Part shown: piece after piece, positions 1-64,000 of the stretch | Layout of the letters: each line of letters starts with the position of its first letter | Position numbering within the stretch: position 1 is the stretch's first letter | Source of the DNA: a virus | Lineage: Duplodnaviria > Caudoviricetes | DNA: 64,000 nt | Reading direction: 5' to 3' (one strand) | IMG/VR virus record: IMGVR_UViG_3300031760_000032 | Location: 15,788-79,787 of that record | The notes under the pieces: model-generated | Databases searched by the model: none | Told to the model about the DNA's origin: nothing | The model's input: the letters and a program-made list of their open reading frames with translations, nothing else | Translations under genes and position numbers: made by a program

Positions 1-45
1 GTTAATACAAATAAAGGTAAAGGTGATAATTATTATTGGGATGAC

Positions 46-237
46 TTGAAAGAACAATTTAGAAGTCTTGAAGTTGCAATATCATCACCAGTAAGAGAGT
101 GGAGTAAACTCTGGCTTAAAGGACTCTCTTCTGTTGGATTCAATACACCAGAACAGCAGATTAAGGTAATCGATTATATAGGTTACATAATTAGTATGGC
201 TAAATTAGGTGAGTTGAAAATTATTTCTGAAGATTAA
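46..237 (+). CDS. C-terminal part of a gene entering from the left edge, possibly frameshifted near nt 30
   Basis: No RBS before the TTG; the frame is open from nt 31 (YYWDDLKEQF) and frame 2 upstream reads LIQIKGKGDN; ends just before a terminator. Confidence 0.5.
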   Translation: MKEQFRSLEVAISSPVREWSKLWLKGLSSVGFNTPEQQIKVIDYIGYIISMAKLGELKIISED

Positions 238-244
238 GACTGAT

Positions 245-281
245 AAAGAATGGTGAGTGTTAAACTCACCATTCTTTTTTA
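245..281 (+). terminator. Intrinsic terminator
   Basis: aaagaatggtgagt/actcaccattcttt stem followed by a T run. Confidence 0.85.
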
Positions 282-296
282 TATATTATTAACGTG
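282..296 (+). promoter_or_regulatory. Class A (early-type) phage promoter
   Basis: TATATTAT-taac-GTG followed by the aagaggtt/aacctctt hairpin and the RBS of gene 349. Confidence 0.65.
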
Positions 297-348
297 TAAG
301 AGGTTACCGTAAACGGTTATAAAGACTCCACAACCTCTTGGAGGTAAT

Positions 349-666
349 ATGAAAATATCCGACCAATATTATTTTATGAAAAAGGATTGTTCAATAAATC
401 TCGGACGGTTTCCATCCAGACACATCCAAGAAATTTTAAAACCGTCTGGTTCAATCCAAATGTACTGGACATCAGATACTCCTCATTTACTTGAGAAAGG
501 AATTCCTGGAGGAATTCTGTTCTTTAGTCTTGAGAGGCATAATCTTTATATAGATAAGATAGTAATAGAATCAGACTGCTGCTGTAAAGTGAACGTATAT
601 AAGAAAGGAGATAAGTATGTCATGAAAATTAAAGCTGTTATGAAAGGAGGCGAAAGCAATGGCTGA
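349..666 (+). CDS. Hypothetical protein
   Basis: GGAGG RBS, 105 aa, overlaps the next gene. Confidence 0.7.
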   Translation: MKISDQYYFMKKDCSINLGRFPSRHIQEILKPSGSIQMYWTSDTPHLLEKGIPGGILFFSLERHNLYIDKIVIESDCCCKVNVYKKGDKYVMKIKAVMKGGESNG

Positions 667-850
667 TAATATCAACATCAACGGAATCGATGAACATGGT
701 ATTTCATACTCACTATACTTAGATGAGTGTGAATTTTATGACGAAGAGCCGCTCAGTTATGACGAGTGGCTCGAACAGGAGAAGTATGAGCAGGAGCAAA
801 TTGACAGAATGCTCCTTACCGACTCTGAAAGGTATGGAGAGGAGGATTAA
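659..850 (+). CDS. Small highly acidic protein
   Basis: AAAGGAGG RBS; about one third D/E over 63 aa. Confidence 0.75.
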   Translation: MADNININGIDEHGISYSLYLDECEFYDEEPLSYDEWLEQEKYEQEQIDRMLLTDSERYGEED

Positions 851-867
851 CTTTTAGAGTCAAGAAG

Positions 868-900
868 GAAGGCGGGACTTTACATCCCGCCTTCTTTTTT
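868..900. terminator. Terminator between convergent genes
   Basis: gaaggcggga/tcccgccttc stem plus T run. Confidence 0.85.
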
Positions 901-1921
901 ATCGTCTTACCATTACTACCTTAATAGCACTTGTGATTTCTGTATCTGTATGAAGAGTAATCTTCTTGCTTTCTGGATTATAGCTCCACTTAATATCACT
1001 AGGAACACCTTCTGTAGTGATATTTGTTTTTTGTGTGCTATCCTTCTTAGCAATGATTTCATCATACTTATAATCAGATTCAGTTGCTTCAGATGTACCA
1101 AGTACGTGTAATTCGAATACACGATTTTCATGGTAATCTTCTACAAGCTTAGGAATGAGTACTTCTGCATCGATTGTTGTATCTGCCGCATTAACAGTAA
1201 TCTCATCAGAAATCCACATATAAGTACCCCAAGGATTCTTACCACAAAGCAGAGTTTCAAAGATTTCAGAGATAGTCATACCCTTAAGAGAATCTCCTTC
1301 TTTAAATCCACCCATAGGATATTTAACAGTAGAATTCAATACGGTCTTACCATCTGCAGTTTCACAAGCATAATCATCTTCTTCTACTCCATCCTTAGGA
1401 TATAACATAAGGCACATGAGTTGAGCAAATGTAAGCTTGCGGAATTTAGTACCCTTCTTAATACCACCTACAGATACAGTAGTACCATTTTCAGAAAGGT
1501 CTCTAAAGATATCTGCATCAGCGATATGCATAAGAATATGATTAAGTTCACCTTTAGTCACATATCTATTGTCTTCTTCCCAATGCATAGGATGAATACA
1601 TCTATCATGTGGTGGAGGTGGAGGAGGGCAAGGTTTAGGTGGTGGGCATTTACGTCCAGGAACAAAATAAGTATTTGGTACTGGATTAGGTTGTGCATCA
1701 TCATAACCGTCTACATAATAATCTGGTCTATATGGACCAGGAGTAGGTTTATCAGAGTAAGGTCTATTGATAACTTCTGGTCTCCTGAAATACTCTCTTG
1801 GATTTGGAGCAGGCTTAGGTGGTGGAGGAGGGCAACAACCATCATCCACACCAGAAACCAATTCAGGTTTATCATTATCAATGAAGGCACTCTCAAATTC
1901 ATCATAGAAATCGTTTGCCAT
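899..1921 (-). CDS. Putative tail-fibre-associated protein with Pro/Cys-rich N-terminus
   Basis: Two internal repeats (VGGIKKGTKF..TFAQLMCLMLYP / MGGFKEGDSL..TISEIFETLLCG) of a type seen in phage fibre proteins; CCPPPPP tracts. Confidence 0.55.
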   Translation of the reverse strand: MANDFYDEFESAFIDNDKPELVSGVDDGCCPPPPPKPAPNPREYFRRPEVINRPYSDKPTPGPYRPDYYVDGYDDAQPNPVPNTYFVPGRKCPPPKPCPPPPPPHDRCIHPMHWEEDNRYVTKGELNHILMHIADADIFRDLSENGTTVSVGGIKKGTKFRKLTFAQLMCLMLYPKDGVEEDDYACETADGKTVLNSTVKYPMGGFKEGDSLKGMTISEIFETLLCGKNPWGTYMWISDEITVNAADTTIDAEVLIPKLVEDYHENRVFELHVLGTSEATESDYKYDEIIAKKDSTQKTNITTEGVPSDIKWSYNPESKKITLHTDTEITSAIKVVMVRR

Positions 1922-1939
1922 ATGTCTTCACTCTCCTTT

Positions 1940-2380
1940 TTATACTACAATTACTGCTACATATTTACCAGAAGAAATTTCATCAGTCTTCTTAAAGATA
2001 ATAGTGATTTCTTCATCAGTAAAATTAACAGATACATCTGCTAATACCATTTCACCAGTATTTACTTCATATAAATTTACAGATGGATACTGATTTGCTT
2101 CGATAGTAATATCGTCAATTACCCAAGAACAATCATTATTTACATCTGCGGTAAGAGCAGGATTAGATTTACGATAGATATTAATATTAGAACCACCGCC
2201 TCCACCGCCAGAACCAATAGTAACCCACTCGTTACCATTATAATATTTCAGTTTGTTTTCAGTTGTATTAAAGATAATCCAGCCTTTAGCAAGTTTGGTT
2301 GTAGGGTCAACAGCAACTTTCTGAATTATACAATTTAAAAGCTGATTTTTAGCAAGGTTAAGGTTAGTTAAAAACTTCAT
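1940..2380 (-). CDS. Tail-fibre-type structural protein
   Basis: N-terminus MKFLTNLNLAKNQL...GWIIFNTTENKLKYYNGNEW plus Gly linker, typical of phage fibre attachment domains. Confidence 0.6.
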   Translation of the reverse strand: MKFLTNLNLAKNQLLNCIIQKVAVDPTTKLAKGWIIFNTTENKLKYYNGNEWVTIGSGGGGGGSNINIYRKSNPALTADVNNDCSWVIDDITIEANQYPSVNLYEVNTGEMVLADVSVNFTDEEITIIFKKTDEISSGKYVAVIVV

Positions 2381-2395
2381 ATATTAACACCTCCT

Positions 2396-3070
2396 TTATC
2401 CATTCCATTTAACTGTAGCATTTGGCGCACCCCAAGGAGCACCAGATATACTTCCCTCTGGTTTATTTATAGTAATAGATGTAAGAGATGTACATTCAGC
2501 AAATGCACCACCACTAATACTAGTTACACTACTAGGTATAGTAATAGATGTAAGAGATGCACAACCAGCAAATGCATTACCAATAATACTAGTTACACCA
2601 TCAGGTATATTAATAGATGCAAGAGATGTACATCCAGCAAATGCGTTAGCACCAATACTAGTTACACTATCAGGTATAGTAATAGATGCAAGAGATGCAC
2701 AACTACTAAATGCAGCATCACCAATACTAGTTACACCATCAGGTATAGTAATAGATGTAAGAGATTTACAACTAACAAATGCACCACTACCAATACTAGT
2801 TACACCATCAGGAATAGTGATAGATTCAAGAGATGTACAGTTAGAAAATGTACCCTCACCAATAATACTAGTCGCACCATCGGGTATAGTAATAGATGCA
2901 AGAGATGTACAACCCATAAATGCATAAGCACCAATACTAGTTACACTATCAGGTATAGTAACAGATGCAAGAGATGTACAACCCATAAATGCATATTCAC
3001 CGATACTAGTTATTCCATTAGGTATAACAATAGATGACACTTTTCTAGAAATAATATTTTCTAATAACAT
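2396..3070 (-). CDS. BspA-like leucine-rich repeat protein (LRR_5/TpLRR type)
   Basis: About 8 repeats of SITIPDGVTSIGxxAFxxCTSL; start moved to ATG 3070, which follows a GGAGGTG RBS. Confidence 0.9.
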   Translation of the reverse strand: MLLENIISRKVSSIVIPNGITSIGEYAFMGCTSLASVTIPDSVTSIGAYAFMGCTSLASITIPDGATSIIGEGTFSNCTSLESITIPDGVTSIGSGAFVSCKSLTSITIPDGVTSIGDAAFSSCASLASITIPDSVTSIGANAFAGCTSLASINIPDGVTSIIGNAFAGCASLTSITIPSSVTSISGGAFAECTSLTSITINKPEGSISGAPWGAPNATVKWNG

Positions 3071-4600
3071 ACTAACACCTCCATTTATCCATTCCATTGA
3101 ACTGTAGCATTTGTTGCACCCCAAGGAGCACCAGATATACTTCCTTCAGGTTTATTTATAATAATAGATGTAAGAGATGTACATCCATTAAATGTTTTAC
3201 TACCAATATTGGTTACACTACTAGGAATAGTAATAGATGTAAGAGATGTGCATCCTTTAAATGCTTCATTACCAATATTAGTTACACCATCAGGTATAGT
3301 AACAGATGTAAGAGATGTACATCCATTAAATGTTTTACTACCAATACTAGTTACACCATCTGGTATAGTAACAGATGTAAGAGATTTACATCCACTAAAT
3401 GATTCATTACCGATACTAGTTACACCATCGGGTATAGTAATAGATGCAAGAGCTGTACATCCACTAAATGCATAAGCGCCGATACTAGTTACACCATCGG
3501 GTATAGTAATAGATGTAAGAGATGTGCATCCTCTAAATGCTTCACTATCAATACTAGTTACATCTTTAGGTATAGTAATAGATGTAAGAGATGTATTCCC
3601 TCTAAATACTCCACTACCAATACTAGTTACACCATCGGGTATAGTAATAGATGCAAGAGATGTACAACTCATAAATGCTTTATTACCAATACTAGTTACA
3701 CTATCAGGTATAGTAACAGATGTAAGAGATGCACAATTAGCAAATGCACTGTCACCAATACTAGTCACACCGTCAGCTATATCAATTGATGAGATAGTTC
3801 TTTCTATATATTCTTTTAGATAATCCATATCAAATTTTATAGAAAACATGTTTTCTGTAATAAAATTATATACACCATTAGCAGTAGGCACTTGTCTATC
3901 GGTACTACTCTCATCAATAGTAATGGTAACATCTTCGTTTTGAATCAGTATATTAGCACCCCAAGGATAACCAGTTCTAGATTTATAGTCTTCAAGTATT
4001 AATATATCACAATTACTAAATGCATTGTCACCAATACTAGTTACACTACTAGGTATAGTAATAGATTTAAGTGATGTACAACCATCAAATGCATTGTTAC
4101 CAATACTAGTTACTCTATTAGGTATAGTAATAGATATAAGGGATGTACAACCCATAAATGCTTTATTACCAATACTAGTTACACTATTATATATAGTAAT
4201 AGATTTAAGTGATGTACAACCAGAAAATACACCCTCACCAATACTAGTTACTCTATTAGGTATAATAATAGATGTAAGAGATGTACAATTTCTAAATGCA
4301 TTAATATCAATACTAGTTACACTATCAGGTATAGTAATAGATGTAGGAGATGTAATAGATTTAAGTGATGTACAACCATCAAATGTAGCTTCATTAATTT
4401 TAGTTACTCTATTAGGTATAGTAATAGATACAAGAGATGTACAACCCATGAATACACCAGCACCAATACTAGTTACACTATTAGGTATAGCAATAGATAC
4501 AAGAGATGTACAACCATTAAATGCAAGTTGGTCGATTTTAGTTACACTATTAGGTATAGTAATAGATACAAGAGATGTACAACCAGAAAATGTATCGCTA
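2470..4600. repeat. Imperfect 69-bp tandem repeats encoding the LRR units
   Basis: Recurrent ccaatactagttacaccatcaggtatagtaatagatgtaagagatgtaca units. Confidence 0.9.
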
Positions 4601-4947
4601 TAGATACTAGTTATACTTGTATTAGAACCTATAATAACACTTTTTGGTTTATTATTAGACTTAATATAAGTTTTAAAATCAGATAATGTATCAAACGTAT
4701 GTAGTGTTATTTCGTCGTCTATTACATTTATTTTCCCTTCATCAATTTTAAGTGTTTCTCCTTCGATATTACACCATTCTTCGCCGTTATAGTAATATAT
4801 TGAACCCATAGTTTCATCTTCATCAATTAGTAAACAAGTTCTACCTACGAATAAATTAGTGTCTGGAAGATTATAAACTTTTTCTGGGACAGCTAGTTTA
4901 ATTTCATTTCCCTGAAAATCTAAGCATGTGTTAATTTTCATATACAT
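3085..4947 (-). CDS. Tail-fibre-like protein with two BspA-like LRR blocks
   Basis: About 18 23-aa LRR units in two blocks; N-terminus similar to gene 1940-2380; internal STDRQVPTANGVY fibre motif. Confidence 0.85.
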   Translation of the reverse strand: MYMKINTCLDFQGNEIKLAVPEKVYNLPDTNLFVGRTCLLIDEDETMGSIYYYNGEEWCNIEGETLKIDEGKINVIDDEITLHTFDTLSDFKTYIKSNNKPKSVIIGSNTSITSIYSDTFSGCTSLVSITIPNSVTKIDQLAFNGCTSLVSIAIPNSVTSIGAGVFMGCTSLVSITIPNRVTKINEATFDGCTSLKSITSPTSITIPDSVTSIDINAFRNCTSLTSIIIPNRVTSIGEGVFSGCTSLKSITIYNSVTSIGNKAFMGCTSLISITIPNRVTSIGNNAFDGCTSLKSITIPSSVTSIGDNAFSNCDILILEDYKSRTGYPWGANILIQNEDVTITIDESSTDRQVPTANGVYNFITENMFSIKFDMDYLKEYIERTISSIDIADGVTSIGDSAFANCASLTSVTIPDSVTSIGNKAFMSCTSLASITIPDGVTSIGSGVFRGNTSLTSITIPKDVTSIDSEAFRGCTSLTSITIPDGVTSIGAYAFSGCTALASITIPDGVTSIGNESFSGCKSLTSVTIPDGVTSIGSKTFNGCTSLTSVTIPDGVTNIGNEAFKGCTSLTSITIPSSVTNIGSKTFNGCTSLTSIIINKPEGSISGAPWGATNATVQWNG

Positions 4948-4961
4948 TAACCTCCTTTGTA

Positions 4962-5522
4962 TTAATCATTAGAGAATGGGTCGTTTATAACATACTCCTC
5001 GTATCCAGATGGGCTACATTCACAATAATGTGGTGGAGATACTGGTTCTGGACACTGAGGTACAAAATCAGGAATCATACCATCAAAACACTTTACAGGC
5101 TTAATAGAAATGATATTCTCGATACCGATTCTAAGAAGCTTGCTTTCATATGCATCAGAGTAATCTACAATAATTGCAGTTACATCAATCATATGAGGCT
5201 TATCAATAAGCTTTTCAATACCCTTAGAGCATTCAAAGTCAATGATTCTTGCAGCAAAAGTACAAACTCCACGAGTCTGACTAACTGCTTTAATCTCATA
5301 AGTTTCATTCTCATGAATGTCAAATGTCTGTACGTGACCATGACAATCCACATAACGAACAGATAATACTGTTCTTCCTACAATACCAACTTTGCCATGA
5401 TAATGTGGATGACAATGATGGTGAGGAGGAGGGCATGGATGTGGCGCTGGGCAAGGTCTAGGGCCACAATTATAATCATCAAAATGTGATACATTCTGAT
5501 AGTAATAAACAGGCTTCTTCAT
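4962..5522 (-). CDS. Hypothetical protein with Pro/His/Cys-rich ends; paralog of 36632-37018
   Basis: CGPRPCPAPHPCPPPHHHCHPHYHG N-terminus; core aligns by eye with 36632-37018. Confidence 0.7.
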   Translation of the reverse strand: MKKPVYYYQNVSHFDDYNCGPRPCPAPHPCPPPHHHCHPHYHGKVGIVGRTVLSVRYVDCHGHVQTFDIHENETYEIKAVSQTRGVCTFAARIIDFECSKGIEKLIDKPHMIDVTAIIVDYSDAYESKLLRIGIENIISIKPVKCFDGMIPDFVPQCPEPVSPPHYCECSPSGYEEYVINDPFSND

Positions 5523-5550
5523 ATAGAATATCCTCCTTTATAATCAATTT

Positions 5551-5562
5551 TATATGTATGTT
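5551..5562 (-). promoter_or_regulatory. Class B (AR9 late-type) promoter of the LRR/fibre operon
   Basis: AACA-tacata-TA upstream of the RBS of 4962-5522. Confidence 0.55.
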
Positions 5563-5620
5563 TTGTTAGAATAGATAGGTGGAACTTTATAATAAAATGC
5601 TCAAAAGGAGGTATTCTCAT

Positions 5621-7459
5621 ATGCTTATTGACCAAGCTAAATTTATATATGACTTTACTACACCAGATGTAGAAGTAACAACAGAAGGTGCTTTATTAAA
5701 TGAAGCAGCAGCTACTTCAGAACATTTTAAAACTGAAGTACTTGATGTAGATAAGTTTATCAAGAATAATATACTTAAAGAAGTATCTAATCCTGTATTC
5801 TTTAATGGTCCAACTCCAACAGAAGATGGATTGTTAAGTAATGAAATCTTTGGTATCACTAAAGCTGAACGTGCTGGTATATATGCCTATATTAATCTAG
5901 GTGGTCAGTTTATTCAGCCATTAATCTATAAGACATTACTTAAACTCAATGGTAAAATCGCAGATGTAGTAAATGGTACAGATTATTTTATCATTAATGA
6001 TAAAGGAGAACTTGTACAGAGCGATGATGGTGATACTGGTATTGACTGGTTAAAGAAAAACTTCTCTAAGATTAAGTTTAAGAAGAATGAATCTGCATCT
6101 AGAAATAAGAGAATTGATTTTATTGAGAAAGTAAAAAATAAGATGTGGGTAGATAAGTGGGTTGTTATTCCTGCTTATTATAGAGACGTAGATACTAGAG
6201 ATGCTGGTATCGGTGTAGGTGAAATCAATAAACTCTATAGTAGCTTGATAATGGCTACAAAAGCACTTAAAGAAACATCTGGTTATGGTCTTACATTAAG
6301 TGATGTCACTAAAGCAAGAGTACAGAATATCTTAGTACAGATTTTTGACTGGTTTGGTAATGGTACTACTATTAATGGACAAGAAACTCCTGCTAACTTA
6401 CCTGGTAAGATGGGTCTTATTAAACGTGGTACATTGTATAAGACTATTGACTATTCTGCTCGTCTAGTTATGTCTGCTCCTGATGTAAGTGGAGAAGATA
6501 TAGATGACTTGATGATTGACATGGACCACTGTGCATTACCGCTTGCTGCAGCGCTTTGTTGTTTTAAGCCATTTATCATGTTCTGGTTAAGACGTTTCTT
6601 TGAGAATAGATTTGCTGGTAAATTAGAGTATCCTATTATGATTAATGATAAAGAGTCTGTCATGGTTCCTCTAGTAGACTATCAAATTGCATTTTCTGAT
6701 ATAGAGATTGATAAACAGATTGAACGTTTTATTCATGGCTATAGTAATCGTTTTATTCCTATTGAAATTCCAGTAGATAAAGAAGAGTTTGCTAGACGTG
6801 CTAAGAATCATCAAATAGTAGGAGCTATTTCTGGTAAAGAAATTAAAGATTTGAAAAATTTAAATTTTTGGATGGGATTTACTGGATATAAACTTAATAA
6901 TTCAGAAGAATATAAAGAGACTAAACAAGATTATTCAGAAACTCTTAAAGTAAATAGACGTATTACATGGTGTGATTTATTCTATATGGCAGCATGTGAT
7001 GTTACATCAGATAAGATGTGTCTTATTACTCGTTTCCCTATTGACTCTTATCTTAACCAATATCCTACAAAGGTTAGAATTAAATCTACAGTTAAAACTG
7101 CACCTATGGTTATTCAGTCTGACTTTGAAGATAATATGAAATTATATAAGTGGTATCCTGTTATTGAAGATACGGACATTAACTCTAATACATCTCCAGT
7201 ATTTGAAGATACTCTTTCTATTAGTAATGGTCTTATTGAAGCTATGGGTATGGACTATGATGGTGATACAGCAATTGTTAAACCAGTGTACACAATTGAG
7301 GCTAATCAGGAATGTGAAAAACAAGCTAACGCAAAGATTCAGGTTCTTGGTATGAATGGCTTCACTACAAGAGGTGTATCAAAAGAAAACATTCTTTGTC
7401 TATATGAACTTACTATTCATCCAGATAAAAGTGTTAAGTTTGTTAATCCAGAGTTCTAA
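5621..7459 (+). CDS. rpoC: Phage multisubunit RNA polymerase beta' subunit, N-terminal half with the catalytic site
   Basis: Motifs DGLLSNEIFG, VVIPAYYRD, LPGKMGLIK..KTIDYSARLV, FKPFI, ITRFP and catalytic GMDYDGD; ends soon after; start at 5621 after AAGGAGGT. Confidence 0.92.
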   Translation: MLIDQAKFIYDFTTPDVEVTTEGALLNEAAATSEHFKTEVLDVDKFIKNNILKEVSNPVFFNGPTPTEDGLLSNEIFGITKAERAGIYAYINLGGQFIQPLIYKTLLKLNGKIADVVNGTDYFIINDKGELVQSDDGDTGIDWLKKNFSKIKFKKNESASRNKRIDFIEKVKNKMWVDKWVVIPAYYRDVDTRDAGIGVGEINKLYSSLIMATKALKETSGYGLTLSDVTKARVQNILVQIFDWFGNGTTINGQETPANLPGKMGLIKRGTLYKTIDYSARLVMSAPDVSGEDIDDLMIDMDHCALPLAAALCCFKPFIMFWLRRFFENRFAGKLEYPIMINDKESVMVPLVDYQIAFSDIEIDKQIERFIHGYSNRFIPIEIPVDKEEFARRAKNHQIVGAISGKEIKDLKNLNFWMGFTGYKLNNSEEYKETKQDYSETLKVNRRITWCDLFYMAACDVTSDKMCLITRFPIDSYLNQYPTKVRIKSTVKTAPMVIQSDFEDNMKLYKWYPVIEDTDINSNTSPVFEDTLSISNGLIEAMGMDYDGDTAIVKPVYTIEANQECEKQANAKIQVLGMNGFTTRGVSKENILCLYELTIHPDKSVKFVNPEF

Positions 7460-7464
7460 AATTG

Positions 7465-7479
7465 TATATCATAATAGTG
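7465..7479 (+). promoter_or_regulatory. Class A promoter
   Basis: TATATCAT-aata-GTG followed by the gatgagagt/actctcatc hairpin. Confidence 0.6.
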
Positions 7480-7551
7480 ATGAGAGTAAATATATTATAC
7501 TTTCATGTATAGCCTCACTCTCATCCATACTATCCGAAAGGAGGTGTTAGT

Positions 7552-7584
7552 ATGGGTGACGGATTTGGAGGCTTCGTTGACTGA
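7552..7584 (+). other. Micro-ORF MGDGFGGFVD with a very strong RBS
   Basis: AAAGGAGGTG lies 5 nt before the ATG; stop at 7582-7584. Confidence 0.4.
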
Positions 7585-7689
7585 AAATATTAATATTAAT
7601 TCAGTCAAGCAAACGAGATTTTCAAAATTCTATTCTTTAGAAAGGAGCAAGAATTATGAGTAAACTATAACAACTCAAGTTTGAAACAA

Positions 7690-7724
7690 AACCCACACGC
7701 TCATCGGCGTGTGGGTTATTTTTT
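7690..7724. terminator. Bidirectional terminator
   Basis: aacccacacgc/gcgtgtgggtt stem flanked by A and T runs. Confidence 0.85.
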
Positions 7725-7727
7725 GTA

Positions 7728-8216
7728 TTATTCATCGTTACCTTCATAATAAGGTGTATCACTGAACTTATCTTCATCTTCAGGGTCTTCCTGAATAAAT
7801 TCCTCATTCTGTTCACTAGTAGGTTCTGTAACAGTTGTAGCTTCTTCTACAGGCTGTTCAACAACAGCAGCCTTCTTAGAAGAGGTTGTAGTAGTTACGG
7901 TCTCTTCCTTAATCTTCTCTACACGAGCAGTATTGTTTCTCTCATCTTCAGCGATGCCCTTATTTATTTCAGTATCGTTGAGCTGAGCAGCATAAGAACG
8001 AAGTACTTCCTTGAAATTATCTGCAGTAAGTCTAACCTTAGTTCCGTTATTTTTTTCCAAAGTAACGATAGCATAACAAGAAAGACACTGAGCAATTTCA
8101 GAAGCATTCATCTTCTTACGAATTCTAGCATAACGCTGAATAGTTGGTCTAATAGTAACAACAGGATAATTCTTAGTCTCTACAGTTACCATGAACTTAG
8201 TTACATTATTAGTCAT
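7728..8216 (-). CDS. Hypothetical protein with acidic tail
   Basis: GGAGG RBS, 162 aa. Confidence 0.75.
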   Translation of the reverse strand: MTNNVTKFMVTVETKNYPVVTIRPTIQRYARIRKKMNASEIAQCLSCYAIVTLEKNNGTKVRLTADNFKEVLRSYAAQLNDTEINKGIAEDERNNTARVEKIKEETVTTTTSSKKAAVVEQPVEEATTVTEPTSEQNEEFIQEDPEDEDKFSDTPYYEGNDE

Positions 8217-8232
8217 TGTTTATATCCTCCAA

Positions 8233-8658
8233 TCAATAGTCAACATCGATATCACCGTCAATTAGAGAGTCAATATCATCTCCATCATCAACAAGTGCTT
8301 CTAAGTCCTCATATGGACAAAGAACATCTTCGATATCTTCAATAAGGTCATCTTCATCATCAATACCACAATCATCTAATGTATCTTGAAAAAGGTCACC
8401 TTCTCCTTCAATATCATCAGTGATTTCAGCATCAATAAATGCATTTACTTCCTCATCATCTTCAAGAAACTGAGTCTCGTCATCATAACCAGAATCGATT
8501 TCAAGGTCAGCCATCTTATCTGCTGCAGTAGTAGCTTCGGTAAGAATATCCTTCTCGGCAAGAAGCCATTCATCTACAGCATTTTCTACGACTAGGTCTC
8601 TCTGAGCATTCATAACGTCTTCAATAATCTGGTCGACTGAAGCAGTTTTAGTAAGCAT
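8233..8658 (-). CDS. Hyper-acidic protein
   Basis: More than one third D/E and only about 4 K/R in 141 aa; RBS present. Confidence 0.8.
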   Translation of the reverse strand: MLTKTASVDQIIEDVMNAQRDLVVENAVDEWLLAEKDILTEATTAADKMADLEIDSGYDDETQFLEDDEEVNAFIDAEITDDIEGEGDLFQDTLDDCGIDDEDDLIEDIEDVLCPYEDLEALVDDGDDIDSLIDGDIDVDY

Positions 8659-8675
8659 AATATAACACTCCTTTC

Positions 8676-9161
8676 TTAAGCATTAAAGATAGAATCATAT
8701 TCAGAAGTTACATTAGTTCCATCATCTGTAGTAAAGTGTACATCATTTTCATCTGCATCACCATCTACATTAGGAACTGAGATATATAACTGAAAATCTT
8801 CAGGAGTAATCTCATCAAAGTTTACATCTTCGCAATAGTCAGGGTCCATATTATTAAGATGCTCATCATCTGCTTTTAGACCAAGCTGTTTCTTAAGAAC
8901 TTCACCATATGAATCATCAGCAATATCTTCTACAGTATCAATTCTTTCAAGTACCTTATCTATAATATAATTAAAAGGTAACTCACCTTCATCTCTATCA
9001 GCTTCAAAGATATTATTCTCATCATCCATAACTCTAAGACATAAATCATCAATGAAGTTATCTACACATGTAAAGATAGAATCAGATAATTCGTCATCTG
9101 CTACTACCATATCACATACAAAATCAGTCATAAGACTATCAAGTGTAACAGGCTGAGACAT
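8676..9161 (-). CDS. Acidic hypothetical protein
   Basis: AAAGGAGG RBS; class B motif at 9184-9195. Confidence 0.75.
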   Translation of the reverse strand: MSQPVTLDSLMTDFVCDMVVADDELSDSIFTCVDNFIDDLCLRVMDDENNIFEADRDEGELPFNYIIDKVLERIDTVEDIADDSYGEVLKKQLGLKADDEHLNNMDPDYCEDVNFDEITPEDFQLYISVPNVDGDADENDVHFTTDDGTNVTSEYDSIFNA

Positions 9162-9183
9162 ATAAAGTCCTCCTTTCCTAGAT

Positions 9184-9195
9184 TATTGGTATGTT
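9184..9195 (-). promoter_or_regulatory. Class B promoter
   Basis: AACA-taccaa-TA. Confidence 0.5.
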
Positions 9196-10387
9196 AAGAC
9201 ATGAGCTTTTTAATGCTATACTCAAGTACAAATATTAACATAGGTATTGTGTAGAATAAATCAACTGTAGGTTTAAAATCAATAGCTTCTAATAATGGTA
9301 TAATAGAAGAATCAAGTTTAACATCGTTGAAATAGTCTATGATAATATTATAGTATGCTTTTGGGTCATTCGGTAATAGCTTTTCTTTAAATTTAACGCT
9401 ACTAATCAATTGTGCATCTACTGGATTAAACAATGATAGACCAAAATCTTTATGTTTAATAATGTAGTAATCATCTGCTACAGTAGAGAATAACGAATAC
9501 TGGTCTTGTATAAGCTCAGCATTACAATTTTGATTAGTAAACTTCTCTACAGTTTTAGTCTCTAAAGCTCTAAATAGACTCTGATTATAATCAATAGAGA
9601 AAGTTCTTGGAACTGGTACTTCATGATTAACATAGATATACTCAGTAGAGCCAGATAAGATATCATTTCTAGATAAGAATTCAATCATGTAAGGGTCATA
9701 GAGATTACCATAAGGACCAGTATAAGTAAATGTCTGTACAGAGTCATTATAGAATAGAGAGATATAATAATCCTTCATTTGTATAAGCAGACTATCTAAT
9801 GTATCAATACAATCATAGATAGTTTCTTTTACTATAGCATTATAACTTGTACCGACATTATTGATAATCATTCTATAAGTTTCAGTAACCTGGTTATCAA
9901 TATAAGATTCACCTGTTTGGTCAATTTGTGCATCAAACTTATAGACGTTATTGTTATTATCTATAGTGTCATACGATACTGAATTGACTCTATAGATAAA
10001 TTCTTTACCAGCCTGTTTAAGAGTAAAATGGTCGCCTTGATAAGGAATCCATGTATTAGGAAGCACAATACCACTAATAGATGGAGGTGCAGTAGATAAA
10101 CCATCTTCATCATACTCTAAGTCAATTTCAATTCGAATACCTTGAGCATAAAAGACTGCATCTTTAATGAGTTTATAACGAATTGGACTATTCTTACCAA
10201 TTGCTACATATTCTGCTCCAGTACCTTCATCTAGTGTAGTAGCATCTTTATCAATATTACGCCAATCACAAATAACAGGAGACATATTATTGAATACATA
10301 GTTAGCAGTTTTTACTTTCTGTATCGTACCAGAAGTAAGAGCGTCAATAGCCCTAGCATATGACTTATTAATAAACTTGCCACTCAT
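9194..10387 (-). CDS. Probable virion structural protein
   Basis: 397 aa ORF with RBS and class B promoter; function inferred from context only. Confidence 0.55.
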   Translation of the reverse strand: MSGKFINKSYARAIDALTSGTIQKVKTANYVFNNMSPVICDWRNIDKDATTLDEGTGAEYVAIGKNSPIRYKLIKDAVFYAQGIRIEIDLEYDEDGLSTAPPSISGIVLPNTWIPYQGDHFTLKQAGKEFIYRVNSVSYDTIDNNNNVYKFDAQIDQTGESYIDNQVTETYRMIINNVGTSYNAIVKETIYDCIDTLDSLLIQMKDYYISLFYNDSVQTFTYTGPYGNLYDPYMIEFLSRNDILSGSTEYIYVNHEVPVPRTFSIDYNQSLFRALETKTVEKFTNQNCNAELIQDQYSLFSTVADDYYIIKHKDFGLSLFNPVDAQLISSVKFKEKLLPNDPKAYYNIIIDYFNDVKLDSSIIPLLEAIDFKPTVDLFYTIPMLIFVLEYSIKKLMS

Positions 10388-10413
10388 TTATATACCTCCT
10401 TGTATGGTTATAT

Positions 10414-10425
10414 TATTGAAATGTT
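10414..10425 (-). promoter_or_regulatory. Class B promoter
   Basis: AACA-tttcaa-TA. Confidence 0.55.
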
Positions 10426-10438
10426 CAACAAACAAAAA

Positions 10439-10470
10439 ATAAGGGGTGAAGTAAATCACCCCTTATATTT
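10439..10470 (-). terminator. Terminator after the primase gene
   Basis: ataaggggtga/tcaccccttat stem; the A run on + at 10430-10439 gives a U tail on -. Confidence 0.75.
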
Positions 10471-11494
10471 TATAACAGAAGTCGTCCATTCTCCATTCTG
10501 GTACACCGAAGTCTTTCTCATTTCTGTACTTGTTTCTATGCAAGAAGAACTGATATCCGAATACAGAGTAGTTCATAACTATATTAGTTATCATCTTGTC
10601 ATCTACATCTGCATCTGGGAAGAAGTGTACTTCTAAACTAAATGGCATTGCAGTATGAATAAACCAATATAAAGCTTTCTCATACGCTTTACCACGTCCA
10701 GCAATATATACACAATTATCTTCAGACTTTATTAGATTGTATTTTATACCCAATACATCAAACGGTCCTTCTGCAATATATAACTTTATATGTCTACCTA
10801 AGTCTACATTACATGGAAGTATATAGAAGTCATTATCAGGTGTATTCTTAAACACTTTATAATTAATATACTTCTGCTGTAATGATTCTTCTAGTTTACT
10901 TTCTGCATAACTACCAGATATGATATTTCTCATATTCAAACTAGCATTACTTCTAGAAAGAAATCCTATAAAGTAGTAGTTAAGTTGTTGTACAGTATTA
11001 GGATGTCTTGTAAGATAGTTAATACCATTGCGAGATAATAAGTCTGATATATTGAGTATAATCTTATTTCTTATACAATCTTCATATGTGAATCTTAAGC
11101 CAAGTCTATCATTTACATACTTAAGTTTATATTCAGATAACTCATTCACGGTTACATTATCCCATAATAGATTATAGAATGAATTGTTTCCAGAGAATCC
11201 CATTTTAAAGTCTGAGCCTTTATTAGAATTCAATATCTCTGGGTCAAGTTGTTTTGATATTCCAATATCATCTAAAAAGTCTTGATTCAGATAACCATGA
11301 GATTTACATATGAAACAGTTATAAGTTATTGGTTTATTAGGGTCATTAAATGGTCCTATATATAGCTTTGGTCTTTGTTCACCACAAAATGGACAAGGAC
11401 AAGCTATTTCATTACCACCTGAAACAATTGATGGTCTATCAAGTACTTGTAGAAGATATTGTTTTATCGCTTCCTTCTGTATCATTATCATCAA
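10463..11494 (-). CDS. DNA primase (zinc finger plus Toprim)
   Basis: CPCPFCG...YNCFICK zinc-binding domain; YIAEGPFD and FFPDAD Toprim motifs. Confidence 0.85.
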   Translation of the reverse strand: MMIMIQKEAIKQYLLQVLDRPSIVSGGNEIACPCPFCGEQRPKLYIGPFNDPNKPITYNCFICKSHGYLNQDFLDDIGISKQLDPEILNSNKGSDFKMGFSGNNSFYNLLWDNVTVNELSEYKLKYVNDRLGLRFTYEDCIRNKIILNISDLLSRNGINYLTRHPNTVQQLNYYFIGFLSRSNASLNMRNIISGSYAESKLEESLQQKYINYKVFKNTPDNDFYILPCNVDLGRHIKLYIAEGPFDVLGIKYNLIKSEDNCVYIAGRGKAYEKALYWFIHTAMPFSLEVHFFPDADVDDKMITNIVMNYSVFGYQFFLHRNKYRNEKDFGVPEWRMDDFCYKI

Positions 11495-11726
11495 CTACTT
11501 TCTTATCTATATTAATCTCATACCCTAATGCTTCAGCATAACGTATAAGACTTCTAAGAGTATAAGAGTTTTCTCCACTCTCTATATTACTTATTGTAGC
11601 TGTTGATAGTCCACTCATTTCTGATAATTGTTTCTGAGTAAGACCATGAGACTTACGAATATTCGTAAGTCTCATTCTAATGAATTGGTCTTGAATATAC
11701 ACATCTATATTATTCACATATACCAA
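11439..11726 (-). CDS. XRE-family helix-turn-helix regulator
   Basis: LTNIRKSHGLTQKQLSEMSGLSTATISNIESG. Confidence 0.9.
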   Translation of the reverse strand: MVYVNNIDVYIQDQFIRMRLTNIRKSHGLTQKQLSEMSGLSTATISNIESGENSYTLRSLIRYAEALGYEINIDKKVVDDNDTEGSDKTISSTST

Positions 11727-12366
11727 TCCTCACTTTCAATTCAAGCTCTATAAGTTTATCTACATCTACGTTAGCACATTCGTTGGCATCTGATTCTGGA
11801 GAAAGACTATAATATTTTTTACAAGTCTCTCTATAGAATACATCATCATCGTCATTTTCATGTTCATTATAAAATGTCCAATACTCTTGATTAAACATTT
11901 CATTTTCTAAATATAACCACACGTTTAAATCCTCTGTACCTCCTCTATCCTCTATTTCTTTCTCTATATGAAGAACATGTCCTATTTCATGTCTAAGACA
12001 GATTTCGATATATTCCTTTATGATAGAGGTGTCCTGGTTATGATATAGCAGTTCTATAATATGCTGTTTAGAAATGATTGTTCTGTATGATAATTTACCA
12101 TCATCTCTTTCATCGTATTTTGTAAGAGCAAATGCATCATCATATAATTTATTATCATTATAAATTTCAGCATACAGACTATCAACGCAGTCACATTTAT
12201 CTTTATATCTTATTTCATATTCCTGTTCAAGGTATTCGTTATATGTTTCAGGGATAGAAAATTTCCATCTTGATTTATCTATATTATATTCACTAGAGAG
12301 TTTATTAGCCATCTCTTTAGCGAATAAAACGATTTCATAATATCTTCTAGCAGTCTGTCTAAGCAT
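11710..12366 (-). CDS. HEXXH zinc metalloprotease-like protein
   Basis: CLRHEIGHVLH plus a distal E motif (ESDANE); start at 12366 after AAAGGAG. Confidence 0.65.
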   Translation of the reverse strand: MLRQTARRYYEIVLFAKEMANKLSSEYNIDKSRWKFSIPETYNEYLEQEYEIRYKDKCDCVDSLYAEIYNDNKLYDDAFALTKYDERDDGKLSYRTIISKQHIIELLYHNQDTSIIKEYIEICLRHEIGHVLHIEKEIEDRGGTEDLNVWLYLENEMFNQEYWTFYNEHENDDDDVFYRETCKKYYSLSPESDANECANVDVDKLIELELKVRIGICE

Positions 12367-12367
12367 A

Positions 12368-13033
12368 TTACTCACTCTCCTTTTCAAGTCTGATTTCCCA
12401 CTCTACTGTATCAGCAATATTTATGCCTACAGCTTCATTAGCCTTCTTTTCCATAGGAAGATTATGATAATAGGTATAATATTCTCTCATACCATCTTCA
12501 TCAAGAGTATCGAAATCATGTTCTTTGATATATTCTTCCCATAATTTCTCTTGTTCTTTTACATCATTATTAAAGATTTCACCAGCTTCTTTTACTTTGT
12601 GTTCTTTAAAAATTTTAATATTAGCCACAACATGTCCGACTTCATGTCTAAGACAATGTTTGAGATAATCAATCAATATATCTTCTGGACAATCTACATG
12701 ATAATACAGAAATTTGCAAAGTGTTTCTTCTGGTATAATGATAGCTTGTACAGGAGCTCCATCTGTTAGTACACATAATAATTTATTATACATAAGTGTA
12801 CCGTCAAAACGCTCATCGTCTAAATAAGCTTTATACAATTCTTCCTTTGTTACTGTGCTAAACTTCCAGAGTTTTTCATAGTTAACCATGAACTCAAGTT
12901 TAGAATTTGCTACGACGAAAAACAGATTAGATTTACTAATTGGTTCAATCAATCCAAATTCCTCACTAAGTTTATCGAATTCATTATAAAGCATAGCTTT
13001 AATTTTTGTTAAGAAACTATATCTCTTATTCAT
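12368..13033 (-). CDS. HEXXH zinc metalloprotease-like protein, paralog of 11710-12366
   Basis: CLRHEVGHVVA plus EKKANE; start at 13033 after GAGGAGG. Confidence 0.65.
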   Translation of the reverse strand: MNKRYSFLTKIKAMLYNEFDKLSEEFGLIEPISKSNLFFVVANSKLEFMVNYEKLWKFSTVTKEELYKAYLDDERFDGTLMYNKLLCVLTDGAPVQAIIIPEETLCKFLYYHVDCPEDILIDYLKHCLRHEVGHVVANIKIFKEHKVKEAGEIFNNDVKEQEKLWEEYIKEHDFDTLDEDGMREYYTYYHNLPMEKKANEAVGINIADTVEWEIRLEKESE

Positions 13034-14051
13034 TACAATCATCCTCCTCATCATTTCTAAAGAATGGTATATTTGGTCTATTTGGAACACTTAACATAGT
13101 GATTCTGTGTGATGAAAAGTAAGAAGAATTTCTATCTTCCCACTTATCATAACATGCAGATACAAAATTGTCCACCTCATCAAGGTCAGAGATATCAAAT
13201 ATACATACAGCAATCTGTTCTCCTTTAGATGTGATACCTACGAGGAATACAATATTGTTAGAATGTAATGCTTTAGCTACAGCTTTCTTAAGAGCATCTA
13301 TATCTCCCTGCACAATATATTGATACTTCTTTTCTGGTGGAATCATTGCTTGTGGTGGAAATTCCTCTTCAAGTAAATCAAGAGCTTTATCAATAAAGTC
13401 ATCTCTATCTTCGCTAGAAAACAGATAATGCTTTACTACATCATCAAATTTCTCGTAGAAACCTGATTCCTGTATTATATCTTTAAAGCCTTCTTCAGCA
13501 CTCTCTACTTTTTCAATAGATTCTTCTGCTGCTTTAGTAATTGCTTCTACAAGTTCTATTTTTTGAGATTTTAATTTTTCTTTCTCTTGGAATTTATCTA
13601 TATCGTGCTTGATATTACCTATAGTAGTAAGCATATGCTTATAATGAGAAATTTCTGCATATTTCTTAATCTTATCTCTGAGTTTATCAACAGATGCCTT
13701 GACTTCTTCATTTAATGCTTTGAATTCCTCATCTTCAATCTTTTCAGCCATCATATCAAGACCTTCTGTTATAATCTCGAAGAGTGCTACATCTCCAAAA
13801 TTAAATTCTGTTGTTCCATAATGACAACGAACAATATCGACTACATCATCATAATCAACATACTCTGTTAAAAGACTTTCAGGACATTCAAAGATATCTC
13901 CGTTATTAACAGAGAGTACCACCCAGTAATTCTTCTTTTTAGCCTTTTTAATTGTAGTTACTACACTTGTACTTGCTGCCATGTTGCTCTCATTAAGAGC
14001 ATCAAAGATGTAAGTAACTCCAGCATAAATCGGTTTTCTCTTTTCAAACAT
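13026..14051 (-). CDS. Hypothetical protein
   Basis: Long ORF; GGAGG RBS before ATG 14051. Confidence 0.75.
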   Translation of the reverse strand: MFEKRKPIYAGVTYIFDALNESNMAASTSVVTTIKKAKKKNYWVVLSVNNGDIFECPESLLTEYVDYDDVVDIVRCHYGTTEFNFGDVALFEIITEGLDMMAEKIEDEEFKALNEEVKASVDKLRDKIKKYAEISHYKHMLTTIGNIKHDIDKFQEKEKLKSQKIELVEAITKAAEESIEKVESAEEGFKDIIQESGFYEKFDDVVKHYLFSSEDRDDFIDKALDLLEEEFPPQAMIPPEKKYQYIVQGDIDALKKAVAKALHSNNIVFLVGITSKGEQIAVCIFDISDLDEVDNFVSACYDKWEDRNSSYFSSHRITMLSVPNRPNIPFFRNDEEDDCNE

Positions 14052-14078
14052 AATTAAGACCTCCAAAAATTTTATTAT

Positions 14079-14112
14079 AGACAGAGAGGAGTTAAGTCTC
14101 CTCTCTGTCTTT
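14079..14112 (-). terminator. Terminator hairpin
   Basis: agacagagagga/tcctctctgtct stem. Confidence 0.75.
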
Positions 14113-14115
14113 AAA

Positions 14116-15696
14116 TCATACTTGAATAATAAATCTTAAGACTTCATCGATAAGAATATCTGATTCCATCTTAATATCCATACCATCAATATCCTTGTTA
14201 TAATAATCTATAACTTGGAATTTGCTACTAAGCATTGTTGCTACCAATGCTAGTATCTGTCTAATCTTCTTTTCGTCACCATTATACTTTTTCATGATTT
14301 CGTTATAGTATTCAGACTGTTCAAGTTTGATAAGCTCTTTCTTACAGAGAGTTGTTCTTTGAGAAATCTGAATAACATTACTTGCAAAAATATAAGGTAA
14401 CAGACGCATACCACTATTAAGCATATGACGTTTACCTGCGATTATAAGCGTAATATATTGGTCTGCATTAATAGAATTGATGCTTACTGTATCACCAAAA
14501 TACTTGTAAAACATGTTATTCACAAGATTCTGTTGGAATCTATTGATAACAGGTCTTCCATGTTTGGTGAGTTCTCTCTTATAATAATCAATCTCTGCTT
14601 GTTCAAATGGTCCAAACTTTGCAACGATTGATTCCATAATCTTCTCACATCTGAAGTCATTCTGAATAAGAAGAGATTCATCTGTCTTAATAAGATGAGC
14701 CTCGAACTTATCAATCTGAGAAGTATTATCTTCTCCATCTCTTTTACTACTACTGAGAGATGAATAGTCGTATTCATAACTGATATCAGAAATATTATAC
14801 TTGATATTATTACGAACACTTGATATGTTATAACTCACTATATTACCATTATAGGTATACTTAGGCATTACTTGCATAATAGTAGTATTGATAGCATCAT
14901 TCGAATTAATGGTAGGTGAGTATCCTCTAATCTCACTAATAGTCCAAAGAATCTTATTTGTCTTATAGTGAGATTGCATTGTTGTGCTTGCAGTTTCATA
15001 AAGCTTTGCATACATATCTGCAGGCTTTAATCCTCTAGCAGCCATTTTATCGAAGTCTACATATACTTCGAATAACCAATTGTATACAGTAAAGATAATC
15101 TCATGAATCTTCTCTGTAGAAGTGATTCGATTTCTGTATACAAAATGCATAATCAGTGGGATAAGCATATTCATAAAGAGACTCATCTCCATAAAATACT
15201 TACCGTGATTATTATTATACTGAAGTCCCTCATTACTTTTATTCTTGTAATTCAGGTCAAGCTGGTAATTTGTACTTACCATATTCCATGCTTTATTATA
15301 CATAGAATCTGACAGGATATATGTTTTAATATCGCTTAAGAAATCTTGAAGAGTATAAGCTCTAATAAGATTCCCATTATTATCAATAAATCCTGTGTCC
15401 ATAAGCTGCTTCATTCTAAACATATAGAACAGCAGCTCATGTTCTGAATCGAAATACTTTTCAAAGTAATTCATATACTGACAGATGTGAGCTCTAACTT
15501 CATCAGAGTTATAACATCTTTTCGGGGTCAGCATAAAGCTGTCCAGTACTTTGCTTTCTTCAATACCGAAGAAGCGAGATACTGGTAAGATAATTGCATT
15601 CTTACATTCTCTAAAAATTCTTTCCTCCTCTCTCGGATACCATTCATCTACTCTAGGTAGAAATGATGGTGACATTAATATTTCGTAAAGTTCCAT
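14116..15696 (-). CDS. Candidate sigma-like promoter-specificity subunit of the non-virion RNAP (AR9 gp226 / phiKZ gp68 type)
   Basis: 526 aa, helical; size, early-type promoter and recalled resemblance to this jumbo-phage family; not verified by search. Confidence 0.45.
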   Translation of the reverse strand: MELYEILMSPSFLPRVDEWYPREEERIFRECKNAIILPVSRFFGIEESKVLDSFMLTPKRCYNSDEVRAHICQYMNYFEKYFDSEHELLFYMFRMKQLMDTGFIDNNGNLIRAYTLQDFLSDIKTYILSDSMYNKAWNMVSTNYQLDLNYKNKSNEGLQYNNNHGKYFMEMSLFMNMLIPLIMHFVYRNRITSTEKIHEIIFTVYNWLFEVYVDFDKMAARGLKPADMYAKLYETASTTMQSHYKTNKILWTISEIRGYSPTINSNDAINTTIMQVMPKYTYNGNIVSYNISSVRNNIKYNISDISYEYDYSSLSSSKRDGEDNTSQIDKFEAHLIKTDESLLIQNDFRCEKIMESIVAKFGPFEQAEIDYYKRELTKHGRPVINRFQQNLVNNMFYKYFGDTVSINSINADQYITLIIAGKRHMLNSGMRLLPYIFASNVIQISQRTTLCKKELIKLEQSEYYNEIMKKYNGDEKKIRQILALVATMLSSKFQVIDYYNKDIDGMDIKMESDILIDEVLRFIIQV

Positions 15697-15731
15697 ATAA
15701 ATACCTCCTATTCATATAGAGATTGTATTTA

Positions 15732-15746
15732 CGCAATAATAGTATA
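15732..15746 (-). promoter_or_regulatory. Class A promoter
   Basis: TATACTAT-tatt-GCG on the - strand. Confidence 0.55.
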
Positions 15747-15751
15747 CAATC

Positions 15752-16528
15752 TTATCTCTTTTTAACCTTTTTAATGGTTGAAGTAGTCTTGGTTTTACCT
15801 ACAATCTTAGTAATCTTAGGTTTAAGTGTATCTAATGGATTCTCACCAATAAGATTCTTAGATTTGATTACTTTACTTTTGGGTTCCTCTTTGATTCCTT
15901 TTTCTTTTTGCTCTTTTGTAATTTTATTACGTTCCTGGAGCTTTTTATCAAAACTTGGAATAGTACCAGCAAGTTTGACAATACCACCGCTAGAGGCAAT
16001 TCTATTGAGTGTATCTTTCTCAAACAGATTCTCTCTATTCATAACGATATAAGCAAAGTAAAGTGATTTATTATAACCCATAGCATTATCGGGATTTCGC
16101 ATTGTAGGTTTTTGTACAAGACATCTGAATGGGAGATGTTTTTCAAGGTCAGAAATTAAAACTCCATGAGTCTTAAATGTGTATGCATATGTATATACGA
16201 AATTAGTATCATTAGAAAAGAATCTAACGTTATATTTCTTAATGCTTCTATTAGCAGACGAATCACCCTCGTTCTGAGTAAATTCTACCACTACATCATT
16301 GAAAAAACCTTTAGTAGAAGATGGAATGAGAAAGTGAATATAATATAACTGTTTACCACCAGTCTTAGTCTGTCTATAAACAGTATACTTCACTTTATCA
16401 TTTCTACTTTCAAGTGACATAAGTTCTTTTTCATAAGGCTCACTATTAGAAGCCATAGAATTAACTGCACTACCTCTGCCAGAAGGATTAGCAATATAGT
16501 CGTCAAACGTATATTTTAATTTAGCCAT
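15752..16528 (-). CDS. Hypothetical protein with Lys-rich tail
   Basis: Start at 16528 (MAKLKYTFDD) after AAAGGA. Confidence 0.75.
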   Translation of the reverse strand: MAKLKYTFDDYIANPSGRGSAVNSMASNSEPYEKELMSLESRNDKVKYTVYRQTKTGGKQLYYIHFLIPSSTKGFFNDVVVEFTQNEGDSSANRSIKKYNVRFFSNDTNFVYTYAYTFKTHGVLISDLEKHLPFRCLVQKPTMRNPDNAMGYNKSLYFAYIVMNRENLFEKDTLNRIASSGGIVKLAGTIPSFDKKLQERNKITKEQKEKGIKEEPKSKVIKSKNLIGENPLDTLKPKITKIVGKTKTTSTIKKVKKR

Positions 16529-16597
16529 ATATAATGTTCCTTTCTGAGAAATATTTATAGTTAAGTTTCTACACCTGTAAAAACAAATCATTAGATA

Positions 16598-16612
16598 TAT
16601 ACTATATCTATG
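16598..16612 (+). promoter_or_regulatory. Class A promoter variant
   Basis: TATACTAT-atct-ATG followed by the atgataga/tctatcat hairpin. Confidence 0.5.
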
Positions 16613-16653
16613 ATAGACAATCTATCATAAAATTTTTTAAGGAGGTACTTATT

Positions 16654-17571
16654 ATGAGTACAAAAATTCTCGACATTATTAAAAATGCAGACCCTAAGAA
16701 GGATATAATCACCCTTGTTACACATAAGGGTAAGTTTCATTCTGATGATGTAATGGCTACTGCTATTCTTAAGATTATCTTTGAGAAGGAACTTAAATTC
16801 AAGACAAATCTTGTACGTACTTTTACTCCTAAAGAGGATGGTTATGATGATGATACTCCTAATACTGTAGTATATGATATCGGTCTTGGTCAGTATGACC
16901 ATCATCAGATAGGAGAAGATGCAAAGCATTGTATCAGACTTGACAAATATCTGGACGAATATGGTATTGAACATACAGCTATCAGAAAACATGCTGCAGT
17001 TGGTCTTATTTGGAATGAGATTGGTATACAGTGGATTGGAGAGAAATATGCCCCTGTAATCTATGATTCTATTATCCGTTCCATTGATGACCACGATAAC
17101 GGATTTGGTCATAATCCTTTATCTACACTTATCAGTAATTTTAATCCAAATATCCTTAATCCTACAGATGAGATGTTTGATGAAGCTTTCAATAAAGCTG
17201 TTTCTCTCTGTATTAGTTTCTTTATGCGTACTATTACTCATTATAGATTTATTCAGAGATGTGAAAAAACTCTTGTTGCTGAAGCGGATAAAAGTGATGG
17301 AGTGTGCCTTATAACAGATTATTATTTACCTGGAGCTGATGATATCTGTAGAGAAAGAAATATCCCATTTTATGTATATCCGAATCAGAGAGGTGGATGG
17401 TGTTTCAAAACTATCTCTGTATCCGCCGAGGATATGAATACACACCTCTGCGATATTCCTGATGATGTACGTAACTGGGAAGGTGTAACATTCCTACATC
17501 CTAGTTGCTTCCTTGGCTCAGCTGTAACTAAGGAAAGAGCAATTGAGATTTGTCATAAAATCTATTCTTGA
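16654..17571 (+). CDS. MYG1-family (UPF0160) DHH-type exonuclease
   Basis: THKGKFHSDDVMA and VYDIGLGQYDHHQ signature motifs. Confidence 0.85.
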   Translation: MSTKILDIIKNADPKKDIITLVTHKGKFHSDDVMATAILKIIFEKELKFKTNLVRTFTPKEDGYDDDTPNTVVYDIGLGQYDHHQIGEDAKHCIRLDKYLDEYGIEHTAIRKHAAVGLIWNEIGIQWIGEKYAPVIYDSIIRSIDDHDNGFGHNPLSTLISNFNPNILNPTDEMFDEAFNKAVSLCISFFMRTITHYRFIQRCEKTLVAEADKSDGVCLITDYYLPGADDICRERNIPFYVYPNQRGGWCFKTISVSAEDMNTHLCDIPDDVRNWEGVTFLHPSCFLGSAVTKERAIEICHKIYS

Positions 17572-17580
17572 TGAAAGTAA

Positions 17581-17614
17581 AACGGGTACTGTTATCAGTA
17601 CCCGTTATTTTTTT
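17581..17614 (+). terminator. Intrinsic terminator
   Basis: aacgggtactg/cagtacccgtt stem plus T run. Confidence 0.9.
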
Positions 17615-17622
17615 AATACAGA

Positions 17623-17634
17623 AACAATTTAGTA
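17623..17634 (+). promoter_or_regulatory. Class B promoter
   Basis: AACA-atttag-TA. Confidence 0.65.
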
Positions 17635-17658
17635 ATATATGAAAGGAGGTTATCTCCT

Positions 17659-18090
17659 ATGGCTACTGATGGTAAATATACAGATTACTTTGTGGATAAA
17701 ACTGAACCACTGTTATCTGTAGATAAATACTATAAACCTCTTGTTGCTAAGGATGAAAATTATGCGACATTATTACTAGTAAGATTGATTCTGTTAGAAC
17801 CTGGAACTATTCAAACACACCCAGATTGCGGTGTAGGTTTAGTTTCTAAATTCAGATATGCTACCGACGTAGATATGATTGAATTACAGAAAAGAATTAA
17901 AGACCAAATCATGTTATATTTACCTCAATACTCACTTGTCAATGTAAAGTGTGAATTGGGTGATAATAAAACTGGTGATGAGAAAGTCATCAAAATTTAT
18001 ATTACATCTGAGCAACTCAATGTCTTTTTACCAATCAATGTAGAGACAGGTGAGGTCTTAGAAACTACAAAATTAAGTGATTTTAGATAA
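17659..18090 (+). CDS. Baseplate wedge protein (T4 gp25-like)
   Basis: LVRLILLEPGTIQTHPDCGVGL motif; about 140 aa. Confidence 0.7.
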   Translation: MATDGKYTDYFVDKTEPLLSVDKYYKPLVAKDENYATLLLVRLILLEPGTIQTHPDCGVGLVSKFRYATDVDMIELQKRIKDQIMLYLPQYSLVNVKCELGDNKTGDEKVIKIYITSEQLNVFLPINVETGEVLETTKLSDFR

Positions 18091-18114
18091 GTATTGCATA
18101 AGGAGGAAATTATT

Positions 18115-19842
18115 ATGTCTGAAAACGTAACTCTATCTGAGCTTGCTAACGGTGCTGTTCCTACTGCTACACCAGTTGGCATGCCAGCAAAGCCAAAGCT
18201 CAACACTAAAAATGTAAAGGAAGCTAATCTTGCCGAAGTTGTACTTCCTGGTGATGATGGTTCTGTAGTAGGTAAGGGTACAGGTAACCCAATGCTCGAT
18301 GCAGCATTTGAAGGTCTTGATTCTACTATTGATAGACTTGCTACAGAATCTACTGAACTTATCGAAAAGGGTAATGAAGAGAGAATTGAACAGGCTATCG
18401 AAAATGGTGATGCTGATATTGATGATGACGATGATGTTAATGTAATCGCTGCTCAAACAATTAAGGTTAATACATTTGATGATGTACAGCTTAAGAGTAC
18501 TTCTTCTAATCCTGTAGAAGTAGTAGCACCTTCTGAGACAGTATCCATTACTAAGCCAGCTATGGTAGAACAGGAAGTAGATGTATCTGCTCCAGTTGCT
18601 GGTACTAAGAAGGAAACCATTTCTATGGTGCAGGATGCGTCTGTATATGATGCTGTCAATGCTACAGATGATGAAGACGACCATCTTTTTGATGGTATCG
18701 ATGATGAAGATATGAAGTTCCTTGATGATGATGAATCTTCTGATGACACAACTGAGTCTGATGAAGAGGATGATGCTAAGGCAAAGCAGGAAGCTATTAA
18801 GCAGAATATCAGACAGGAAATTAATCATAACTTTAATCCTGTTGCTCATAAGCTTGACCTTAAGAATTTCACAATCTCTAAGAAGCCTATCAATGCTTCT
18901 AAGATTATCAATGAGATTAAGACTAGAGCTATTGAATGTGCAGATGGTGTTCTGTGGTCTGAAAAGCGTGCAGTAAGAATGTCTGCATTTAAGCCTATGG
19001 AAATTCAGTCTCTTGACCCACAGCTGCTTCGTGGTAATAATGCAAACTATAATAAGTTCATTGAGAATAAGCTTAAGCTTATCTATGAGCATATTATTGA
19101 TGCTAATAAGCCTAAGACTTTTGAAGCATGGGCTATGATTACACCTAATACTGTAATGGATGATTATATGTTTACTGCATATAAGGCTACATTCGGTACA
19201 GCAAACATTGTTACATTCAATTGTAATGATGATAATTGTAATAATATATTCATGGAAAATGTACCAGTACATTCTATGATTAAGTTTACCGATGATAAGA
19301 AGAAGGAAGAATATATGACTATCCTTACTCAGGGTAATACAGATTCTACCACTTCTGAATATAAGGTTGACCTATATCAAGCTTCCGATGATTATGTATT
19401 TGGTCTCAAGATTCCGTCTCTTTATAATACTTATATTGAACCTACTCTTGTTGACCAGAAATTCGCTTCTAAGTATGAAGACTTAATTCTTCTGTTGACT
19501 TATATTGATTCTGTATATAGAATTGATTATAATACTCGTCAACTTATTCCTATTGATACTAGACCTGTAGCTGATAAGGTACTTACTTATAAGCGTCGTG
19601 TAAAGACATATGCTACTATCCTTAAGTCTCTTACTTCTGACCAGCTTCAGGCACTTTCTGTAGAAACTGATAAGTATGATGCTGGTACACTCGATGATGA
19701 CGGTAATCTTGTTAGAGATATTACTTATGTATATCCTGAACGTCGTTGTCCTAAGTGTGGTAAGAAAATCGACGAGGTTGAGGTAAATCCTGATAACTTA
19801 CTTTTTACCAGACATCAGCTGGGTCTTATGAAAAAGATATAA
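18115..19842 (+). CDS. Baseplate hub / tail assembly protein (T4 gp26-like) with long acidic N-terminal extension
   Basis: Two CxxC-type pairs (CNDDNC, RCPKCG) in the C-terminal domain; follows the gp25-like gene. Confidence 0.55.
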   Translation: MSENVTLSELANGAVPTATPVGMPAKPKLNTKNVKEANLAEVVLPGDDGSVVGKGTGNPMLDAAFEGLDSTIDRLATESTELIEKGNEERIEQAIENGDADIDDDDDVNVIAAQTIKVNTFDDVQLKSTSSNPVEVVAPSETVSITKPAMVEQEVDVSAPVAGTKKETISMVQDASVYDAVNATDDEDDHLFDGIDDEDMKFLDDDESSDDTTESDEEDDAKAKQEAIKQNIRQEINHNFNPVAHKLDLKNFTISKKPINASKIINEIKTRAIECADGVLWSEKRAVRMSAFKPMEIQSLDPQLLRGNNANYNKFIENKLKLIYEHIIDANKPKTFEAWAMITPNTVMDDYMFTAYKATFGTANIVTFNCNDDNCNNIFMENVPVHSMIKFTDDKKKEEYMTILTQGNTDSTTSEYKVDLYQASDDYVFGLKIPSLYNTYIEPTLVDQKFASKYEDLILLLTYIDSVYRIDYNTRQLIPIDTRPVADKVLTYKRRVKTYATILKSLTSDQLQALSVETDKYDAGTLDDDGNLVRDITYVYPERRCPKCGKKIDEVEVNPDNLLFTRHQLGLMKKI

Positions 19843-20033
19843 GAAAACTTGAACAATTAAGCACTTATTATAAAGGACGGGTATCTCTTATGGAATTATA
19901 TGAGATGCCCGTTGCTATGTGTCAAGTCTTATATATGATTGCCTTCGAAAAAATGCAAAGTGAAGAAGGTAAGAAAGAAGCTCAAGCTGATGCTGTAGAA
20001 GAAGTAATGGAAGAGGGAGGGTTAATACCATAA
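19797..20033 (+). CDS. Unannotated ORF in the -1 frame of the gp26-like gene (gp51-like / frameshift extension)
   Basis: Open frame ...KLEQLSTYYKGRVSLMELYEMPVAMCQVLYMIAFEK...; its stop TAA overlaps the ATG of the next gene. Confidence 0.6.
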   Translation, partial: LTFYQTSAGSYEKDIRKLEQLSTYYKGRVSLMELYEMPVAMCQVLYMIAFEKMQSEEGKKEAQADAVEEVMEEGGLIP

Positions 20034-20344
20034 TGACCAACGATATCTTGAGTTTTACAAAACAAATATCTGGTATTGACCTTGTCGATTACGTTATAAA
20101 CTACGTTGACCAAAATATGATTGCATACTCATTGCTCAAAAACATGAGTTTTGATATTAAGACTTGTGTTGATGGTACATGTGTAGTATATGATATTAGC
20201 AATCTATCTGACATTGATATGACTACTATCAAGTCATTACCAGATAATCAAATTGTATATCTATATGGAAAAGCATATAGAGTAGAGTTTGCAATACAAG
20301 ATGGTTACAACAAGCTACTGATTACTATTATGCTTTTGAATTAA
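20033..20344 (+). CDS. Hypothetical protein
   Basis: GGAGG RBS, translationally coupled. Confidence 0.7.
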   Translation: MTNDILSFTKQISGIDLVDYVINYVDQNMIAYSLLKNMSFDIKTCVDGTCVVYDISNLSDIDMTTIKSLPDNQIVYLYGKAYRVEFAIQDGYNKLLITIMLLN

Positions 20345-20351
20345 TATATAC

Positions 20352-20383
20352 GATGCTAGACTTTGGTCTAGCATCTTTCTTTT
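20352..20383 (+). terminator. Intrinsic terminator
   Basis: gatgctagac/gtctagcatc stem plus T run. Confidence 0.8.
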
Positions 20384-20389
20384 GTATTA

Positions 20390-20404
20390 TATATTATATT
20401 AGCG
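20390..20404 (+). promoter_or_regulatory. Class A promoter
   Basis: TATATTAT-atta-GCG followed by the cgatagt/actatcg hairpin. Confidence 0.65.
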
Positions 20405-20451
20405 ATAGTACATAACACTATCGTAAAATATTTTGAAAGGAGCATGTTATC

Positions 20452-21078
20452 ATGCAAAAAGAACAATACAATCTTAATAACCCAATGGAAAGGGCTAGAA
20501 TCATAATTGATTCTTTAAATAATTTTAAATGCAAAAAGGTGATTCTAATGGCACCAGCATCACTTACTTATACGTTCAATAACATTGTAGAAGCATTAGA
20601 GTTCATATTCTACCATACACAAGAGGTAGACTATAGAGGTACATTCCTCGAAGCTCATATTACAGAAAGACCTTGTAATGTTTATATAAGGTCTGATTAT
20701 GGGTCTTATACAATTAAGAAACTTTCAGACTTCGAATATAAATATGACCCTAACGAAGATGAAAGATTCGTTAGCGATGAGAAATTCAAGATTGAACTTA
20801 TGGAAAGAGAGTTCAACAGCCAATTCACAACTAATGAGCTTGAAGATAGAATGACAAATCAAGCTCTTGATATGCTCAATGATTCTAATATGCACACTAT
20901 GATTGAGCATAAACTAGAACAGTTCCTTAACCGTTATTTTAACGGTCAGTGGTTATCATATTGTGTTGAGTCTAGACAACTCGATGCAATTTCTACACAG
21001 TATACTTTACGTGTAAAGTATAATAGTGGTGAAACAATAGAGTTGAATAAGCCACAGATATCTCTTAAGAAGAAGTAA
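20452..21078 (+). CDS. Hypothetical protein
   Basis: AAAGGAG RBS; standalone unit with its own promoter and terminator. Confidence 0.75.
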   Translation: MQKEQYNLNNPMERARIIIDSLNNFKCKKVILMAPASLTYTFNNIVEALEFIFYHTQEVDYRGTFLEAHITERPCNVYIRSDYGSYTIKKLSDFEYKYDPNEDERFVSDEKFKIELMEREFNSQFTTNELEDRMTNQALDMLNDSNMHTMIEHKLEQFLNRYFNGQWLSYCVESRQLDAISTQYTLRVKYNSGETIELNKPQISLKKK

Positions 21079-21082
21079 ATAT

Positions 21083-21113
21083 AAAGGGTGGTTAACTCCA
21101 CCCTTTGTTTTTT
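21083..21113 (+). terminator. Intrinsic terminator
   Basis: aaagggtgg/ccacccttt stem plus T run. Confidence 0.8.
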
Positions 21114-21122
21114 GGTATCTTT

Positions 21123-21134
21123 AACATTTAAGTA
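21123..21134 (+). promoter_or_regulatory. Class B promoter
   Basis: AACA-tttaag-TA. Confidence 0.6.
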
Positions 21135-21154
21135 ATATGAAGGGAGGAGATTAT

Positions 21155-21931
21155 ATGCCAATTAATAAGATGAATCTCTTGCTTAACAAGATAGAAAGGC
21201 GTCTAGGAACAAAGCCATTAATGCTTCCTGAAGATATTGCCAAGGATAAGTGGGTAGATGAAGTAATTATTCCAGACACACTATTAACGTTTAGTCGTTA
21301 CTTTCCTCATATGGTAAGGATTATGGTTGATACTAATGATAAAGCTAATAAGAGGAATGGTTATTTTTTAATTAATACGGATTTGCTCGGTGGTGCTGAA
21401 TTGCTTGGCGTAAGAGATATTGCGTGGGATGTATATGGAAAAGAAGATGCATTAGCACAACAATCATCTTTAGGATATTATGATTATATGTCAGCATATA
21501 ATAATTACAGCATGGATGATACGATGCTCTTAAGCGGTAGGGCAGATATGACATCTGTATTTAATAATACTATATTTGTAGATTTTAAAGAGCCTAATAT
21601 GATTAGATTACAGAGTGTTACGACAGGAGACATAACTGGAGGCTTAGGTTGCATACCTTTAGATTGTTTTGTTACACATCCTGTTAATTTAATGACTATT
21701 TCACCTACTAAAATGGGTGTATTTGAAAATCTTGCTACAGCAGATGTAGCATCTTTTCTAGTAGCATATTTACAACACTATGATGGACTTGAAACAGTGT
21801 TTGCTGGTGTTGACCTTAAATTAAACTTCCTTGAAAATTGGGCTGGTCGTAGAGAAGATTTCATAAATGAACTTAAGGAAGCATATGTTAGTCCTAGTAA
21901 TGATAATCAGCCAATTATGTATTGTGTTTAA
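21155..21931 (+). CDS. Putative neck / head-tail adaptor protein (T4 gp13-like)
   Basis: N-terminal LLNKIERRLG..L resembles the gp13 ILRRLGAP motif; class B promoter. Confidence 0.45.
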   Translation: MPINKMNLLLNKIERRLGTKPLMLPEDIAKDKWVDEVIIPDTLLTFSRYFPHMVRIMVDTNDKANKRNGYFLINTDLLGGAELLGVRDIAWDVYGKEDALAQQSSLGYYDYMSAYNNYSMDDTMLLSGRADMTSVFNNTIFVDFKEPNMIRLQSVTTGDITGGLGCIPLDCFVTHPVNLMTISPTKMGVFENLATADVASFLVAYLQHYDGLETVFAGVDLKLNFLENWAGRREDFINELKEAYVSPSNDNQPIMYCV

Positions 21932-21946
21932 AATAATCATTATTTG

Positions 21947-21961
21947 TATATTATATTTGTG
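21947..21961 (+). promoter_or_regulatory. Class A promoter
   Basis: TATATTAT-attt-GTG followed by the gtgatagga/tcctatcac hairpin. Confidence 0.65.
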
Positions 21962-22015
21962 ATAGGACCCAGTTCCTATCACAAATATTTTATCTAGAAA
22001 GGAGGTGTCTTCATA

Positions 22016-22380
22016 ATGGAGAACAAAATTACAATGACTACGAATAATAACGGTTCACGTTATCCTTTTGACGATGAATCAAAAGATGTTTTTAATGTCA
22101 CTCTTCATGTTGACAAAAAAGCTCTTGAAGGGATGACATATGGACAGATTATCGCTGCAATTACATTGGCAGTATCGGAAAAGTTAGTTGTAGCACCGTC
22201 CAAAAGAACATTCTATCCCCAAGGGTTGTACAATATTAATGTAAAATCAATACTATTGTAGAACCCGATAGTATCTGCTTGGTAATGGAGAATAATCCAT
22301 TTGAACCAACAGATAAAGATAATATTGGACCTTTCAGCATCGTAGTTGAAGCTGGAGAATTTATGGGTCCTGAAGATTGA
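22016..22380 (+). CDS. Hypothetical protein, apparently continuing in the -1 frame from about 22246
   Basis: The -1 frame is open from 22246 to 22380 and ends in the RBS of the next gene. Confidence 0.55.
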
Positions 22381-22389
22381 GGTGATATT

Positions 22390-22647
22390 ATGAAATCTAA
22401 TTATCGTCCTAAACCAGAGTTTTTATGGAATGAGAAGAAACAGATTTTGGATACTGTAACAACCAATGAAAAGTTATTGTACAATAGTCTTATACCATAT
22501 AAACATATAAAGTTCATAAGTGAACATCCTGATGAGTTTATTACCAGTTCTAATAATGGTGATGGTACTCATATTGCTACGATGACTTTACAAACTCTTT
22601 GTAAGCTTATGATGAGCACTGATAAACAACATAAAGGAGGAAAATAA
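22390..22647 (+). CDS. Hypothetical protein
   Basis: GAGGTG RBS. Confidence 0.7.
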   Translation: MKSNYRPKPEFLWNEKKQILDTVTTNEKLLYNSLIPYKHIKFISEHPDEFITSSNNGDGTHIATMTLQTLCKLMMSTDKQHKGGK

Positions 22648-22651
22648 TAAT

Positions 22652-22996
22652 ATGAATAAGGGAACAGTAATAGCTGAAAACACAGGCAAGACTTACAAGC
22701 AGCTCAAGGAGTTCGGTCTCTTTGAACTCATGCCAAACGGATTTAACGTATATCTCGATGATGAAGATATCGTTAAATCCGATGACTCATACTATGCTCA
22801 TTTTGAGTATAGTTTAGATGAGGGTGTATATAAGACACCTAATGGTATTGTATTAACTTCAGAAGAATTAATGGAGTCCAATGTGACTTTCATTGGTTCT
22901 GACCCTATGGGTGATTTCGAAGTGCCTGCATTATGGATTATTCCAAATGATGCATGGTATGAAAAACAGAAGAGAATTGATGAAGCCCTAAAATAA
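22652..22996 (+). CDS. Hypothetical protein
   Basis: AAAGGAGG RBS. Confidence 0.7.
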   Translation: MNKGTVIAENTGKTYKQLKEFGLFELMPNGFNVYLDDEDIVKSDDSYYAHFEYSLDEGVYKTPNGIVLTSEELMESNVTFIGSDPMGDFEVPALWIIPNDAWYEKQKRIDEALK

Positions 22997-23034
22997 TATG
23001 TCTAAACAGACATATTATAAGTTATTAAGAAAAT

Positions 23035-23073
23035 ACGTCAGCGTACCAATAGAGTACGCTGACGTTCATTTTT
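23035..23073 (+). terminator. Intrinsic terminator
   Basis: acgtcagcgtac/gtacgctgacgt 12-bp stem. Confidence 0.85.
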
Positions 23074-23100
23074 CCTTATTTTTTGTTTTAACGAACAGAT

Positions 23101-23112
23101 AACATTGAAGTA
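23101..23112 (+). promoter_or_regulatory. Class B promoter
   Basis: AACA-ttgaag-TA. Confidence 0.55.
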
Positions 23113-23141
23113 AACCAAATAAGAAAGGAGTCGTGTTTATC

Positions 23142-23645
23142 ATGACTGTAAAAGAATTTAAAGAAATATTTAAAGGAGATATAAAATTCTTTGATTATGT
23201 AACTGGAAAAGCTATTGGTGAAGAATTTAAAACAGAGAAAAATGAATCACTACAAGAACTGGAAATCGCTAATATAGAATTAGGAATTAAAGCTAATTCT
23301 ACTAACAGCAGACCAAAATATTCTGCTAGCAAAAGCGAAGAATATTCAGCTTATGTGAAAGTTTTTGTAGACATTGATACAAAAACACTTAAAATGAGAG
23401 AAGCTGTTAGAACTGTCGCTATGTCTCTATATAATACTTGGTATATTAGAGATACTGGAGATAATCTCTTATATACAAATGATGAATATTTTAAAGGCGA
23501 TGCAGACCCAAGATATATAGCGAATATAAAAGATTTACAAGTTAAGATTCTTAATTCTTTAGTAACTAAAATCAGAACTACTTTGTATAAAGATACTTCC
23601 AAATGGTCTATTACATTTAATATTATTAATGAAGAAGAGGAGTGA
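23142..23645 (+). CDS. Tandem paralog family member 1 (MTVKE N-terminus)
   Basis: Aligns by eye with 23652-24125. Confidence 0.75.
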   Translation: MTVKEFKEIFKGDIKFFDYVTGKAIGEEFKTEKNESLQELEIANIELGIKANSTNSRPKYSASKSEEYSAYVKVFVDIDTKTLKMREAVRTVAMSLYNTWYIRDTGDNLLYTNDEYFKGDADPRYIANIKDLQVKILNSLVTKIRTTLYKDTSKWSITFNIINEEEE

Positions 23646-23651
23646 GTTATC

Positions 23652-24125
23652 ATGACTGTAAAAGAACTCAAAGATTTAATTACAGATATGAATAAGGTAA
23701 ACTTTATCGACATCGTATCTGGTAAACAAGTATCTATGCCTACAAACAAAGATGGCTCTATCAGGTCTAACTGGGAAAAGTTAGAGATTATCAAGCTACA
23801 ACCAACCAGTAATATCGCAACCACTTATGACGGCTATAAACCAATGCTAAATGCTTATGTTGACCTGAAATATAAAACACTCACTTTAAGAGAACTCATC
23901 GATACTATGAGATTAGAGTTTGACTATAGAGAGTGGCAAATCAAGACTTTTGAAAATATACTCTATACAAACGACGAAGTAATGAGTGGAAGCAATGTTT
24001 TCTTAGATGATATTTCCAAATTACCTAGAGACATGATGGATAATATGATTGTACAAAATATTGCCTTTATTATTAATGGAGGCGGTAAGATAGTAATTAC
24101 TGTTTTACCTAGAAGTAAGGAGTGA
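23652..24125 (+). CDS. Tandem paralog family member 2
   Basis: Shared MTVKE.., FxDxVxGK, KTLxxRE and LYTNDE motifs. Confidence 0.75.
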   Translation: MTVKELKDLITDMNKVNFIDIVSGKQVSMPTNKDGSIRSNWEKLEIIKLQPTSNIATTYDGYKPMLNAYVDLKYKTLTLRELIDTMRLEFDYREWQIKTFENILYTNDEVMSGSNVFLDDISKLPRDMMDNMIVQNIAFIINGGGKIVITVLPRSKE

Positions 24126-24131
24126 GTTATC

Positions 24132-24356
24132 ATGACCTTAAAAGAAGTATTGAAGAATTTGTCTGGTTATTACTTTATTCTTGATAAGGATACTGAGTGT
24201 ATTTGTACAAACCATCAAGACTATATTGATGAGTTGCCAGAAGCTACAGAAGAAATCTTAAAACAATATGAAGATTATGAAGTTTATAAGATATCCTCAT
24301 CATATGATGGATGGTCTGACCCATGGATTGATTTATATATCGATAAGGAGAGTTAA
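24132..24356 (+). CDS. Tandem paralog family member 3 (short, MTLKE N-terminus)
   Basis: Same 18-bp RBS/start module as the 23652 gene. Confidence 0.7.
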   Translation: MTLKEVLKNLSGYYFILDKDTECICTNHQDYIDELPEATEEILKQYEDYEVYKISSSYDGWSDPWIDLYIDKES

Positions 24357-24357
24357 T

Positions 24358-24891
24358 ATGGAGTTATTTACACTCAACTCTAATGGAACAGTACCTTTAA
24401 CTACAATGATAGAGGCACTTGAAAGAAGAAAATGCCGTTATGTAGTGAATCTCTTCGATGAGTTCTATGGAAATTATAGTAAATGGGCATCAGACCCAGT
24501 GTTATATGATGACTTTACCCATAACTTCTTAGAGATTCGTAGAGGGGATGATAAAGAAACTATTGTAAAGAGAACGCTTCAAGAAGCTATTCCTAATATA
24601 GAGGATGTAGTTGTTGATGGTATAATACCGACGCATTTCTCTACAGAAGGTTCTTTCATGATAGTAGACCCAGAATATGAGCATTACTATATAATATACT
24701 GTAGACATAAATCTCAGTATGATGAATTTTTGAATTTCTTGCTCGGTCCACCAATGGACTTCAATAAACTTACATCTAGTCTTGCTAAAGTAGATGCGTT
24801 TGAGAAGAGTCTTATTGGATGGAAAGAGGCTCGCAAATACGGAATGAACGAAAAGGACTTATTAAAGTCATATTATAAGGAGGGAAACTAA
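24358..24891 (+). CDS. Hypothetical protein
   Basis: Start at 24358 after AAGGAG. Confidence 0.7.
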   Translation: MELFTLNSNGTVPLTTMIEALERRKCRYVVNLFDEFYGNYSKWASDPVLYDDFTHNFLEIRRGDDKETIVKRTLQEAIPNIEDVVVDGIIPTHFSTEGSFMIVDPEYEHYYIIYCRHKSQYDEFLNFLLGPPMDFNKLTSSLAKVDAFEKSLIGWKEARKYGMNEKDLLKSYYKEGN

Positions 24892-24892
24892 T

Positions 24893-25453
24893 ATGGATAA
24901 GAAGAAGATTACATTAGGTGACATTAAGTCACTGATTATGTATACACCTACATATTTATTATTCGATAGAGATGAGAATGCAATTGATTCTACGACTATA
25001 TCATTATCAGGGCATGAAACTATTAACGATATTCCTGTAAAAGGCATATATGCAGAGGGTGGTATTATCTGTATAGTATTGGACTATAAACAAGATATCA
25101 TCAAGGAGTTAGGTATACAGGATACTGACGTTCAACTTAGTGCTATACTTGCTATACTGATTAAGAGTGCACAACATATAAAGGTAGTAGAAACAATTAA
25201 CAAAACAACATGTACAGGTAATACCATATTCTCTATCAATGCAAATGGTGAGCTAAACTATAATTCATACTTTGAGTATATGCTTACTAAATTCAGTGAG
25301 ACTGATAAAGATACTGAAAAGGCTAAGGCTATAAGAGAAGGAGTCAAAGACAAGATAAAAGAAGTCATGCAGTACAATGTTAATAATGTAGAAGCTAAAA
25401 AAGATGAGTTTACTGATATAATATATTATATCGTATACATATCTAAAGACTAA
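24893..25453 (+). CDS. Hypothetical protein
   Basis: AAGGAGG RBS. Confidence 0.7.
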   Translation: MDKKKITLGDIKSLIMYTPTYLLFDRDENAIDSTTISLSGHETINDIPVKGIYAEGGIICIVLDYKQDIIKELGIQDTDVQLSAILAILIKSAQHIKVVETINKTTCTGNTIFSINANGELNYNSYFEYMLTKFSETDKDTEKAKAIREGVKDKIKEVMQYNVNNVEAKKDEFTDIIYYIVYISKD

Positions 25454-25463
25454 GGAGGATAAT

Positions 25464-26174
25464 ATGATGCAGGTAATTAAACGTGACGGTAAGACAATTG
25501 AAGAATTTGATGACAATAAGATACGTACTGCAATTATGAAAGCAGTAGAAGGCTCACATTCTAAGGAAGAGCTTAAAGAGAGATTTGATGAGTCAAAACT
25601 AAACGACTTAATAGCAAAAATCTGGCTTGATATAGTGCTTCAGTGCAATAAGTCTGAATTAATGGATGACAGAGTTGCCATTGAAGTAGAGAAGATTCAG
25701 GATATTGTAGAACGTAATCTTATCAAAGCTGGCTTTGCTGATACTGCTAAAGCATATATCTTATATCGTAGAAAGAGAGACGAAATTCGTAGTACGAGAG
25801 ATAGTATCTCTAAAACAATCTCTGATGTACTTATGAGTGACTCTAAAGACAGTGATACTAAACGTGAGAATGCTAATATTGACGGTAATACAGCTATGGG
25901 TACTATGCTGCAGGTTGGTGCTAATGTATCCAAGAATTATTATCTCAATAATATGATGAGTAAAGATATTGCTAAAGCGCATATTGATGGATATATTCAT
26001 ATTCACGACCTTGACTTCTATAAACTTACAGTTACTTGTTGTCAAATTGATTTTGAGAAACTTGCTAAGGGTGGTTTTAATACAGGTCACGGTTATTTAA
26101 GAGAACCGCAGTCGATTGGCTCTTATGCTACTCTTGCAGCTATTGCAATTCAATCAGACCAAAATGATTGCCAT
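25464..26174 (+). CDS. nrdD: Anaerobic ribonucleoside-triphosphate reductase, exon 1 (includes the ATP-cone)
   Basis: VIKRDG ATP-cone, AHIDGYIHIHDLD; ends at QSDQNDCH. Confidence 0.95.
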
Positions 26175-26636
26175 AGTTTCTGTGGCTCTATTCAGAAATG
26201 AATAGATAAAAACGGCGTGAACCTGTTTATCAGCAGGGTGTAAAAGAATCGTTAAGATTTGAGTAGTAAATGACTCATTAATTCTTTTGCTAACGGGGGA
26301 TACACCAGAATCCCGTGCCAAGCTTCTTCTATAATCTCACTACTATTATATTAGGTGGTGATATTATGATTAAAATAAATGAACTCTATAGCTTAGAGAA
26401 TATATCAGATTGTTATTATGTAAACGATAATCATATTAAAAATACTTATGGTATATTAAGAATAGAGATTATAGAAGATAGAAGGTCTAGAGACTATCGA
26501 AAGGATATATATCTCGCTTAAGGAGATTGAAAACCGAGTAGAGTAGGGCTGAGATTGATACAGACCCAAAGTGCGTCGGAGCTGACCGCTTGAAGGCGAA
26601 GCTCATGATATAGTCCTGGTTATGTAGTGTAACCAG
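26175..26636 (+). mobile_element. Group I intron 1 in nrdD (462 nt)
   Basis: P1 gccaT/Gtggc with U.G wobble; P7 GACTA/TAGTC; P9 ctggtta/taaccag; terminal G; splicing restores NDCH-GGQSIPNFD. Confidence 0.92.
26366..26521 (+). pseudogene. Probable remnant of an intron-encoded endonuclease gene
   Basis: RBS plus a 51-codon ORF in an intron loop that runs into the P7 core. Confidence 0.4.
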
Positions 26637-26944
26637 GGTGGACAATCTATTCCTAATTTTGATTATTCTATGACACCAGGTATCTATAAATCATTCAGAA
26701 AAGCACTAAAACGTAATACTGATAAATTCAATGAGTTTAATGCTGAAGAAGAACTCAGTATAGTAGATAATGATATGAATGACGAATATATTGATAAACT
26801 TCTTGTTGATGATATGGATTGGAATGGTAATCTTAGAAAGATTCTAAATGTCACTAGAAAAGACTTAGAGCGTGAGTGTTATCAAGCTATGGAGGGATTT
26901 GTTCATAATCTTAATACACTTCATTCTAGAGCAGGTGGACAGGT
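26637..26944 (+). CDS. nrdD: nrdD exon 2
   Basis: GGQSIPNFDY...HNLNTLHSRAGGQ(V). Confidence 0.92.
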
Positions 26945-28172
26945 AAAATAAGTTGCCTAGTATAATGGAAACATTATACGGAGTTCGGGCAAAATCGGTG
27001 AAGGCTTGTTTCATATCACATTTGAAAGGTGGTATGATATGTCTATTATAATATCAAATGATTATAAACAAATGATAGTGAACGATTATAGTTCACATGT
27101 TCAAACAATTGAATCTTTAAGTCATAAATATAACTTAAGCCGTCCTACTATAATTAAAATTCTTAAAGAATATAATATACCTACGTATACTAAACAACAA
27201 TTGTATTCTATAGGACTTAAAGAAGATATCTTTAGTGTTATAGATACAGAAGAAAAAGCATACTTTTTAGGATTTTTATTAGCAGATGGATGTGTATTCT
27301 ATGATAAGAATAGATTGAACGCTTCTCCAAAAATATTATTTGGATTAAAAAGTGAAGATTCTTATATGGTAGAATTATTCCATAAGTTTATAAATGCTCA
27401 AACTTCTTTACGAATTGATAATAGGGCTGGTAAAGGCACAGTAAATTGTGTAGTTTCAAGTTTTAAAATGGCTGAAGATTTAAGTTTTATGGCATAGCTA
27501 ATCCAAAATTTCTTAGACCATTACCTATAGTAAGATATGATTTAGTACATCATCTTATTAGAGGTTTCTTTGATGGAGATGGTTGTTTTACATTCAGATT
27601 AGCACATCCAGAACGTAAGATATGTAATTCATATTCTGGAAAAGTCGCTCTTGTAACATATGAGATATTAAAAGAAGATATAATAAGAATACTTGAATGT
27701 ATCGGTATATCTCATTGGCTAACTGAAAGATGTAATAGTCAGATATATTTAGAAATGGTTGATATTAGAAGAAAGGATGAAATAGCTTTATTCTATAATT
27801 TCATATATCAAAATGCTACAATATATCTCACTAGAAAGAAAGAAAAGTTTGAACAGTATTTTCAATTAAATCATATGATATGAAACATGTTAATACCGAG
27901 GTAACTTTATACTTTAACAAGTATAAGAACCGTAACGAGTAGTGGTTGAAACTCTTATAGAGAATATAATACCACCAAGAGTGTCCGACACAATAATCTA
28001 TAGGATTATTCGTTCAATTTCACCGCATTGAATGCCTAACGTTAAACGAGGGTGAAAATCTACTCTGAGCTGGTCTGAATTAACAGACGTATCGTTTTGA
28101 AAATATAAACGTATGAGCGAAATCATAAGCTCCAGAAGTATAGGATAAAGAGCCTATACGATAACATAACTG
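26945..28172 (+). mobile_element. Group I intron 2 in nrdD (1228 nt) with homing endonuclease
   Basis: P1 aggT/Gcct; P7 GAGTAG/CTACTC; terminal G at 28172; splicing restores RAGGQV-PFSSINLGTD. Confidence 0.92.
27039..27883 (+). CDS. LAGLIDADG homing endonuclease with N-terminal HTH, frameshifted at about 27485-27488
   Basis: AYFLGFLLADG in frame 0; LIRGFFDGDG and YLTRKKEKF in the -1 frame. Confidence 0.85.
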
Positions 28173-29457
28173 ACCTTTTTCATCAATCAACTTGGGTACA
28201 GATACTTCTAATGCAGGACGTATGGTTATTAAGAATCTTCTCCTTGCTATGGAAGCTGGATTGGGACATGGTGAAACTTGTATCTTCCCGATTGTAATCT
28301 TTAAGGTAAAAGAAGGAGTAAACTATAATCCAGAAGACCCGAATTATGATTTACTTCAATTATCTTATAGAGTTACTGGTAAGCGTCTGTTTCCTAATTA
28401 CGTATTTCTTGACTCGCCGTTTAATCTTCAATATTATAAACCAGGTCATCCTGAAACTGAAGTAGCACAGATGGGATGTAGAACCCGTGTAATCGGAAAT
28501 GTCTATGACCCGACAAGAGAGATTTCTCACTCTAGAGGTAATCTTTCTTTCACTACAATTAATCTTCCTATGCTTGCTATTGAAGCTAATCATGACGAAA
28601 AGAAATTCTATGAGCTTCTTGATAAGTATTTAGAGCTTGTAAAGAAACAACTCTTAGAAAGATTTGAAATTCAGTCTCATCTTAAGGTAAAGAATCTTCC
28701 TTTCCTTATGGGACAAGGTGTATGGCTTGATTCTGAAAAACTTGGTCCAGAAGATGAAGTTGGAGAAGTACTTAAACACGGTTCTCTTTCTATTGGCTTT
28801 GTTGGACTTGCAGAAGCATTAGTTGCACTATATGGTCATCATCATGGTGAGGGTCAAGAGTATTGGGATAAGGGATATGCTATTGTAAAACATATGAGAG
28901 AGTATACAGATAAGGTAGCTTCTGAAACTCATCTTAATTTCTCTGTACTTGCTACACCTGCAGAAGGTCTGTGTGGTTCTGCATTAAGAAAGTGTAGAGC
29001 TAAGTATGGTGTAATTGAAGGTGTTACAGATAGAGACTATTTCACTAATAGCAATCATATTCCAGTTTATTATAATATTACAGCATATGATAAGATTAGA
29101 CTCGAAGCACCTTTCCATGAACTTACAAATGCAGGTCATATTGCATATATTGAAATCGACGGCGACGCTGCATCTAACGTTAAGGCAATCGAAGCCATTG
29201 TTAAGTGTATGCATGACCAAGGTGTAGGATATGGTGCTATTAATCATCCAGTAGATAGAGACCCTGTATGTGGATATACTGGAGTTATTGGCGATACTTG
29301 TCCTTATTGTGGACGTAAAGAAGAAGACGGTATTAAGTTTGACAGAATCAGACGTGTAACAGGATATCTTTCTGGTACATTAGACACTTTTAATGATGCA
29401 AAGAAGGCTGAAGAAAAAGACCGTGTAAAACATGGTGCTAGATTCCATGAAGAGTAA
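28173..29457 (+). CDS. nrdD: nrdD exon 3
   Basis: MGCRT, ATPAEG, YFTNS, Cys pairs and the RVTGYL glycyl-radical motif. Confidence 0.95.
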
Positions 29458-29463
29458 TTAATA

Positions 29464-29494
29464 AGAGAGTGGTGTAAATATTACACCACTCTCT
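29464..29494 (+). terminator. Terminator hairpin
   Basis: agagagtggtgtaa/ttacaccactctct stem. Confidence 0.75.
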
Positions 29495-29565
29495 ACATAT
29501 AAATAATGATATGGATTTTGGATTTTCGTATCATAATAAAATAATATCCTTAAGGAGGAATATAT

Positions 29566-29898
29566 ATGTATAATGTAATTCTTCAAGATGATGGCACGCA
29601 TGCACCTTGGTGTAATTGTCCAAGATGTGGTGAAAACGCAATCTCTAGAGAAGAAATTAATAAGAAATTCGGAACTAGAGTAATGGCAAATAAAAAAAGA
29701 ATCCCTCAGTCTAATTGTAGAGACTGTAGAAGTGAGGAGAGAAAAGACCCAGTAAAACAGAAGGATATCTTTACTAAAGAAGAAAGAGACATTATTAGAA
29801 ATGGTAAATCTTTATTTATGCCATGGAGGTATGAAGATTTAGATAGATTTTATTATATTATAGCACATGCTGCTCCAAATGTAAAATATGTATATTAA
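29566..29898 (+). CDS. Zinc-ribbon protein
   Basis: CPRCG...FGTR...PQSNCRDCR. Confidence 0.65.
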   Translation: MYNVILQDDGTHAPWCNCPRCGENAISREEINKKFGTRVMANKKRIPQSNCRDCRSEERKDPVKQKDIFTKEERDIIRNGKSLFMPWRYEDLDRFYYIIAHAAPNVKYVY

Positions 29899-29921
29899 TC
29901 AATTTCAAGAAGGAATATATT

Positions 29922-30257
29922 ATGAACAACAAGAATATCAAAAACAGAGCTTATGAGTTTCTTAAAACTCAACCAGAAACTAGACTTGATGATAGAGCTC
30001 TAGGATTCGCATTTGTAAAGGCTTCTCCTAATTATGTAATTCAACCTATTAGTCTTGAAGAGTACTTAACTGTATCAGTAGAATATCTTTTCAATTTCTA
30101 TGGTATGCCTAGATTGGAGACTATTGGTCGTTATCGTAGAGAATTTCTCAGAACTAATCAGGTATTTAAACCTAATAATGATGCTAATACAAGAGCTACA
30201 GACCCAAGTAAGAAGTTTAAGGCTGGACCCGAAAGTTTGTTCACTCAATATAAATAA
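29922..30257 (+). CDS. Hypothetical protein
   Basis: AAGGA RBS, 111 aa. Confidence 0.7.
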   Translation: MNNKNIKNRAYEFLKTQPETRLDDRALGFAFVKASPNYVIQPISLEEYLTVSVEYLFNFYGMPRLETIGRYRREFLRTNQVFKPNNDANTRATDPSKKFKAGPESLFTQYK

Positions 30258-30271
30258 TATTTATATAATAT

Positions 30272-30304
30272 TAAGGTGAGTAGCAATGCTACTCACCTTA
30301 TTTT
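30272..30304 (+). terminator. Intrinsic terminator
   Basis: taaggtgagtagc/gctactcacctta stem plus T run. Confidence 0.85.
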
Positions 30305-30330
30305 AATCTTTATGAAAGGAACAAAATCTT

Positions 30331-30999
30331 ATGAGAAACGAAAACTTTTTATCAAATGACGTCATAAAAAGGAACTGGGTATACATTGTTGTACCTGAAG
30401 AAATTTATGACGTATTTGCTAATCAAGCAAAAACAGCTCATGTCTCAATGGCATCAATCTTTGGCAGATTTCTTATGTCTGCTAAATACGAAGAATTTAA
30501 AATAGCAGTAGAGAAACAGGAAGATTTTTCTGGCTCATTCAATATTGCTTGCGGATTCGACAACAAAAAGTTTAGCATACTTCTTAGGTATGCTAAAAGG
30601 CTAGGTGTACCTGTAAACCAAATGGTTAAACAATACACGCTATATAGCTTCAGAGATAAGTATGAAGTCTCTGTAAAAGATAACCCTATAGTGTATTCAA
30701 AATACATTAGGGTCGAGCCTTCATTTAAGAAGGCTGTGATACGAGTGCTTAATAGATATAATAAACTCAATAGCACTAACTATAAACTCAGCAAATTCAT
30801 TGCTGGTATCTTAACTGATAAAATTGATATCTCTGATATCAATTATAAGTCAAAAAGATATGATACTGGGAGTGGAAGTGAGTTTATCTATCTTAGCTTC
30901 ACTGAAGAAGAGCATAAATATGTATTTGCTAGAGCTGAAACTTGCAAAGAGTTCAGAAGATTAATAGCAAGATATATATCTAAGGACTTATCTCAGTAA
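30331..30999 (+). CDS. Putative DNA-binding protein with four tandem ribbon-helix-helix-like units
   Basis: Four strand-helix-helix segments, e.g. VYIVVPEEIYDVFANQAKTAHVSMASIFGRFL. Confidence 0.55.
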   Translation: MRNENFLSNDVIKRNWVYIVVPEEIYDVFANQAKTAHVSMASIFGRFLMSAKYEEFKIAVEKQEDFSGSFNIACGFDNKKFSILLRYAKRLGVPVNQMVKQYTLYSFRDKYEVSVKDNPIVYSKYIRVEPSFKKAVIRVLNRYNKLNSTNYKLSKFIAGILTDKIDISDINYKSKRYDTGSGSEFIYLSFTEEEHKYVFARAETCKEFRRLIARYISKDLSQ

Positions 31000-31078
31000 T
31001 ATGATGGTAATTAGGTTGGAGATTAACATGTCTCCAACCTTTTTATAAAAATTTTATAATCGAAAGGAAAGAATTATT

Positions 31079-32323
31079 ATGAACAACATGAACAACAACG
31101 AGAGAAACCCCTTTGCAGAGGCTATTATGAAGCCTATGGAGGAAGAAATCAAAAACGCACATGACGAAATCGATAACTGTGAGAAGAACGGTGTTCGTTA
31201 TGTAAACACTACTCACGAAGAATTCGCTAAGATGATGTGTGAAATACATAAAGATAATGCATCTGATTTCAATCTTTCTGCATTAAAGGTTACTGAATAC
31301 AAGTGTGACCTTGGTCCTGGACCTGACGATGCTTCTAAAGATTGGGGTGCTATATATTTATTCCCTCACTATCTTATTAAGTCACCTAAGTATAGAATCG
31401 AACCTGATATCGAGGATACTGGCTTAGTAGACATTACTTATATCTGTACTTACAATGAGCTGCTTACAGTACTCATTGATAAGAAGGATATGTCCTGCGA
31501 AGGATTCAGAAGATTCATATTTGATACTCTGGAAAATGCACTCCATACTGTCAACGGATGCAAGATTCCTAAGACAAAAGAGCCAGAGAATTATGCATCT
31601 TATCGTCAGTTAATGACACTGATATGCTTTGTCAACAAATATAGCAAGTATCTTTATTATAGATTTAGATATGTGCTTGTTCATATTCTTGGCGATAATA
31701 AATGCCGTTATCGTCGTTATACTATCATTGCTATTGATGAGAAAGGCAGCAAAGTCAGAGATACCATGAATACTCATCTTGTTGAAAAATCTACAGTAAA
31801 AAAGACTGCTAACGATTATAGAAATGATAATCCTAATTATAAGTATGAGGCAGCTATGAATTTCACAAAGATGAGTGATAAGATTGACTACGAGATTGCT
31901 AGTCATGATACTTTTATGGCTGACCTCATTACCTATTACGATGGTAATATCAGAAAGCTCGTAAAAGAGTTCAATGAGAAAGTAGATGAAATAGGCATCG
32001 AAGAAGCCTGGAAGACAAAGGTAGGCTTTATTATACTTAAATATATCGACTATATTGCCGAGTTTAAAACCGATAAAATGAAGCCCATTAAACTCTATGT
32101 AGATGATTATAAGCATTTATGCTTCACTGATAGAGTAAAGAAATCAGAAATCTCAAATAATTTCGGTATATTTCCTGCATTTCCTAAACCTGAGCCGAAC
32201 TCAGACTACAAGTATAATCCTGACGATTTCAAAGTTGACGATGATTATATTACAGAACCTGGTAGTATGATTATCATCTACGACAATAAAAATCTCAATA
32301 ATCTTGAGGATGATGTTGAATAA
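31079..32323 (+). CDS. Hypothetical protein
   Basis: 414 aa, RBS present. Confidence 0.8.
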   Translation: MNNMNNNERNPFAEAIMKPMEEEIKNAHDEIDNCEKNGVRYVNTTHEEFAKMMCEIHKDNASDFNLSALKVTEYKCDLGPGPDDASKDWGAIYLFPHYLIKSPKYRIEPDIEDTGLVDITYICTYNELLTVLIDKKDMSCEGFRRFIFDTLENALHTVNGCKIPKTKEPENYASYRQLMTLICFVNKYSKYLYYRFRYVLVHILGDNKCRYRRYTIIAIDEKGSKVRDTMNTHLVEKSTVKKTANDYRNDNPNYKYEAAMNFTKMSDKIDYEIASHDTFMADLITYYDGNIRKLVKEFNEKVDEIGIEEAWKTKVGFIILKYIDYIAEFKTDKMKPIKLYVDDYKHLCFTDRVKKSEISNNFGIFPAFPKPEPNSDYKYNPDDFKVDDDYITEPGSMIIIYDNKNLNNLEDDVE

Positions 32324-32333
32324 TCGTAATATA

Positions 32334-32367
32334 AAGAAGACTGGCTACTTGTCAGTCTTCTTTTTTT
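32334..32367 (+). terminator. Intrinsic terminator
   Basis: aagaagactg/cagtcttctt stem plus T run. Confidence 0.85.
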
Positions 32368-32373
32368 GCTTTG

Positions 32374-32388
32374 TATATTATTATTGTG
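32374..32388 (+). promoter_or_regulatory. Class A promoter
   Basis: TATATTAT-tatt-GTG followed by tatggg/cccata pairing. Confidence 0.65.
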
Positions 32389-32473
32389 ATATGGGAGTCA
32401 TAAACCCTATCCTGTGGAGGACCGCTAGCCCATAGAGGCACTATAAATTTATTATGGTCCAAGAGCAGTACCT

Positions 32474-33658
32474 ATGAGGTATATTATGAAAAAGGTTATC
32501 ACCATTAAAGGGGACCTCATCCCCACTTTTATAACTAAAATTGACGGTGTCGGTGTCGTCGATACAGCAATCATGAGAATAAGAGTAAAGGATTTGAAGT
32601 TTCTGCCCATAGAGGCCAACCCTCGCTCTTTTCATGATGGTACAACAACAAAGAAAATAGAGCATACAATAGTTCAGGAACCAGAACTTTTTGAGGTTCT
32701 AAATCGTGGCATGACTATTGTATGCTCTGATTGTATCTACGATAAAGGGGAAGTGTCCTTTATATTCACAGACAAAAATCAGGGTCTCGTGGATGGAGGA
32801 CATAGCTTTAATGTTGCTATGAGAAACTCTGATTCTAACGCAAAAATCATTGCCAAAATTATTTATGGTGATGGAGCTGCTATCCTAGCAAATAGAATTG
32901 CAGAGACGTTCAATACGTCTGAAAAGGTTTCAGAAATGTCATTAAATAACCTTAAAGGTTATTTTGATTTTATCAAGAAAGAAATATTAAATCAACCATA
33001 TTTCTTTGATATTAAGTGGGAAGAGAATGCGAAAAAGAGAATTCTCTCCACTAGAATAGTAGGATTAATGAATTCCTTTGACCCTGATAGATGGGGTCAT
33101 GGGGATGTATGCGAAAAAGCTCCAACTGATTCATACAATTCTGCACGTCATACACAAAATGACTATGCAAAGATGTATGAAAATTTTGGGGAGACTATAG
33201 ATAATCCCTATTATGCATTAAAAAATGTAATAGTCCAGATAATCGATTTATTCGATTGGACTGAACAAAATTTTGTCAGATTATATAATAAGGTGGGAGG
33301 ACGATACAAAAATATCACCGTAACACTACCTGATAAGACTAAAGTAAAATTGGTTGAAATTGATAAGAACAAGAAGTTCAAATCAACTTTTTATGGTCAA
33401 AATTTGCCAGGCTATATTCCTACATCTCTTATCTATGCAATTATTTCTCCTATGAGAATTCTTTTACAAAGAGATGGAAATGGGTTCTGGCAATTCACCA
33501 CTGACCCAAAGCAAATCATAGAGGCAATAGGTCCTCAGCTAATTAAGTATGCACTGTCATACTATTCCATATGGAATCCGAATGCGGCTATGAAGGACCC
33601 CAAATTTTGGGTCTATCTATATGATAAAACAATTTTATTAAAAAATCAGATGAAGTAA
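32474..33658 (+). CDS. AIPR-family protein
   Basis: ANPR, PELFEVLNRGMTIV and GLVDGGHS motifs. Confidence 0.8.
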   Translation: MRYIMKKVITIKGDLIPTFITKIDGVGVVDTAIMRIRVKDLKFLPIEANPRSFHDGTTTKKIEHTIVQEPELFEVLNRGMTIVCSDCIYDKGEVSFIFTDKNQGLVDGGHSFNVAMRNSDSNAKIIAKIIYGDGAAILANRIAETFNTSEKVSEMSLNNLKGYFDFIKKEILNQPYFFDIKWEENAKKRILSTRIVGLMNSFDPDRWGHGDVCEKAPTDSYNSARHTQNDYAKMYENFGETIDNPYYALKNVIVQIIDLFDWTEQNFVRLYNKVGGRYKNITVTLPDKTKVKLVEIDKNKKFKSTFYGQNLPGYIPTSLIYAIISPMRILLQRDGNGFWQFTTDPKQIIEAIGPQLIKYALSYYSIWNPNAAMKDPKFWVYLYDKTILLKNQMK

Positions 33659-33667
33659 TATTGTTTT

Positions 33668-33700
33668 AGAAGGGCTGTTCCACTCCAGCCCTTCTTTTTT
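33668..33700 (+). terminator. Intrinsic terminator
   Basis: agaagggctg/cagcccttct stem plus T run. Confidence 0.85.
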
Positions 33701-33718
33701 GTCCTCAACACATAATTT

Positions 33719-33730
33719 AACAATTTAGTA
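33719..33730 (+). promoter_or_regulatory. Class B promoter
   Basis: AACA-atttag-TA, identical to 17623-17634. Confidence 0.65.
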
Positions 33731-33758
33731 ATATTTATATATAAAGGAGTGTGTCCCT

Positions 33759-34559
33759 ATGTTTGACTTATATAGAAACGACCAAATTTATAATATGGTC
33801 GCAGAGGGTGAGGTAGCTACACTATTATCTCAATTCTCTAGCTCATATGTTATGGATGTTATTAACAACTCTATTAGAAATAGATTTGCTTATAATCCAG
33901 CTGTTACTAACCCAAATATTGTTAACTCTTATGAGATTAACTTTAAGGATATGCTAGGTAGATTTCCGTCTGATGCTGATAATATTATGTCTATTAGATA
34001 TGAAACCTATCTAACTATCATAAATAAGATTTGTTCTTCTTTCAATGTACAATATGTTGGAAATGAACCAGACTGTTATATTCTAGCATATAATCTATAT
34101 GACCTATTTGTTTCTGGCTATGCTAGAAACATCATTAATTTTTTCGCTCGTTATATTTATGCTAACAGAGAACAACTATATGCTGCTATGAATCTAGACC
34201 GATATAAGAAGATTAAAGATAGTACTTCTAATTATATACGAAAAGCATATAATGACCAAACTGTATCTATTATAATTGCTAGAATCAAAGAAGTAATTTA
34301 CTATATCTCTGGTTTCGATATTGATTTCTATACTTTCTTGACATTCAATTATAATAGAGATATGTGTGATTTCTTATATCAAAACATTCAACCTTTTGGA
34401 AATATATTTAAGGATGAATTCTGTCAAGTTATCAATAATCCAGAAATTCTAACAGAGATTAGAATTGCAATTCAAAAAATGATGGAAGCTGATATGTCAG
34501 CTTCTCAACAACAACCACAAGACAATAATCTAGAAGAGGAAGAAGGAGCTGAGTATTAA
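33759..34559 (+). CDS. Hypothetical protein, probably a virion component
   Basis: RBS and class B promoter; function from context only. Confidence 0.65.
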   Translation: MFDLYRNDQIYNMVAEGEVATLLSQFSSSYVMDVINNSIRNRFAYNPAVTNPNIVNSYEINFKDMLGRFPSDADNIMSIRYETYLTIINKICSSFNVQYVGNEPDCYILAYNLYDLFVSGYARNIINFFARYIYANREQLYAAMNLDRYKKIKDSTSNYIRKAYNDQTVSIIIARIKEVIYYISGFDIDFYTFLTFNYNRDMCDFLYQNIQPFGNIFKDEFCQVINNPEILTEIRIAIQKMMEADMSASQQQPQDNNLEEEEGAEY

Positions 34560-36568
34560 TGCCAGTTATTAACAATGCATATCCTGTAGATGAAAGTAAT
34601 TATGCTTATTCACCATCTGATATGGATATTACTCATAAAGATATGAGTAGAAAAGACATCAATAATTTGATTGATTCTCTATGTAAAGTCCGTATGGAGA
34701 ATCCAGATGTAGTATTGATGGACCAGATTAGAGATGAGTCTAAATTCTATGACCCTATTGCTCAAGAAAAGAGAGAGCTTGAACAGGATAATATCGCTGT
34801 TGAAGAAGAAATTCTCAAAGGCATTTTTGAATCTGATACGCCAATGAGTGTTGAAGAACAAAATGAACTTATTGCTAAGGGTGTGTATCAAAAATATCAA
34901 GAAATGAAAGCAAGAAAACAAGGTAAATCTGTACAACAAATGGCTAAGGAGGATAATGAAGCTATGAATGATATCGAAGCAGAGCTCAGAGCAAGTATGA
35001 ATACACCTATGGTAGGTGATATTGAACAAGTGACAGAAGTTATTTCTGAAACACCAATGGAGGAAATTACGGAGAGTTCATTTCCAGTCGAGTTTACAGA
35101 AGAAAAAGAGTCTACTGGAACAGGTGAAATTGCTAATCCAGTTGAAGGTACTACTCTGGTTGAAGAAGGTACTAGAGCGGATGCAATAAAGGAATATAAT
35201 GAAGCATTGAAAACTGTCAATAATAATCTTAATACTATTTTTGATAAGATGGACCCTCCTAAATTAGAATATGACTTAACAGAAGAAGAGCTCAATACAA
35301 TGGCTAATTGTGATACACTAGCTATAGATGCTATGGAAGATACTACTCTGGTTGAAGAAGGTGCTGGAATGGATGCAGAGTCTGTAATTGATACTTTTGA
35401 AACAGAGAGAAATAAACCTGAAGAGAAGCATCATCTTTCTAAAAAGAGTATTGCTAAGCTTGTAGGTGGTTTTCCTACTGCAGCAGCTGTAATGGCTAAT
35501 CCACAGGAAGAAACTCTTGAAGATGTTATGACAGAGTTTAATGATACTGTAGATAGTATCAAGAATCTGCCAGAAGCTATTAATGCTAATAACAATGATG
35601 ATGTAGAAGAAGACAAACCTATGTCTGTTGAAGAGTTTAATGACGTTCCTGCAACTGAAATTAATCTTCCTGATGATGTAGTTACTTCTGCCCTTATGAA
35701 GCAGTATGATAATGTAACTTATGAAGAAGCAATGCAGCTTGTAGATGTAATGAATCGTTATAAGGCACATGAGAAGTTTAATGTATTTGAAGCTTTACCA
35801 ATGTCTATTAAGACAGTGATTCTTCAAGAAGCTGCATCTGTTGGAGCAGACCGTTCTACAGTTAACTTCTTTGCAAAGACATTCATTAATGACCTTGTAA
35901 ATAATACTTATCTCGATAGAGAGATTAAAGATTTCAATGATGAACTTCAGAAAGCAATGGCTCCTATGGGTAATATTGTAGGAACTATGATGGATGAGTA
36001 TAATGATGAAGTATACGATAAGTTTACTACTAAGCTTTTTGAAAAGGCTGATGAGATTAGAAACTCTGACCCAGAAAAGGCACGTCAGCTTAATACTATT
36101 GGTACTAACTTTGAAGCTGCTGTAACACTTAGCAGAATCCGTTCTAATCTTGCTGTTAATAATTCAATCTCTAATAAGCATTACAAGTATGCTAGAGATA
36201 ACTGGAAGAAGCTTGTAGAAGAGTATAGAGATATTATCGCTAATGTAAATCCAAAGCCTAGAGATTTAGATACATGTCTCAAAGGTCTTATTACTGCTGG
36301 TTATCCAGAAGATTATGCTAAGACTATTATTTCTCTTGTAGTATCTGAAGTAAAGGATGCCATAGAGAATGGTAGTCTTGAAGAGCATATCTACGCATAT
36401 TATCTTACTAATTCTCTGCTCAATCTTAACTATACTGCTAATAACAGTAAAGTAATTGAGAAGATTAAGTATGGTGTTGATGATGCTATCGATATGATTG
36501 ATAAGTATATGGCACCTCTTAAGATGAGAAATACTAAGAAGAACAGAAAGAGAAATAAGAGAAAGTAA
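34559..36568 (+). CDS. Large protein with acidic N-terminal half and basic tail
   Basis: 669 aa; exact 22-bp internal repeat at 35149 and 35341 (TTLVEEG). Confidence 0.8.
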   Translation: MPVINNAYPVDESNYAYSPSDMDITHKDMSRKDINNLIDSLCKVRMENPDVVLMDQIRDESKFYDPIAQEKRELEQDNIAVEEEILKGIFESDTPMSVEEQNELIAKGVYQKYQEMKARKQGKSVQQMAKEDNEAMNDIEAELRASMNTPMVGDIEQVTEVISETPMEEITESSFPVEFTEEKESTGTGEIANPVEGTTLVEEGTRADAIKEYNEALKTVNNNLNTIFDKMDPPKLEYDLTEEELNTMANCDTLAIDAMEDTTLVEEGAGMDAESVIDTFETERNKPEEKHHLSKKSIAKLVGGFPTAAAVMANPQEETLEDVMTEFNDTVDSIKNLPEAINANNNDDVEEDKPMSVEEFNDVPATEINLPDDVVTSALMKQYDNVTYEEAMQLVDVMNRYKAHEKFNVFEALPMSIKTVILQEAASVGADRSTVNFFAKTFINDLVNNTYLDREIKDFNDELQKAMAPMGNIVGTMMDEYNDEVYDKFTTKLFEKADEIRNSDPEKARQLNTIGTNFEAAVTLSRIRSNLAVNNSISNKHYKYARDNWKKLVEEYRDIIANVNPKPRDLDTCLKGLITAGYPEDYAKTIISLVVSEVKDAIENGSLEEHIYAYYLTNSLLNLNYTANNSKVIEKIKYGVDDAIDMIDKYMAPLKMRNTKKNRKRNKRK

Positions 36569-36597
36569 TATATGAGGGGTGAGTAAAATCACCCCTA

Positions 36598-36609
36598 AAC
36601 ATTTTATTA
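36598..36609 (+). promoter_or_regulatory. Class B promoter
   Basis: AACA-ttttat-TA directly after a hairpin. Confidence 0.55.
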
Positions 36610-36631
36610 AAATACCAAAGGAGGTAATATT

Positions 36632-37018
36632 ATGGTTTCTTTTTTAACTTGTAATGCAAAAGCTGTATTAAGACTTATCCTTGAAGTATCGTATCAAAAG
36701 AAGGATAAGATTGCTAAATGTATATACGAGATTTCTTCTGATAAGGTATATAAGATTACTGTAGCTGATAATATGACTGGTCTATATACTTATAATGCTC
36801 GTGTTACTGGATATACTATGTGTAATACAGAAGAGGTATTATCTTTTGTAAATCAGAATACTAAACCTACTGTAGTAGATACTCTTAAGATTGACTATTC
36901 AGAGGATAATATTTCCAAAACTACTTCTATTAATGTGGCAGATATTCGTTACATTGAGGAGTTATCTACATCTGGTTTTGATGAGATTCTGAATCGTGAA
37001 ATCCCGACTTTTAAATAA
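36632..37018 (+). CDS. Hypothetical protein, paralog of 4962-5522
   Basis: Shared pattern ..YxI...GxxTxxAR..., IxDYS....I.I..I. Confidence 0.75.
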   Translation: MVSFLTCNAKAVLRLILEVSYQKKDKIAKCIYEISSDKVYKITVADNMTGLYTYNARVTGYTMCNTEEVLSFVNQNTKPTVVDTLKIDYSEDNISKTTSINVADIRYIEELSTSGFDEILNREIPTFK

Positions 37019-37027
37019 TACACACGA

Positions 37028-37039
37028 AACAAAATAATA
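37028..37039 (+). promoter_or_regulatory. Class B promoter
   Basis: AACA-aaataa-TA. Confidence 0.5.
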
Positions 37040-37063
37040 ATAATTTATAAGGAGGAATCTATC

Positions 37064-37318
37064 ATGTTTGATAAGATGAGAAAAGCAGTATACGACTATG
37101 TTGTATCACACCTTGATAAGACCGATGAGGTTTCTATCTCACTTAATGATGTTTACATCATATGGACTTGTAAGACACTTCAGAACTGGAAGGCTTGTAT
37201 TAGTACTACTCTTCCCGATGGTATGTACTATGAGTGTACATATAATGGAGATACTAATGAGCTCTATCTGGATGCTTATAAGAAGTTCGAAAACAAAGTC
37301 ATTAAAGATTTTAATTAA
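37064..37318 (+). CDS. DUF6275-like phage protein
   Basis: VYIIWTCKTLQNWKACIST...YYECTYNGD..ELYLDAYKK. Confidence 0.75.
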   Translation: MFDKMRKAVYDYVVSHLDKTDEVSISLNDVYIIWTCKTLQNWKACISTTLPDGMYYECTYNGDTNELYLDAYKKFENKVIKDFN

Positions 37319-37332
37319 TGGAGGTAACTAAC

Positions 37333-37944
37333 ATGGTTGATATGTATGAAGAAAGAACTACTCCAGACAATTGTAATTATGATGTAGTTGAAAATTGTCT
37401 TTCTTTTGGTAAAGCTCTTGATAAGCTGATTGAAAGAGAGAACGATGATAAAGATACTAATGAATACGGCATTAGAATCCGTACATGGCCCGAAGGTATA
37501 GTAATTAGAATCCAGACTCCTGATGTAAATTCTAAGATGTCTAATAGATATCTTTATAAAAATCATAAAGGTAAGAATACTCCTTGGGTTCCTAATAATG
37601 AATTCATCTTTAATCACTTCTGGGAATTAGTTAAGTTTAATAAGAACGAAGATGTAATTCCTGATAATAAGAACTACGAAGATTGGTTCAAGAATCCAGA
37701 TATTCAGAAAGAACTCGACAAATGTAGACGTAAGTGTGAAGAGCTTAAGAAAGATTATGCTAAATATTGTAATCTTGCAGCTAAGGATATCGATAAGTGC
37801 TCTCCTAATTGTATTAAGAAGTGTCTTAATGAGTGTCATAAAGCTGAGATAAAACCTAATACCAATCATACAATCATTGTCAAAGGTAATGTAAGAAAAC
37901 TTGCTGATACATTTGATGAAATTATTGATGCTCTGTTAAGTTAA
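37333..37944 (+). CDS. DUF2829 / Tad2-like anti-defence sponge domain with Cys-rich C-terminal extension
   Basis: LSFGKAL...W....PWVPNNEFIFNHFWELV follows the DUF2829 pattern FGxAL...W...PW.......WE.V. Confidence 0.55.
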   Translation: MVDMYEERTTPDNCNYDVVENCLSFGKALDKLIERENDDKDTNEYGIRIRTWPEGIVIRIQTPDVNSKMSNRYLYKNHKGKNTPWVPNNEFIFNHFWELVKFNKNEDVIPDNKNYEDWFKNPDIQKELDKCRRKCEELKKDYAKYCNLAAKDIDKCSPNCIKKCLNECHKAEIKPNTNHTIIVKGNVRKLADTFDEIIDALLS

Positions 37945-37948
37945 TATA

Positions 37949-37985
37949 AGTCCCCACACCTTGATTGGTGTGGGGATTATTTTAT
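37949..37985. terminator. Bidirectional terminator
   Basis: tccccacacc/ggtgtgggga stem between convergent genes. Confidence 0.85.
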
Positions 37986-40324
37986 TTCCAAGAGTATCCA
38001 TTATTGTTTTTATAATCATTACTATCCATAGATTCAGAATAGAAGTTATCAATAGCTCCTAGCATACTATATCCATTATCTTCCCCTTCTAATTGTTCGA
38101 GAGGAATATTAAATTGTCTAGAGTATGCTTCTTTACCAACTTTAGTTGCTAGTATTTGAGCCATTGCCATATCATTTTCCATCTTTTGTTGTTCTAAGAA
38201 CTGACTATATAGTTTTGTCTTATCAAGCTGTTTTAATTGCTCGTTAACCATATCATCATGTTCAAGATTTTCTATATCTCTAACAATAGATATTTCTTCT
38301 GTAGCATTAAAGTCTTGGAAAATTTCTTGTGCTTCATCATCTGCTGTTCTAAGTGTAGGAATAGAGATGTGCCAATTCTCTCTAACATTCTTTCCATAAT
38401 AAATAGGATAGATAGAATATAAATAAGAGAATGTACTATCGTCATGACTATTAGCAGAATGGTCAATACGACCTGTCTTCTTAATCTCAAGATTCTTTAA
38501 TTCTTCATATAGAATTGGAGAAATGAATTTATCATAATGGTCTCTTACACGGTCTGTAAGTAAGTCCATTAACTGTTCTCTTACAGTACCAGTGTTATCT
38601 ACACCATATACTTTAGTAAGTTGCTTTCTCTTATGAGACCTTAATCCATCAGGACGTTCTTCTATAGTACGCTCTTTAATCTCATAATATAGATTATTTC
38701 TAATCTTAGATTTCATTAACTTAGCTAGTGTACCAGTACCTACACCATTACGCTCGATAGTGATTAACGAATTAGGTAAATAGTTTAATACAAGATTATA
38801 TATTACTGTAGCTAAATCAACTGGGTTAATATAGTTACAGTTAAAGTCTGCAACAAGTTTAGTAGTCTTAGAATCTGTAACAGAAATTGCAGAAGAGTCC
38901 TTAGAATAACCTGCTGCAACGTCGACACCAATCAATGTCTTATCTCTTGGGGATATCTCAGAATAGATATTGAACAGGAAGTTAGAGATATAAACCTGTT
39001 TAATTGGGTTACGTACATATCTCTGTACATTTCTAAGTTCCTCTTGTGTAAATGGACAATTCTCGGAAGATGTAGCCCATTCAAGTAAGAATTCACGTCT
39101 GATGTCAGTCCATTTTTGGTTCTGTTCTTTGATTCTTTCCTTAAGCCATTCTTCAGAATATCCAAGCTGTTGATAAGTAGTTCTAATATATACAAAGATA
39201 GACTTCTCGTTTGCATTTAATGTCTCTGTAAGTTTCTGTAGAGAGAAATCATACCAAAGTTCTGAGAATGGAGTCATCTTATTCTTAAGGTCATACATAT
39301 ATTGACCTTCTTCTGTAGTTAAGAAACCAGGTGTAGATGTAAGGCATAGACCATGAGGTGCTCCATTCATTCTACAGTTTCTAAACGCAGTAGTCAATGC
39401 AGGCATACCGTTTTGTAAGGATTCTTCTAAGTATTGGAAGAACGCAGACTCGTCTATCCAACAGTTAGTAATAGTTTGACCACGAAGTAAAGATATAGCT
39501 GCCGTTCTATTACGTGCCATTGGAAGAGCCTTGATATTATTAAAGTTAATCTTATGCTGGATATATTGTACTGTGTTAGATGCTTTAAGTTTCTTACCAT
39601 CTACACCGAATGCTTGGTCAAATCGTAAATAAGATGGTAATGCTTTAATAATATCTTTAAGAGAAGATAAGTTACGCTTAGCATCATCATGTTTCTTATT
39701 AAGGAATATCATATTAGCATTTCGAGAACCAAAGTTATATACCCAAGAATACCATACTTCAGTAGCAACAGTTTTACCTGTCTGACGAGGTTGTTCTTGA
39801 TAAATATTAAGATTCAATGTAAAGCAAAAGTTTAGTGCTAAGTTACCTCTATCAAGTCTATATCTTACATAAGGTCCACCCTGACTCTGTACTCTAACAA
39901 CTTCTCTTATATAATACCAAAAGTTTCTCTGACATTCTAGAAATACTTTTTGTTTTGTATAAGGGTCTAAGTAAGGGTCATGTGGGTCTATATATGCTAA
40001 GTCCTTATCATATAATAATAGATGGAATTTATTATTTTTTATACCTTTAGCCTTTAGGTAGTAGTGCATATCTAAGAAAGACTGGTTTTTTGTATTCATT
40101 TGATAAAAGATAGATACATATCCAGAACCATCATATCTTCTATCTTCTTCTACACCATTACTATTTTTATTAGACATGAAACTTAATAATGGAACATATC
40201 TACGTTGGTTAGAATTATTTGGTATAGGATTCATAGTAGACAAATTATCTGGTTGATTATACTGTACATCAGTATTATCTTCTTTTTCTTCTATGATAGT
40301 AATACCAGTATTTACTACTTTCAT
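37982..40324 (-). CDS. terL: Terminase large subunit
   Basis: Walker A PRQTGKT, Walker B WIDE, nuclease GVDVAAG and HDD motifs. Confidence 0.92.
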   Translation of the reverse strand: MKVVNTGITIIEEKEDNTDVQYNQPDNLSTMNPIPNNSNQRRYVPLLSFMSNKNSNGVEEDRRYDGSGYVSIFYQMNTKNQSFLDMHYYLKAKGIKNNKFHLLLYDKDLAYIDPHDPYLDPYTKQKVFLECQRNFWYYIREVVRVQSQGGPYVRYRLDRGNLALNFCFTLNLNIYQEQPRQTGKTVATEVWYSWVYNFGSRNANMIFLNKKHDDAKRNLSSLKDIIKALPSYLRFDQAFGVDGKKLKASNTVQYIQHKINFNNIKALPMARNRTAAISLLRGQTITNCWIDESAFFQYLEESLQNGMPALTTAFRNCRMNGAPHGLCLTSTPGFLTTEEGQYMYDLKNKMTPFSELWYDFSLQKLTETLNANEKSIFVYIRTTYQQLGYSEEWLKERIKEQNQKWTDIRREFLLEWATSSENCPFTQEELRNVQRYVRNPIKQVYISNFLFNIYSEISPRDKTLIGVDVAAGYSKDSSAISVTDSKTTKLVADFNCNYINPVDLATVIYNLVLNYLPNSLITIERNGVGTGTLAKLMKSKIRNNLYYEIKERTIEERPDGLRSHKRKQLTKVYGVDNTGTVREQLMDLLTDRVRDHYDKFISPILYEELKNLEIKKTGRIDHSANSHDDSTFSYLYSIYPIYYGKNVRENWHISIPTLRTADDEAQEIFQDFNATEEISIVRDIENLEHDDMVNEQLKQLDKTKLYSQFLEQQKMENDMAMAQILATKVGKEAYSRQFNIPLEQLEGEDNGYSMLGAIDNFYSESMDSNDYKNNNGYSWK

Positions 40325-40409
40325 GATATAATAACACTCCTTTCTTAAGATTTTTATTAATAAGTTGACCTAATCAGGTACGATTAGAGTTATAAATTAC
40401 AATACCATA

Positions 40410-40421
40410 AACAAATAAGTA
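40410..40421 (+). promoter_or_regulatory. Class B promoter
   Basis: AACA-aataag-TA. Confidence 0.55.
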
Positions 40422-40455
40422 AAATATTATGGCTAAAAGCCAGGAGGTAAGTATT

Positions 40456-41268
40456 ATGAATAATAACAATTACAACGGTCAGAACAACAACGGTGGAAAT
40501 GATATCTTTACTCCCACTACTCGTTCAGCTTACAGATTCTTTAACTCTGAATCTGAAATTGACAACACTTCCATGAGTTTCAATTTCTGGAACTCTCTGC
40601 TCAAGATTACAATGAATCCTATCATTGTAAAGGAAGGTTCTGCTAATAAAGTAGATACAGATAATCATGTAGATATTTATCTGTCTCCTTCTAAGGCTAA
40701 GATGCTTCTGTATTGCGTAAAGGAATTCAGAAAGAATCCTGATGCTTATACAAACATCGGTGTTAATACAAACAAGGGCATTATCTTTATCGCAAATGGT
40801 GATAAAATGTTTGGTCACGGTGGAGTTTGTGTAGTAATCAATCTTATTAACAATGAGACTGGTGAAAAGGAAGCAGAAGCAGCATATGAGTTTAACACTA
40901 AGGACCTGTATGCTATTACAAATTACATGGGTGGTTCTGACTTCGGCAAGGATTCTGGTTATGCAGATAGTCTTGAACTCGACATGTTTGAAAATCTACT
41001 TGTACAGTTTATCAATGCATCTACAAATGCAGTAGCAGCATCTATCATGGAGACTGGTAAGTTTAATGAAGCAAGACAGTTTAGCTTCATTAAGGATGTA
41101 AGAGAGAAGCTTGGAATTTCTAAGAGTGATGGAAGTAAGAATTATAATCGTTCTAGCTGGTTCAATAATAATGGTAATGGTTCTTCTTCTGTATCTTCTG
41201 AAAGTTCAAGTAATAATTCTTCTACCTATGAAGACGTTATGAATGATATCGCATCTATCATGGACTAA
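40456..41268 (+). CDS. Probable single-stranded DNA-binding protein
   Basis: Beta-rich core, Ser/Asn linker and acidic tip; start at 40456 after AGGAGGT. Confidence 0.45.
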   Translation: MNNNNYNGQNNNGGNDIFTPTTRSAYRFFNSESEIDNTSMSFNFWNSLLKITMNPIIVKEGSANKVDTDNHVDIYLSPSKAKMLLYCVKEFRKNPDAYTNIGVNTNKGIIFIANGDKMFGHGGVCVVINLINNETGEKEAEAAYEFNTKDLYAITNYMGGSDFGKDSGYADSLELDMFENLLVQFINASTNAVAASIMETGKFNEARQFSFIKDVREKLGISKSDGSKNYNRSSWFNNNGNGSSSVSSESSSNNSSTYEDVMNDIASIMD

Positions 41269-41272
41269 AGAT

Positions 41273-41389
41273 ATGGACACAATACTAGCTATTATAGGAG
41301 CATTATTCCTAGGAAATATAATTCACGGTATTCTCGATATACCATTTATGAATGATATAAAAGGTAACGAAGATGACCCAGATGAATAA
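41273..41389 (+). CDS. Small membrane peptide not in the ORF track (38 aa)
   Basis: MDTILAIIGALFLGNIIHGILDIPF followed by an acidic tail; fills the gap before a terminator. Confidence 0.5.
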   Translation: MDTILAIIGALFLGNIIHGILDIPFMNDIKGNEDDPDE

Positions 41390-41448
41390 TTTGTAAAATT
41401 TTGAGAGGGAATGTAATCATTCCCTCTTTTATTAAGAGGTGTATACGT

Positions 41449-41646
41449 ATGATTTCAACAATAATAACATTAATAGTGGGACTCTTCTGTTATATATGTA
41501 TAATAGTTAGAGTCAAAGATAAAGAGTATAAAACTTATATAGAAGACTTACTCTTTAAAAGAATACATCCTTACTTATATCTTATTGGATTAGGTATAAC
41601 TACATGGATTATCGTAATTAAACTTATCAGGAGGTTAGTTAATTAA
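41449..41646 (+). CDS. Small protein with two predicted membrane segments
   Basis: Two hydrophobic stretches; GAGGTG RBS before 41449. Confidence 0.6.
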   Translation: MISTIITLIVGLFCYICIIVRVKDKEYKTYIEDLLFKRIHPYLYLIGLGITTWIIVIKLIRRLVN

Positions 41647-42194
41647 TGTATACGCTTATTAACAATGACGGTCAATATCTTTACAAAACTTATAGAGGAG
41701 ATTTTATCTTTTCTAATTCAACCAACATGCTTTTCGATACAGAAGAACAGGCTACAAATTGGTTACATTATAACTCATTTAGATTTAAAAATGAGGATGT
41801 AACTGTAGTTAATCTAGAAAATAAGAATAAAAGAGTTTACGATTATAACGGTTTCCTTAATAGTATTAATGAAACCTTTAAAAGTGATATAAATATTCCT
41901 GATATTCCAATACTAGTCAAACAACATATACCAATCTATGATAAAGAAATGATACCTCAAGAAAAAGTACAATGGACTCACGAAGATTCTGTTAGAGAAG
42001 CTAAAAACTTATTAAAAGGTGTTTTTACTCCATGTTTTGATGATATTGAACAGGGTAAGACTAAAGAAATATATGAATATATTGATAGCTTAACTGATGA
42101 AGAATTAATTCATTTAGCGACCTCTGTAGCAAATTCTATTGTATCTTCGTCAGATAATAATACAGATAACCCTCTAGTTAAAGAGGAGGAATAA
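41646..42194 (+). CDS. Hypothetical protein
   Basis: GGAGG RBS, coupled to the upstream gene. Confidence 0.7.
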   Translation: MYTLINNDGQYLYKTYRGDFIFSNSTNMLFDTEEQATNWLHYNSFRFKNEDVTVVNLENKNKRVYDYNGFLNSINETFKSDINIPDIPILVKQHIPIYDKEMIPQEKVQWTHEDSVREAKNLLKGVFTPCFDDIEQGKTKEIYEYIDSLTDEELIHLATSVANSIVSSSDNNTDNPLVKEEE

Positions 42195-42196
42195 TT

Positions 42197-42976
42197 ATGG
42201 CAATTGATTCTATTAAAGTAGAAGAAGTTCAACCTGATGGTAGTAAGAAAGAAATAAAAGTAGATAAGGCTGCAGCTGGATATCATAATTATCTAGTTAT
42301 GTTTAATACTCTTATTGACCTTGATTTTGCTGTACTTAGAATGGTGCAAGCTGAGTATAATAATCCTAAGTTTGTAGACCAGAAAGTTATGCATATGACT
42401 ACTAAAGAGGTTAAGTTTCTTCTTATCAATAGAGAAGACTCTAACCCATTAACTATCTGCTTTAAAGATAAGATTATTGCTGATTCTATCTATAAAGAAA
42501 TCATGTCTACCAGATATGGTGATTTGCTTAAGGAAGATAAGTATATGGCAATCACTGGCATATTCTTCTTAATATCTGTATATGCTGCTATGGATAATAC
42601 ACATGTTACTGTAGTATGTGGAAATGAATTAGAAGAGAAAATCATAAGACGTTATCATAAAAACATTAACGTCAAAGTAGTCAATGAGTTAACTGACATC
42701 AATGTAAATGATTATACTGAATTCATTTTCAAAAGTAAGTATGATGTATATAAGTTTAAGCAAAAATTCATTGAGAAACGACTTTTGTTATTAAACTACA
42801 AATTCAATGTCTACTTTAAAGATGGTATCTTATTCTCTGATTTAGAGCTTGGACATTGGTTATGGGAAACTGGATTCTCTAAAGCTGCAATCATTGATAC
42901 TTACAGCAAAGAAGACGATGACTATGCTACTCTGAAATTCAAAAGAGTAGTAAAAAAGAAACCAGAAAACAAATAA
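42197..42976 (+). CDS. Hypothetical protein, possibly a degenerate HAD fold
   Basis: LVMFNTLIDLD resembles a degenerate HAD motif I. Confidence 0.45.
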   Translation: MAIDSIKVEEVQPDGSKKEIKVDKAAAGYHNYLVMFNTLIDLDFAVLRMVQAEYNNPKFVDQKVMHMTTKEVKFLLINREDSNPLTICFKDKIIADSIYKEIMSTRYGDLLKEDKYMAITGIFFLISVYAAMDNTHVTVVCGNELEEKIIRRYHKNINVKVVNELTDINVNDYTEFIFKSKYDVYKFKQKFIEKRLLLLNYKFNVYFKDGILFSDLELGHWLWETGFSKAAIIDTYSKEDDDYATLKFKRVVKKKPENK

Positions 42977-42979
42977 ATA
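42968..42979 (+). promoter_or_regulatory. Class B promoter
   Basis: AACA-aataaa-TA. Confidence 0.5.
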
Positions 42980-43008
42980 ATATTATATATTTAAGGAGGA
43001 ACCGAAAT

Positions 43009-44712
43009 ATGGTTTATTCAAACGTAGTAGAAAAGGAAGCTCTGAGACGTGTTCAGAGCGAAACACTCGCTGTAATCTCAGATGCACTTCTGAAGTCTTT
43101 TGGACCTTATGGTTCTAATTCTATTATTGGTAAGGATGGCGCACTTTCTAGATATACTAAAGATGGTCATACTATTCTTTCTAATCTTCAGTTTGTAGAC
43201 CCAATTGCAAAGGCTGTACATGCTGATATCGAAGAGGAAACACTTGCTCAGGCTAAGAAGGTCGGTGATTCTACAACAAGTATTACACTTCTTTCTTCTG
43301 CTATCTTTGATGCTCTTGCTGGTTATGAAAAAGAGCACAATTATAGACCAGCTTCTATCGTAAAGGCTTTCAAGAATGTAGCTGAAATGATTAAGAATAA
43401 GATTAAGGATTATGGTAGAGAAGCTACTATCGAAGATATGTATAATATTACTCTTATTGCTACTAACGGCGATGAGAACCTTGCTAAGATTCTTAATCAG
43501 GTATACAAAACATATGGTCTTGATGTATATATTGACGTTAAAGCATCTATGAATGGTACTACCTATCTTAAGGAAATCAATGGTATGACAATGGAGTGTG
43601 GTTTCCTTGACCCTACTCTTATTAACGATACTACAAAGAATACAGTAGACATTAAGAATCCTAAGATTTATGCATTCAAGGACCCAATTGATACAGCAGA
43701 GATGGGTATGTTCCTGGATGCTATTCTGGTAAAGAATATTCTTAAACCTATCAGTGAAAAGAAGCCTGAGAATGTAGTACCCACAATTATCATGGCTCCG
43801 AGAATCTCCAGAGATTATTCTGCATATATGGATACTCTGATGGCTTCTATTGCTCAGACACCTGCAGCAAATCGTGGTATTCTAAATATCATCACTGATA
43901 TTCAGGGTTGCGATATGGAACAGTTCGAAGATATTTGTGACCTTTGTGGTTGTAAGTATATTAAGAAGTATCTTGACCCTGAGATTCAGAAGAAGGATAT
44001 CGAATCTGGTCTTGCTCCTACACCAGATAATATCGAGACTTTTGCTGGTGAAGCAGAACTTGTATCTTCTGATGCATATAAGACTACTTTTGTAAATCCT
44101 AAGAAGATGTTTAACTCTAATGGTGAGCATTCAGAGCTTTTCAATCAGAGAACAGATTATCTTCAGAAGCAGATTGATAAGCTGACAGTAGAAGGTAATA
44201 CTACTACAGAAATCTATACTCTTAAGAAGAGACTCAATTCTCTTAAGGGTAAGATGGTTGAAATCTATATCGGTGGTGTTACTATCGCAGACCGTGATGC
44301 AGAACGTGACCTTCTTGAAGATGCAGTACTTAACTGTCGTAGTGCAGCAATTAACGGTGTAGGATATGCAGCAAACTTCGAGGGTTATAGAGCAGCGCTG
44401 TCTGTAACAGAAGATGAGCTTACTGGTATTGAAGCTGATATTGCAGATATTCTGGTTAAGCAGTATTATGAAATCGTATATGCTTTATATGATAGTGTAG
44501 GAGAAGAGGAAATTGATAATCCTCATGAGATTATAGAACAGTGTATCGTTCATGGTTGTCCTTACAATATTACTACTGGTAAGTATGATGGTAAGGTTCT
44601 AACAAGTATTGATACAGATATCTGCATCATTGATACTATCTCTAAGATTATCACTATCATGGTAACTGCAAACCAGTTCATTCTTCCTACAATCAATATG
44701 AATAATTATTAA
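43009..44712 (+). CDS. groEL: Phage GroEL-like chaperonin
   Basis: KSFGPYG, TKDGHTIL and VGDSTTS (GDGTTT-like) motifs; 567 aa. Confidence 0.9.
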   Translation: MVYSNVVEKEALRRVQSETLAVISDALLKSFGPYGSNSIIGKDGALSRYTKDGHTILSNLQFVDPIAKAVHADIEEETLAQAKKVGDSTTSITLLSSAIFDALAGYEKEHNYRPASIVKAFKNVAEMIKNKIKDYGREATIEDMYNITLIATNGDENLAKILNQVYKTYGLDVYIDVKASMNGTTYLKEINGMTMECGFLDPTLINDTTKNTVDIKNPKIYAFKDPIDTAEMGMFLDAILVKNILKPISEKKPENVVPTIIMAPRISRDYSAYMDTLMASIAQTPAANRGILNIITDIQGCDMEQFEDICDLCGCKYIKKYLDPEIQKKDIESGLAPTPDNIETFAGEAELVSSDAYKTTFVNPKKMFNSNGEHSELFNQRTDYLQKQIDKLTVEGNTTTEIYTLKKRLNSLKGKMVEIYIGGVTIADRDAERDLLEDAVLNCRSAAINGVGYAANFEGYRAALSVTEDELTGIEADIADILVKQYYEIVYALYDSVGEEEIDNPHEIIEQCIVHGCPYNITTGKYDGKVLTSIDTDICIIDTISKIITIMVTANQFILPTINMNNY

Positions 44713-44725
44713 TAATACAAAAAAA

Positions 44726-44756
44726 AGAACGGGCTCATTAAGAGCCCGTTCTCTTT
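44726..44756. terminator. Bidirectional terminator
   Basis: agaacgggctc/gagcccgttct stem with A and T flanks. Confidence 0.85.
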
Positions 44757-44764
44757 GTTATTTG

Positions 44765-45220
44765 TCAAATTAAATCATTAAATGAACCACAGAAGCGGTT
44801 CATTTTCTGAAGTGAAACCCACATATCGAGAAAGCATTCTTCTGATTTTTTATTACCATCTACCGCTTCTTTAAAAAGACAGAAGATGGTATTTTCAACT
44901 TGCTCACCGAAAGGACGAGCAAGCTTTATAATCGCCGAGCAATAGCAATCGTCGGCGTTAACTACTCCTGAAAGCTCCCTAATTAAGCTAGGGAACTTAT
45001 TCGAGTGGCTCTTAGCATAACGAGCTACATTAATGATGTCTCTACCAGTTCCGCTGCATATGAATTCTACAGCGTTTTCAAAATTGTAATTATCATCATT
45101 GGCAGAGTCCTCGACTCGCTCGACTACAGCGTTTCCGTCTCTGCAGACATAGACGTATCCATCTACTACAAAGACGGACACATTACTTGTTTTTACTACA
45201 ACCTTAACTTCTCTAGCCAT
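44765..45220 (-). CDS. Hypothetical protein with atypical, GC-richer codon usage
   Basis: AAAGGAG RBS; many CG-containing codons compared with neighbours. Confidence 0.7.
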   Translation of the reverse strand: MAREVKVVVKTSNVSVFVVDGYVYVCRDGNAVVERVEDSANDDNYNFENAVEFICSGTGRDIINVARYAKSHSNKFPSLIRELSGVVNADDCYCSAIIKLARPFGEQVENTIFCLFKEAVDGNKKSEECFLDMWVSLQKMNRFCGSFNDLI

Positions 45221-45442
45221 ATTTATGACTCCTTTGGATAAATTTACTCCTATTTCAGGAGCATAGATAGTTGTTCTGGTTTTAAAGGCTATTCCAGAAA
45301 CCTAGGACGCAACTCCTCTTAGATAGTCTCTCGGTACTTTTAGTGTAGTATGGCTGTCGCTAAGCCTCTACCGAGAGTCCGTGAGTAAAAGATAATGAGT
45401 GGTTCGATGTGACGGCATCGAGATTTATTATCTCTTACTCAC
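45221..45442 (-). ncRNA. Candidate structured 5' leader or ncRNA
   Basis: Five consecutive hairpins between a class A promoter and the RBS. Confidence 0.5.
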
Positions 45443-45454
45443 TTATATTATATA
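45440..45454 (-). promoter_or_regulatory. Class A promoter
   Basis: TATATAAT-ataa-GTG on the - strand. Confidence 0.6.
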
Positions 45455-45501
45455 CATACCAAATATTAAACTTTTACAATCTCGTTATCTTTGATTTCCA
45501 G

Positions 45502-45513
45502 AACATTGAAATA
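45502..45513 (+). promoter_or_regulatory. Class B promoter
   Basis: AACA-ttgaaa-TA. Confidence 0.6.
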
Positions 45514-45535
45514 ATACTATGAAAGGAGGACCGTT

Positions 45536-47002
45536 ATGGCTTCAACAAGAAAGTATAAGTGTCCATTTTGTAGTAAATCTTTTGAAAGACCTAAGTTAGC
45601 TAGTCATATTGATAAGTATCATGATGACATGTTAAATCCTGATAAAGGATATACTGCAAATAGAATTGTATTTGACATTTGTAATAAGAAAGAACCTATT
45701 GGTGCTGGGCAAGGAGTATGTCGCATTTGTAAGAAACCTACAGAATGGGACGAAGACTCTGTACGTTATAAATCTTATTGCTCTGAAAAATGTAAGCAAC
45801 AGGCTAGAGAGAATTATAAGAATAATATGCTAAGAGTATATGGTAAAACTACTTTACTTGATGATATGGAATGGCAAGAAACTAAGATGCTTGCTAATCG
45901 TTCTATCTCTGGTAAATATCGCTGGTCTGATGGTACATACAAAACTTACGTAGGAAGTTATGAAAAGAAGTTCCTAGAGTTTTGTGATAACGTATTAGGT
46001 ATTAAGTCTGAAGACTTATTAACTCCTGGACCCACTATCTATTATGAGTATGACGGAGAAGAACATACTTGGATTACTGATGCGATTTATCTACCATATA
46101 ATCTTGTATTCGATATCAAAGATGGTGGAGATAATAAGAACAATCGTGAAATGCCAGAATATAGAGCAAAGCAATTAGAGAAAGAGAAGTTTATTACAGA
46201 CCAAGGTGAGTATAATTATATTAGACTTACTAATAATGAGTTTGTTCAGCTTCTTACAATCTTTGCTGAGCTTAAAGAAAACTATATGGATAGCACAGAA
46301 CCTAAGACTATCTCTAGAGTTCATGAGCATATGAGCCCAGCGGGTCCAGGTGGTATGCCAGCTGTAGGTACTGATGTAAATCCTAGTGTATTTATTACCA
46401 ATTATATGAATAAGAATACATTTGAATCTGGATTTGCTATTTCTAATGACGTTACTTCTGAGTATATGATTGCTAGAGATAAGAAATCTGGTAAGCTTAA
46501 GAAAGTAAAGTCTAAAGATTTACTAGAAGATTGTGAATGTGAAACTTATAAGTATATTGGTGATAATATTTCTAATATTCTTAAAGAACTGTATTCTGTA
46601 TATAAAGCTGAGGAATATGTAGACTATCATTATCTACCATGTCTTGTTACAGAGTTTACAGAGATTCTATCAGATGACCAATTAGAATATAGTGAACTAT
46701 TGGAAATGGTGAATTGGGAACAGATTCATGAGAACTTTAATAGTTCTTTAGCTACATTACAGTTCCAATCTGAAGCAATATTAGAAGGTAATAAACCTAT
46801 CGTATTTAATGTATTAGACCCAGTTAAGTATGAGTATAAGAAAAAGCTCTTGAGAGAATATGAAGACTTGACTATTCTACAGAGTTTAAATGGAAAATAC
46901 TTTGGGTATAATAAACTCACTTGTAAAAGAACTAAAGGAGTAGATAGCATATATGATATAACTGAGTGTATGCTTAACTCTATATCTACTAACTCACAAT
47001 AA
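45536..47002 (+). CDS. Zinc-finger protein with a TnsA / T4 gp4-like PD-(D/E)XK nuclease domain
   Basis: C2H2 CPFC..HIDKYH; CRIC..YCSEKC; YVGSYEKKF...ITD....FDIKDG. Confidence 0.6.
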   Translation: MASTRKYKCPFCSKSFERPKLASHIDKYHDDMLNPDKGYTANRIVFDICNKKEPIGAGQGVCRICKKPTEWDEDSVRYKSYCSEKCKQQARENYKNNMLRVYGKTTLLDDMEWQETKMLANRSISGKYRWSDGTYKTYVGSYEKKFLEFCDNVLGIKSEDLLTPGPTIYYEYDGEEHTWITDAIYLPYNLVFDIKDGGDNKNNREMPEYRAKQLEKEKFITDQGEYNYIRLTNNEFVQLLTIFAELKENYMDSTEPKTISRVHEHMSPAGPGGMPAVGTDVNPSVFITNYMNKNTFESGFAISNDVTSEYMIARDKKSGKLKKVKSKDLLEDCECETYKYIGDNISNILKELYSVYKAEEYVDYHYLPCLVTEFTEILSDDQLEYSELLEMVNWEQIHENFNSSLATLQFQSEAILEGNKPIVFNVLDPVKYEYKKKLLREYEDLTILQSLNGKYFGYNKLTCKRTKGVDSIYDITECMLNSISTNSQ

Positions 47003-47015
47003 GGAGGAAATAATC

Positions 47016-47525
47016 ATGAGTATGTTTAATGAGAGAGTATTCAATATTCTTCTTGAATCTAGTAAGTGTAAGAGCACTTCTAAAGAAGAGTGTGGTAATG
47101 AGTGTGCTGATTTCCAGGATACTATCGGTAATGGTCATAACTTCTCTGATGTTATTGTACCATCTAATGTAAAGATGAACAAGGATACTATTCCAGTTTG
47201 TAAGGTTTCTAAGAAGGAATGTGGTGCAGAGTGTAAAGAATGCGGTGATAACTGCAATGAATCTGCATACTTTATCGACGGTAGAATGCTTGACATTTAT
47301 ATGGATGACAACGGTATTAATGATGATGCTCAGGCAGTACATGATATCTGTGAGCATTATGGTATTGACGTAGATGATGTTTATGTAGTAGTAGAATGCG
47401 ATGAAGTAAACAAAGGTCTTATTGACCATGCTAAGACATATGTTGACTGTGGTCTGCTTCGTAGATGTCATGACCAGATTCGCAATTGTATCAATGCAGG
47501 TATTAAGGTAGCTAAACGTTCTTAA
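47016..47525 (+). CDS. Cys-rich hypothetical protein
   Basis: KECGAECKECGDNC repeats; AAGGAGG RBS. Confidence 0.7.
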   Translation: MSMFNERVFNILLESSKCKSTSKEECGNECADFQDTIGNGHNFSDVIVPSNVKMNKDTIPVCKVSKKECGAECKECGDNCNESAYFIDGRMLDIYMDDNGINDDAQAVHDICEHYGIDVDDVYVVVECDEVNKGLIDHAKTYVDCGLLRRCHDQIRNCINAGIKVAKRS

Positions 47526-47530
47526 CATAT

Positions 47531-47563
47531 GAGAGAGGGTAGGTTGATTCCTACCCTCTCTTT
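47531..47563 (+). terminator. Intrinsic terminator
   Basis: gagagggtagg/cctaccctctc stem plus T run. Confidence 0.8.
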
Positions 47564-47601
47564 AACTTCCTTATAATATATTATAAATGGAGGTGTTCTA
47601 A

Positions 47602-48045
47602 TTGAGTAGAACATATAGACGTCGTAATAAGAAGAAGAGGAGTTATAGTTATTGTAATTCTAAAAAGAGTACTGCACCTGTTAGTTATAAGGTGTCACAA
47701 GACCTTACTAAAGATAAGTCTCCTGAAGTTAAAAGAGATGCTTCTGGTAATATTATCTATTCTTCTAAATACATAGGTGATGAAAAGTTTGAATATTGGG
47801 TAGAATATAACTCAGATAAACAGCCTATTCATTATCATGACACTAGAGGTGGAGAATGGTGGATTAAGTATAATTCCAAAGGAAATATCTCTAACTTCTG
47901 GGATAATACTGGATATGAAGAAGTGTATAACTACTATAAGAATGATATAGTAATTAGTACAGATTCTTATGGTATTAAAACTAAAAAAGTTATAGACAGA
48001 GAGCGTTGTAACATTACACGTGATGTATTCTTAAATACACCATAA
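47602..48045 (+). CDS. YD-like beta-repeat protein with basic N-terminus
   Basis: RDASGNII, EYNSDKQPI and KYNSKGNI repeats. Confidence 0.55.
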   Translation: MSRTYRRRNKKKRSYSYCNSKKSTAPVSYKVSQDLTKDKSPEVKRDASGNIIYSSKYIGDEKFEYWVEYNSDKQPIHYHDTRGGEWWIKYNSKGNISNFWDNTGYEEVYNYYKNDIVISTDSYGIKTKKVIDRERCNITRDVFLNTP

Positions 48046-48049
48046 GTTA

Positions 48050-48064
48050 TATATTATTTTAGTG
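48050..48064 (+). promoter_or_regulatory. Class A promoter
   Basis: TATATTAT-ttta-GTG followed by the tgtaag/cttaca hairpin. Confidence 0.65.
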
Positions 48065-48098
48065 TAAGCAAGACTTACAAATATATTTTGAAAGGAAG

Positions 48099-48836
48099 AT
48101 GTATATGCCAAACTGGTGTAACAACTTTATCACATTCTGGAGCGATGGAACTCCAGAAGGAAATTGTGCTTTAATAGATTTGCACAATAAAATGGAACAA
48201 GTCGCTAAACTTATGCAACAAATCTGTCCTGAAAACAGAGATTTATGGGAGGTGTATTTAGCTAAATACGGATATGGTGTTGATATTTCATGCTATCAGC
48301 GTGGCTATATCTATTGGATAAGTGATATAGTCGGAAATGGAGAAGAATTTAGCATCGAGTGTGAAGATGCTTGGGCTCCTAATATTCAATTCTGGCAAGC
48401 TTTACTATGTTACTTTTATCAGAATAGAGTATCATTTACATTTCAGGCATCTGAGCCTGGTATGCAAATATATGAAACTAATGACTGGGGTATTCTGCCC
48501 AGATATAATGTCAATATATATGCAGAAGGTGTAGATGAATTATTAAATTTCGATAAACTTTGGAATTGGGATAATCCATTGTTTCCGAGAATTGATAATG
48601 ATTATGTAGATAATGCTCAAGGTGAATGGACAAATTATCCTCATTTTCATGAGAATGGTATTATTAGTATATATGAAGATTATCAATCACCTAATACTGA
48701 TTATAATCCTGGATTATTCTGTGATATTAATACTGTTAGATACGTTAACCTAGAAGTTAGATTTGATACCAGTGTAGAATCTGAACCAATCTATGATAAT
48801 TTTACAACATTTTTAGGAGGTGACTCTAATGAGTAA
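48099..48836 (+). CDS. DUF1281/YubB-like ferredoxin-fold protein
   Basis: MPNWCNN N-terminus, EDAWAP and SEPG motifs. Confidence 0.6.
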   Translation: MYMPNWCNNFITFWSDGTPEGNCALIDLHNKMEQVAKLMQQICPENRDLWEVYLAKYGYGVDISCYQRGYIYWISDIVGNGEEFSIECEDAWAPNIQFWQALLCYFYQNRVSFTFQASEPGMQIYETNDWGILPRYNVNIYAEGVDELLNFDKLWNWDNPLFPRIDNDYVDNAQGEWTNYPHFHENGIISIYEDYQSPNTDYNPGLFCDINTVRYVNLEVRFDTSVESEPIYDNFTTFLGGDSNE

Positions 48837-49368
48837 TCTTAGAGTATCAGGAATCGTGAAAGATTCTATCGTTGATGGTCCTGGACTTAGATATGTAGTC
48901 TTTGTACAGGGTTGTTATCATAATTGTGAGGGTTGTCATAATCCTCAGACACATGACCCTCAGGGTGGTATTAATATGGATACAGATGATATTCTTAAAG
49001 AGTTTATCAGTAATCCTATGTATAATGGTATCACATTCTCAGGCGGTGAGCCTTTCCTTCAGGCTGACGCATTAGCAGATTTAGCTATTGCTATCAATAA
49101 GTATTACAATAGCTCTGTTGAACAAGACGGAAGAGAGTTTAATATTATCTGTTATACAGGCTATACCTATGAACAGATTAAAAAAGGCATTGATGAAGGA
49201 ATCATGTCTTATATGAGACTTCTTTTCAATATTGACTATCTTATTGACGGTAAGTTTGAAAAAGATAAAGCCTCACTTGACTGTAAATGGAGAGGTTCTA
49301 CTAACCAACGTATCATTGATGTAAGAGCATCTTTGAGAAAAGGTAAAGTTGTAGCGTTAGCACTCTAA
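48829..49368 (+). CDS. nrdG: Anaerobic RNR activating enzyme (radical SAM)
   Basis: DGPGLRYVVFVQGC.HNC.GCHNP, TFSGGEP and WRGSTNQR motifs. Confidence 0.95.
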   Translation: MSNLRVSGIVKDSIVDGPGLRYVVFVQGCYHNCEGCHNPQTHDPQGGINMDTDDILKEFISNPMYNGITFSGGEPFLQADALADLAIAINKYYNSSVEQDGREFNIICYTGYTYEQIKKGIDEGIMSYMRLLFNIDYLIDGKFEKDKASLDCKWRGSTNQRIIDVRASLRKGKVVALAL

Positions 49369-49376
49369 TATGAAAA

Positions 49377-49410
49377 AAAGAAACAGGACTCTCGTGTCCT
49401 GTTTCTTTTT
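49377..49410 (+). terminator. Intrinsic terminator
   Basis: aagaaacaggac/gtcctgtttctt stem plus T run. Confidence 0.85.
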
Positions 49411-49451
49411 AGTGTTTAACTTTATTATAATATGTAAAGGAGGTAGTTGGT

Positions 49452-50717
49452 ATGGCTACAAATATTGTTAAAGAAGATAATCTACTCAAAGTTAAACATC
49501 ATACTACTACATTAGTGTATGATGAAACAAGAAAAGATGACTTATTATCTAAAACAGATTTAGACCTTATAGTAGTATTTAAAGATAAAGACGGAGAATA
49601 TCCTACAGGTAAGATTGTAGTAAGTAATGAATTTGTTACTAAGTACAACTATAAGTATGTAACAGATGATATTGGTAATGTATTATCTTGTACTATTACT
49701 AAGACTGTATCTAAGAATGGTCAATCTACTGATATTGAAAAGACAAGTACTACATCTTTCTATGATGCTAATGGTAGAGTAGTAAAGAAAGAATACTATA
49801 CTCGTGACGGTATTATGTATAATCGTGAACAATTCTGGTATTGGGAAACTGGTAAACTTAAGACAAAGAAAGTTAAGTCTACTCATGTAATCGAAACTAC
49901 AGAATATAATCATGATGGTAATGTAGTCCTTGTATGGGCTAAGACAATTGCAAGTAAATGTATTTCTAGAAAGTATTCTGCTACTTATAATGAAAAAGGT
50001 GAGATTGTTCATTATGTAGAACACAGTAAAGGATATGAGTGTTTTATAGAAAGAGACCTTGACCATGATGGTAATCTCTTATCTATTACTGAAATCTTTA
50101 AGCATCTTAGTGATAGAAAGATATTTGCTAAGACTACAAAAGTCTATGACCCTAATGCTGGATATAAGCTTTCTAGAGTTATCAAGAATGGTTTTGTTGT
50201 AGACCAGTATTGGTATGACTTAGAAGGACAAGTAATTAAGAACGTTAAGAGTGAAAAAGATAATGATATAATCACTACAATCATTGAAAGAAGTACTGAT
50301 ACTGAGACTGGTGAAAAGACAATCGAAAAACATATCTACTTTGTAAATAAGTGTGGTAAACAACACAGTAAGTATATTAAAGAAGTATATGATGAGAACA
50401 ATAATCTTCTTACATTTGCAGAAGATAATTCTAAGGTTACTACATATACTTATAATGAAGATGGTAAACGTGAATCTGCGATTACCAAACAGCTTATTGA
50501 TGAGGAGTTTGTAGTAATTGATAAAATTACTTATACCTATTCTACAGAAGAAACTGGTGAAGAAAAGAAGACTCGTGTAGAAGAGCGTTATGATGCTAAG
50601 GGAAATATTACTTATAAACAGACTCATACAGAATCTATTACAGATATTAAGAAAGAGTATACTGTAGAGAATAGAATGTATGAAGTTCCTGAAGCTGATG
50701 ATAGTACAAATCCATAA
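49452..50717 (+). CDS. YD/RHS-like beta-repeat protein
   Basis: Repeated YD/NxxGxxx turns (YDANGRV, YNHDGNV, YNEKGEI, YNEDGKR, YDAKGNI). Confidence 0.6.
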   Translation: MATNIVKEDNLLKVKHHTTTLVYDETRKDDLLSKTDLDLIVVFKDKDGEYPTGKIVVSNEFVTKYNYKYVTDDIGNVLSCTITKTVSKNGQSTDIEKTSTTSFYDANGRVVKKEYYTRDGIMYNREQFWYWETGKLKTKKVKSTHVIETTEYNHDGNVVLVWAKTIASKCISRKYSATYNEKGEIVHYVEHSKGYECFIERDLDHDGNLLSITEIFKHLSDRKIFAKTTKVYDPNAGYKLSRVIKNGFVVDQYWYDLEGQVIKNVKSEKDNDIITTIIERSTDTETGEKTIEKHIYFVNKCGKQHSKYIKEVYDENNNLLTFAEDNSKVTTYTYNEDGKRESAITKQLIDEEFVVIDKITYTYSTEETGEEKKTRVEERYDAKGNITYKQTHTESITDIKKEYTVENRMYEVPEADDSTNP

Positions 50718-50721
50718 AAAT

Positions 50722-50753
50722 AACGGGGTGTATAATACACCCCGTTTATTTCT
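50722..50753. terminator. Bidirectional terminator
   Basis: aacggggtgta/tacaccccgtt stem. Confidence 0.85.
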
Positions 50754-50757
50754 TGTT

Positions 50758-51444
50758 TTAAAACATAAGTCCGAATTGACGTTGACATAGCTTAGCATTA
50801 TAGTATGTGTATACAACTCCCATAAATGCTCTATAACAGTTCTCAATGAATTCGTATTCATCTGGATTACTGAATGTCAATGGAAACTCTCTGAAGTTTG
50901 GTTCTTCTTTATCAAACTGAAGAATTAAACAACCTTCAAGATTGATATTCTTTTTTATATAGATTAGATATCTATATGCGGCTAACTGCATAAAGTATTT
51001 ATAACCTACATGATTAGATGTCTTAAAGTCTACCATATACGGTTTGTCGTCAATGCTAATGAGTAAATCATATGTTCCTGCAAAGAACTCACCTACCATA
51101 GGTTCTTCTTGACCTAGGATTCTTATTCTATGACAATTATTAATACCTTCCCACCATTTCTTAAATGCTTCTAAGCATACGTTAGGATGTTCTACTTTCT
51201 TTCCCTTTAGATACTTCTCAATAGATTCATGCACCATAGTACCAAACTCAGCAGCTTTCATAGCAACTTCTCTATTATCTAATCCTTGTCTACCAATTCT
51301 ATTAGCCCACCCAATAAGACCTTCTGTATCAATAAAAGATAATAGTTCTGTTACACTTGGAACACCTCTACCATTGTATGTATATCTTGCTTTTCTCTTA
51401 TTAAAGACTGTTAAATCGTTAAGCAATAATTCTGGGTCTAACAT
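50758..51444 (-). CDS. PD-(D/E)XK (RecB/Cas4-like) exonuclease
   Basis: PSVTELL, GTMVHESIE, AGTYDL, VDFKTS and QLAAY motifs. Confidence 0.85.
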   Translation of the reverse strand: MLDPELLLNDLTVFNKRKARYTYNGRGVPSVTELLSFIDTEGLIGWANRIGRQGLDNREVAMKAAEFGTMVHESIEKYLKGKKVEHPNVCLEAFKKWWEGINNCHRIRILGQEEPMVGEFFAGTYDLLISIDDKPYMVDFKTSNHVGYKYFMQLAAYRYLIYIKKNINLEGCLILQFDKEEPNFREFPLTFSNPDEYEFIENCYRAFMGVVYTYYNAKLCQRQFGLMF

Positions 51445-51494
51445 AGTAAGAATCTACTCCCTTCATTACAATAATTTAATAGTAAGTTGAATCA

Positions 51495-51509
51495 TATATT
51501 ATTTATGTA
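51495..51509 (+). promoter_or_regulatory. Class A promoter variant
   Basis: TATATTAT-ttat-GTA followed by the gagag/ctctc hairpin. Confidence 0.5.
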
Positions 51510-53237
51510 ATGGAGAGACTTACTCTCAATCTAAATATGAAAGAAGGAATCGATGTGGAAATGAATGACCCTCGTATGGAAAATCTTCGTAGGGCAGCTG
51601 GAGTCACTAGACAGCAAAGTCAAGCGATTATGAATCAGCTTAACTCTATGAATGATGAAGAGGTCAATTTGTTATTAAGCGAAAATGAAGAACTGAGAGA
51701 TTTTATCTCAGTAGATGCAGACAAGGATAATAGTGGCATCGTTGTCAATTATGCAAATCAGCCACAAAACGAAAACAATCAGATTACATTCCAAGCACCA
51801 TGGGAAGGTAATCTATCTGTAGGAGGAGGAACAACATCTCCTCAAACAATGAATCTGTTCCAGTCAAATGGTTTGTTTGGAAACATTTGGAACTGGGGAC
51901 AAACAGATAAAAGAGTCCAGGTATATAATCAGCATCCTGGAATGAGACTGTATAATATCAATCCTTATCAGTTCTTAGATGAGAATGATTTGATTGATTA
52001 TTATAATGCACTTGAACAGCAAAGAGAAAAGAATGAGAACCTCAACTATGTCTTCTGTAGACTTGGAGCTAGATTAGATGGTTCTGATGAAGCCTTTGAA
52101 TGGGCAGAGCAGTTCAAGTTTAAGCCTGCTGATGATATTGTTAAGGAGCAGTATGAATCAAGACAGAGAGCAGAAGAAGAAAGAAGAAAAGAACTCTATG
52201 GAGAAGATGGTACTAGAACAGTATATAATGTTTATGATGCTAACGGCTATCGTCTTCAGAGAGCTTGTGGTTTCAAACTTGTAAATCTTGAAACAGGTGA
52301 AGTTGTAAAGGAGGTTAAATATCGTAAGGACGAAAACGGTCAGTCTTACGAGATTCATTCTATGACAGAAGACCGTAAACTTGCATATGAAATTCAACAG
52401 ATTCATGCAGCATTCTATCAGGATGCAAGATTTAAAGAAGTATTTAGAAGACTCTTTAATCAGGACTATTTTGGTAATATTGCTAAGTGGGAGGGTTGGA
52501 AACAAGCAGGTCTTACCAAAGCTGAAATGTATACTCTGTATGAAGACGAAAGAGTAGACTGGAAAAAGCATGAGAAGCTTATTAATAGAGCTCTCATGGC
52601 AGCATCATATTCTAGAGAGAAGTTTAATGATATCCTCAGAAAGTGTTGTCATTGTGAGTTGGACTATGCTAATAAGTCCAGCTTCTTTAGTCTGTCTTAT
52701 GACTTCGAGAGAGATTTACATTATAAGAGACTCACATCTACACCTGAAGAAATGCAGAATGACCCAATGGTACATTCTAAACTTCAGCAGGAATATGAAA
52801 TCAAGCGTAAGTTGTTCATGGATAAAGTGAACAGTGGTAATTTGGGATGTAATATGATGATGGATGCAAACTATCATCCTACTTTCCCGAAGCCAAATAT
52901 CGAGAGTCTTACACTTGAAGATTTTAACAAGCCTGAGAATCAAATAATGTATACTCAGATTGTCACACCTGAAATAGCAACTCCGAATATGTTCATTCCA
53001 GATAACAAAACTAATGATAAGCCATTGTCAAGAGAGGAGATACTTGCAATGAATGGCGTTAAACTGGATGAAAACGGACAAGTTATACCACAACAAAGAA
53101 CCATTGGTTATATGACTGTAGATGATGATACAGGTCAGATTATATCTCAGCAAGAGTTTGATGTAGCAGTTGGTAATCAAGGTAACACAGCAAGTAATGA
53201 CATGACAGACGAAGAACTAATCAATGCTGGTTTCTAA
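51510..53237 (+). CDS. Hypothetical protein; true start probably 45-55 nt downstream
   Basis: Long ORF; shares KLVNLETGEV with the next gene. Confidence 0.8.
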   Translation: MERLTLNLNMKEGIDVEMNDPRMENLRRAAGVTRQQSQAIMNQLNSMNDEEVNLLLSENEELRDFISVDADKDNSGIVVNYANQPQNENNQITFQAPWEGNLSVGGGTTSPQTMNLFQSNGLFGNIWNWGQTDKRVQVYNQHPGMRLYNINPYQFLDENDLIDYYNALEQQREKNENLNYVFCRLGARLDGSDEAFEWAEQFKFKPADDIVKEQYESRQRAEEERRKELYGEDGTRTVYNVYDANGYRLQRACGFKLVNLETGEVVKEVKYRKDENGQSYEIHSMTEDRKLAYEIQQIHAAFYQDARFKEVFRRLFNQDYFGNIAKWEGWKQAGLTKAEMYTLYEDERVDWKKHEKLINRALMAASYSREKFNDILRKCCHCELDYANKSSFFSLSYDFERDLHYKRLTSTPEEMQNDPMVHSKLQQEYEIKRKLFMDKVNSGNLGCNMMMDANYHPTFPKPNIESLTLEDFNKPENQIMYTQIVTPEIATPNMFIPDNKTNDKPLSREEILAMNGVKLDENGQVIPQQRTIGYMTVDDDTGQIISQQEFDVAVGNQGNTASNDMTDEELINAGF

Positions 53238-53249
53238 GGTGGTGTAATA

Positions 53250-55538
53250 ATGAAAATAAATCCTAATCTTGTAGATATATATAAGAAAGATACAATTAAG
53301 ATTTCAAAACTCCAAGAGGAGTATATTAAGTGGTATGATAGTCTACAGACTAGATATCCACTGTCTTATTATCTAACTAATCAAGATATAGCTTATCTTT
53401 ACAGATGCGCAATGTCACCAGCATTGAACTGTAATGTTAAAGAAAAGTATAGTCTTATTAGTGAATTAATGAGAAATAGAGGCTTTGAGTTAATCGGTGG
53501 TGGTACTAACCGAAGAGCTTATAGATGTACATTCGAAGATTTGGTTATTAAGATTGCTACAGACCAAGTAGGTTTCACAAGTAATCTAAGAGAGTATCCA
53601 AATCAGAATGTAATCAAGCCTTTCTGTACTAAAATCTTTGGTACAGATTATAACGGTGTAGTATCAATGTCAGAGCAGTTCATTCCGTTTAAAACTGTAG
53701 AAGAGTTTCAGAAGTATAGTCAAGATATATTTGATATCTTGTATTTCAAACTCAGAAACAATGATATCGGTATGGAAGATGTTGGTACTCGTTCGTTCAA
53801 AAATTGGGGACTTCGTAACGGGTTTGGACCTGGAATGTTAGATTTCCCAACTATGTATGTATTAGACCCTACTAAGAAATTCTGTCGTAATATCGTCAAT
53901 GGTCAGATGTGCGGTGGTACGTTAGATTATGATGAGGGTTTTAACGTAATTGTTTGTAGCGAGTGTGGTAGAACACATTTCGTTAGAACACTTGCAAAGA
54001 AAGATGGAGAAGATATCTCTAAATTACTACAAGCCGTAGGTTATCAGCAAAGAAAAAACGAAAAGGAGTCATTTAATATGAAAATTAAACTTGTAAATCT
54101 TGAAACTGGCGAAGTTGAGTCTGTTAGAGAAGTAGGCGGAAAGTCTAACTTCGTAGACCCTAATAGAAGAAAGAGACCTAAGCAGGTCATTAATCTTAAT
54201 GAACCTCAGACTGACAATACAAAGAAGAAAAAGGAAATCAAGTTCAAGGATGTAGTTATAGGTACTCTTAATCCTGAAACTGGTGAAATCGAGGATGGAA
54301 CTACTCCTAAGGTTAAGCCTGAATTCATTTTCGATAAGCTTGAAATGACAACTGAGAAGAAGCCTTATGAAAGTAGCTACTTCATTACAGAGGATGAGAT
54401 TGAGGAGCTTGTTGATAATGATAAGAAGCACTCTGTAGAAGAGGTTATCAATACGTTTGATAAACTCATTGTCGATACTACTATGAATTATGAAGGTAAT
54501 GACGACCCTCATAATGTCATGAACATTATTGATGTCATCAACAATAATATCAATGGTACTGTTTATATTCCTAGAGAGAAAGCAGAAAGTATGTTTAAAG
54601 AACTGTCTGTAGCAACTCTTGGTCTTAATTATGAGCATACCTCTATAAGCGATGATACAATCAAGTTTTCTAATAATACCATGATTGCACGTCTTGTGAA
54701 GAGAATTATTAGAAATCCAGAAGATAACTTTACAGCATTTTATCATCTCATTAATACTATAAAGAATTCTGCTGCGTTCTTTGAGAGCGTAATAGGATTC
54801 TTCAAGACAGTATTAGAGCATTTTAGTTATGATATTGAGGAGAAGGTCGGTGGAGAAGATTATCATTATATGTATAAAGATGTCTTTGATATTGCTAGAA
54901 AGGCAATCGCATATGTATTTGATGATTTCCTCTATAATATCATGCTTAATGGCATTTCTAATTCGTTCAGTGGTCAGCTTGTTTATAACAGAAACAATGC
55001 TTTCGTTAAGCTTAGAGATTGTCTGAAGGAAATGTCTGAAGCATTTAATAATGCTGATAAGGCTTCTGAATCTACAGATAGGACTACATCTATCCAGCTT
55101 TATAGACGTAATGATTACGCAGAGCTTTATTGTTTTACAACAGAGGATGATGATAATGATAACGAAATTGAACTGGATACATCAGATGATGTTGAAGAGA
55201 GTACGACTGACTCTAGCGAAGATATTGAAGATATCTCCGAAGAAGTATCAACTGAAGATAACGAAACAGATGAAGAAGCTGAAACAGAAGGAAAAACAGC
55301 TAGCGAAGAAGAGATTCCAAACGTGGCAGAGAAGGAAGAAACTGAAGAGAAGATTTCTGAGAAGGATGCAGATGGAACAGTGGAAAACAGTGTGGATAAT
55401 GTATCTAGTTCTGAGTCTTCTGATGACACTTCTTACTCAAATAATGAACCTGCTATTATGATTGACAGCTATAACAAGATGTCAAGAAAACAGAAAAAGA
55501 AGTTTGGAAAGGGTAACAGCAAAAAGAAGCATAAGTAA
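53250..55538 (+). CDS. Protein-kinase-like domain plus zinc ribbon and long acidic C-terminal region
   Basis: LIGGGTNRRAY glycine loop, VIK lysine, NLRE, D...KNWG catalytic loop, LDF; then C..CGG...CSECG. Confidence 0.7.
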   Translation: MKINPNLVDIYKKDTIKISKLQEEYIKWYDSLQTRYPLSYYLTNQDIAYLYRCAMSPALNCNVKEKYSLISELMRNRGFELIGGGTNRRAYRCTFEDLVIKIATDQVGFTSNLREYPNQNVIKPFCTKIFGTDYNGVVSMSEQFIPFKTVEEFQKYSQDIFDILYFKLRNNDIGMEDVGTRSFKNWGLRNGFGPGMLDFPTMYVLDPTKKFCRNIVNGQMCGGTLDYDEGFNVIVCSECGRTHFVRTLAKKDGEDISKLLQAVGYQQRKNEKESFNMKIKLVNLETGEVESVREVGGKSNFVDPNRRKRPKQVINLNEPQTDNTKKKKEIKFKDVVIGTLNPETGEIEDGTTPKVKPEFIFDKLEMTTEKKPYESSYFITEDEIEELVDNDKKHSVEEVINTFDKLIVDTTMNYEGNDDPHNVMNIIDVINNNINGTVYIPREKAESMFKELSVATLGLNYEHTSISDDTIKFSNNTMIARLVKRIIRNPEDNFTAFYHLINTIKNSAAFFESVIGFFKTVLEHFSYDIEEKVGGEDYHYMYKDVFDIARKAIAYVFDDFLYNIMLNGISNSFSGQLVYNRNNAFVKLRDCLKEMSEAFNNADKASESTDRTTSIQLYRRNDYAELYCFTTEDDDNDNEIELDTSDDVEESTTDSSEDIEDISEEVSTEDNETDEEAETEGKTASEEEIPNVAEKEETEEKISEKDADGTVENSVDNVSSSESSDDTSYSNNEPAIMIDSYNKMSRKQKKKFGKGNSKKKHK

Positions 55539-55613
55539 TCCTAATCGTGTAAGTTGAGGTGAGTTTTACACTTACCTCAACTTATCAATAATAATATAAA
55601 AGGAGGAATTTCC

Positions 55614-56180
55614 ATGATTGGAAATATTTCAATTGCCACAAATTTCAATGAATTAAATTTCATCATTCAAACAAGACTGAATACAAAAGTGCGTTCATAT
55701 ATGAGTAATGGTATAGAAGCACCTAAGTGTAAAGTTATTGTTATAGATGATTATTGTCCTAAAGATGACGATAATTATATGTGTGCTTCTCTCTTGCTTC
55801 CCGATGGTAAGTCTATGGAATGTCTAATCAATGATGACTATGCTCAGTTTGAATATTTTTATAATATGAAACTAATGAATGACCAAGATGTTAAAGAGTA
55901 TCTTGTTGTTATTATTGCTGGATTGATGGAGAGAGGTTATGACTTCATCTTTTATTTTGATTTCCAGAATAATACAATCATGCAACCTATTGCACAGTAT
56001 TTAATAAACTTCTTGAATATGAATCTTGGACTGTTGTTTTATGACGCAGCTTGCATTCAACAAAATCCTCAGGCATTGTTTTATCAATCTATGAGACCAG
56101 AAGCTATGTATGCTAACAAAAAGGCTATCGATGCTTATGGTTATTCAAATAAAAAACCATCTTTGTTTCAGCAATTTTAA
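55614..56180 (+). CDS. Hypothetical protein, paralog of the next gene
   Basis: RBS; shared pattern with 56192-56680. Confidence 0.7.
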   Translation: MIGNISIATNFNELNFIIQTRLNTKVRSYMSNGIEAPKCKVIVIDDYCPKDDDNYMCASLLLPDGKSMECLINDDYAQFEYFYNMKLMNDQDVKEYLVVIIAGLMERGYDFIFYFDFQNNTIMQPIAQYLINFLNMNLGLLFYDAACIQQNPQALFYQSMRPEAMYANKKAIDAYGYSNKKPSLFQQF

Positions 56181-56191
56181 GAGGTGATTTT

Positions 56192-56680
56192 ATGATAATC
56201 TTTGGTAGTCCAGATGCACTCAAATATTGTAAGAGTAGAATAGTTTTAAATTCTATAGTAAACTTCAACACGATGTTTGAGGGTGTTCCTCAACTCATGT
56301 ATCTAAACCCTTACCGTAATAATCAATATTACGGTAATACCAACTGTTATGAATTCGACATGTGGTATGTAAACTATCTTGCTTCAACACCAGAAGCATT
56401 TAGAGAGTTTATCAATCTTATGAGAGAAGCTTATAATGGTAAGAATATTTGGATATTAGTAGACTTTTCTACTGAGACTGCATCGAATGTAGTTGAGACA
56501 TTGATTAAGTATATTATGGAAACTTATGGATATGCTTGTAATGTTGCTCATACTCCAGACGATACAGAAGACTTTGTAGAAGGACAGTTCTCACCAATGG
56601 GTATTCAAATGTTTGACACTCATATGGAAAACTACCTTCAATACTTTGGAGGTAGAGGACTTGAATCTGACCCAGAATAA
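56192..56680 (+). CDS. Hypothetical protein
   Basis: GAGGTG RBS. Confidence 0.7.
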   Translation: MIIFGSPDALKYCKSRIVLNSIVNFNTMFEGVPQLMYLNPYRNNQYYGNTNCYEFDMWYVNYLASTPEAFREFINLMREAYNGKNIWILVDFSTETASNVVETLIKYIMETYGYACNVAHTPDDTEDFVEGQFSPMGIQMFDTHMENYLQYFGGRGLESDPE

Positions 56681-56696
56681 AATAGAGGTGATTATA

Positions 56697-57482
56697 ATGA
56701 ATGAGTTATATAAGAAGACCTTATATACTATGAATGTAAAATGGCTCATTCATGAAATCTTTGAATACGATATCTCTAAAGCTAATATATCCATACTGTT
56801 ACGGTATGGATATATTTCTCCACAAGAGTTTAATATGTATTCTCAGATGAATAGAATGCAAAGACAAATTGCAATCGGTAGACTTCAACAGAATCCTGTA
56901 TATTCTTCTGCTATTAGTAGAGGATTTGAAGAAGCTAGAAAAAATCTAATAATCTCTAACAATATCAAAGAAGATGAGATTGTATCTATTAAGAAAGATG
57001 CACTTTATGTAATGAATAGACTGAATGTGACAAATTTCGGTAATATTCACTTTACACTTCGAGGAACATACTCAATGTTCTTGATTTGCATGGGGTTGGA
57101 AATATACTTCTTCTGGGACGAGAGAACTGATAATTATGACATCCAGATTAAAGGTATTAGTGATGATAAGTTATATCTTCATGAAGCTTTCATATCTATC
57201 ATATGTGATATCTTGAGAAATGTACAAAAGCAAGATATTCAATCAGCGATGGTTATGATTAGTCAGATTAGAGGGAAGTATGATAGTGGAGAACTTCCTG
57301 TAGAATGCTATAGAGAATTTAACTCTTCATCCTGTTATAGACTTAAAGGTATGGATTATGGAGTTATTGACTTGACTCAAGATGAAATGCTGACTCTATT
57401 ACCGCATATTGACAAGTCCTATAACTGTGCATTCTTATTAGAGATTCATAAGATTATAATGGAAATGATGTTTACCAGATAA
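56697..57482 (+). CDS. Possible family-B polymerase palm-like protein
   Basis: EYDISKANISIL and SIKKDALYV resemble polymerase motifs A and C; start at 56697. Confidence 0.35.
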   Translation: MNELYKKTLYTMNVKWLIHEIFEYDISKANISILLRYGYISPQEFNMYSQMNRMQRQIAIGRLQQNPVYSSAISRGFEEARKNLIISNNIKEDEIVSIKKDALYVMNRLNVTNFGNIHFTLRGTYSMFLICMGLEIYFFWDERTDNYDIQIKGISDDKLYLHEAFISIICDILRNVQKQDIQSAMVMISQIRGKYDSGELPVECYREFNSSSCYRLKGMDYGVIDLTQDEMLTLLPHIDKSYNCAFLLEIHKIIMEMMFTR

Positions 57483-57484
57483 CG

Positions 57485-57517
57485 AGAAACGTGCTCTTTG
57501 TAGCACGTTTCTTTTTT
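57485..57517 (+). terminator. Intrinsic terminator
   Basis: agaaacgtgct/agcacgtttct stem plus T run. Confidence 0.85.
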
Positions 57518-57568
57518 GTCTTATTAGTGGAACTTTAATATAAAGATTCTTGTAAAGGAGGAAACAGT

Positions 57569-60500
57569 ATGTCAACAAACTTCTTAAATAGACGTATGGA
57601 TTTGCTACATAGCGCAGCAATAAATACGAACTTTCTTACTATGGATACTAGTTATCCTGTTAAGATTGCTGGTAAAATATTAAAGCTGTTTACTGCAGCT
57701 GATATCTTTAATACAAATGATTGGGTACTTCAAAATACTGAAAGTGAATCTATTCTTACAATTAGCTCTAATCATGTATATGACTTTGCAGGTAGAGTTA
57801 TTAAGAATAATATCGGTGAAGAAAAAGCATATGCTACTAATGCCGATGTATATAAACTCAATGATTATGTAATGGTAATCATTGATTTTGATGATGAACA
57901 TAGCAATGCTAACCCATCTATCCATCTTTGTTCTCAGACTAACTTTGCAAACTTTATCACTGGTGGAAGTGGTAGTGGAAATGATTGCAAATTTAAGTTA
58001 TTTGATATAACTGGCGATACTCCAATGGGTAATGGTTTTGATTATAATATAGATACAGATGTATTTGAATCTGCAATCGAATTTGATAATTTAGAAGATT
58101 CTCATGCTTTAATACGTCATTCTTCTGATAATATAGTATATGAACTGCCCGTTAAAGACAATAACAATAATTATTCCATGAAGCCAGTATCAAATTTAGA
58201 AACAATTGATATCAATAGTATCAATATGTCTATTCAAAATTTCATATACCCTTCTATAAATATTCAATCTGTTAATGTAACAGGAGGATTTGATACTCAA
58301 GATGGACTAGAACTGTATAAAGTATATAATGGTTCATTCTCTGATAAGTTTATAGAAGAGTATTGTTTCACTGAAGAAGAGATGCTTAATCTTGGATTAT
58401 GGAATGCTGATTATGTTAACTATATAAAATCATATTATAATAACATAAGCGGTGATAAGTCAGAATACTACTACGTATTAAAGAGTAGTAGTAGAGAATA
58501 TGATAGTGATGAATTAGATAGTGAGCTTAAATTTACTCCTATCAAGATTAGTAATAATAAGATAATGACTATAGATTATATAACCAATAACGCATTTACT
58601 GTAGGTGATAAAAAAGTAGAAGTTACTTATATCGGAGAGAGTTCTAAGTACTTTGGAAATTTCTGGGGTAATGATTTAACTACTGGATATTCTTATTTCT
58701 GGTATAATGGAGACTATGGTAAGCTGAGTATCTATAATCTTACATATATAAATGATAATGGTAAATCTGTAGACATAGATTCTTATGATGTTAACTATAC
58801 AGATTATATAAACAATGGCGGGAATATAGATAATGCTGACCGTATATTCCATAAAAATTATAATTTAACTGGTGCTGAAGATAGTGAAGCCTATGTAAAC
58901 CGTTTTATAGACTTCTTCTGTAATGATGATTCATCTTACAAATCATTTTTACTTGGTAGAGCTTATGGTTTATCTAATGGTACTTCTGGTGATAATGCTA
59001 TTACCTTTAAAAGTGAAGCTTCTAATTCAAAAGTTATATCTAATACAGTAATAATGTATCCAGAACTTTATGAGAATGTGTTGTTTGATAAAGATGGTGA
59101 TACATTTACTCATTCTTCTGAGAAGATTAGAAACTTCACATCTCTATATAATGGAGAATCTACAACTGATTTTGATAGAACTGATTACTATAATGAATCG
59201 AGAATTAGTGCTAGGTCTAATATAAATAACTATTATACTGTATATGAACTGTTTGACCATGCAAATACTATAGAAAATGCTGTTCCTCAAGATTTAACAA
59301 ATGGTGATACTTATAATTATGAAACCGTAATAAAGGGTACTGAATATAAGTATAAGTATAGATGTAATAAAGCGTTGAATAGTGACTATGGTAAGATACT
59401 TGTTATAACAAATAATGATAACGTTACTAAAAAGATACTTCTAAGTATTGTAAATAAGCTCATAGTTTCTAGAATAGCTGCACCTTATTATACTGATACT
59501 AAACCAAGTTATAATAATGCAGAAATCGGACATAGCTCTGTTGTTGTAAGACAAGATATCAATAGTGCTACTGATTCTATTGAAGCAGATGGCAATAATA
59601 TTGTTATAAATTTCAATGGTATATCATATCAATTATATAAGATTGTAAAAGATGGAACAAATCTTACTCATACTGCAGTAACAACAAGTAACTTTAAGAC
59701 TGATTCTAGTACAGAAACATCTAACTTAGAATACTACTACTTCATTACTGATGAGTATGTATATAGAATCAAGTATTTCTGGAAATCTAGTGACACTTCT
59801 AAGGCTGTAAATGCTTATGATTATTATACAATATCTAGATTATTTAAATATACAGAGGATATAACAGAAGCAAACTGTCATAATAATACATTTACAAAGG
59901 CATATGTAGCAGCATATGTAAATACAGAAAGTGCTACTGTAAATAGTGCTGTTAGTTCGTTCAATAGTCTAAGAAGCTCTAGTCAACTTTCTATCGTAGA
60001 ATACATTGTTAAGGCATTTAACTTCTATCCAGTATCTCCATCTAACGATGAATTCATTACAAATTTACATTTTACATCTTCTGTAGATGAATTTAATGTA
60101 TGTACAACAGATTTGATACTTGATGACTTCTATCTGGTATATCCAAGAAATGTAGGAGATATTACAAAGAATGACGGTACTGGTTTACGAAAAACTGATT
60201 TCTATGGTGATTATGTAGTTTATCAGAATGGTCAAATCCCATCGCTATCTAATGTATCTAAAAACGGTTCTCTAATCTACTCTATACAAAATTATAATAA
60301 GTTCATCCAGAAAGAACTTGTTAGTGATAGAATAAATACCGTTGAATTTAAGTACATAAACGGTATTGGTATTAGAGAAGATTACTATGTAAACAAGTCT
60401 CTATATGATTTCTATAATAGTGCTGTATCAAGAAACCTAGCAATACCTAAAGATGATACAAATAGCATCAGAAAATTCAATGAATCACCATTCAGCTTCT

Positions 60501-61462
60501 TTAAGAAATCTGATGTAGCTAATATAACTAATACAGAGAATATTAACGGTAAAATCAAATTCAAATCAGGTACATCTAATTATACACTAAAGTCTAGTCT
60601 ATATGTCTCAACAGATATAGATTCTTCAAATATCTATAACTTCAATAAATCTACAATTTATAGTAAAGAAGAAGACCCTAATAGTTCTGAAGTTAGATAT
60701 GTAGATGCTACTAAAGATTACTCATCTAATGATAATATATTTGTAAATGTATCTAAGGCTGGAGATAAAATTATATATTCTATAGCTATTAGTGATGCGA
60801 ATATAACATCTCCGTCTATAGTTCCATTATCTGGTATGATGGATGATATAGATGATGATAAAATTAAATGGGATTCTTTATTAATAGCTCTCTTCAATGA
60901 CAAATCTATAGACTTATTATCTAGCCCATTAAGACAAATCAAATCTTCGTTAAATACAGATTTAGTTGATACTGGACAAAATATTAATGATTCAGTAGAT
61001 ATCAACGATGATGTATCAACTTTAGCTAATTCTCATGATAATATCTTTGATGTCGATAGCAAATACTATAAAGAGCATAACGCAGAATTTGATAGTAAAC
61101 ATAATGTATATAAATTCAATTACGGTTATGGATTTATAAATCAGAGAAGAGACGTAAATAACAGAGGTGTGATAGTATTTGTGTCTGACGGTTCTTATAC
61201 ATCTCAAATAAGAAATGGTGCTGAAGAACCACCAGAAGATTACAGATATCAATTTACAGAAGGTAATATATATCCAAAACGTATGTATATTAATAATGAC
61301 GGTCTTCTTTGTACAAAGGAATACTTTGATAATGAGGCTGCTGAATATACTCCTGCTGGTGGTACTGGACCTGTATATCCAGACAATCCTACAACTATTG
61401 CAGCTCTTCTTAAGAAGATTGAAGAACTCGAAAATAGAATTACTACACTTGAAGGTAACTAA
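57569..61462 (+). CDS. Large virion protein, probably a tail fibre or appendage
   Basis: 1297 aa, Asn/Tyr/Ser-rich; C-terminal coil LLKKIEELENRITTLE; next to the endolysin. Confidence 0.55.
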   Translation: MSTNFLNRRMDLLHSAAINTNFLTMDTSYPVKIAGKILKLFTAADIFNTNDWVLQNTESESILTISSNHVYDFAGRVIKNNIGEEKAYATNADVYKLNDYVMVIIDFDDEHSNANPSIHLCSQTNFANFITGGSGSGNDCKFKLFDITGDTPMGNGFDYNIDTDVFESAIEFDNLEDSHALIRHSSDNIVYELPVKDNNNNYSMKPVSNLETIDINSINMSIQNFIYPSINIQSVNVTGGFDTQDGLELYKVYNGSFSDKFIEEYCFTEEEMLNLGLWNADYVNYIKSYYNNISGDKSEYYYVLKSSSREYDSDELDSELKFTPIKISNNKIMTIDYITNNAFTVGDKKVEVTYIGESSKYFGNFWGNDLTTGYSYFWYNGDYGKLSIYNLTYINDNGKSVDIDSYDVNYTDYINNGGNIDNADRIFHKNYNLTGAEDSEAYVNRFIDFFCNDDSSYKSFLLGRAYGLSNGTSGDNAITFKSEASNSKVISNTVIMYPELYENVLFDKDGDTFTHSSEKIRNFTSLYNGESTTDFDRTDYYNESRISARSNINNYYTVYELFDHANTIENAVPQDLTNGDTYNYETVIKGTEYKYKYRCNKALNSDYGKILVITNNDNVTKKILLSIVNKLIVSRIAAPYYTDTKPSYNNAEIGHSSVVVRQDINSATDSIEADGNNIVINFNGISYQLYKIVKDGTNLTHTAVTTSNFKTDSSTETSNLEYYYFITDEYVYRIKYFWKSSDTSKAVNAYDYYTISRLFKYTEDITEANCHNNTFTKAYVAAYVNTESATVNSAVSSFNSLRSSSQLSIVEYIVKAFNFYPVSPSNDEFITNLHFTSSVDEFNVCTTDLILDDFYLVYPRNVGDITKNDGTGLRKTDFYGDYVVYQNGQIPSLSNVSKNGSLIYSIQNYNKFIQKELVSDRINTVEFKYINGIGIREDYYVNKSLYDFYNSAVSRNLAIPKDDTNSIRKFNESPFSFFKKSDVANITNTENINGKIKFKSGTSNYTLKSSLYVSTDIDSSNIYNFNKSTIYSKEEDPNSSEVRYVDATKDYSSNDNIFVNVSKAGDKIIYSIAISDANITSPSIVPLSGMMDDIDDDKIKWDSLLIALFNDKSIDLLSSPLRQIKSSLNTDLVDTGQNINDSVDINDDVSTLANSHDNIFDVDSKYYKEHNAEFDSKHNVYKFNYGYGFINQRRDVNNRGVIVFVSDGSYTSQIRNGAEEPPEDYRYQFTEGNIYPKRMYINNDGLLCTKEYFDNEAAEYTPAGGTGPVYPDNPTTIAALLKKIEELENRITTLEGN

Positions 61463-61505
61463 TAATTTATCATTGTTAGAGAGACCCGTTAATTTGGGTC
61501 TCTCT

Positions 61506-61517
61506 AACATTATATTA
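61506..61517 (+). promoter_or_regulatory. Class B promoter overlapping the terminator hairpin at 61475-61508
   Basis: AACA-ttatat-TA. Confidence 0.55.
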
Positions 61518-61540
61518 AAATACTAAAAGGAGGTATTTAT

Positions 61541-63244
61541 ATGCTTAAAGGTGTAGATATTTCTAAATGGAATGGTAGTATTGACTTTTCCAAACTCAAG
61601 GGACAAGTAGATTTTGTCATTATGAGAGCTGGATATGGTAGACTTACTTCTCAAAAAGATGAACGCTTTGAAGAATATTATGCTGCTTGTGAAAAGTATG
61701 GTATTCCAAAGGGTTGTTATTGGGTGTCTTATGCTACATCTGGTCCTGAAGCTGTTCTAGAAGCTAATGCTTTTCTTTCTTGTGTAAAGGGTAAGAAGTT
61801 TGAATATCCTGTTATGTTTGACTATGAAGCATTTCCAGGATATGAAAAACAAAAAGAACCTTCTGTTGCTAGAGAAGTAATAACTAGTTTTATGAATACA
61901 GTAAAAAGTGCTGGTTATTATATAGGTCTGTATTCTTACTATCTTATGTTTAAGAATTGTATTCCTATTGATATGCAGGATGGTAGATATGATATCTGGC
62001 TTGCACATTATACTTCTTCTACTCCTTATACTGGACATAAAGTATGGCAGTATTCTTCCAAAGGAAGACTTAATGGAATACCTTGTGATTTCGATATGAA
62101 CTACTGTTATATAGATAATTATCCAGAGATTATTCAGAAGGGTGGTTATAATGGTTATACTAAGAATGGTGAAGTTGTAACACCTACACCAGTAGTAAAA
62201 CCTACAAATGTAACTTATCCTATTGATTCTTCTACAACTACATATGAACAGAAACATTATGCTTATAACGATAAGACTCAGTTATCTAAGCACTTTAATG
62301 TACAAGAGTTCAAGTGTAAGTGTGGTAAACAGCATGATATTGTAATCAATACTAGACTTGTTGCTGGACTTGAAAAGCTGTTTGAGAAGTTTGACTGCTC
62401 TATGATTATTGTAAATAGCGGATATCGTTGTCCTGAATATGATATTCATATGAATGGCTTTGCTGGTAAACATTCTGTCGGCGATGCTGCGGACGTAGTA
62501 TTATATGATAAGAATAAAGCTGTTATTTCTACCAAGAAGATTTCTTGTGCTGCTCAAGATATGGGAGATATATTTGGTGGTATTGCAAATATAAACAAGA
62601 CTTATACAGCAATTCATCTTGATGTAAGGCAAGGTTGTATATGGCTTGGTAATGAAGTTATTTCTAATAACACCGTTACTAGTAACTTCTATTCTTACTA
62701 TGGTCTTTCTAAAGAAGATGTATATGGTAAGACTGCTCCTGTTGTTACACCAAAGCCAGTTGTAGAAACTCCTAAGGTAGAACCTAAGATTAATACACTT
62801 GCTGCTGGAACTAAGATTAATCTTAGCAATACAAATCTCTATGCTTCTTCTACTGCATCTAATGCAGTTAGAAAACTATCTGGTGACTATTATGTATATG
62901 ATGGTCAAGTAGTAAATGGAAAAATTCGTATTACTAACTCTGCTGATAGAGTAGGTAAAGGTATGAGTAATGTAACTGGTTGGATAAATGCTTCGTCTGT
63001 AACAGCTAATAAGAAGGAAGATACTGTTATTACTGCTGGTAAAGAAGTAAAACTTAACAGCACACCTCTTTATGCTTCTGCAAGTTCTTCCAGATATTCT
63101 TCTAGAAAGACTGGTACTTACTATGTGTACAGTGATGAAGTGATTAAAGGAAGAATTCGTATTACTAACAAAAAAGAAAATGTAGGAAGGACACCAGCAG
63201 GTAATTATGTAACTGGCTTTGTTAATGTATCTGATATTAAGTAA
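61541..63244 (+). CDS. Endolysin: GH25 muramidase, peptidase M15 and two SH3-like cell-wall-binding repeats
   Basis: KGVDISKWNG..FVIMRAGYG; LSKHF..EFKCKCG..SGYRC..H..GDAADV..IHLDVR; two AG..(I/V)xL...LYAS..Y(Y)VY..G.IRITN repeats. Confidence 0.9.
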   Translation: MLKGVDISKWNGSIDFSKLKGQVDFVIMRAGYGRLTSQKDERFEEYYAACEKYGIPKGCYWVSYATSGPEAVLEANAFLSCVKGKKFEYPVMFDYEAFPGYEKQKEPSVAREVITSFMNTVKSAGYYIGLYSYYLMFKNCIPIDMQDGRYDIWLAHYTSSTPYTGHKVWQYSSKGRLNGIPCDFDMNYCYIDNYPEIIQKGGYNGYTKNGEVVTPTPVVKPTNVTYPIDSSTTTYEQKHYAYNDKTQLSKHFNVQEFKCKCGKQHDIVINTRLVAGLEKLFEKFDCSMIIVNSGYRCPEYDIHMNGFAGKHSVGDAADVVLYDKNKAVISTKKISCAAQDMGDIFGGIANINKTYTAIHLDVRQGCIWLGNEVISNNTVTSNFYSYYGLSKEDVYGKTAPVVTPKPVVETPKVEPKINTLAAGTKINLSNTNLYASSTASNAVRKLSGDYYVYDGQVVNGKIRITNSADRVGKGMSNVTGWINASSVTANKKEDTVITAGKEVKLNSTPLYASASSSRYSSRKTGTYYVYSDEVIKGRIRITNKKENVGRTPAGNYVTGFVNVSDIK

Positions 63245-63250
63245 TATAAA

Positions 63251-63284
63251 AGAACAGGGACACAAAAGTCCCTGTTCTTATTCT
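63251..63284 (+). terminator. Intrinsic terminator
   Basis: aagaacagggac/gtccctgttctt stem. Confidence 0.85.
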
Positions 63285-63336
63285 TTGACTCGGAGAACTA
63301 TTTAGTAATGACTTAATAATGTTAGGAGGTAATTAT

Positions 63337-64000
63337 ATGGAACAGGATAAAGTAATCCTTAATGGAAATGATTTCCCTGATATTACTATGTATTTAAACA
63401 ACGGAAATCCTACACTAAGAAGTCCATCTTCTGTTTATGAAGTATCTTTAATGCAAACTAAAGAAACACTTGCTGATATTGATAGTTATAGTAGATTCAT
63501 TAAAAATGCTATTACTCAATTCAGACATAATGGTAGATTCTATAAAGCATATAAGGCTCATTTAATGGAGCTTGGTTTAGACCATTGTGCTTATTTACAT
63601 AATGTAAGTTCTGATATGGCAGAGCTTGAAATGAACCATGTTATTCTTACATTATTTGATGTAGCTCTTATGATTTGTGAGCACTATATTAATACATATG
63701 GTCAGGTATCTACTTTCCATATTGTAGGTGCTTTAAGAGAAGAGCATAAACATAATAGAGTACCAATCATTATGATGTCTAAAACTGTACACCAGTTATA
63801 TCATGATGATGATTTATTCTATGTACATCCTAATCAAGTATTTGGTAAATGGACTGAACTGATTAGAAATTACTGTAATGGTATTACACCAGAAATTTGT
63901 AATAAACTGTTATACTATATTAGACTTGCTCTTAAAGAGAAAGAATCTAATGATAATGAATTGCTCACCTTAGCAAACGAAATTAAGAATTGGAGTGAAA
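63337..64000 (+). CDS. Hypothetical protein (possible His-Me finger), truncated by the window edge; not in the ORF track
   Basis: AGGAGGT RBS, ATG at 63337, open to the end; DHC...ELEMNH...VHQLYH pattern. Confidence 0.75.
   Translation, partial: MEQDKVILNGNDFPDITMYLNNGNPTLRSPSSVYEVSLMQTKETLADIDSYSRFIKNAITQFRHNGRFYKAYKAHLMELGLDHCAYLHNVSSDMAELEMNHVILTLFDVALMICEHYINTYGQVSTFHIVGALREEHKHNRVPIIMMSKTVHQLYHDDDLFYVHPNQVFGKWTELIRNYCNGITPEICNKLLYYIRLALKEKESNDNELLTLANEIKNWSE

Follow-up and report, generated by a model that had tools for sequence, protein, structure and literature searches.

Ten intergenic sites that share a class A promoter motif are most likely early promoters for the virion RNA polymerase (vRNAP) of an AR9-like giant rumen phage, and we consider it probable that their transcripts open with a hairpin acting at the RNA level, with stabilisation of the 5′ terminus as its likeliest role. 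Early timing, the polymerase used and the exact start site are what we infer from sequence; the public metatranscriptome runs located for relatives are at contig level. The 64,000-nt stretch of DNA analysed here (the window) is part of a ~220-kb jumbo phage encoding split multisubunit RNA polymerases.

The original prediction listed eight exact occurrences of TATAYHAT-N4-GYG, all of which are present, and its enrichment stands against both backgrounds: eight matches compare with 1.01 expected in window shuffles and 0.10 in AT-matched intergenic sequence (first-order Markov). The two relaxed sites on that list are genuine as well, with ATG at 16598 and GTA at 51495. Scored with a weight matrix (PWM) built from related phages alone, the ten sites reach 12.2–30.3 bits, while the 99th percentile of TATA-carrying window positions under the same matrix is −1.6 bits. 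All ten are intergenic and codirectional with the next gene. An unbiased scan returned one further probable site, whose +1 is 30278, and another two beyond the window, which in window numbering lie at −485(+) and −12229(−). Overall, 13 class A copies lie on the contig and 27–32 in each complete relative, intergenic and codirectional; the genes downstream are patchy and fast-evolving. The sites in the window, with predicted start positions (+1), PWM scores and fold z values, are the following.

282..344, + strand: class A promoter with conserved leader RNA motif; 25.5 bits, z −1.27; TATATTAT at 282-289, predicted +1 G at 296, P1/P2 at 297-340 running up to the SD, gene 349-666.
7465..7525, + strand: class A promoter with long-range 9-bp 5′ stem; 20.8 bits; +1 at 7479, stem 7479-7525 (−15.0 kcal/mol, z −4.51); only micro-ORFs downstream in the ORF list.
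15693..15746, − strand: class A promoter of a g226-like gene; 17.3 bits, z −2.54; TATACTAT at 15746-15739, +1 at 15732, AR9-g226-like RNAP subunit gene 14116-15696.
16598..16626, + strand: class A promoter with 6-bp flush hairpin; 12.2 bits, z −2.24; +1 at 16612, hairpin 16612-16626, MYG1-family gene 16654-17571 (Pfam PF03690).
20390..20422, + strand: class A promoter with flush hairpin; 18.4 bits, z −1.93; +1 at 20404, hairpin 20404-20422, gene 20452-21078.
21947..21980, + strand: class A promoter with 7-bp flush hairpin; 28.9 bits, z −3.09; +1 at 21961, hairpin 21961-21980, gene 22016-22261.
30264..30294, + strand: probable additional class A promoter; 17.5 bits in this register, z −4.18; +1 at 30278.
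32374..32411, + strand: class A promoter with bulged flush hairpin; 30.3 bits, z −0.25; +1 at 32388, hairpin 32388-32411, 98-nt leader, AIPR gene 32486-33658 (Pfam PF10592).
45221..45490, − strand: class A promoter of the TAAAAGTT-N14 subclass; 25.4 bits, z −7.67; +1 at 45440, 14-bp flush 5′ helix 45383-45440, ~220-nt structured leader, gene 44765-45220.
48050..48078, + strand: class A promoter with 5-bp flush hairpin; 22.0 bits, z −4.02; +1 at 48064, hairpin 48064-48078, gene 48105-48836.
51495..51527, + strand: class A promoter whose predicted +1 (51509) is A (G in relatives); 14.7 bits, z −0.60; hairpin 51513-51527, from +5.

The site at 30264 was absent from the original list. Its flush hairpin is also the terminator stem of the upstream gene, and it was flagged as terminator-like.

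From 5′ to 3′ the element consists of an A-rich patch near −30 (−31 to −29 in the logo), T(−16) R(−15), TATAYWAT at −14 to −7, a four-base W spacer and G(−2) T(−1) G(+1) A(+2); of 194 unforced sites, 134 have G at N6+1. In the triplet of the original prediction the best-conserved G is the last base and not the first. The logo and the unforced triplet counts both favour a promoter. Class A matches AR9 TATATTAT-N6-G(+1), and the transcript would therefore start at the last G of GTG. In AR9 the early consensus AAATATATATTAT-N6-G+1 is vRNAP-dependent (Lavysh et al. 2017, PMC5312081). The hallmarks of vRNAP early promoters are found here: an AT-rich element near −10 with a G 6 nt downstream, two split RNAP sets, and tens of copies between genes, pointing the same way as small early and nvRNAP genes.

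Genes in the window are homologous to AR9 g145 (vRNAP β′ N) and g226 (nvRNAP subunit), and the complete relatives G001 and G002 carry two Rpb2_6 (β-like) loci plus a further Rpb1_2 (second β′-like) locus. The RNAP subunits are homologous to those of AR9 at ~20–33% amino-acid identity. Site 15732(−) immediately precedes the g226 homologue, just as g226 in the AR9 record follows an annotated early promoter. Late promoters of the AR9 type, AAC(A/T)-N6-TA (AACA-N6-TA), are also present, with leaders peaking at 25–29 nt. Together with the geometry shared with AR9 and phiKZ, these homologues favour the earlier assignment of the sites to a virion RNAP. The accompanying picture of plug-in accessory modules holds in part: it fits the MYG1, AIPR and 208-aa genes, which are terminator-flanked single-gene units (the AIPR unit is missing from one relative), but class A also precedes the conserved g226-like RNAP subunit gene and a conserved 575-aa gene.

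That the sites are instead host sigma-A-type (−10 or extended −10) promoters served by the host RNAP is highly improbable. With TATATT spanning −12 to −7 and transcription starting 7 nt further on, the sites do resemble a bacterial −10 element in geometry. A sigma-70/sigma-A promoter, however, would carry either TG at −15/−14 or a −35 TTGACA 16–18 bp ahead of its −10. The class A logo has no −35 element beyond its A-rich patch, and the positions conserved here, T(−16) R(−15) and G(−2) T(−1) G(+1), do not belong to the sigma-A type. A scan for sigma-70-type matches gave 120 against 97 ± 11 in shuffles, weakly above expectation, and the class A sites were not among the good matches; we accordingly did not count them as sigma-70/sigma-A promoters. 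In AR9, moreover, transcription from the same motif is independent of post-infection protein synthesis and was attributed to the vRNAP (PMC5312081).

Eight of the ten window sites (282, 7465, 16598, 20390, 21947, 32374, 45440(−) and 48050) have a predicted stem from +1 or +2 onwards, and seven of the ten have fold z ≤ −1.9; folding at 282, 32374 and 51495 is not individually better than in shuffles. The expected stem at or near the triplet is thus present in these eight and, from +5, at 51495, which has orthologous sites in G003 and G005, but 15732(−) is without a simple hairpin. There the pairing of the 5′ end spans the ribosome-binding site (SD) region, and orthologues of this site in more distant relatives have flush hairpins. 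Hairpin statistics were pooled over 134 sites from five genomes, with positions relative to the inferred +1. Folding energy peaks for segments starting at −4 to +1 (−7.0 kcal/mol, 4.5 below shuffles) and the peak has vanished by +5. Counted from the predicted +1, 81 of 134 sites (60%) have their first nucleotide in a pair, and in 106 of 134 pairing begins within 5 nt. Flush hairpins occur at 58% of sites versus 12% in shuffles, 29% at other intergenic G positions and 20% at random G positions (p = 7e-10), and at 7% of late-promoter 5′ ends. The original prediction had named a comparison with intergenic positions as a test, and it withstood it. In the distant relative G006 the frequency is 69% versus 7%. 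Stems are typically short, with medians of 8 bp and −7.6 kcal/mol, rich in AT, and lie within the first ~20 transcribed bases.

Structure is kept at these sites while sequence is not, as had been proposed: orthologous sites retain a stem, and the stems differ in 11 of 18 groups. Orthologues of 16598 keep the hairpin with different stems, and the 48050 orthologue carries a compensatory change (GUAAG/CUUAC versus GUAGA/UCUAC). The stems are not, however, as unrelated as first described, since GATA/GAAT/GTAA recurs as a conserved beginning of the 5′ arm. Folding favours the sense over the antisense strand at 98 sites and the reverse at 33, with a mean difference of −1.37 kcal/mol versus −0.42 in shuffles, and the stems show an excess of G-U pairs. 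About a quarter of pattern-defined sites are without a flush stem, and at four hairpinless sites in relatives, one of them from G001 and three from G006, the transcript would begin with the SD itself.

The inverted repeat could alternatively be part of the promoter or initiation signal of the virion RNAP, loosely as in phage N4, either as DNA structure or as a nascent-RNA hairpin aiding promoter escape or RNA release. How jumbo-phage vRNAPs recognise their promoters is not known (PMC7598289), the stem is position-locked to +1, and some palindromes extend a few bases upstream of it. We nevertheless regard such a signal as improbable. Palindromes reaching −2 number 17 versus 8.3 expected, from which the actual start may lie 1–2 nt further upstream, but pairing extended to −1 equals the permutation expectation. 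Sense-strand bias and G-U excess point to a role at the RNA level. Some class A promoters of relatives are stemless and start at the SD, and homologous promoters elsewhere also do without the stem: flush hairpins occur in 7% of AR9 early transcripts versus 5% of shuffles, with no energy peak; folding of the homologous promoters of Listeria phage LPJP1 gave no 5′ hairpin; and phiKZ early promoters have no 5′ structure peak. N4 does share an injected phage polymerase and a promoter-tied inverted repeat. Its hairpin, however, is extruded DNA upstream of +1 that serves a single-subunit vRNAP of ~3500 aa, whereas the class A stem starts at +1 and runs downstream, has an RNA strand bias and accompanies multisubunit polymerase genes. 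We therefore rejected an N4-type hairpin promoter, and the structural promoter element suggested originally is not supported.

In the first 7 nt beyond the stem A makes up 50–71%, and U becomes enriched no earlier than positions 8–11; what had been described as a recurrent aaatatttt is a spacer of biased composition, first A-rich and then U-rich, and no fixed element. The same composition bears on whether hairpin and U-rich tail form an intrinsic terminator or attenuator that yields short 5′ RNAs, a reading that is extremely improbable. A terminator scan flags three sites (20402-20424, 21953-21988 and 30272-30300), and 5′UTR-derived sRNAs have been reported in phage 201phi2-1 (PMC11512511). 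However, real terminators of this genome have GC-rich stems of 10–14 bp followed immediately by a T run, whereas ~7 A-rich bases separate the short class A stems from the U-rich patch. With these post-stem bases and three sites flagged, we did not class the hairpins as intrinsic terminators.

The 282-type leader differs from the simple class A hairpin. This motif combines conserved sequence with covariation (on A1/A2 and model R1), includes an invariant UAUAAAG and a 4-bp hairpin, and occurs in 16 copies before unrelated genes; its P1 helix pairs an SD-like arm with an anti-SD-like arm and ends 0–7 nt before the real SD. Leaders of the TAAAAGTT subclass are long, structured and multi-copy, and comparison of the 45440(−) leader with Rfam gave no match. 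Both leader types, and the pairing across the SD at 15732(−), would suit 5′ structures that are regulatory operators on early promoters (sites bound by a protein of phage or host, or switches that hide or expose the RBS) and not passive stabilisers, and that set translation or a timed shut-off of early messages. This reading is unlikely. In most hairpins only the first 4–5 bases are common, and these are promoter-imposed; loops are free and stems variable, a poor fit to a sequence-specific operator, and the SD lies 16–22 nt past the stem in an unstructured A/U spacer (median leader 52 nt). In a reading that we hold equally unlikely, the lineage would control its early regulon after transcription by means of leader RNAs fused to the promoters, among them the 282 and TAAAAGTT classes. 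If so, a phage or host factor binding such leaders could time translation or decay, or the leaders may mark self transcripts to be spared by a phage-induced RNA degradation system.

Protection of the 5′ end, the role that we favour, is consistent with a stem flush at the predicted 5′ end, with the sense bias and with conservation of shape and not sequence. The injected virion multisubunit RNAP would read class A sites and start at the last G, and the first ~20 nt would fold into a stem of ~8 bp from RNA nucleotide 1–2, followed by the A-rich/U-rich spacer and the SD. The paired triphosphate end would leave RppH-type pyrophosphohydrolases, and likewise 5′-end-dependent RNases (RNase J1, Y or E), without the single-stranded 5′ terminus on which they depend, and the first phage messages could thus survive while host RNA is degraded. 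BsRppH requires two or more unpaired 5′ nucleotides, and 5′ structures stabilise mRNA (PMC3997798). At most class A sites, given the inferred start, the stem begins ~0–4 nt from the transcript 5′ end. An SD at the 5′ end, as at the hairpinless sites, is another known type of 5′ stabiliser. Absence of the hairpin from AR9, LPJP1 and phiKZ indicates that it is lineage-specific and dispensable for vRNAP promoters, and its benefit must then be host- or lineage-specific.

RppH and 5′-end-dependent RNases are blocked by a stem that begins 0–2 nt from the 5′ end. Known 5′ stem-loop stabilisers include the E. coli ompA and papA leaders and B. subtilis 5′ stabilisers (PMC3997798). The class A leaders resemble the ompA/papA type in a stem 0–2 nt from the 5′ end, an unstructured spacer and a strong SD. 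Those stabilisers are single-gene cases, however, whereas here the stem is tied to a whole phage promoter class, its 5′ arm is partly dictated by the preferred initial sequence of the promoter, and the stabilising function is a predicted one. With phiKZ and 201phi2-1, class A shares an AT-rich 8-mer near −10 (core TATATTAC, vRNAP), TG/G six bases downstream and, for phiKZ, the same 8-mer-N6-G geometry, as well as conserved positions near −20/−30 and tens of copies before small early genes; it differs in the last base of the 8-mer, which is C there and T here, and those phages have a Gram-negative host. AR9 has an upstream AAATA extension where class A has T(−16) R(−15) and the A-rich patch near −30 (TAAAAGTT in the subclass), and GT at −2/−1 is conserved in class A. 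Otherwise the AR9 likeness extends to an identical TATATTAT core at an equal 6-nt distance from the G start, the same initial bases GATA/GAAT/GTAA at its early promoter sites, and an early site before the g226-type nvRNAP subunit gene with AACA-N6-TA late promoters alongside.

The 79.8-kb contig that contains the window lacks terminal repeats, and its relatives in IMG/VR are 212–225 kb long, carry direct terminal repeats and share 76–97% identity in their beta' proteins. The contig is thus a fragment of a jumbo phage of ~220 kb. Terminase and endolysin genes, as well as all genes in the following list, were assigned by PHROG and tblastn.

3085–4947, BspA-type LRR protein
5579–7459 (+), beta'-type subunit of a jumbo-phage multisubunit RNA polymerase
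14116–15696 (−), homologue of AR9 g226, a non-virion RNA polymerase subunit
43009–44712, GroEL-like chaperonin

The best cultured relatives of the beta' subunit, at ~30% identity, come from Listeria phage LPJP1, Staphylococcus jumbo phages and the Bacillus BpSp/AR9/PBS1 group; its match in AR9 is g145, which is annotated as a subunit of the virion RNA polymerase (vRNAP). In each of two complete relatives, a second beta'-like locus accompanies two beta-like loci. Neither a tRNA scan nor Rfam at gathering threshold found anything in the whole window, and a near-identity search of the phage collection gave no match to it. Near-relatives were found in bovine gut metatranscriptome and metagenome runs, and the phage probably comes from the rumen or bovine gut. 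Of eight public runs with hits, four were compared, all at contig level: two metatranscriptomes (RNA) and two datasets labelled metatranscriptomic but probably DNA; their sequences share 90–95% identity with the window over a low share of its length. Our comparison set comprised the whole related phages G001, G002, G003 and G005, the more distant G006 (46% identity) and the jumbo phages AR9, LPJP1 and phiKZ.

The original prediction listed ten class A sites in the window that follow or approach the pattern TATAYHAT-N4-GYG, and these prove to be genuine: a weight matrix trained on the relatives alone, with the window left out, recovered all ten at 12–30 bits and added one site in the window (+1 at 30278) and two outside it. 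The expected enrichment over shuffled and AT-matched sequence was found as well, with eight occurrences of the pattern against 1.0 expected in window shuffles and 0.10 in first-order-Markov intergenic sequence; for G002, the latter comparison gave 18 against 0.24. Across five genomes, 134 intergenic sites are codirectional with the next gene. The logo consists of an A-rich patch at −31 to −29, T(−16), R(−15), TATAYWAT, W4, G(−2), T(−1), G(+1) and A(+2). When the triplet was left unforced among 194 sites, GTG (81), ATG (24) and GTA (15) were found, so that the last G, the predicted transcript start, is the best-conserved base. Pattern matches at −11163(+), outside the window, and at 47580(−) were rejected as promoters, and a match at 47577 sits behind a late-type promoter. 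Four TATATTATG contexts (8664, 29916, 32480 and 40330) were likewise rejected, being spacers between Shine-Dalgarno sequence (SD) and ATG. The promoter of the g226-like gene lies between the arms of an inverted repeat at 15732–15750 (AGATTGTAT / ATACAATCT), which gives TATACAAT on the opposite strand.

In AR9, the early promoters assigned to the virion RNA polymerase have been mapped by both dRNA-seq and primer extension, and their consensus is AAATATATATTAT-N6-G(+1) (PMC5312081). Class A shares this core and the distance to the G, and its initial transcribed bases (GAAT, GATA, GTAA, GATT) match those at AR9 early promoter sites. The same geometry recurs at phiKZ sites (TATATTAC-N4-NTG). In the AR9 record an early promoter is annotated directly before g226; the g226 homologue of the window lies directly behind site 15732(−). 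Ahead of many other genes we found a second promoter class, AAC(A/T)-N6-TA, with a sharply peaked distance and leaders of 25–29 nt, which equals the late-promoter consensus of AR9, used by the non-virion polymerase. Examples are:

5583, 17623, 21123, 23101, 33719, 36598, 45502, 49418, 57531 and 61506 (+), AAC(A/T)-N6-TA
5562, 10425, 16567 and 40366 (−), AAC(A/T)-N6-TA

Sigma-70-type matches exceed shuffles only weakly (120 versus 97 ± 11), and the logo contains no −35 element, both of which speak against a host-promoter reading of class A. Together with the AR9 and phiKZ geometry, the initial bases, the placement of g226 and the late motif, this makes the assignment of class A to early promoters of the virion polymerase, as originally proposed, well supported by comparison with homologous systems. 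The promoter findings further suggest conservation of the entire AR9-style early/late code in the clade. In AR9, the late consensus requires uracil in DNA; its counterpart here may therefore hint at a uracil genome.

Class A sites are coupled to a hairpin at the predicted 5' end of the transcript. Since counts of perfect stems with G-U pairs allowed gave too high a background in AT-rich DNA, energy-based profiles were used, in which 36-nt segments were folded in sliding steps over the 134 sites. They show a single sharp peak for segments starting at −4 to +1 (mean −7.0 kcal/mol, 4.5 below shuffles) that is gone by +5; a weaker second peak near −60 corresponds to upstream terminators. When RNAs were folded from the predicted +1, 81 of the 134 had their first nucleotide paired. 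Stems starting at or near +1 (flush hairpins) occur at 58% of sites versus 12% of shuffles, 29% of other intergenic G positions and 20% of random G positions (Mann-Whitney p = 7e-10), in line with the anticipated excess over random intergenic positions. They occur at 7% of late-promoter 5' ends, and in G006 the figures are 69% versus 7%. The ten window sites have fold z values from −7.7 to −0.25, with seven at or below −1.9. At site 15732(−), the simple 5' hairpin is lost in the three closest genomes and kept in more distant relatives.

The hairpin is under structural selection: as foreseen, its position is kept and its sequence is not, with a flush stem of different sequence in 11 of 18 orthologous groups. 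One orthologous pair reads GUAAG/CUUAC versus GUAGA/UCUAC, a compensatory change, and the stems ahead of MYG1 read GAUAGA, GAUAUG or GAAUAGGAU. At 98 sites the sense strand gives the more stable fold, against 33 for its reverse complement (mean difference −1.37 kcal/mol; shuffles −0.42, random windows −0.03), and G-U pairs are commoner on the sense strand; this points to an RNA structure rather than a DNA cruciform. The hairpin thus appears to act at the RNA level. Extension of pairing to −1 is at permutation expectation and to −2 modestly above it (17 versus 8.3).

The hairpin had also been proposed as a structural element of the promoter itself. This part of the prediction is not supported, since no structural peak at the start was present in AR9 (30–33 sites), LPJP1 (29 sites) or phiKZ (28 sites), and four class A sites in relatives (G001 6744(+); G006 114151(+), 156505(−) and 33037(−)) start directly at the SD without a stem, reading G+1 AAAGGAGG. 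The stem is therefore dispensable for the promoter and lineage-specific, occurring in genomes G000–G006. In 68 short-leader cassettes (median leader length 52 nt), a hairpin of ~22 nt (median 8 bp) is followed by about seven A-rich bases, a U-rich patch and an SD 16–22 nt past the stem. The spacer described as 'aaatatttt' is thus present, but as a compositional A-rich/U-rich stretch.

The leader of site 282 (window 296–344 (+)) differs from this generic hairpin in being a sequence-conserved motif with covariation. Copies were sought with a covariance model; ten and then sixteen in the clade, 15 of them in relatives, align over 52 positions. The motif contains a 7-bp stem P1, whose 5' arm is SD-like and whose anti-SD-like 3' arm ends 0–7 nt before the real SD, a 4-bp stem P2 with a WAAA(A) loop and an invariant UAUAAAG downstream of P2. 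Of the alignment's cells, 99.4% are paired, and six pairs show changes in both partners; covariation scores 0.494 versus 0.178 in shuffles (0/500 reach it) and near 0 when partners are slid. TATAYHAT precedes every copy but one, and the downstream genes are mostly unrelated. The motif was not found in AR9, LPJP1 or G006, and Rfam at E <= 1 gave nothing for the 282 and 45440 leaders beyond a chance miRNA match (E 0.63). The 282-type motif is a candidate new cis-regulatory RNA. A further class A subclass (window 45221–45490 (−)) carries TAAAA(G/C)TT 14 nt upstream of the TATA motif and starts with GAATAG/GAGTAAG. Its leaders are long (100–240 nt), GC-richer and multi-stem, with several near-identical copies per genome before different genes (multi-copy in G001, G003 and G005). 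At 7465–7724 (+), immediately behind the vRNAP beta' gene's stop codon, a class A promoter and a strong 5' stem have micro-ORFs alone downstream; the unit may encode a small RNA or a micro-peptide.

The original view of class A as driving plug-in accessory modules fits part of the genes. MYG1 (16654–17571) and AIPR (32486–33658), both confirmed by Pfam, and a 208-aa gene are single-gene units with terminators on either side. One related-strain contig skips exactly 32274–33686, i.e. the promoter, gene and terminator of AIPR, which suggests an insertion/deletion polymorphism. Genes behind class A are patchy and fast-evolving relative to late genes, but two conserved genes, one for the g226-like subunit and one of 575 aa, are among them. 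Class A is therefore an early regulon broader than accessory inserts. Elsewhere, in the ORF-poor stretch 26201–28192, contigs of two metatranscriptome runs join 27012 to 27878 and skip 865 nt holding ORF 27039–27497; either a spliced intron that carries a homing-endonuclease gene or an insertion that relatives lack could account for this.

Bacillus subtilis RppH requires two or more unpaired nucleotides, and a stem flush with the triphosphate 5' end is a geometry that blocks RppH and 5'-end-dependent RNases (PMC3997798). By analogy, flush stems would deny these enzymes access to early messages. Stabilisation of such messages is the likeliest role of the hairpin, to which we would give about an even chance; regulatory operator, promoter element, host promoter and attenuator are each less probable. 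If the hairpin is a stabiliser, it shows how a phage with an injected polymerase protects its first messages from 5'-end-dependent decay in the host, and it would offer a compact promoter-plus-leader cassette for expression work.

In the literature searched, we found no publication on early transcripts of jumbo phages that carry 5' hairpins as a class, which does not prove that none exists. The less expected part of our findings is the coupling of a whole promoter class to a 5'-terminal hairpin that is absent from two model phages. In conclusion, these data extend an early-promoter class known from phiKZ/AR9-type phages to ~220-kb jumbo phages of an uncultured clade; the promoter is a new member of this known class, and it stands out as a variant by its systematic hairpin at the 5' end and by the leader motif.

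Follow-up and report, generated by a model that had tools for sequence, protein, structure and literature searches.

The window, a stretch of 64,000 nt from an 80-kb contig, carries a recurring element, AAC(A/T)-N6-TA, a short distance upstream of many of its genes, and this raises the question of whether the element is a late promoter of the kind used by phage AR9 and, if so, whether the DNA contains uracil in place of thymine, as had been proposed in the initial annotation. The late promoters of AR9 and PBS1 have the form 5'-AACA-N6-T(A/G)+1 and are read on the template strand (Lavysh 2017 PMC5312081; Sokolova 2017 PMC5449584; Fraser 2022 PMC9209446), by a non-virion RNA polymerase (nvRNAP) whose holoenzyme consists of gp105, gp089, gp270, and gp154 together with gp226 (Sokolova 2017 PMC5449584; Fraser 2022 PMC9209446). 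The source of the window is, judging by its sequence, an uncultured AR9-related jumbo phage with a genome of about 220-223 kb, and features that hint at an anaerobic host are its low G+C content, its AGGAGG ribosome-binding sites, and an anaerobic NrdD. Comparisons were made with five complete relatives (G001 to G005) and with five reference phages: the known deoxyuridine (dU) phages AR9, LPJP1, S6, and phiR1-37, and the Fusobacterium phage JD-Fnp4. The contig is collinear with G001, with 80-96% identity in most aligned blocks, and the gp226 of the closest complete relative is 98% identical to that of the window.

The initial annotation had placed 13 AACA-N6-TA and 8 AACT-N6-TA sites in the window, and all 21 were found in place and on the same strand. 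They are given below with two genes that bear on the argument; sites not marked as AACT have AACA.

5551..5562, - strand: putative class B promoter (AACA-N6-TA), 5' of the tail-fibre/LRR operon 4962-5522; identical in L007 and L008
5583..5594, + strand: putative class B promoter (AACT), 38 nt 5' of the ATG at 5621 of the virion-RNAP β' N-terminal gene
5621..7459, + strand: virion RNAP β' N-terminal subunit gene, presumably late (phrog_2986, E 4.8e-82; AR9 g145 homologue)
9184..9195, - strand: putative class B promoter, 5' of 8676-9161; AACATACC[A/T]ATAA retained in L009-L012
10414..10425, - strand: putative class B promoter, post-terminator, 5' of virion structural gene 9194-10387 (AR9 g165-like, phrog_3013)
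14116..15696, - strand: gp226-like promoter-specificity (sigma-like) subunit of the non-virion RNAP, with an early-type promoter in front
17623..17634, + strand: putative class B promoter, post-terminator, 5' of 17659-18090 (baseplate-wedge-like) and 18094-19842
21123..21134, + strand: putative class B promoter, post-terminator, 5' of virion structural gene 21155-21931 (phrog_18911, AR9 g112-like)
23101..23112, + strand: putative class B promoter, 5' of 23133-23645
33719..33730, + strand: putative class B promoter, post-terminator, 5' of 33759-34559 and 34559-36568
36598..36609, + strand: putative class B promoter, 5' of 36632-37018
37028..37039, + strand: putative class B promoter, 5' of 37064-37318
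40355..40366, - strand: putative class B promoter (AACT), 5' of the terminase large subunit gene 37982-40324 (phrog_32359)
40410..40421, + strand: putative class B promoter, divergent from the terminase promoter, 5' of 40429-41268
42968..42979, + strand: putative class B promoter, 5' of GroEL-like gene 43009-44712
45502..45513, + strand: putative class B promoter, 5' of 45536-47002 (AR9 g233-like endonuclease)
47564..47575, + strand: putative class B promoter (AACT), after a strong hairpin, 5' of 47602-48045
49418..49429, + strand: putative class B promoter (AACT), post-terminator, 5' of 49452-50717
51477..51488, - strand: putative class B promoter (AACT), 5' of exonuclease-like gene 50758-51444
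55579..55590, + strand: putative class B promoter (AACT), after a hairpin, 5' of 55614-56180
57531..57542, + strand: putative class B promoter (AACT), post-terminator, 5' of the 1297-aa gene 57569-61462
61506..61517, + strand: putative class B promoter, after a hairpin, 5' of endolysin gene 61541-63244
63296..63307, + strand: putative class B promoter (AACT), post-terminator, 41 nt 5' of the ATG at 63337

Every one of these sites lies 32-44 nt 5' of a start codon and is accompanied by a Shine-Dalgarno site, in agreement with the claimed proximity to ribosome-binding sites; with the A of TA as +1, the presumed transcription start, Shine-Dalgarno sites occur between +9 and +22 and start codons between +19 and +36. 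The claim that many sites follow a terminator also holds, because 12 of the 21 have a hairpin of -10 kcal/mol or below within 60 nt upstream; T-runs are visible. As had been described, AAC and TA are invariant and the fourth position, -8, is either A or T (35:20 in G001). In addition, +2 is A at 23 of 25 sites in the contig and 50 of 55 in G001, a position that was outside the search pattern.

A motif that always occurs in short AT-rich leaders near ribosome-binding sites might instead act at the level of RNA, for example in processing or translation, or might simply reflect the AT-rich composition of intergenic DNA. The overall count agrees with this, as the window contains 134 matches compared with 168±12 in dinucleotide shuffles, and the expected enrichment is therefore absent window-wide. 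By position, however, the enrichment is clear. The 70-nt regions 5' of genes in the 80-kb contig contain 27 sense-strand matches, about 7 SD above the 7.7±2.8 expected from a Markov-1 model of the same upstream regions (2000 simulations, maximum 19), as opposed to 6 on the antisense strand, and AACA..TA ranks first among all 4-mer-N6-2-mer combinations in these regions. The upstream regions of G001 have 55 matches in the sense and 7 in the antisense orientation, and the enrichment is lost when the spacer is changed to N5 (7 matches) or N7 (10 matches) from N6 (55 matches); AACG, AACC, and TG variants number 2, 2, and 3, respectively, and one-base variants of AAC show no enrichment in this genome. 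The same pipeline applied to AR9 gives 3.58 matches per kb in sense upstream regions and 0.69 per kb antisense, and the matches are densest 31-40 nt upstream of the ATG. These results, together with the frequent location of sites directly after terminators, where a new transcript must begin, and a form that is the same as that of the experimentally mapped AR9 promoters, make an RNA-level or compositional origin extremely unlikely.

Conservation points in the same direction as position. In relatives whose gp226 is 60-90% identical, AACA and TAA are retained 5' of orthologous genes while the N6 spacer and flanks drift; at the 17623 site, AACA and TAAT are retained with N6 spacers of five kinds across relatives. 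With gene classes assigned by homology to AR9 and compared with its promoter map (Lavysh 2017 PMC5312081), the motif is located 5' of genes for the portal, tape measure, virion proteins, terminase, amidase, and virion RNAP (vRNAP); the product of 5621..7459, for example, has tblastn matches to AR9 g145 and to LPJP1, S6, and phiR1-37. Tandems of early-type (A) and class B sites are found 5' of the DNA polymerase, nvRNAP β'C, and GyrA genes, and internal B sites lie 5' of the SbcD and DnaB homologues, just as in AR9 g002 and g007. Where a B site stands alone, the gene behind it is probably late, as with those for virion-RNAP subunits, terminase, endolysin, and virion proteins; where one is paired in tandem with an early-type TATATTAT promoter, the replication or nvRNAP genes downstream would be expressed continuously.

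The enzyme that would read such promoters is apparently encoded by the phage. The window's gp226-like protein is 22% identical to AR9 gp226 (BLASTP 4e-18), and the profile of its family matches a single PDB entry, 7S01_A, over its full length (residues 10-462; E 1.6e-63). An AF2 model of the protein (pLDDT 90) has AR9 gp226 and then phiKZ gp68 as its best folds; in Foldseek, the E value for 7S01_A is 1.1e-15, and phiKZ gp68 (8QUE_B) is the third-best match with an E value of 2.3e-6. The order primase-gp226-g227 is common to the contig and AR9, and the βN, βC, β'N, and β'C pieces of the nvRNAP are all present in G001. The gp226-like family comprises 459 clusters at 50% identity, all unannotated.

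It might nevertheless be argued that the class B sites are host-type promoters, with TAAWAT as a -10 hexamer for host sigma-A or a phage sigma and AAC as an extension, since this hexamer matches TATAAT at 4 of 6 positions. But the 12 nt upstream of AAC have no -35-like conservation, an invariant AAC at a fixed 6-nt spacing from TA is not a sigma-70 trait, and, with positions counted from the A of this TA, a start about 7 nt past the hexamer would put the Shine-Dalgarno site at or before the beginning of the transcript at the ten sites where it occupies +9 to +11 relative to that A. Furthermore, a gene with σ70 region 2 was found in none of the five complete relatives, whereas a complete nvRNAP and a gp226 homologue are present; promoters of the host type are thus very unlikely. 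Because the gp226 homologue and the β/β' pieces are present and a σ70 gene is absent, the reading of these sites as AR9-type late promoters used by the phage nvRNAP is well supported. The recognition mechanism put forward in the initial annotation, that of an AR9-like holoenzyme, agrees with the shared promoter architecture, the gp226 homologue, and the nvRNAP pieces, and, given a real promoter class and encoded machinery to match, a holoenzyme of the same kind is the best reading. As in AR9, the multisubunit nvRNAP of the phage, guided by the gp226-like subunit (14116-15696), would recognize the -11 to -8 element, probably on the template strand, with +1 at the A of the invariant TA.

The nature of the DNA is a separate matter; U and T look alike in sequence reads. 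AR9-type promoters could reside in a uracil-substituted genome, with dUTP derived from a dCTP deaminase and a pocket that needs dU at -11/-10. Among cultured phages, those with the nearest RNAP subunits are indeed dU phages (LPJP1, S6, AR9/PBS1, and phiR1-37). A dCTP-deaminase-like (DCD) gene is present in all five complete relatives, and neither type of phage dUTPase nor a UDG was found; a dCTP deaminase that is monofunctional would increase the dUTP pool, as happens with PBS2. However, all five relatives also encode ThyX behind a phage promoter, with an intact RHR..S.R catalytic motif and two downstream arginines retained, whereas ThyX, ThyA, and DCD are each found in none of the five reference phages, four of which are known to have dU. 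This putative ThyX enzyme is unusual in having about 230 extra aa at its N terminus, and it should be noted that the ThyX and DCD loci are outside the 80-kb contig and are known from the complete relatives only. Alongside ThyX, the DCD-like gene would fit dTMP synthesis, being equally part of that route. In G001, AR9 Ugi has no tblastn match at E≤1, although small fast-diverging mimics can escape BLAST; the AR9 g151 nucleotidase likewise has no match at E≤1, and the AR9 dCMP deaminase (g221) and g238 kinase have chance-level matches only (E≥0.1). The dCMP deaminase and NT5C families are represented in 0/5 complete relatives. Thus, among the genes that the initial annotation associated with uracil DNA, a dCTP-deaminase-like gene was found and homologues of Ugi, dCMP deaminase, and dTMP nucleotidase were not; of the pair, thymidylate synthase and dUTPase, whose joint presence it took to argue against uracil, ThyX was found and a dUTPase was not.

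The structure of the pocket bears on the same question. Val206 in helix 2.1bis of dU-phage gp226 has been described as "absolutely conserved" (Fraser 2022 PMC9209446) and excludes thymine, the clash in AR9 arising from its Cβ, and Arg363 of AR9 βN stacks on -10U. The conserved, thymine-excluding Val206 was found neither in the window, where the equivalent residue is Ile, nor in G001-G005, where it is Ile, Ile, Lys, Thr, and Thr, respectively, with the same promoter motif in all; over 94 family members, this column contains 17 Val, 13 Gly, 11 Thr, 9 Ile, and others. Arg363 of βN aligns with Asn in this clade, in a low-identity alignment. In favor of uracil, Trp208, Ser245, Tyr246, and Tyr263 are conserved in the gp226-like protein, and the Val206 equivalent is never Gly in the clade, so that a clash of Cβ with the thymine methyl is possible; as Ile, Lys, and Thr all bear a Cβ, the pocket would still reject thymine if backbone geometry were unchanged. 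Nevertheless, with ThyX in 5/5 relatives and 0/5 reference phages and with Val206 not kept, the proposed T-to-U substitution is not borne out, and a uracil genome is improbable. Because the clade appears to make dTMP through ThyX and dCTP deaminase, the DNA of the window phage most probably contains thymine and, this being so, its gp226 relative would read T rather than dU at -11/-10. The reading as a whole, in which AAC(A/T)-N6-TAA sites are late promoters used by the phage nvRNAP on thymine DNA, is assigned a probability of about 0.7.

To our knowledge, the AR9 nvRNAP is the only multisubunit RNAP known to read a -10-like element on the template strand. Such reading has been tied to deoxyuridine, and close orthologues of gp226 are said to be in dU phages (Fraser 2022 PMC9209446); the clade described here has this promoter and this subunit and probably makes its own thymidylate. 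There is a slightly better than even chance that a widespread uncultured AR9-related clade runs a template-strand promoter system on thymine DNA. If so, it would provide a natural thymine-reading version of an enzyme known so far only as uracil-dependent; the mechanism would be more general than believed, uracil dependence would be a derived speciality of the PBS1/AR9 group rather than intrinsic to the mechanism, and Ile, Lys, or Thr at 206 and Asn at βN 363 would represent natural experiments on U/T discrimination. A practical use of the motif is that late promoters and operons of these uncultured phages can be annotated with it directly.

The system resembles that of AR9 in having AAC at -11 to -9, a fixed 6-nt spacer, and TA at -1/+1; in the location of sites about 30-40 nt before the ATG, with virion, lysis, and vRNAP genes downstream; in tandems with early promoters at replication and nvRNAP genes; in an early promoter of the form TATATTAT-N6-G; and in homologues of all five nvRNAP components. 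It differs in that -8 is A or T, whereas AACT is unenriched in AR9 (7 sense and 7 antisense); about 90% of sites have A at +2, compared with 36% in AR9, and TG starts are unused; gp226 is only 22% identical, with Val206 replaced by Ile, Lys, or Thr; and the clade has ThyX and DCD, no match to Ugi, dCMP deaminase, or nucleotidase, and probably thymine DNA. The nucleus-forming phage phiKZ (Chimalliviridae) has thymine DNA, as is probable here, and also has ThyX; its RNAP is likewise a multisubunit phage enzyme with split β/β' and a fifth, sigma-like subunit (gp68), but its late promoter is TATG with a start at G, and the sequence and fold of the present subunit are far nearer to AR9 gp226, with gene order and RNAP subunits nearest to AR9, S6, and LPJP1. 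An engineered AR9 holoenzyme with the V206G form of gp226 accepts thymine at -10 (Fraser 2022 PMC9209446) and would be a laboratory counterpart of the apparent natural reading of the AACA element on T DNA by this clade. The equivalent residue here is Ile, Lys, or Thr and not Gly, so that any thymine tolerance would have to come from a differently built pocket, in which βN Arg363 aligns with Asn.

All 21 sites of the class B motif, AAC[A/T]-N6-TA, which the initial annotation proposed as late promoters of the AR9 type, were found in the window upstream of genes, and with corrected gene starts a start codon lies 32-44 nt downstream of each (21/21); the 5583 and 63296 sites are 38 and 41 nt, respectively, upstream of their ATGs. 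The motif is not enriched across the whole window (134 matches, where 168 ± 12 would be expected). The 70-nt regions preceding the genes of the contig, the 80-kb record that contains the window, contain 27 sense matches against 7.7 ± 2.8 expected from a Markov-1 model of the same AT-rich regions, and 6 antisense matches, which bears out a positional enrichment over AT-matched background. Among all 4-mer-N6-2-mer pairs in these upstream regions, AACA..TA is the most frequent, and beyond the search pattern A is found at +2 in 23 of 25 contig sites and at +4 in 19 of 25. That many sites directly follow a terminator is also upheld, a hairpin of −10 kcal/mol or stronger being present within 60 nt upstream of 12 of the 21; a hairpin-plus-T-run rule recognized terminators at 6/21, an undercount because stems absorbed the T-run, and hairpin strength was used instead. 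Further pattern matches upstream of genes at 8698-8709(−), 20414-20425(+), and 45264-45275(−), at −51, −38, and −55, respectively, lack the TAAWA continuation or are inside an early-promoter hairpin and are probably chance matches rather than promoters.

The source IMG/VR record, of which the window comprises bases 15788-79787, has 79,787 bp and an estimated completeness of 36% (CheckV), corresponding to a full genome size of about 220 kb. The G+C content of the window is about 33%, and its genes have strong AGGAGG ribosome-binding sites. PHROG, Pfam, and tblastn searches identified the following genes.

5621-7459: N-terminal subunit of virion RNA polymerase (vRNAP) β'
Within the window: terminase large subunit, GroEL-like protein, endolysin, and virion structural proteins
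In the contig outside the window: portal and DNA polymerase

The best cultured matches of the vRNAP β' piece, at 27-33% identity, are from Listeria LPJP1, Staphylococcus S6/PALS_2, Bacillus BpSp/AR9/PBS1, Yersinia phiR1-37, and the Fusobacterium JD-Fnp phages, and on the basis of such sequence matches the phage belongs to the AR9-like branch of the jumbo phages that encode an RNAP. An IMG/VR scan with the gp226-like protein described below recovered five complete relatives (G001-G005), all of which have direct terminal repeats and a completeness rating of 100%; G001 (223,528 bp) aligns collinearly with the contig at 97,969-179,605, where most aligned blocks are 80-96% identical. The anaerobic NrdD gene of the window is split into 25464-26201, encoding the ATP-cone and NRDD profile positions 1-103, and 28192-29457, encoding positions 164-562; the parts are about 2 kb apart, with a 163-aa ORF (27006-27497) in the gap, whereas the gap between the corresponding ORFs of G001 is just ∼340 nt. 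Genes of AR9 also carry interrupting introns and homing endonucleases. Rfam detected no intron or other RNA family in the window, including at the split nrdD, and ARAGORN detected no tRNA there. An AIPR (abortive-infection phage-resistance) domain was identified in a phage-encoded protein of 394 aa (32474-33658; PF10592, E 4.5e-20). The 5551(−) promoter heads a late operon (899-4947) of repeat-rich proteins, in which BLAST against G001 reveals many internal repeats; one of these proteins, of 620 aa, matches phrog_35892 and phrog_18805 in 4-5 repeated stretches. A conserved ORF of ∼431 aa, at positions 10877-12172 of G001 (locus L043) and with equivalents in G002-G005, matches tubulin (PF00091) in 5/5 genomes with scores below the cut-off (22-26 bits, E 1e-5 to 1e-6); searches of PDB and PHROG gave no match, and there is a long ORF on the opposite strand as well. 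The ORF may encode a PhuZ/TubZ-like protein.

Counts in G001 indicate how strictly the motif is defined.

Motif variants in G001: sense matches in the start-proximal zone and antisense matches
AAC[AT]-N6-TA: sense 55, antisense 7
N5 spacing: sense 7, antisense 6
N7 spacing: sense 10, antisense 7
AACG / AACC: sense 2 / 2, antisense 0 / 2
TG replacing TA: sense 3, antisense 2
AAG / ATC / TAC replacing AAC: sense 18 / 12 / 5, antisense 13 / 11 / 10

The motif continues as TAA at 50 of the 55 sense sites. The same pipeline applied to AR9 gave 3.58 sense and 0.69 antisense matches per kb, peaking 31-40 nt upstream of ATG, so that the window motif behaves like the mapped AR9 late promoters. Among relatives with 60-90% identical gp226, AACA and TAA are conserved before orthologous genes while spacer and flanks vary, the gene at 17659 having five different N6 spacers in its upstream motif. 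The motif precedes portal, tape-measure, virion, terminase, amidase, and vRNAP genes, and before the DNA polymerase, non-virion RNA polymerase (nvRNAP) β'C, and GyrA genes it stands in tandem with early-type promoters. Inside G001 genes, AAC[AT]-N6-TAA occurs less often than synonymous-codon shuffles predict (sense, 35 vs 65 ± 7; antisense, 8 vs 35 ± 6), but control patterns also deviate by several standard deviations and the null is poorly calibrated, so that avoidance of spurious promoters is only suggested.

The window also encodes a counterpart of the subunit that confers promoter specificity on the AR9 nvRNAP.

14116-15696 (−): gp226-like protein, 526 aa, a full-length homologue of AR9 gp226

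BLASTP against AR9 gp226 gave 4e-18. A phmmer search of PDB with the single protein found no match, and a profile of 60 family sequences had AR9 gp226 as its sole PDB match (7S01_A, E 1.6e-63, residues 10-462); the best match of an AF2 model (pLDDT 90) is likewise AR9 gp226, followed by phiKZ gp68. The gene lies between homologues of primase and g227, an order shared with AR9. The family has 459 clusters at 50% identity, all lacking annotation; exact copies occur, labelled "hypothetical protein," on many ∼215-kb contigs, one of them a GenBank TPA Caudoviricetes record, and single distant family queries (P0208, P0123, and P0164) found almost no relatives in IMG/VR. G001 encodes nvRNAP βN, βC, β'N, and β'C, and a σ70 region-2 gene was found in none of the five complete relatives.

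In AR9, gp226 and βN bind the template strand 3'-UUGU-5' at −11 to −8, T being tolerated at −8, and the final motif base is the transcription start site (PMC9209446; PMC5312081). An AR9-type relationship between holoenzyme and promoter probably extends to this phage; a start at the A of TA would give leaders of 18-35 nt with the SD sequence at +9 to +22. Reading TAAWAT instead as a σ70-type −10 hexamer would place the SD at or upstream of the transcript start at many sites, and the corresponding −35 signal was not found; this reading is unlikely. The strict motif, the gp226 homologue, and the nvRNAP β/β' pieces of G001 support the view that the class B sites work like, and by the tests applied here belong to, the AR9-type late-promoter/nvRNAP system.

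The proposal that this resemblance extends to a T-to-U substituted genome did not hold up. In the −10U pocket of AR9, the Cβ of Val206 leaves no space for the thymine methyl, and the V206G mutant takes T (PMC9209446; PMC5312081); Arg363 of βN stacks on −10U. The Val206 column, anchored by the invariant Trp208 in MAFFT, BLASTP, and profile alignments, contains Ile in the window protein and Ile, Ile, Lys, Thr, and Thr in G001-G005, although the promoter motif is common to all, and over 94 family members it contains Val (17), Gly (13), Thr (11), Ile (9), and others. Arg363 aligns to Asn, with Lys375 kept, in an alignment that is uncertain at 24% identity. Such variation argues against a conserved dU-specific pocket; it does not prove tolerance of thymine, because every non-Gly residue retains Cβ. 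The genes for ThyX and the dCTP-deaminase-like protein are in a region outside the contig and were seen in the complete relatives.

Nucleotide genes in G001-G005 and in the reference phages AR9, LPJP1, S6, phiR1-37, and JD-Fnp4
ThyX (PF02511): G001-G005 5/5, reference phages 0/5
ThyA (PF00303): G001-G005 0/5, reference phages 0/5
dCTP-deaminase-like, DCD (PF22769): G001-G005 5/5, reference phages 0/5

Of the thyA/dut absence looked for in a uracil-DNA phage, the lack of ThyA and of trimeric and dimeric dUTPases (each 0/5 in G001-G005) was found, but a thymidylate synthase, ThyX, is present. The DCD gene, which fits a dTMP route equally well, is there. The dCMP-deaminase family, NT5C, and UDG are each 0/5 in G001-G005; a search of G001 at E ≤ 1 gave no match to AR9 Ugi or the g151 nucleotidase, and those to AR9 dCMP deaminase and g238 kinase were at chance level (E ≥ 0.1). 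ThyX was not found in the more distant relatives G006-G010, a result that is uninformative at their 37-76% completeness. The ThyX protein (387 aa) scores above the Pfam cut-off, retains the RHR..S.R motif and two downstream arginines in alignment with T. maritima ThyX, and has an unusual N-terminal extension of ∼230 aa. Its gene is within an operon downstream of a class B site; the co-directional string at 36145-43414 of G001 (locus L042) encodes a 265-aa unknown protein, ThyX, a 1178-aa protein with enoyl-CoA-hydratase-like, GNAT acetyltransferase, and P-loop regions, the DCD protein, and a 262-aa unknown protein. ThyX and DCD constitute the ordinary route to dTMP, and we know of no use of a thymidylate synthase to a dU phage. 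The string could serve more than plain dTMP synthesis, e.g. a route of pyrimidine modification. Judged from gene content, the phage DNA probably contains thymine, a fully dU genome is improbable, and the clade falls outside the uracil-DNA phage group in the characters compared.

The likeness to AR9 extends to the early promoters. A further class of promoter, TATATTAT-N6-G, often with a hairpin downstream, is found at ∼15700-15760 and also over 282-51530 of the window, upstream of early-type genes that include the gp226-like gene, and is kept in relatives; its counterpart in AR9 is the early (virion RNAP) consensus, AAATATATATTAT-N6-G (PMC5312081). The clade motif also precedes SbcD and DnaB homologues, as internal late promoters precede g002 and g007 in AR9 (PMC5312081). 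The late elements differ at three positions: at −8, G001 uses AACT (20) as well as AACA (35), whereas AACT is not enriched in AR9 (7 vs 7); TG starts are absent in the clade; and A at +2 is near-invariant in the clade but 36% in AR9. The system of the clade is thus a variant of that of AR9, with a relaxed −8 position, a fixed TAA start, a divergent gp226, and DNA that probably contains thymine.

Follow-up and report, generated by a model that had tools for sequence, protein, structure and literature searches.

What lies in the 315-nt gap between two divergent genes of a rumen jumbo phage, and at what level does it act? The window analysed here, a stretch of 64,000 nt, was drawn from a 79.8-kb IMG/VR virus record with an estimated completeness of 36%. 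Complete relatives have genomes of 212–231 kb with terminal repeats, and homologues of the element described below come from uncultivated rumen jumbo phages of ~220 kb. The gap separates a 488-aa gene (45536–47002, plus strand) from a 151-aa open reading frame (ORF; 44765–45220, minus strand) and holds a promoter, five stems, and an AAGGAG Shine-Dalgarno (SD) sequence. An initial annotation had seen here a multi-hairpin leader ahead of a compositionally foreign gene, and offered a riboswitch, a thermometer, a protein-binding autoregulatory leader, or an independent sRNA as candidate functions. To our knowledge, few phage 5' leaders are structured and strongly supported by covariation, and we know of almost nothing on post-transcriptional control in jumbo phages with their own RNA polymerases. 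The features of the locus, read 5' to 3' along the minus strand, are as follows.

45447–45479, minus strand: promoter, with TTGTAA at 45474–45479, a 21-nt spacer, and TATAAT at 45447–45452 (TATATAAT at 45447–45454)
45381–45442, minus strand: 5'-terminal hairpin P1, with arms 45427–45442 and 45381–45396
45416–45421 and 45404–45409, minus strand: P1a, nested in P1 (tcgatg/catcga), with loop CCGUCA
45397–45402, minus strand: internal loop CCACUC of P1
45369–45377 and 45328–45336, minus strand: P2, which encloses P2a
45363–45366 and 45352–45355, minus strand: P2a (ggct/agcc), with loop UAGCGAC at 45356–45362
45337–45351, minus strand: conserved single strand AUACUACAC.. inside P2
45314–45317 and 45304–45307, minus strand: P3 (AGGA/UCCU), its loop with a conserved UUGC
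45300–45303 and 45286–45289, minus strand: tentative H-type pseudoknot, AGGU with GCCU of the P4 loop
45294–45299 and 45274–45279, minus strand: P4, with a highly conserved 14-nt loop AAUAGCCUUUAAAA at 45280–45293
45258–45266, minus strand: conserved CUAUGCUCC
45257–45262 and 45246–45251, minus strand: P5 (GCUCCU/AGGAGU), an anti-SD-like arm facing an SD-like decoy arm
45235–45245, minus strand: A/U-rich spacer
45229–45234, minus strand: SD sequence AAGGAG
45225–45230 and 45215–45220, minus strand: weak hairpin P6 (AGUCAU/AUGGCU), enclosing the ATG at 45218–45220
44765–45220, minus strand: orphan 151-aa protein, from a family of 43 members
44722–44756, minus strand: strong bidirectional intrinsic terminator, a 15-bp stem with 7 GC pairs followed by a T-run

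The minimum free energy (MFE) fold recovers all five stems on the minus strand at the coordinates first proposed for them. Its energy is −67.9 kcal/mol, against −47.1 ± 3.9 kcal/mol for shuffled sequences (z = −5.3), and none of 200 dinucleotide shuffles matched it; the opposite strand gives an equally good in silico fold (z = −5.4). The core stem of P5 pairs 45257–45261 with 45247–45251, and its 3' arm AGGAG lies ~12 nt 5' of the true AAGGAG, in agreement with the SD-like arm noted earlier just upstream of the real ribosome-binding site (RBS). The leader carries no sense-strand ORF of at least 20 aa, as had been stated. Its GC content (0.405, and 0.444 in the core formed by P2, P2a, P3, and P4) exceeds that of the window (0.329), which upholds the claim of a GC-rich region; the description of the gene itself as foreign holds only mildly (0.399 for ORF 44765–45220).

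Homologues were collected by several routes. The downstream protein had three relatives at first and 43 with an alignment query, the 488-aa neighbour led to 23 viral loci, a metagenome scan for the leader motif added six loci, and look-ups of family proteins added more. The result was 14 distinct full-length leaders (the window, L002, L003, L057, L058, L059, L198, L202, L209, L210, L212, L214, L215, and L216). They sit between the chaperonin and 488-aa genes, with the exceptions of L202 and L216, which have another gene upstream. Four close sequences served to build a covariance model for the core (P2, P2a, P3, and P4), which finds every homologue, with scores of 37–167 bits, and nothing else in ~800 kb of collected DNA.

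The initial annotation had named an absence of covariation or conservation as grounds for rejecting the leader, and both are present. Within the 14-sequence alignment, 98.7% of core cells form standard pairs and 16 of 22 core pairs show compensatory, both-side changes (14 of 22 in an 8-sequence set). No core shuffle out of 500 reached any of the five measures, and sliding the pairing partner by 1–3 columns as a control lowered pairing to 29–46% and compensated pairs to 0–3. The changes are spread over all four helices: compensatory changes occur in six of eight pairs in P2, three of four in P2a, three of four in P3 (AGGA/UCCU, AAGC/GCUU, AGGC/GCCU, and AAUCCA/UGGAUU), and four of six in P4, and every cell pairs in P2, P3, and P4. 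These counts come from an alignment that was fitted to the structure by the covariance model and that samples ~4–5 lineages, so that independent compensatory events are fewer than the cell counts suggest. An all-against-all column scan returned many spurious covarying pairs, as expected from so few lineages, and covariation of single pairs was therefore not used as evidence. The convincing evidence is instead the presence of contiguous, fully paired helices whose sequence differs from lineage to lineage.

The strand on which the structure acts is given by its G-U pairs. The helices hold 25 G-U cells across the 14 sequences (14 cells in the 8-sequence set), each of which becomes an A-C mismatch on the other strand, and the structure thus belongs to the sense-strand RNA of the gene. 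Selection on this RNA is concentrated in its unpaired parts. Invariant columns make up 44 of 69 unpaired core positions (64%) and 13 of 44 paired positions (30%), and the P2a loop (U)RGCGAC and the CUACA motif are both kept in 13 of 14 leaders. Since conservation is higher in loops and junctions than in stems, the core appears to require a specific fold, most likely one recognised by a factor; selection of this kind is seen in RNAs that have a binding partner or adopt a specific tertiary structure. Between homologues, nucleotide identity is 65–98% in the core and 50–69% in the coding sequence, with protein identity of 26–55%; for L057 and L198 the values are 96%, 60%, and 42%, respectively. 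The better conservation of the core implies stronger purifying selection on the RNA than on the gene. The leader is a genuine, selectively maintained structured RNA, a defined module of ~130 nt, with or without its flanking hairpins, that is conserved more than the hypervariable gene it precedes.

We searched databases and the literature to see if this RNA had been recognised before. Against Rfam 15 (4,227 covariance models), the window leader has no match at the gathering score or at E ≤ 10, which agrees with the earlier remark that no known Rfam motif could be seen, and no match overlaps the leaders of L209, L216, L211, or L202. The whole window (1–64000, including 25464–29457) contains no Rfam family at gathering thresholds, intron models included, and a tRNA/tmRNA scan found none. 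With blastn, no match to the locus was found among 50,697 phage records, a close-peptide scan of viral contigs found nothing, and a covariance-model search of ~80 loci from a short-motif scan recovered only the known locus. A motif scan of 185,579 prokaryote genomes gave 0 matches, so no host or prophage copy was seen. A literature search found no description of this leader. The leader is therefore novel with respect to Rfam, the phage collection, and the prokaryote genomes searched, and it belongs to a known kind, the structured cis-acting leaders.

The position of the leader between a promoter and the RBS of ORF 44765–45220 was confirmed (TTGTAA, 21 nt, TATAAT; AAGGAG). The window promoter, TATATAAT-ATAAGT-G, fits the early-promoter format of phage AR9, TATATTAT-(6N)-G(+1), and TGTAAAAG..TATATATAAT is retained by all 14 homologues, including those whose upstream surroundings are different. 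The AR9 early-promoter consensus is AAATATATATTAT-(6N)-G(+1) (PMC5312081); with GTATGTATATAAT-ATAAGT-G in the window and TATATATAAT-6N-G/A in relatives, these promoters lie near the consensus, yet they are also sigma-70-like. From the fit to the AR9 consensus, transcription is predicted to start at G45440, within the 5' arm of P1, which would give a leader of 220 nt. Across the window the string TATATAAT-6N-G is not enriched (6 occurrences, 3.5 expected). Leader and ORF are probably co-transcribed. No sense-strand terminator was called in 45221–45442; the sole strong one lies 3' of the ORF, at 44722–44756, where it closes the cassette and is common to the convergent chaperonin gene. In AR9, a Bacillus jumbo phage, early 5' UTRs are 26–491 nt long and contain motifs of unknown function, and translational control has been proposed for them (PMC5312081, Lavysh et al. 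2017). The present leader has in common with them an early-type AT-rich promoter, a start site 6 nt downstream (predicted here), and an unusual length. It differs in that a search of the phage collection found no sequence or structure homology, and in that its secondary structure is supported by covariation.

A 5' hairpin is present in all 14 leaders and always begins 0–4 nt from the predicted +1. L214 and L216 build it from a different sequence; in L202, P1 is simplified, with the nested hairpin deleted and only the CCACUC loop kept. The nested P1a occurs in compensatory variants (UCGAUG/CAUCGA, UCGAUAG/CUAUCGA, and UCGGUAG/CUACCGA). Matches to the P1 5' arm elsewhere in the window are coding or RBS coincidences. 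In Gram-positive bacteria, 5'-terminal hairpins stabilise transcripts such as the aprE and ermC leaders of B. subtilis. P1 resembles these stabilisers in being a stable stem-loop near the predicted 5' end whose structure is kept and whose sequence is replaceable; the likeness covers P1 only, and not the conserved core. The pattern most likely reflects a structural role such as protection of the 5' end.

Within the core of every lineage, the P4 loop could pair with four nucleotides lying 5' of P4 (GGGU/GCCC, GGGU/ACCC, AGGU/GCCU, and AGAGU/GCUCU). This complementarity is suggestive of an H-type pseudoknot whose loop has an A-rich tail. In formal tests the pseudoknot did not reach significance, either by count (113 of 500 shuffles were as good) or in a shuffle test on L216 (P = 0.135), and it is accordingly kept as tentative. 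Pseudoknots are found in the autoregulatory leader of T4 gene 32 and in H-type aptamers such as preQ1-II and SAM-II. As in those RNAs, a structured element, here possibly a pseudoknot, lies 5' of an A/U-rich stretch and the RBS and has conserved loop nucleotides. The differences are that there is no Rfam similarity, that the pseudoknot here is tentative, and that the SD lies ~50 nt 3' of it, behind another hairpin. Unlike T4 gene 32, the gene behind this leader encodes no ssDNA-binding protein.

At the output end, P5 is present in 14 of 14 leaders, with compensated variants (GCUCC/GGAGU, GUUCC/GGAAC, UGCUC/GAGCA, and GCUCCUC/GAGGAGU). In 11 of the 14 the start codon is enclosed by a local hairpin, which in L214 takes a compensated 8-bp form, and the other three have a hairpin at the SD. 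In those 11, the SD stands within an open A/U-rich stretch and only the AUG is in a weak hairpin. The conserved AUG in CUAUGCUCC has no SD and opens a frame of 3–14 codons that varies in phase and in some cases runs in frame into the main ORF; given this variability and the missing SD, an upstream coding ORF was rejected.

The reading that we favour, at a probability of roughly two in three, is that of a cis-acting mRNA leader that controls stability and translation and whose core is probably bound by a trans-acting factor. The region would be the ~220-nt 5' UTR of an early accessory-gene mRNA in an AR9-like rumen jumbo phage, built from three modules. In the first, an early-type phage promoter would yield a transcript that opens directly with the stable hairpin P1, which most likely shields the 5' end of the mRNA from decay. 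The second is the four-helix core (P2, P2a, P3, and P4), perhaps tied by the small pseudoknot; its specific shape is most likely recognised by a trans-acting factor, for which a phage or host protein is favoured over a metabolite. The third would be the output, composed of P5 with its CUCC anti-SD-like arm and GGAG decoy, the A/U-rich spacer, the true SD, and the weak SD/start-codon hairpin. We infer that occupancy or folding of the core may shift P5 and change access to the RBS, which in turn would set the dose of a fast-evolving protein. If the core does bind a factor or ligand, it would show how such phages time or dose an early protein of the arms-race type. If it serves only to stabilise the mRNA, it would be an ordinary though elaborate leader.

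All 14 cores precede one orphan protein family, and the core was never seen without that gene. It is single-copy in its own record and in both complete relatives that carry it, out of five complete relatives examined, which disposes of the idea of a known repeat element; the whole cassette is absent from L066–L069, L077, and L079. Other members of the same family follow different structured leaders at this locus (type II in L004, L211, and L213; type III in L063/G004), which means that the core is not indispensable for expression of the family. Leaders of types I–III share the promoter, a 5' hairpin starting GUGA(A/G)UA.., and the motif CUAUGYUCC 10–45 nt before the SD. A few other leaders of the early type, at further sites in related genomes, have this 5' module and CUAUGYUCC as well. 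P1 and the 3' part are shared or swapped among early leaders, a modularity absent from the initial annotation. CUAUGYUCC is over-represented in five complete relatives (G001–G005; 37 matches, compared with 5 for the reversed control), and about 8 of 20 inspected sites lie in early-type leaders; in the window itself TATGYTCC is not enriched (5 occurrences, 3.9 expected). From these sequence comparisons, the leader appears to be a mosaic with shared ends and an exchangeable middle, of which the type I core is the version specific to the gene family. This build may show how recombination puts early-gene leaders together, with the promoter and 5' hairpin in common, a middle that can be exchanged, and a common CUAUGYUCC/SD end.

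The strict linkage invites an autoregulatory explanation, in which the C-terminal helical domain of the encoded protein binds the core of its own leader and represses translation. Autogenous translational control has phage precedents in T4 gp32, gp43, and RegA, the core and the protein family co-occur in 14 of 14 cases, and the core is more conserved than the variable part of the protein, the C-terminal domain of which is conserved. Family members vary in an N-terminal beta-hairpin region and in an insert, and share this helical domain (YAKxHxNxF..VNADDxYCxAIIKLxR). The 151-aa protein belongs to no Pfam or PHROG family; its AF2 model has a pLDDT of 77, a Foldseek search of the PDB gave no match at E ≤ 0.001, and the best hit in a VIA wide structure search (Z = 4.8) was an uninformative generic helical bundle. 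No recognisable RNA- or nucleic-acid-binding fold or motif was thus found in it by Pfam, PHROG, or structure searches, and this, together with the family members that have type II or III leaders and no core, makes autoregulation unlikely.

A metabolite-sensing riboswitch, with P2–P4 and the pseudoknot as aptamer and P5 plus the SD/AUG hairpin as translational expression platform, would account for covarying stems with near-invariant loops and junctions, as is generic for aptamers. It would also account for the possible H-type pseudoknot with its A-rich tail, for the anti-SD/decoy hairpin adjoining the SD, and for the MFE ensembles of several homologues, in which the SD is sequestered. Several features speak against it. 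The motif occurs at one locus, before one orphan gene family, in one phage clade, and members of that family also use unrelated leaders. It bears no likeness to any Rfam riboswitch, and the absence of any family or fold match means that the protein offers no clue to a ligand. Nor is an alternative pairing backed by covariation: no mutually exclusive pairing between core and SD was found to have such support in all lineages. Four candidate pairings were examined and rejected. GACUCC (5' of P2) with GGAGUC (the SD) appears in several MFE folds, is uncompensated in L003, and is absent in L058, L198, and L216; for a GUAG/CUAC switch against inner P2, the CUACA is lost in L216; a GCAUA/UAUGC pairing is not conserved; and a pairing of the P1 5' arm with a distal UUAUCU is lost in L202, L214, and L216. 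We consider a metabolite riboswitch rather improbable. A broader version, in which the P2–P4 core represents a new class of aptamer, acting as a riboswitch or sensing some factor of the phage or host, and gates translation of a diversifying early protein possibly involved in counter-defence, is just as doubtful; if true, it would mean that an AR9-like jumbo phage gates translation by the state of the infected cell.

An independent or dual-function noncoding RNA (a decoy, sponge, or anti-defence RNA), with the gene expressed by read-through, is highly improbable. Such an RNA would explain why the core is so much better conserved than the gene behind it, and the leader is bounded by hairpins of its own at the 5' end and, ahead of an A/U-rich tract, at the 3' end (P5), and occupies a variable accessory locus between conserved genes. 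P5 is short, however, and AAAUUU, not a U-run, comes after it; no GC-rich stem with a U-run, as an attenuator or a free sRNA would have, lies between leader and ORF, and the core does not occur without the gene. A thermometer is also unlikely, in that the SD lies outside any ROSE/fourU-type stem, no fourU or ROSE element is present, and the source is the rumen. Of the initial proposal, a structured and conserved RNA stands, and the thermometer and the independent sRNA lose most of their appeal. Palindromes arisen by chance, or an element acting at the DNA level (an origin, the end of a mobile element, or an inverted repeat bound by protein), for which the equal folding of both strands in silico could be cited, are effectively refuted by compensatory changes in 16 of 22 pairs and by G-U pairs that work on the sense strand only, and stems that vary around conserved loops and a single copy with no repeat family point the same way.

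Several observations concern the other leader types and the surrounding genes. Type II leaders (L004:300-475, L211:540-703, and L213:540-703) have a different and shorter middle. Their order is a 5' hairpin, a GACCG-GUAGGGCAUA-CGGUC hairpin, a hairpin ending CUAUGUUCC, and a CCUC/GAGG hairpin just before the SD; the loop GGGC of the GACCG-GUAGGGCAUA-CGGUC hairpin could pair with a downstream GCCC. Type III leaders (L063:2230-2428, minus strand, and L250–L253 in G003) begin GUGAGUAGGAGAUAG.. and end GGAACAG..CUAUGUUCC-N9-14-AGGAGG. The complete genome G003 holds at least four paralogous copies of type III (L250–L253) before unrelated genes, and G004 has one copy at the leader locus, before a distant member of the protein family. 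Three orthologous CUAUGYUCC sites lie within the loop of a terminator hairpin, CCCGCAGGACU-CUAUGUUCC-UGCGGGG. One type I leader, L210:440-700, is a recombinant: its P2/P2a come from the window lineage, although its P2a loop is only AGCGA, and its P3–P5 from the other lineage, so that recombination breakpoints fall within the leader.

Both neighbours of the cassette are well-conserved phage genes. The convergent gene at 43009–44712 (plus strand) encodes a 567-aa chaperonin of the Cpn60/TCP-1 family (Pfam E = 1e-19) and is kept in all relatives. The 488-aa protein (45536–47002, plus strand), transcribed divergently from the leader, has N-terminal zinc-finger-like motifs and matches a PHROG 'endonuclease' (phrog_15137, E = 8e-32), with 65–98% identity over 23 related loci. 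In one lineage (L202:2073-2945, plus strand), an inserted extra gene separates the 488-aa gene from the leader cassette. It codes for a 290-aa protein with a long Lys/Glu-rich repeat (EEERKRKEEE...) and has its own terminator, and the promoter and leader downstream of it are intact.
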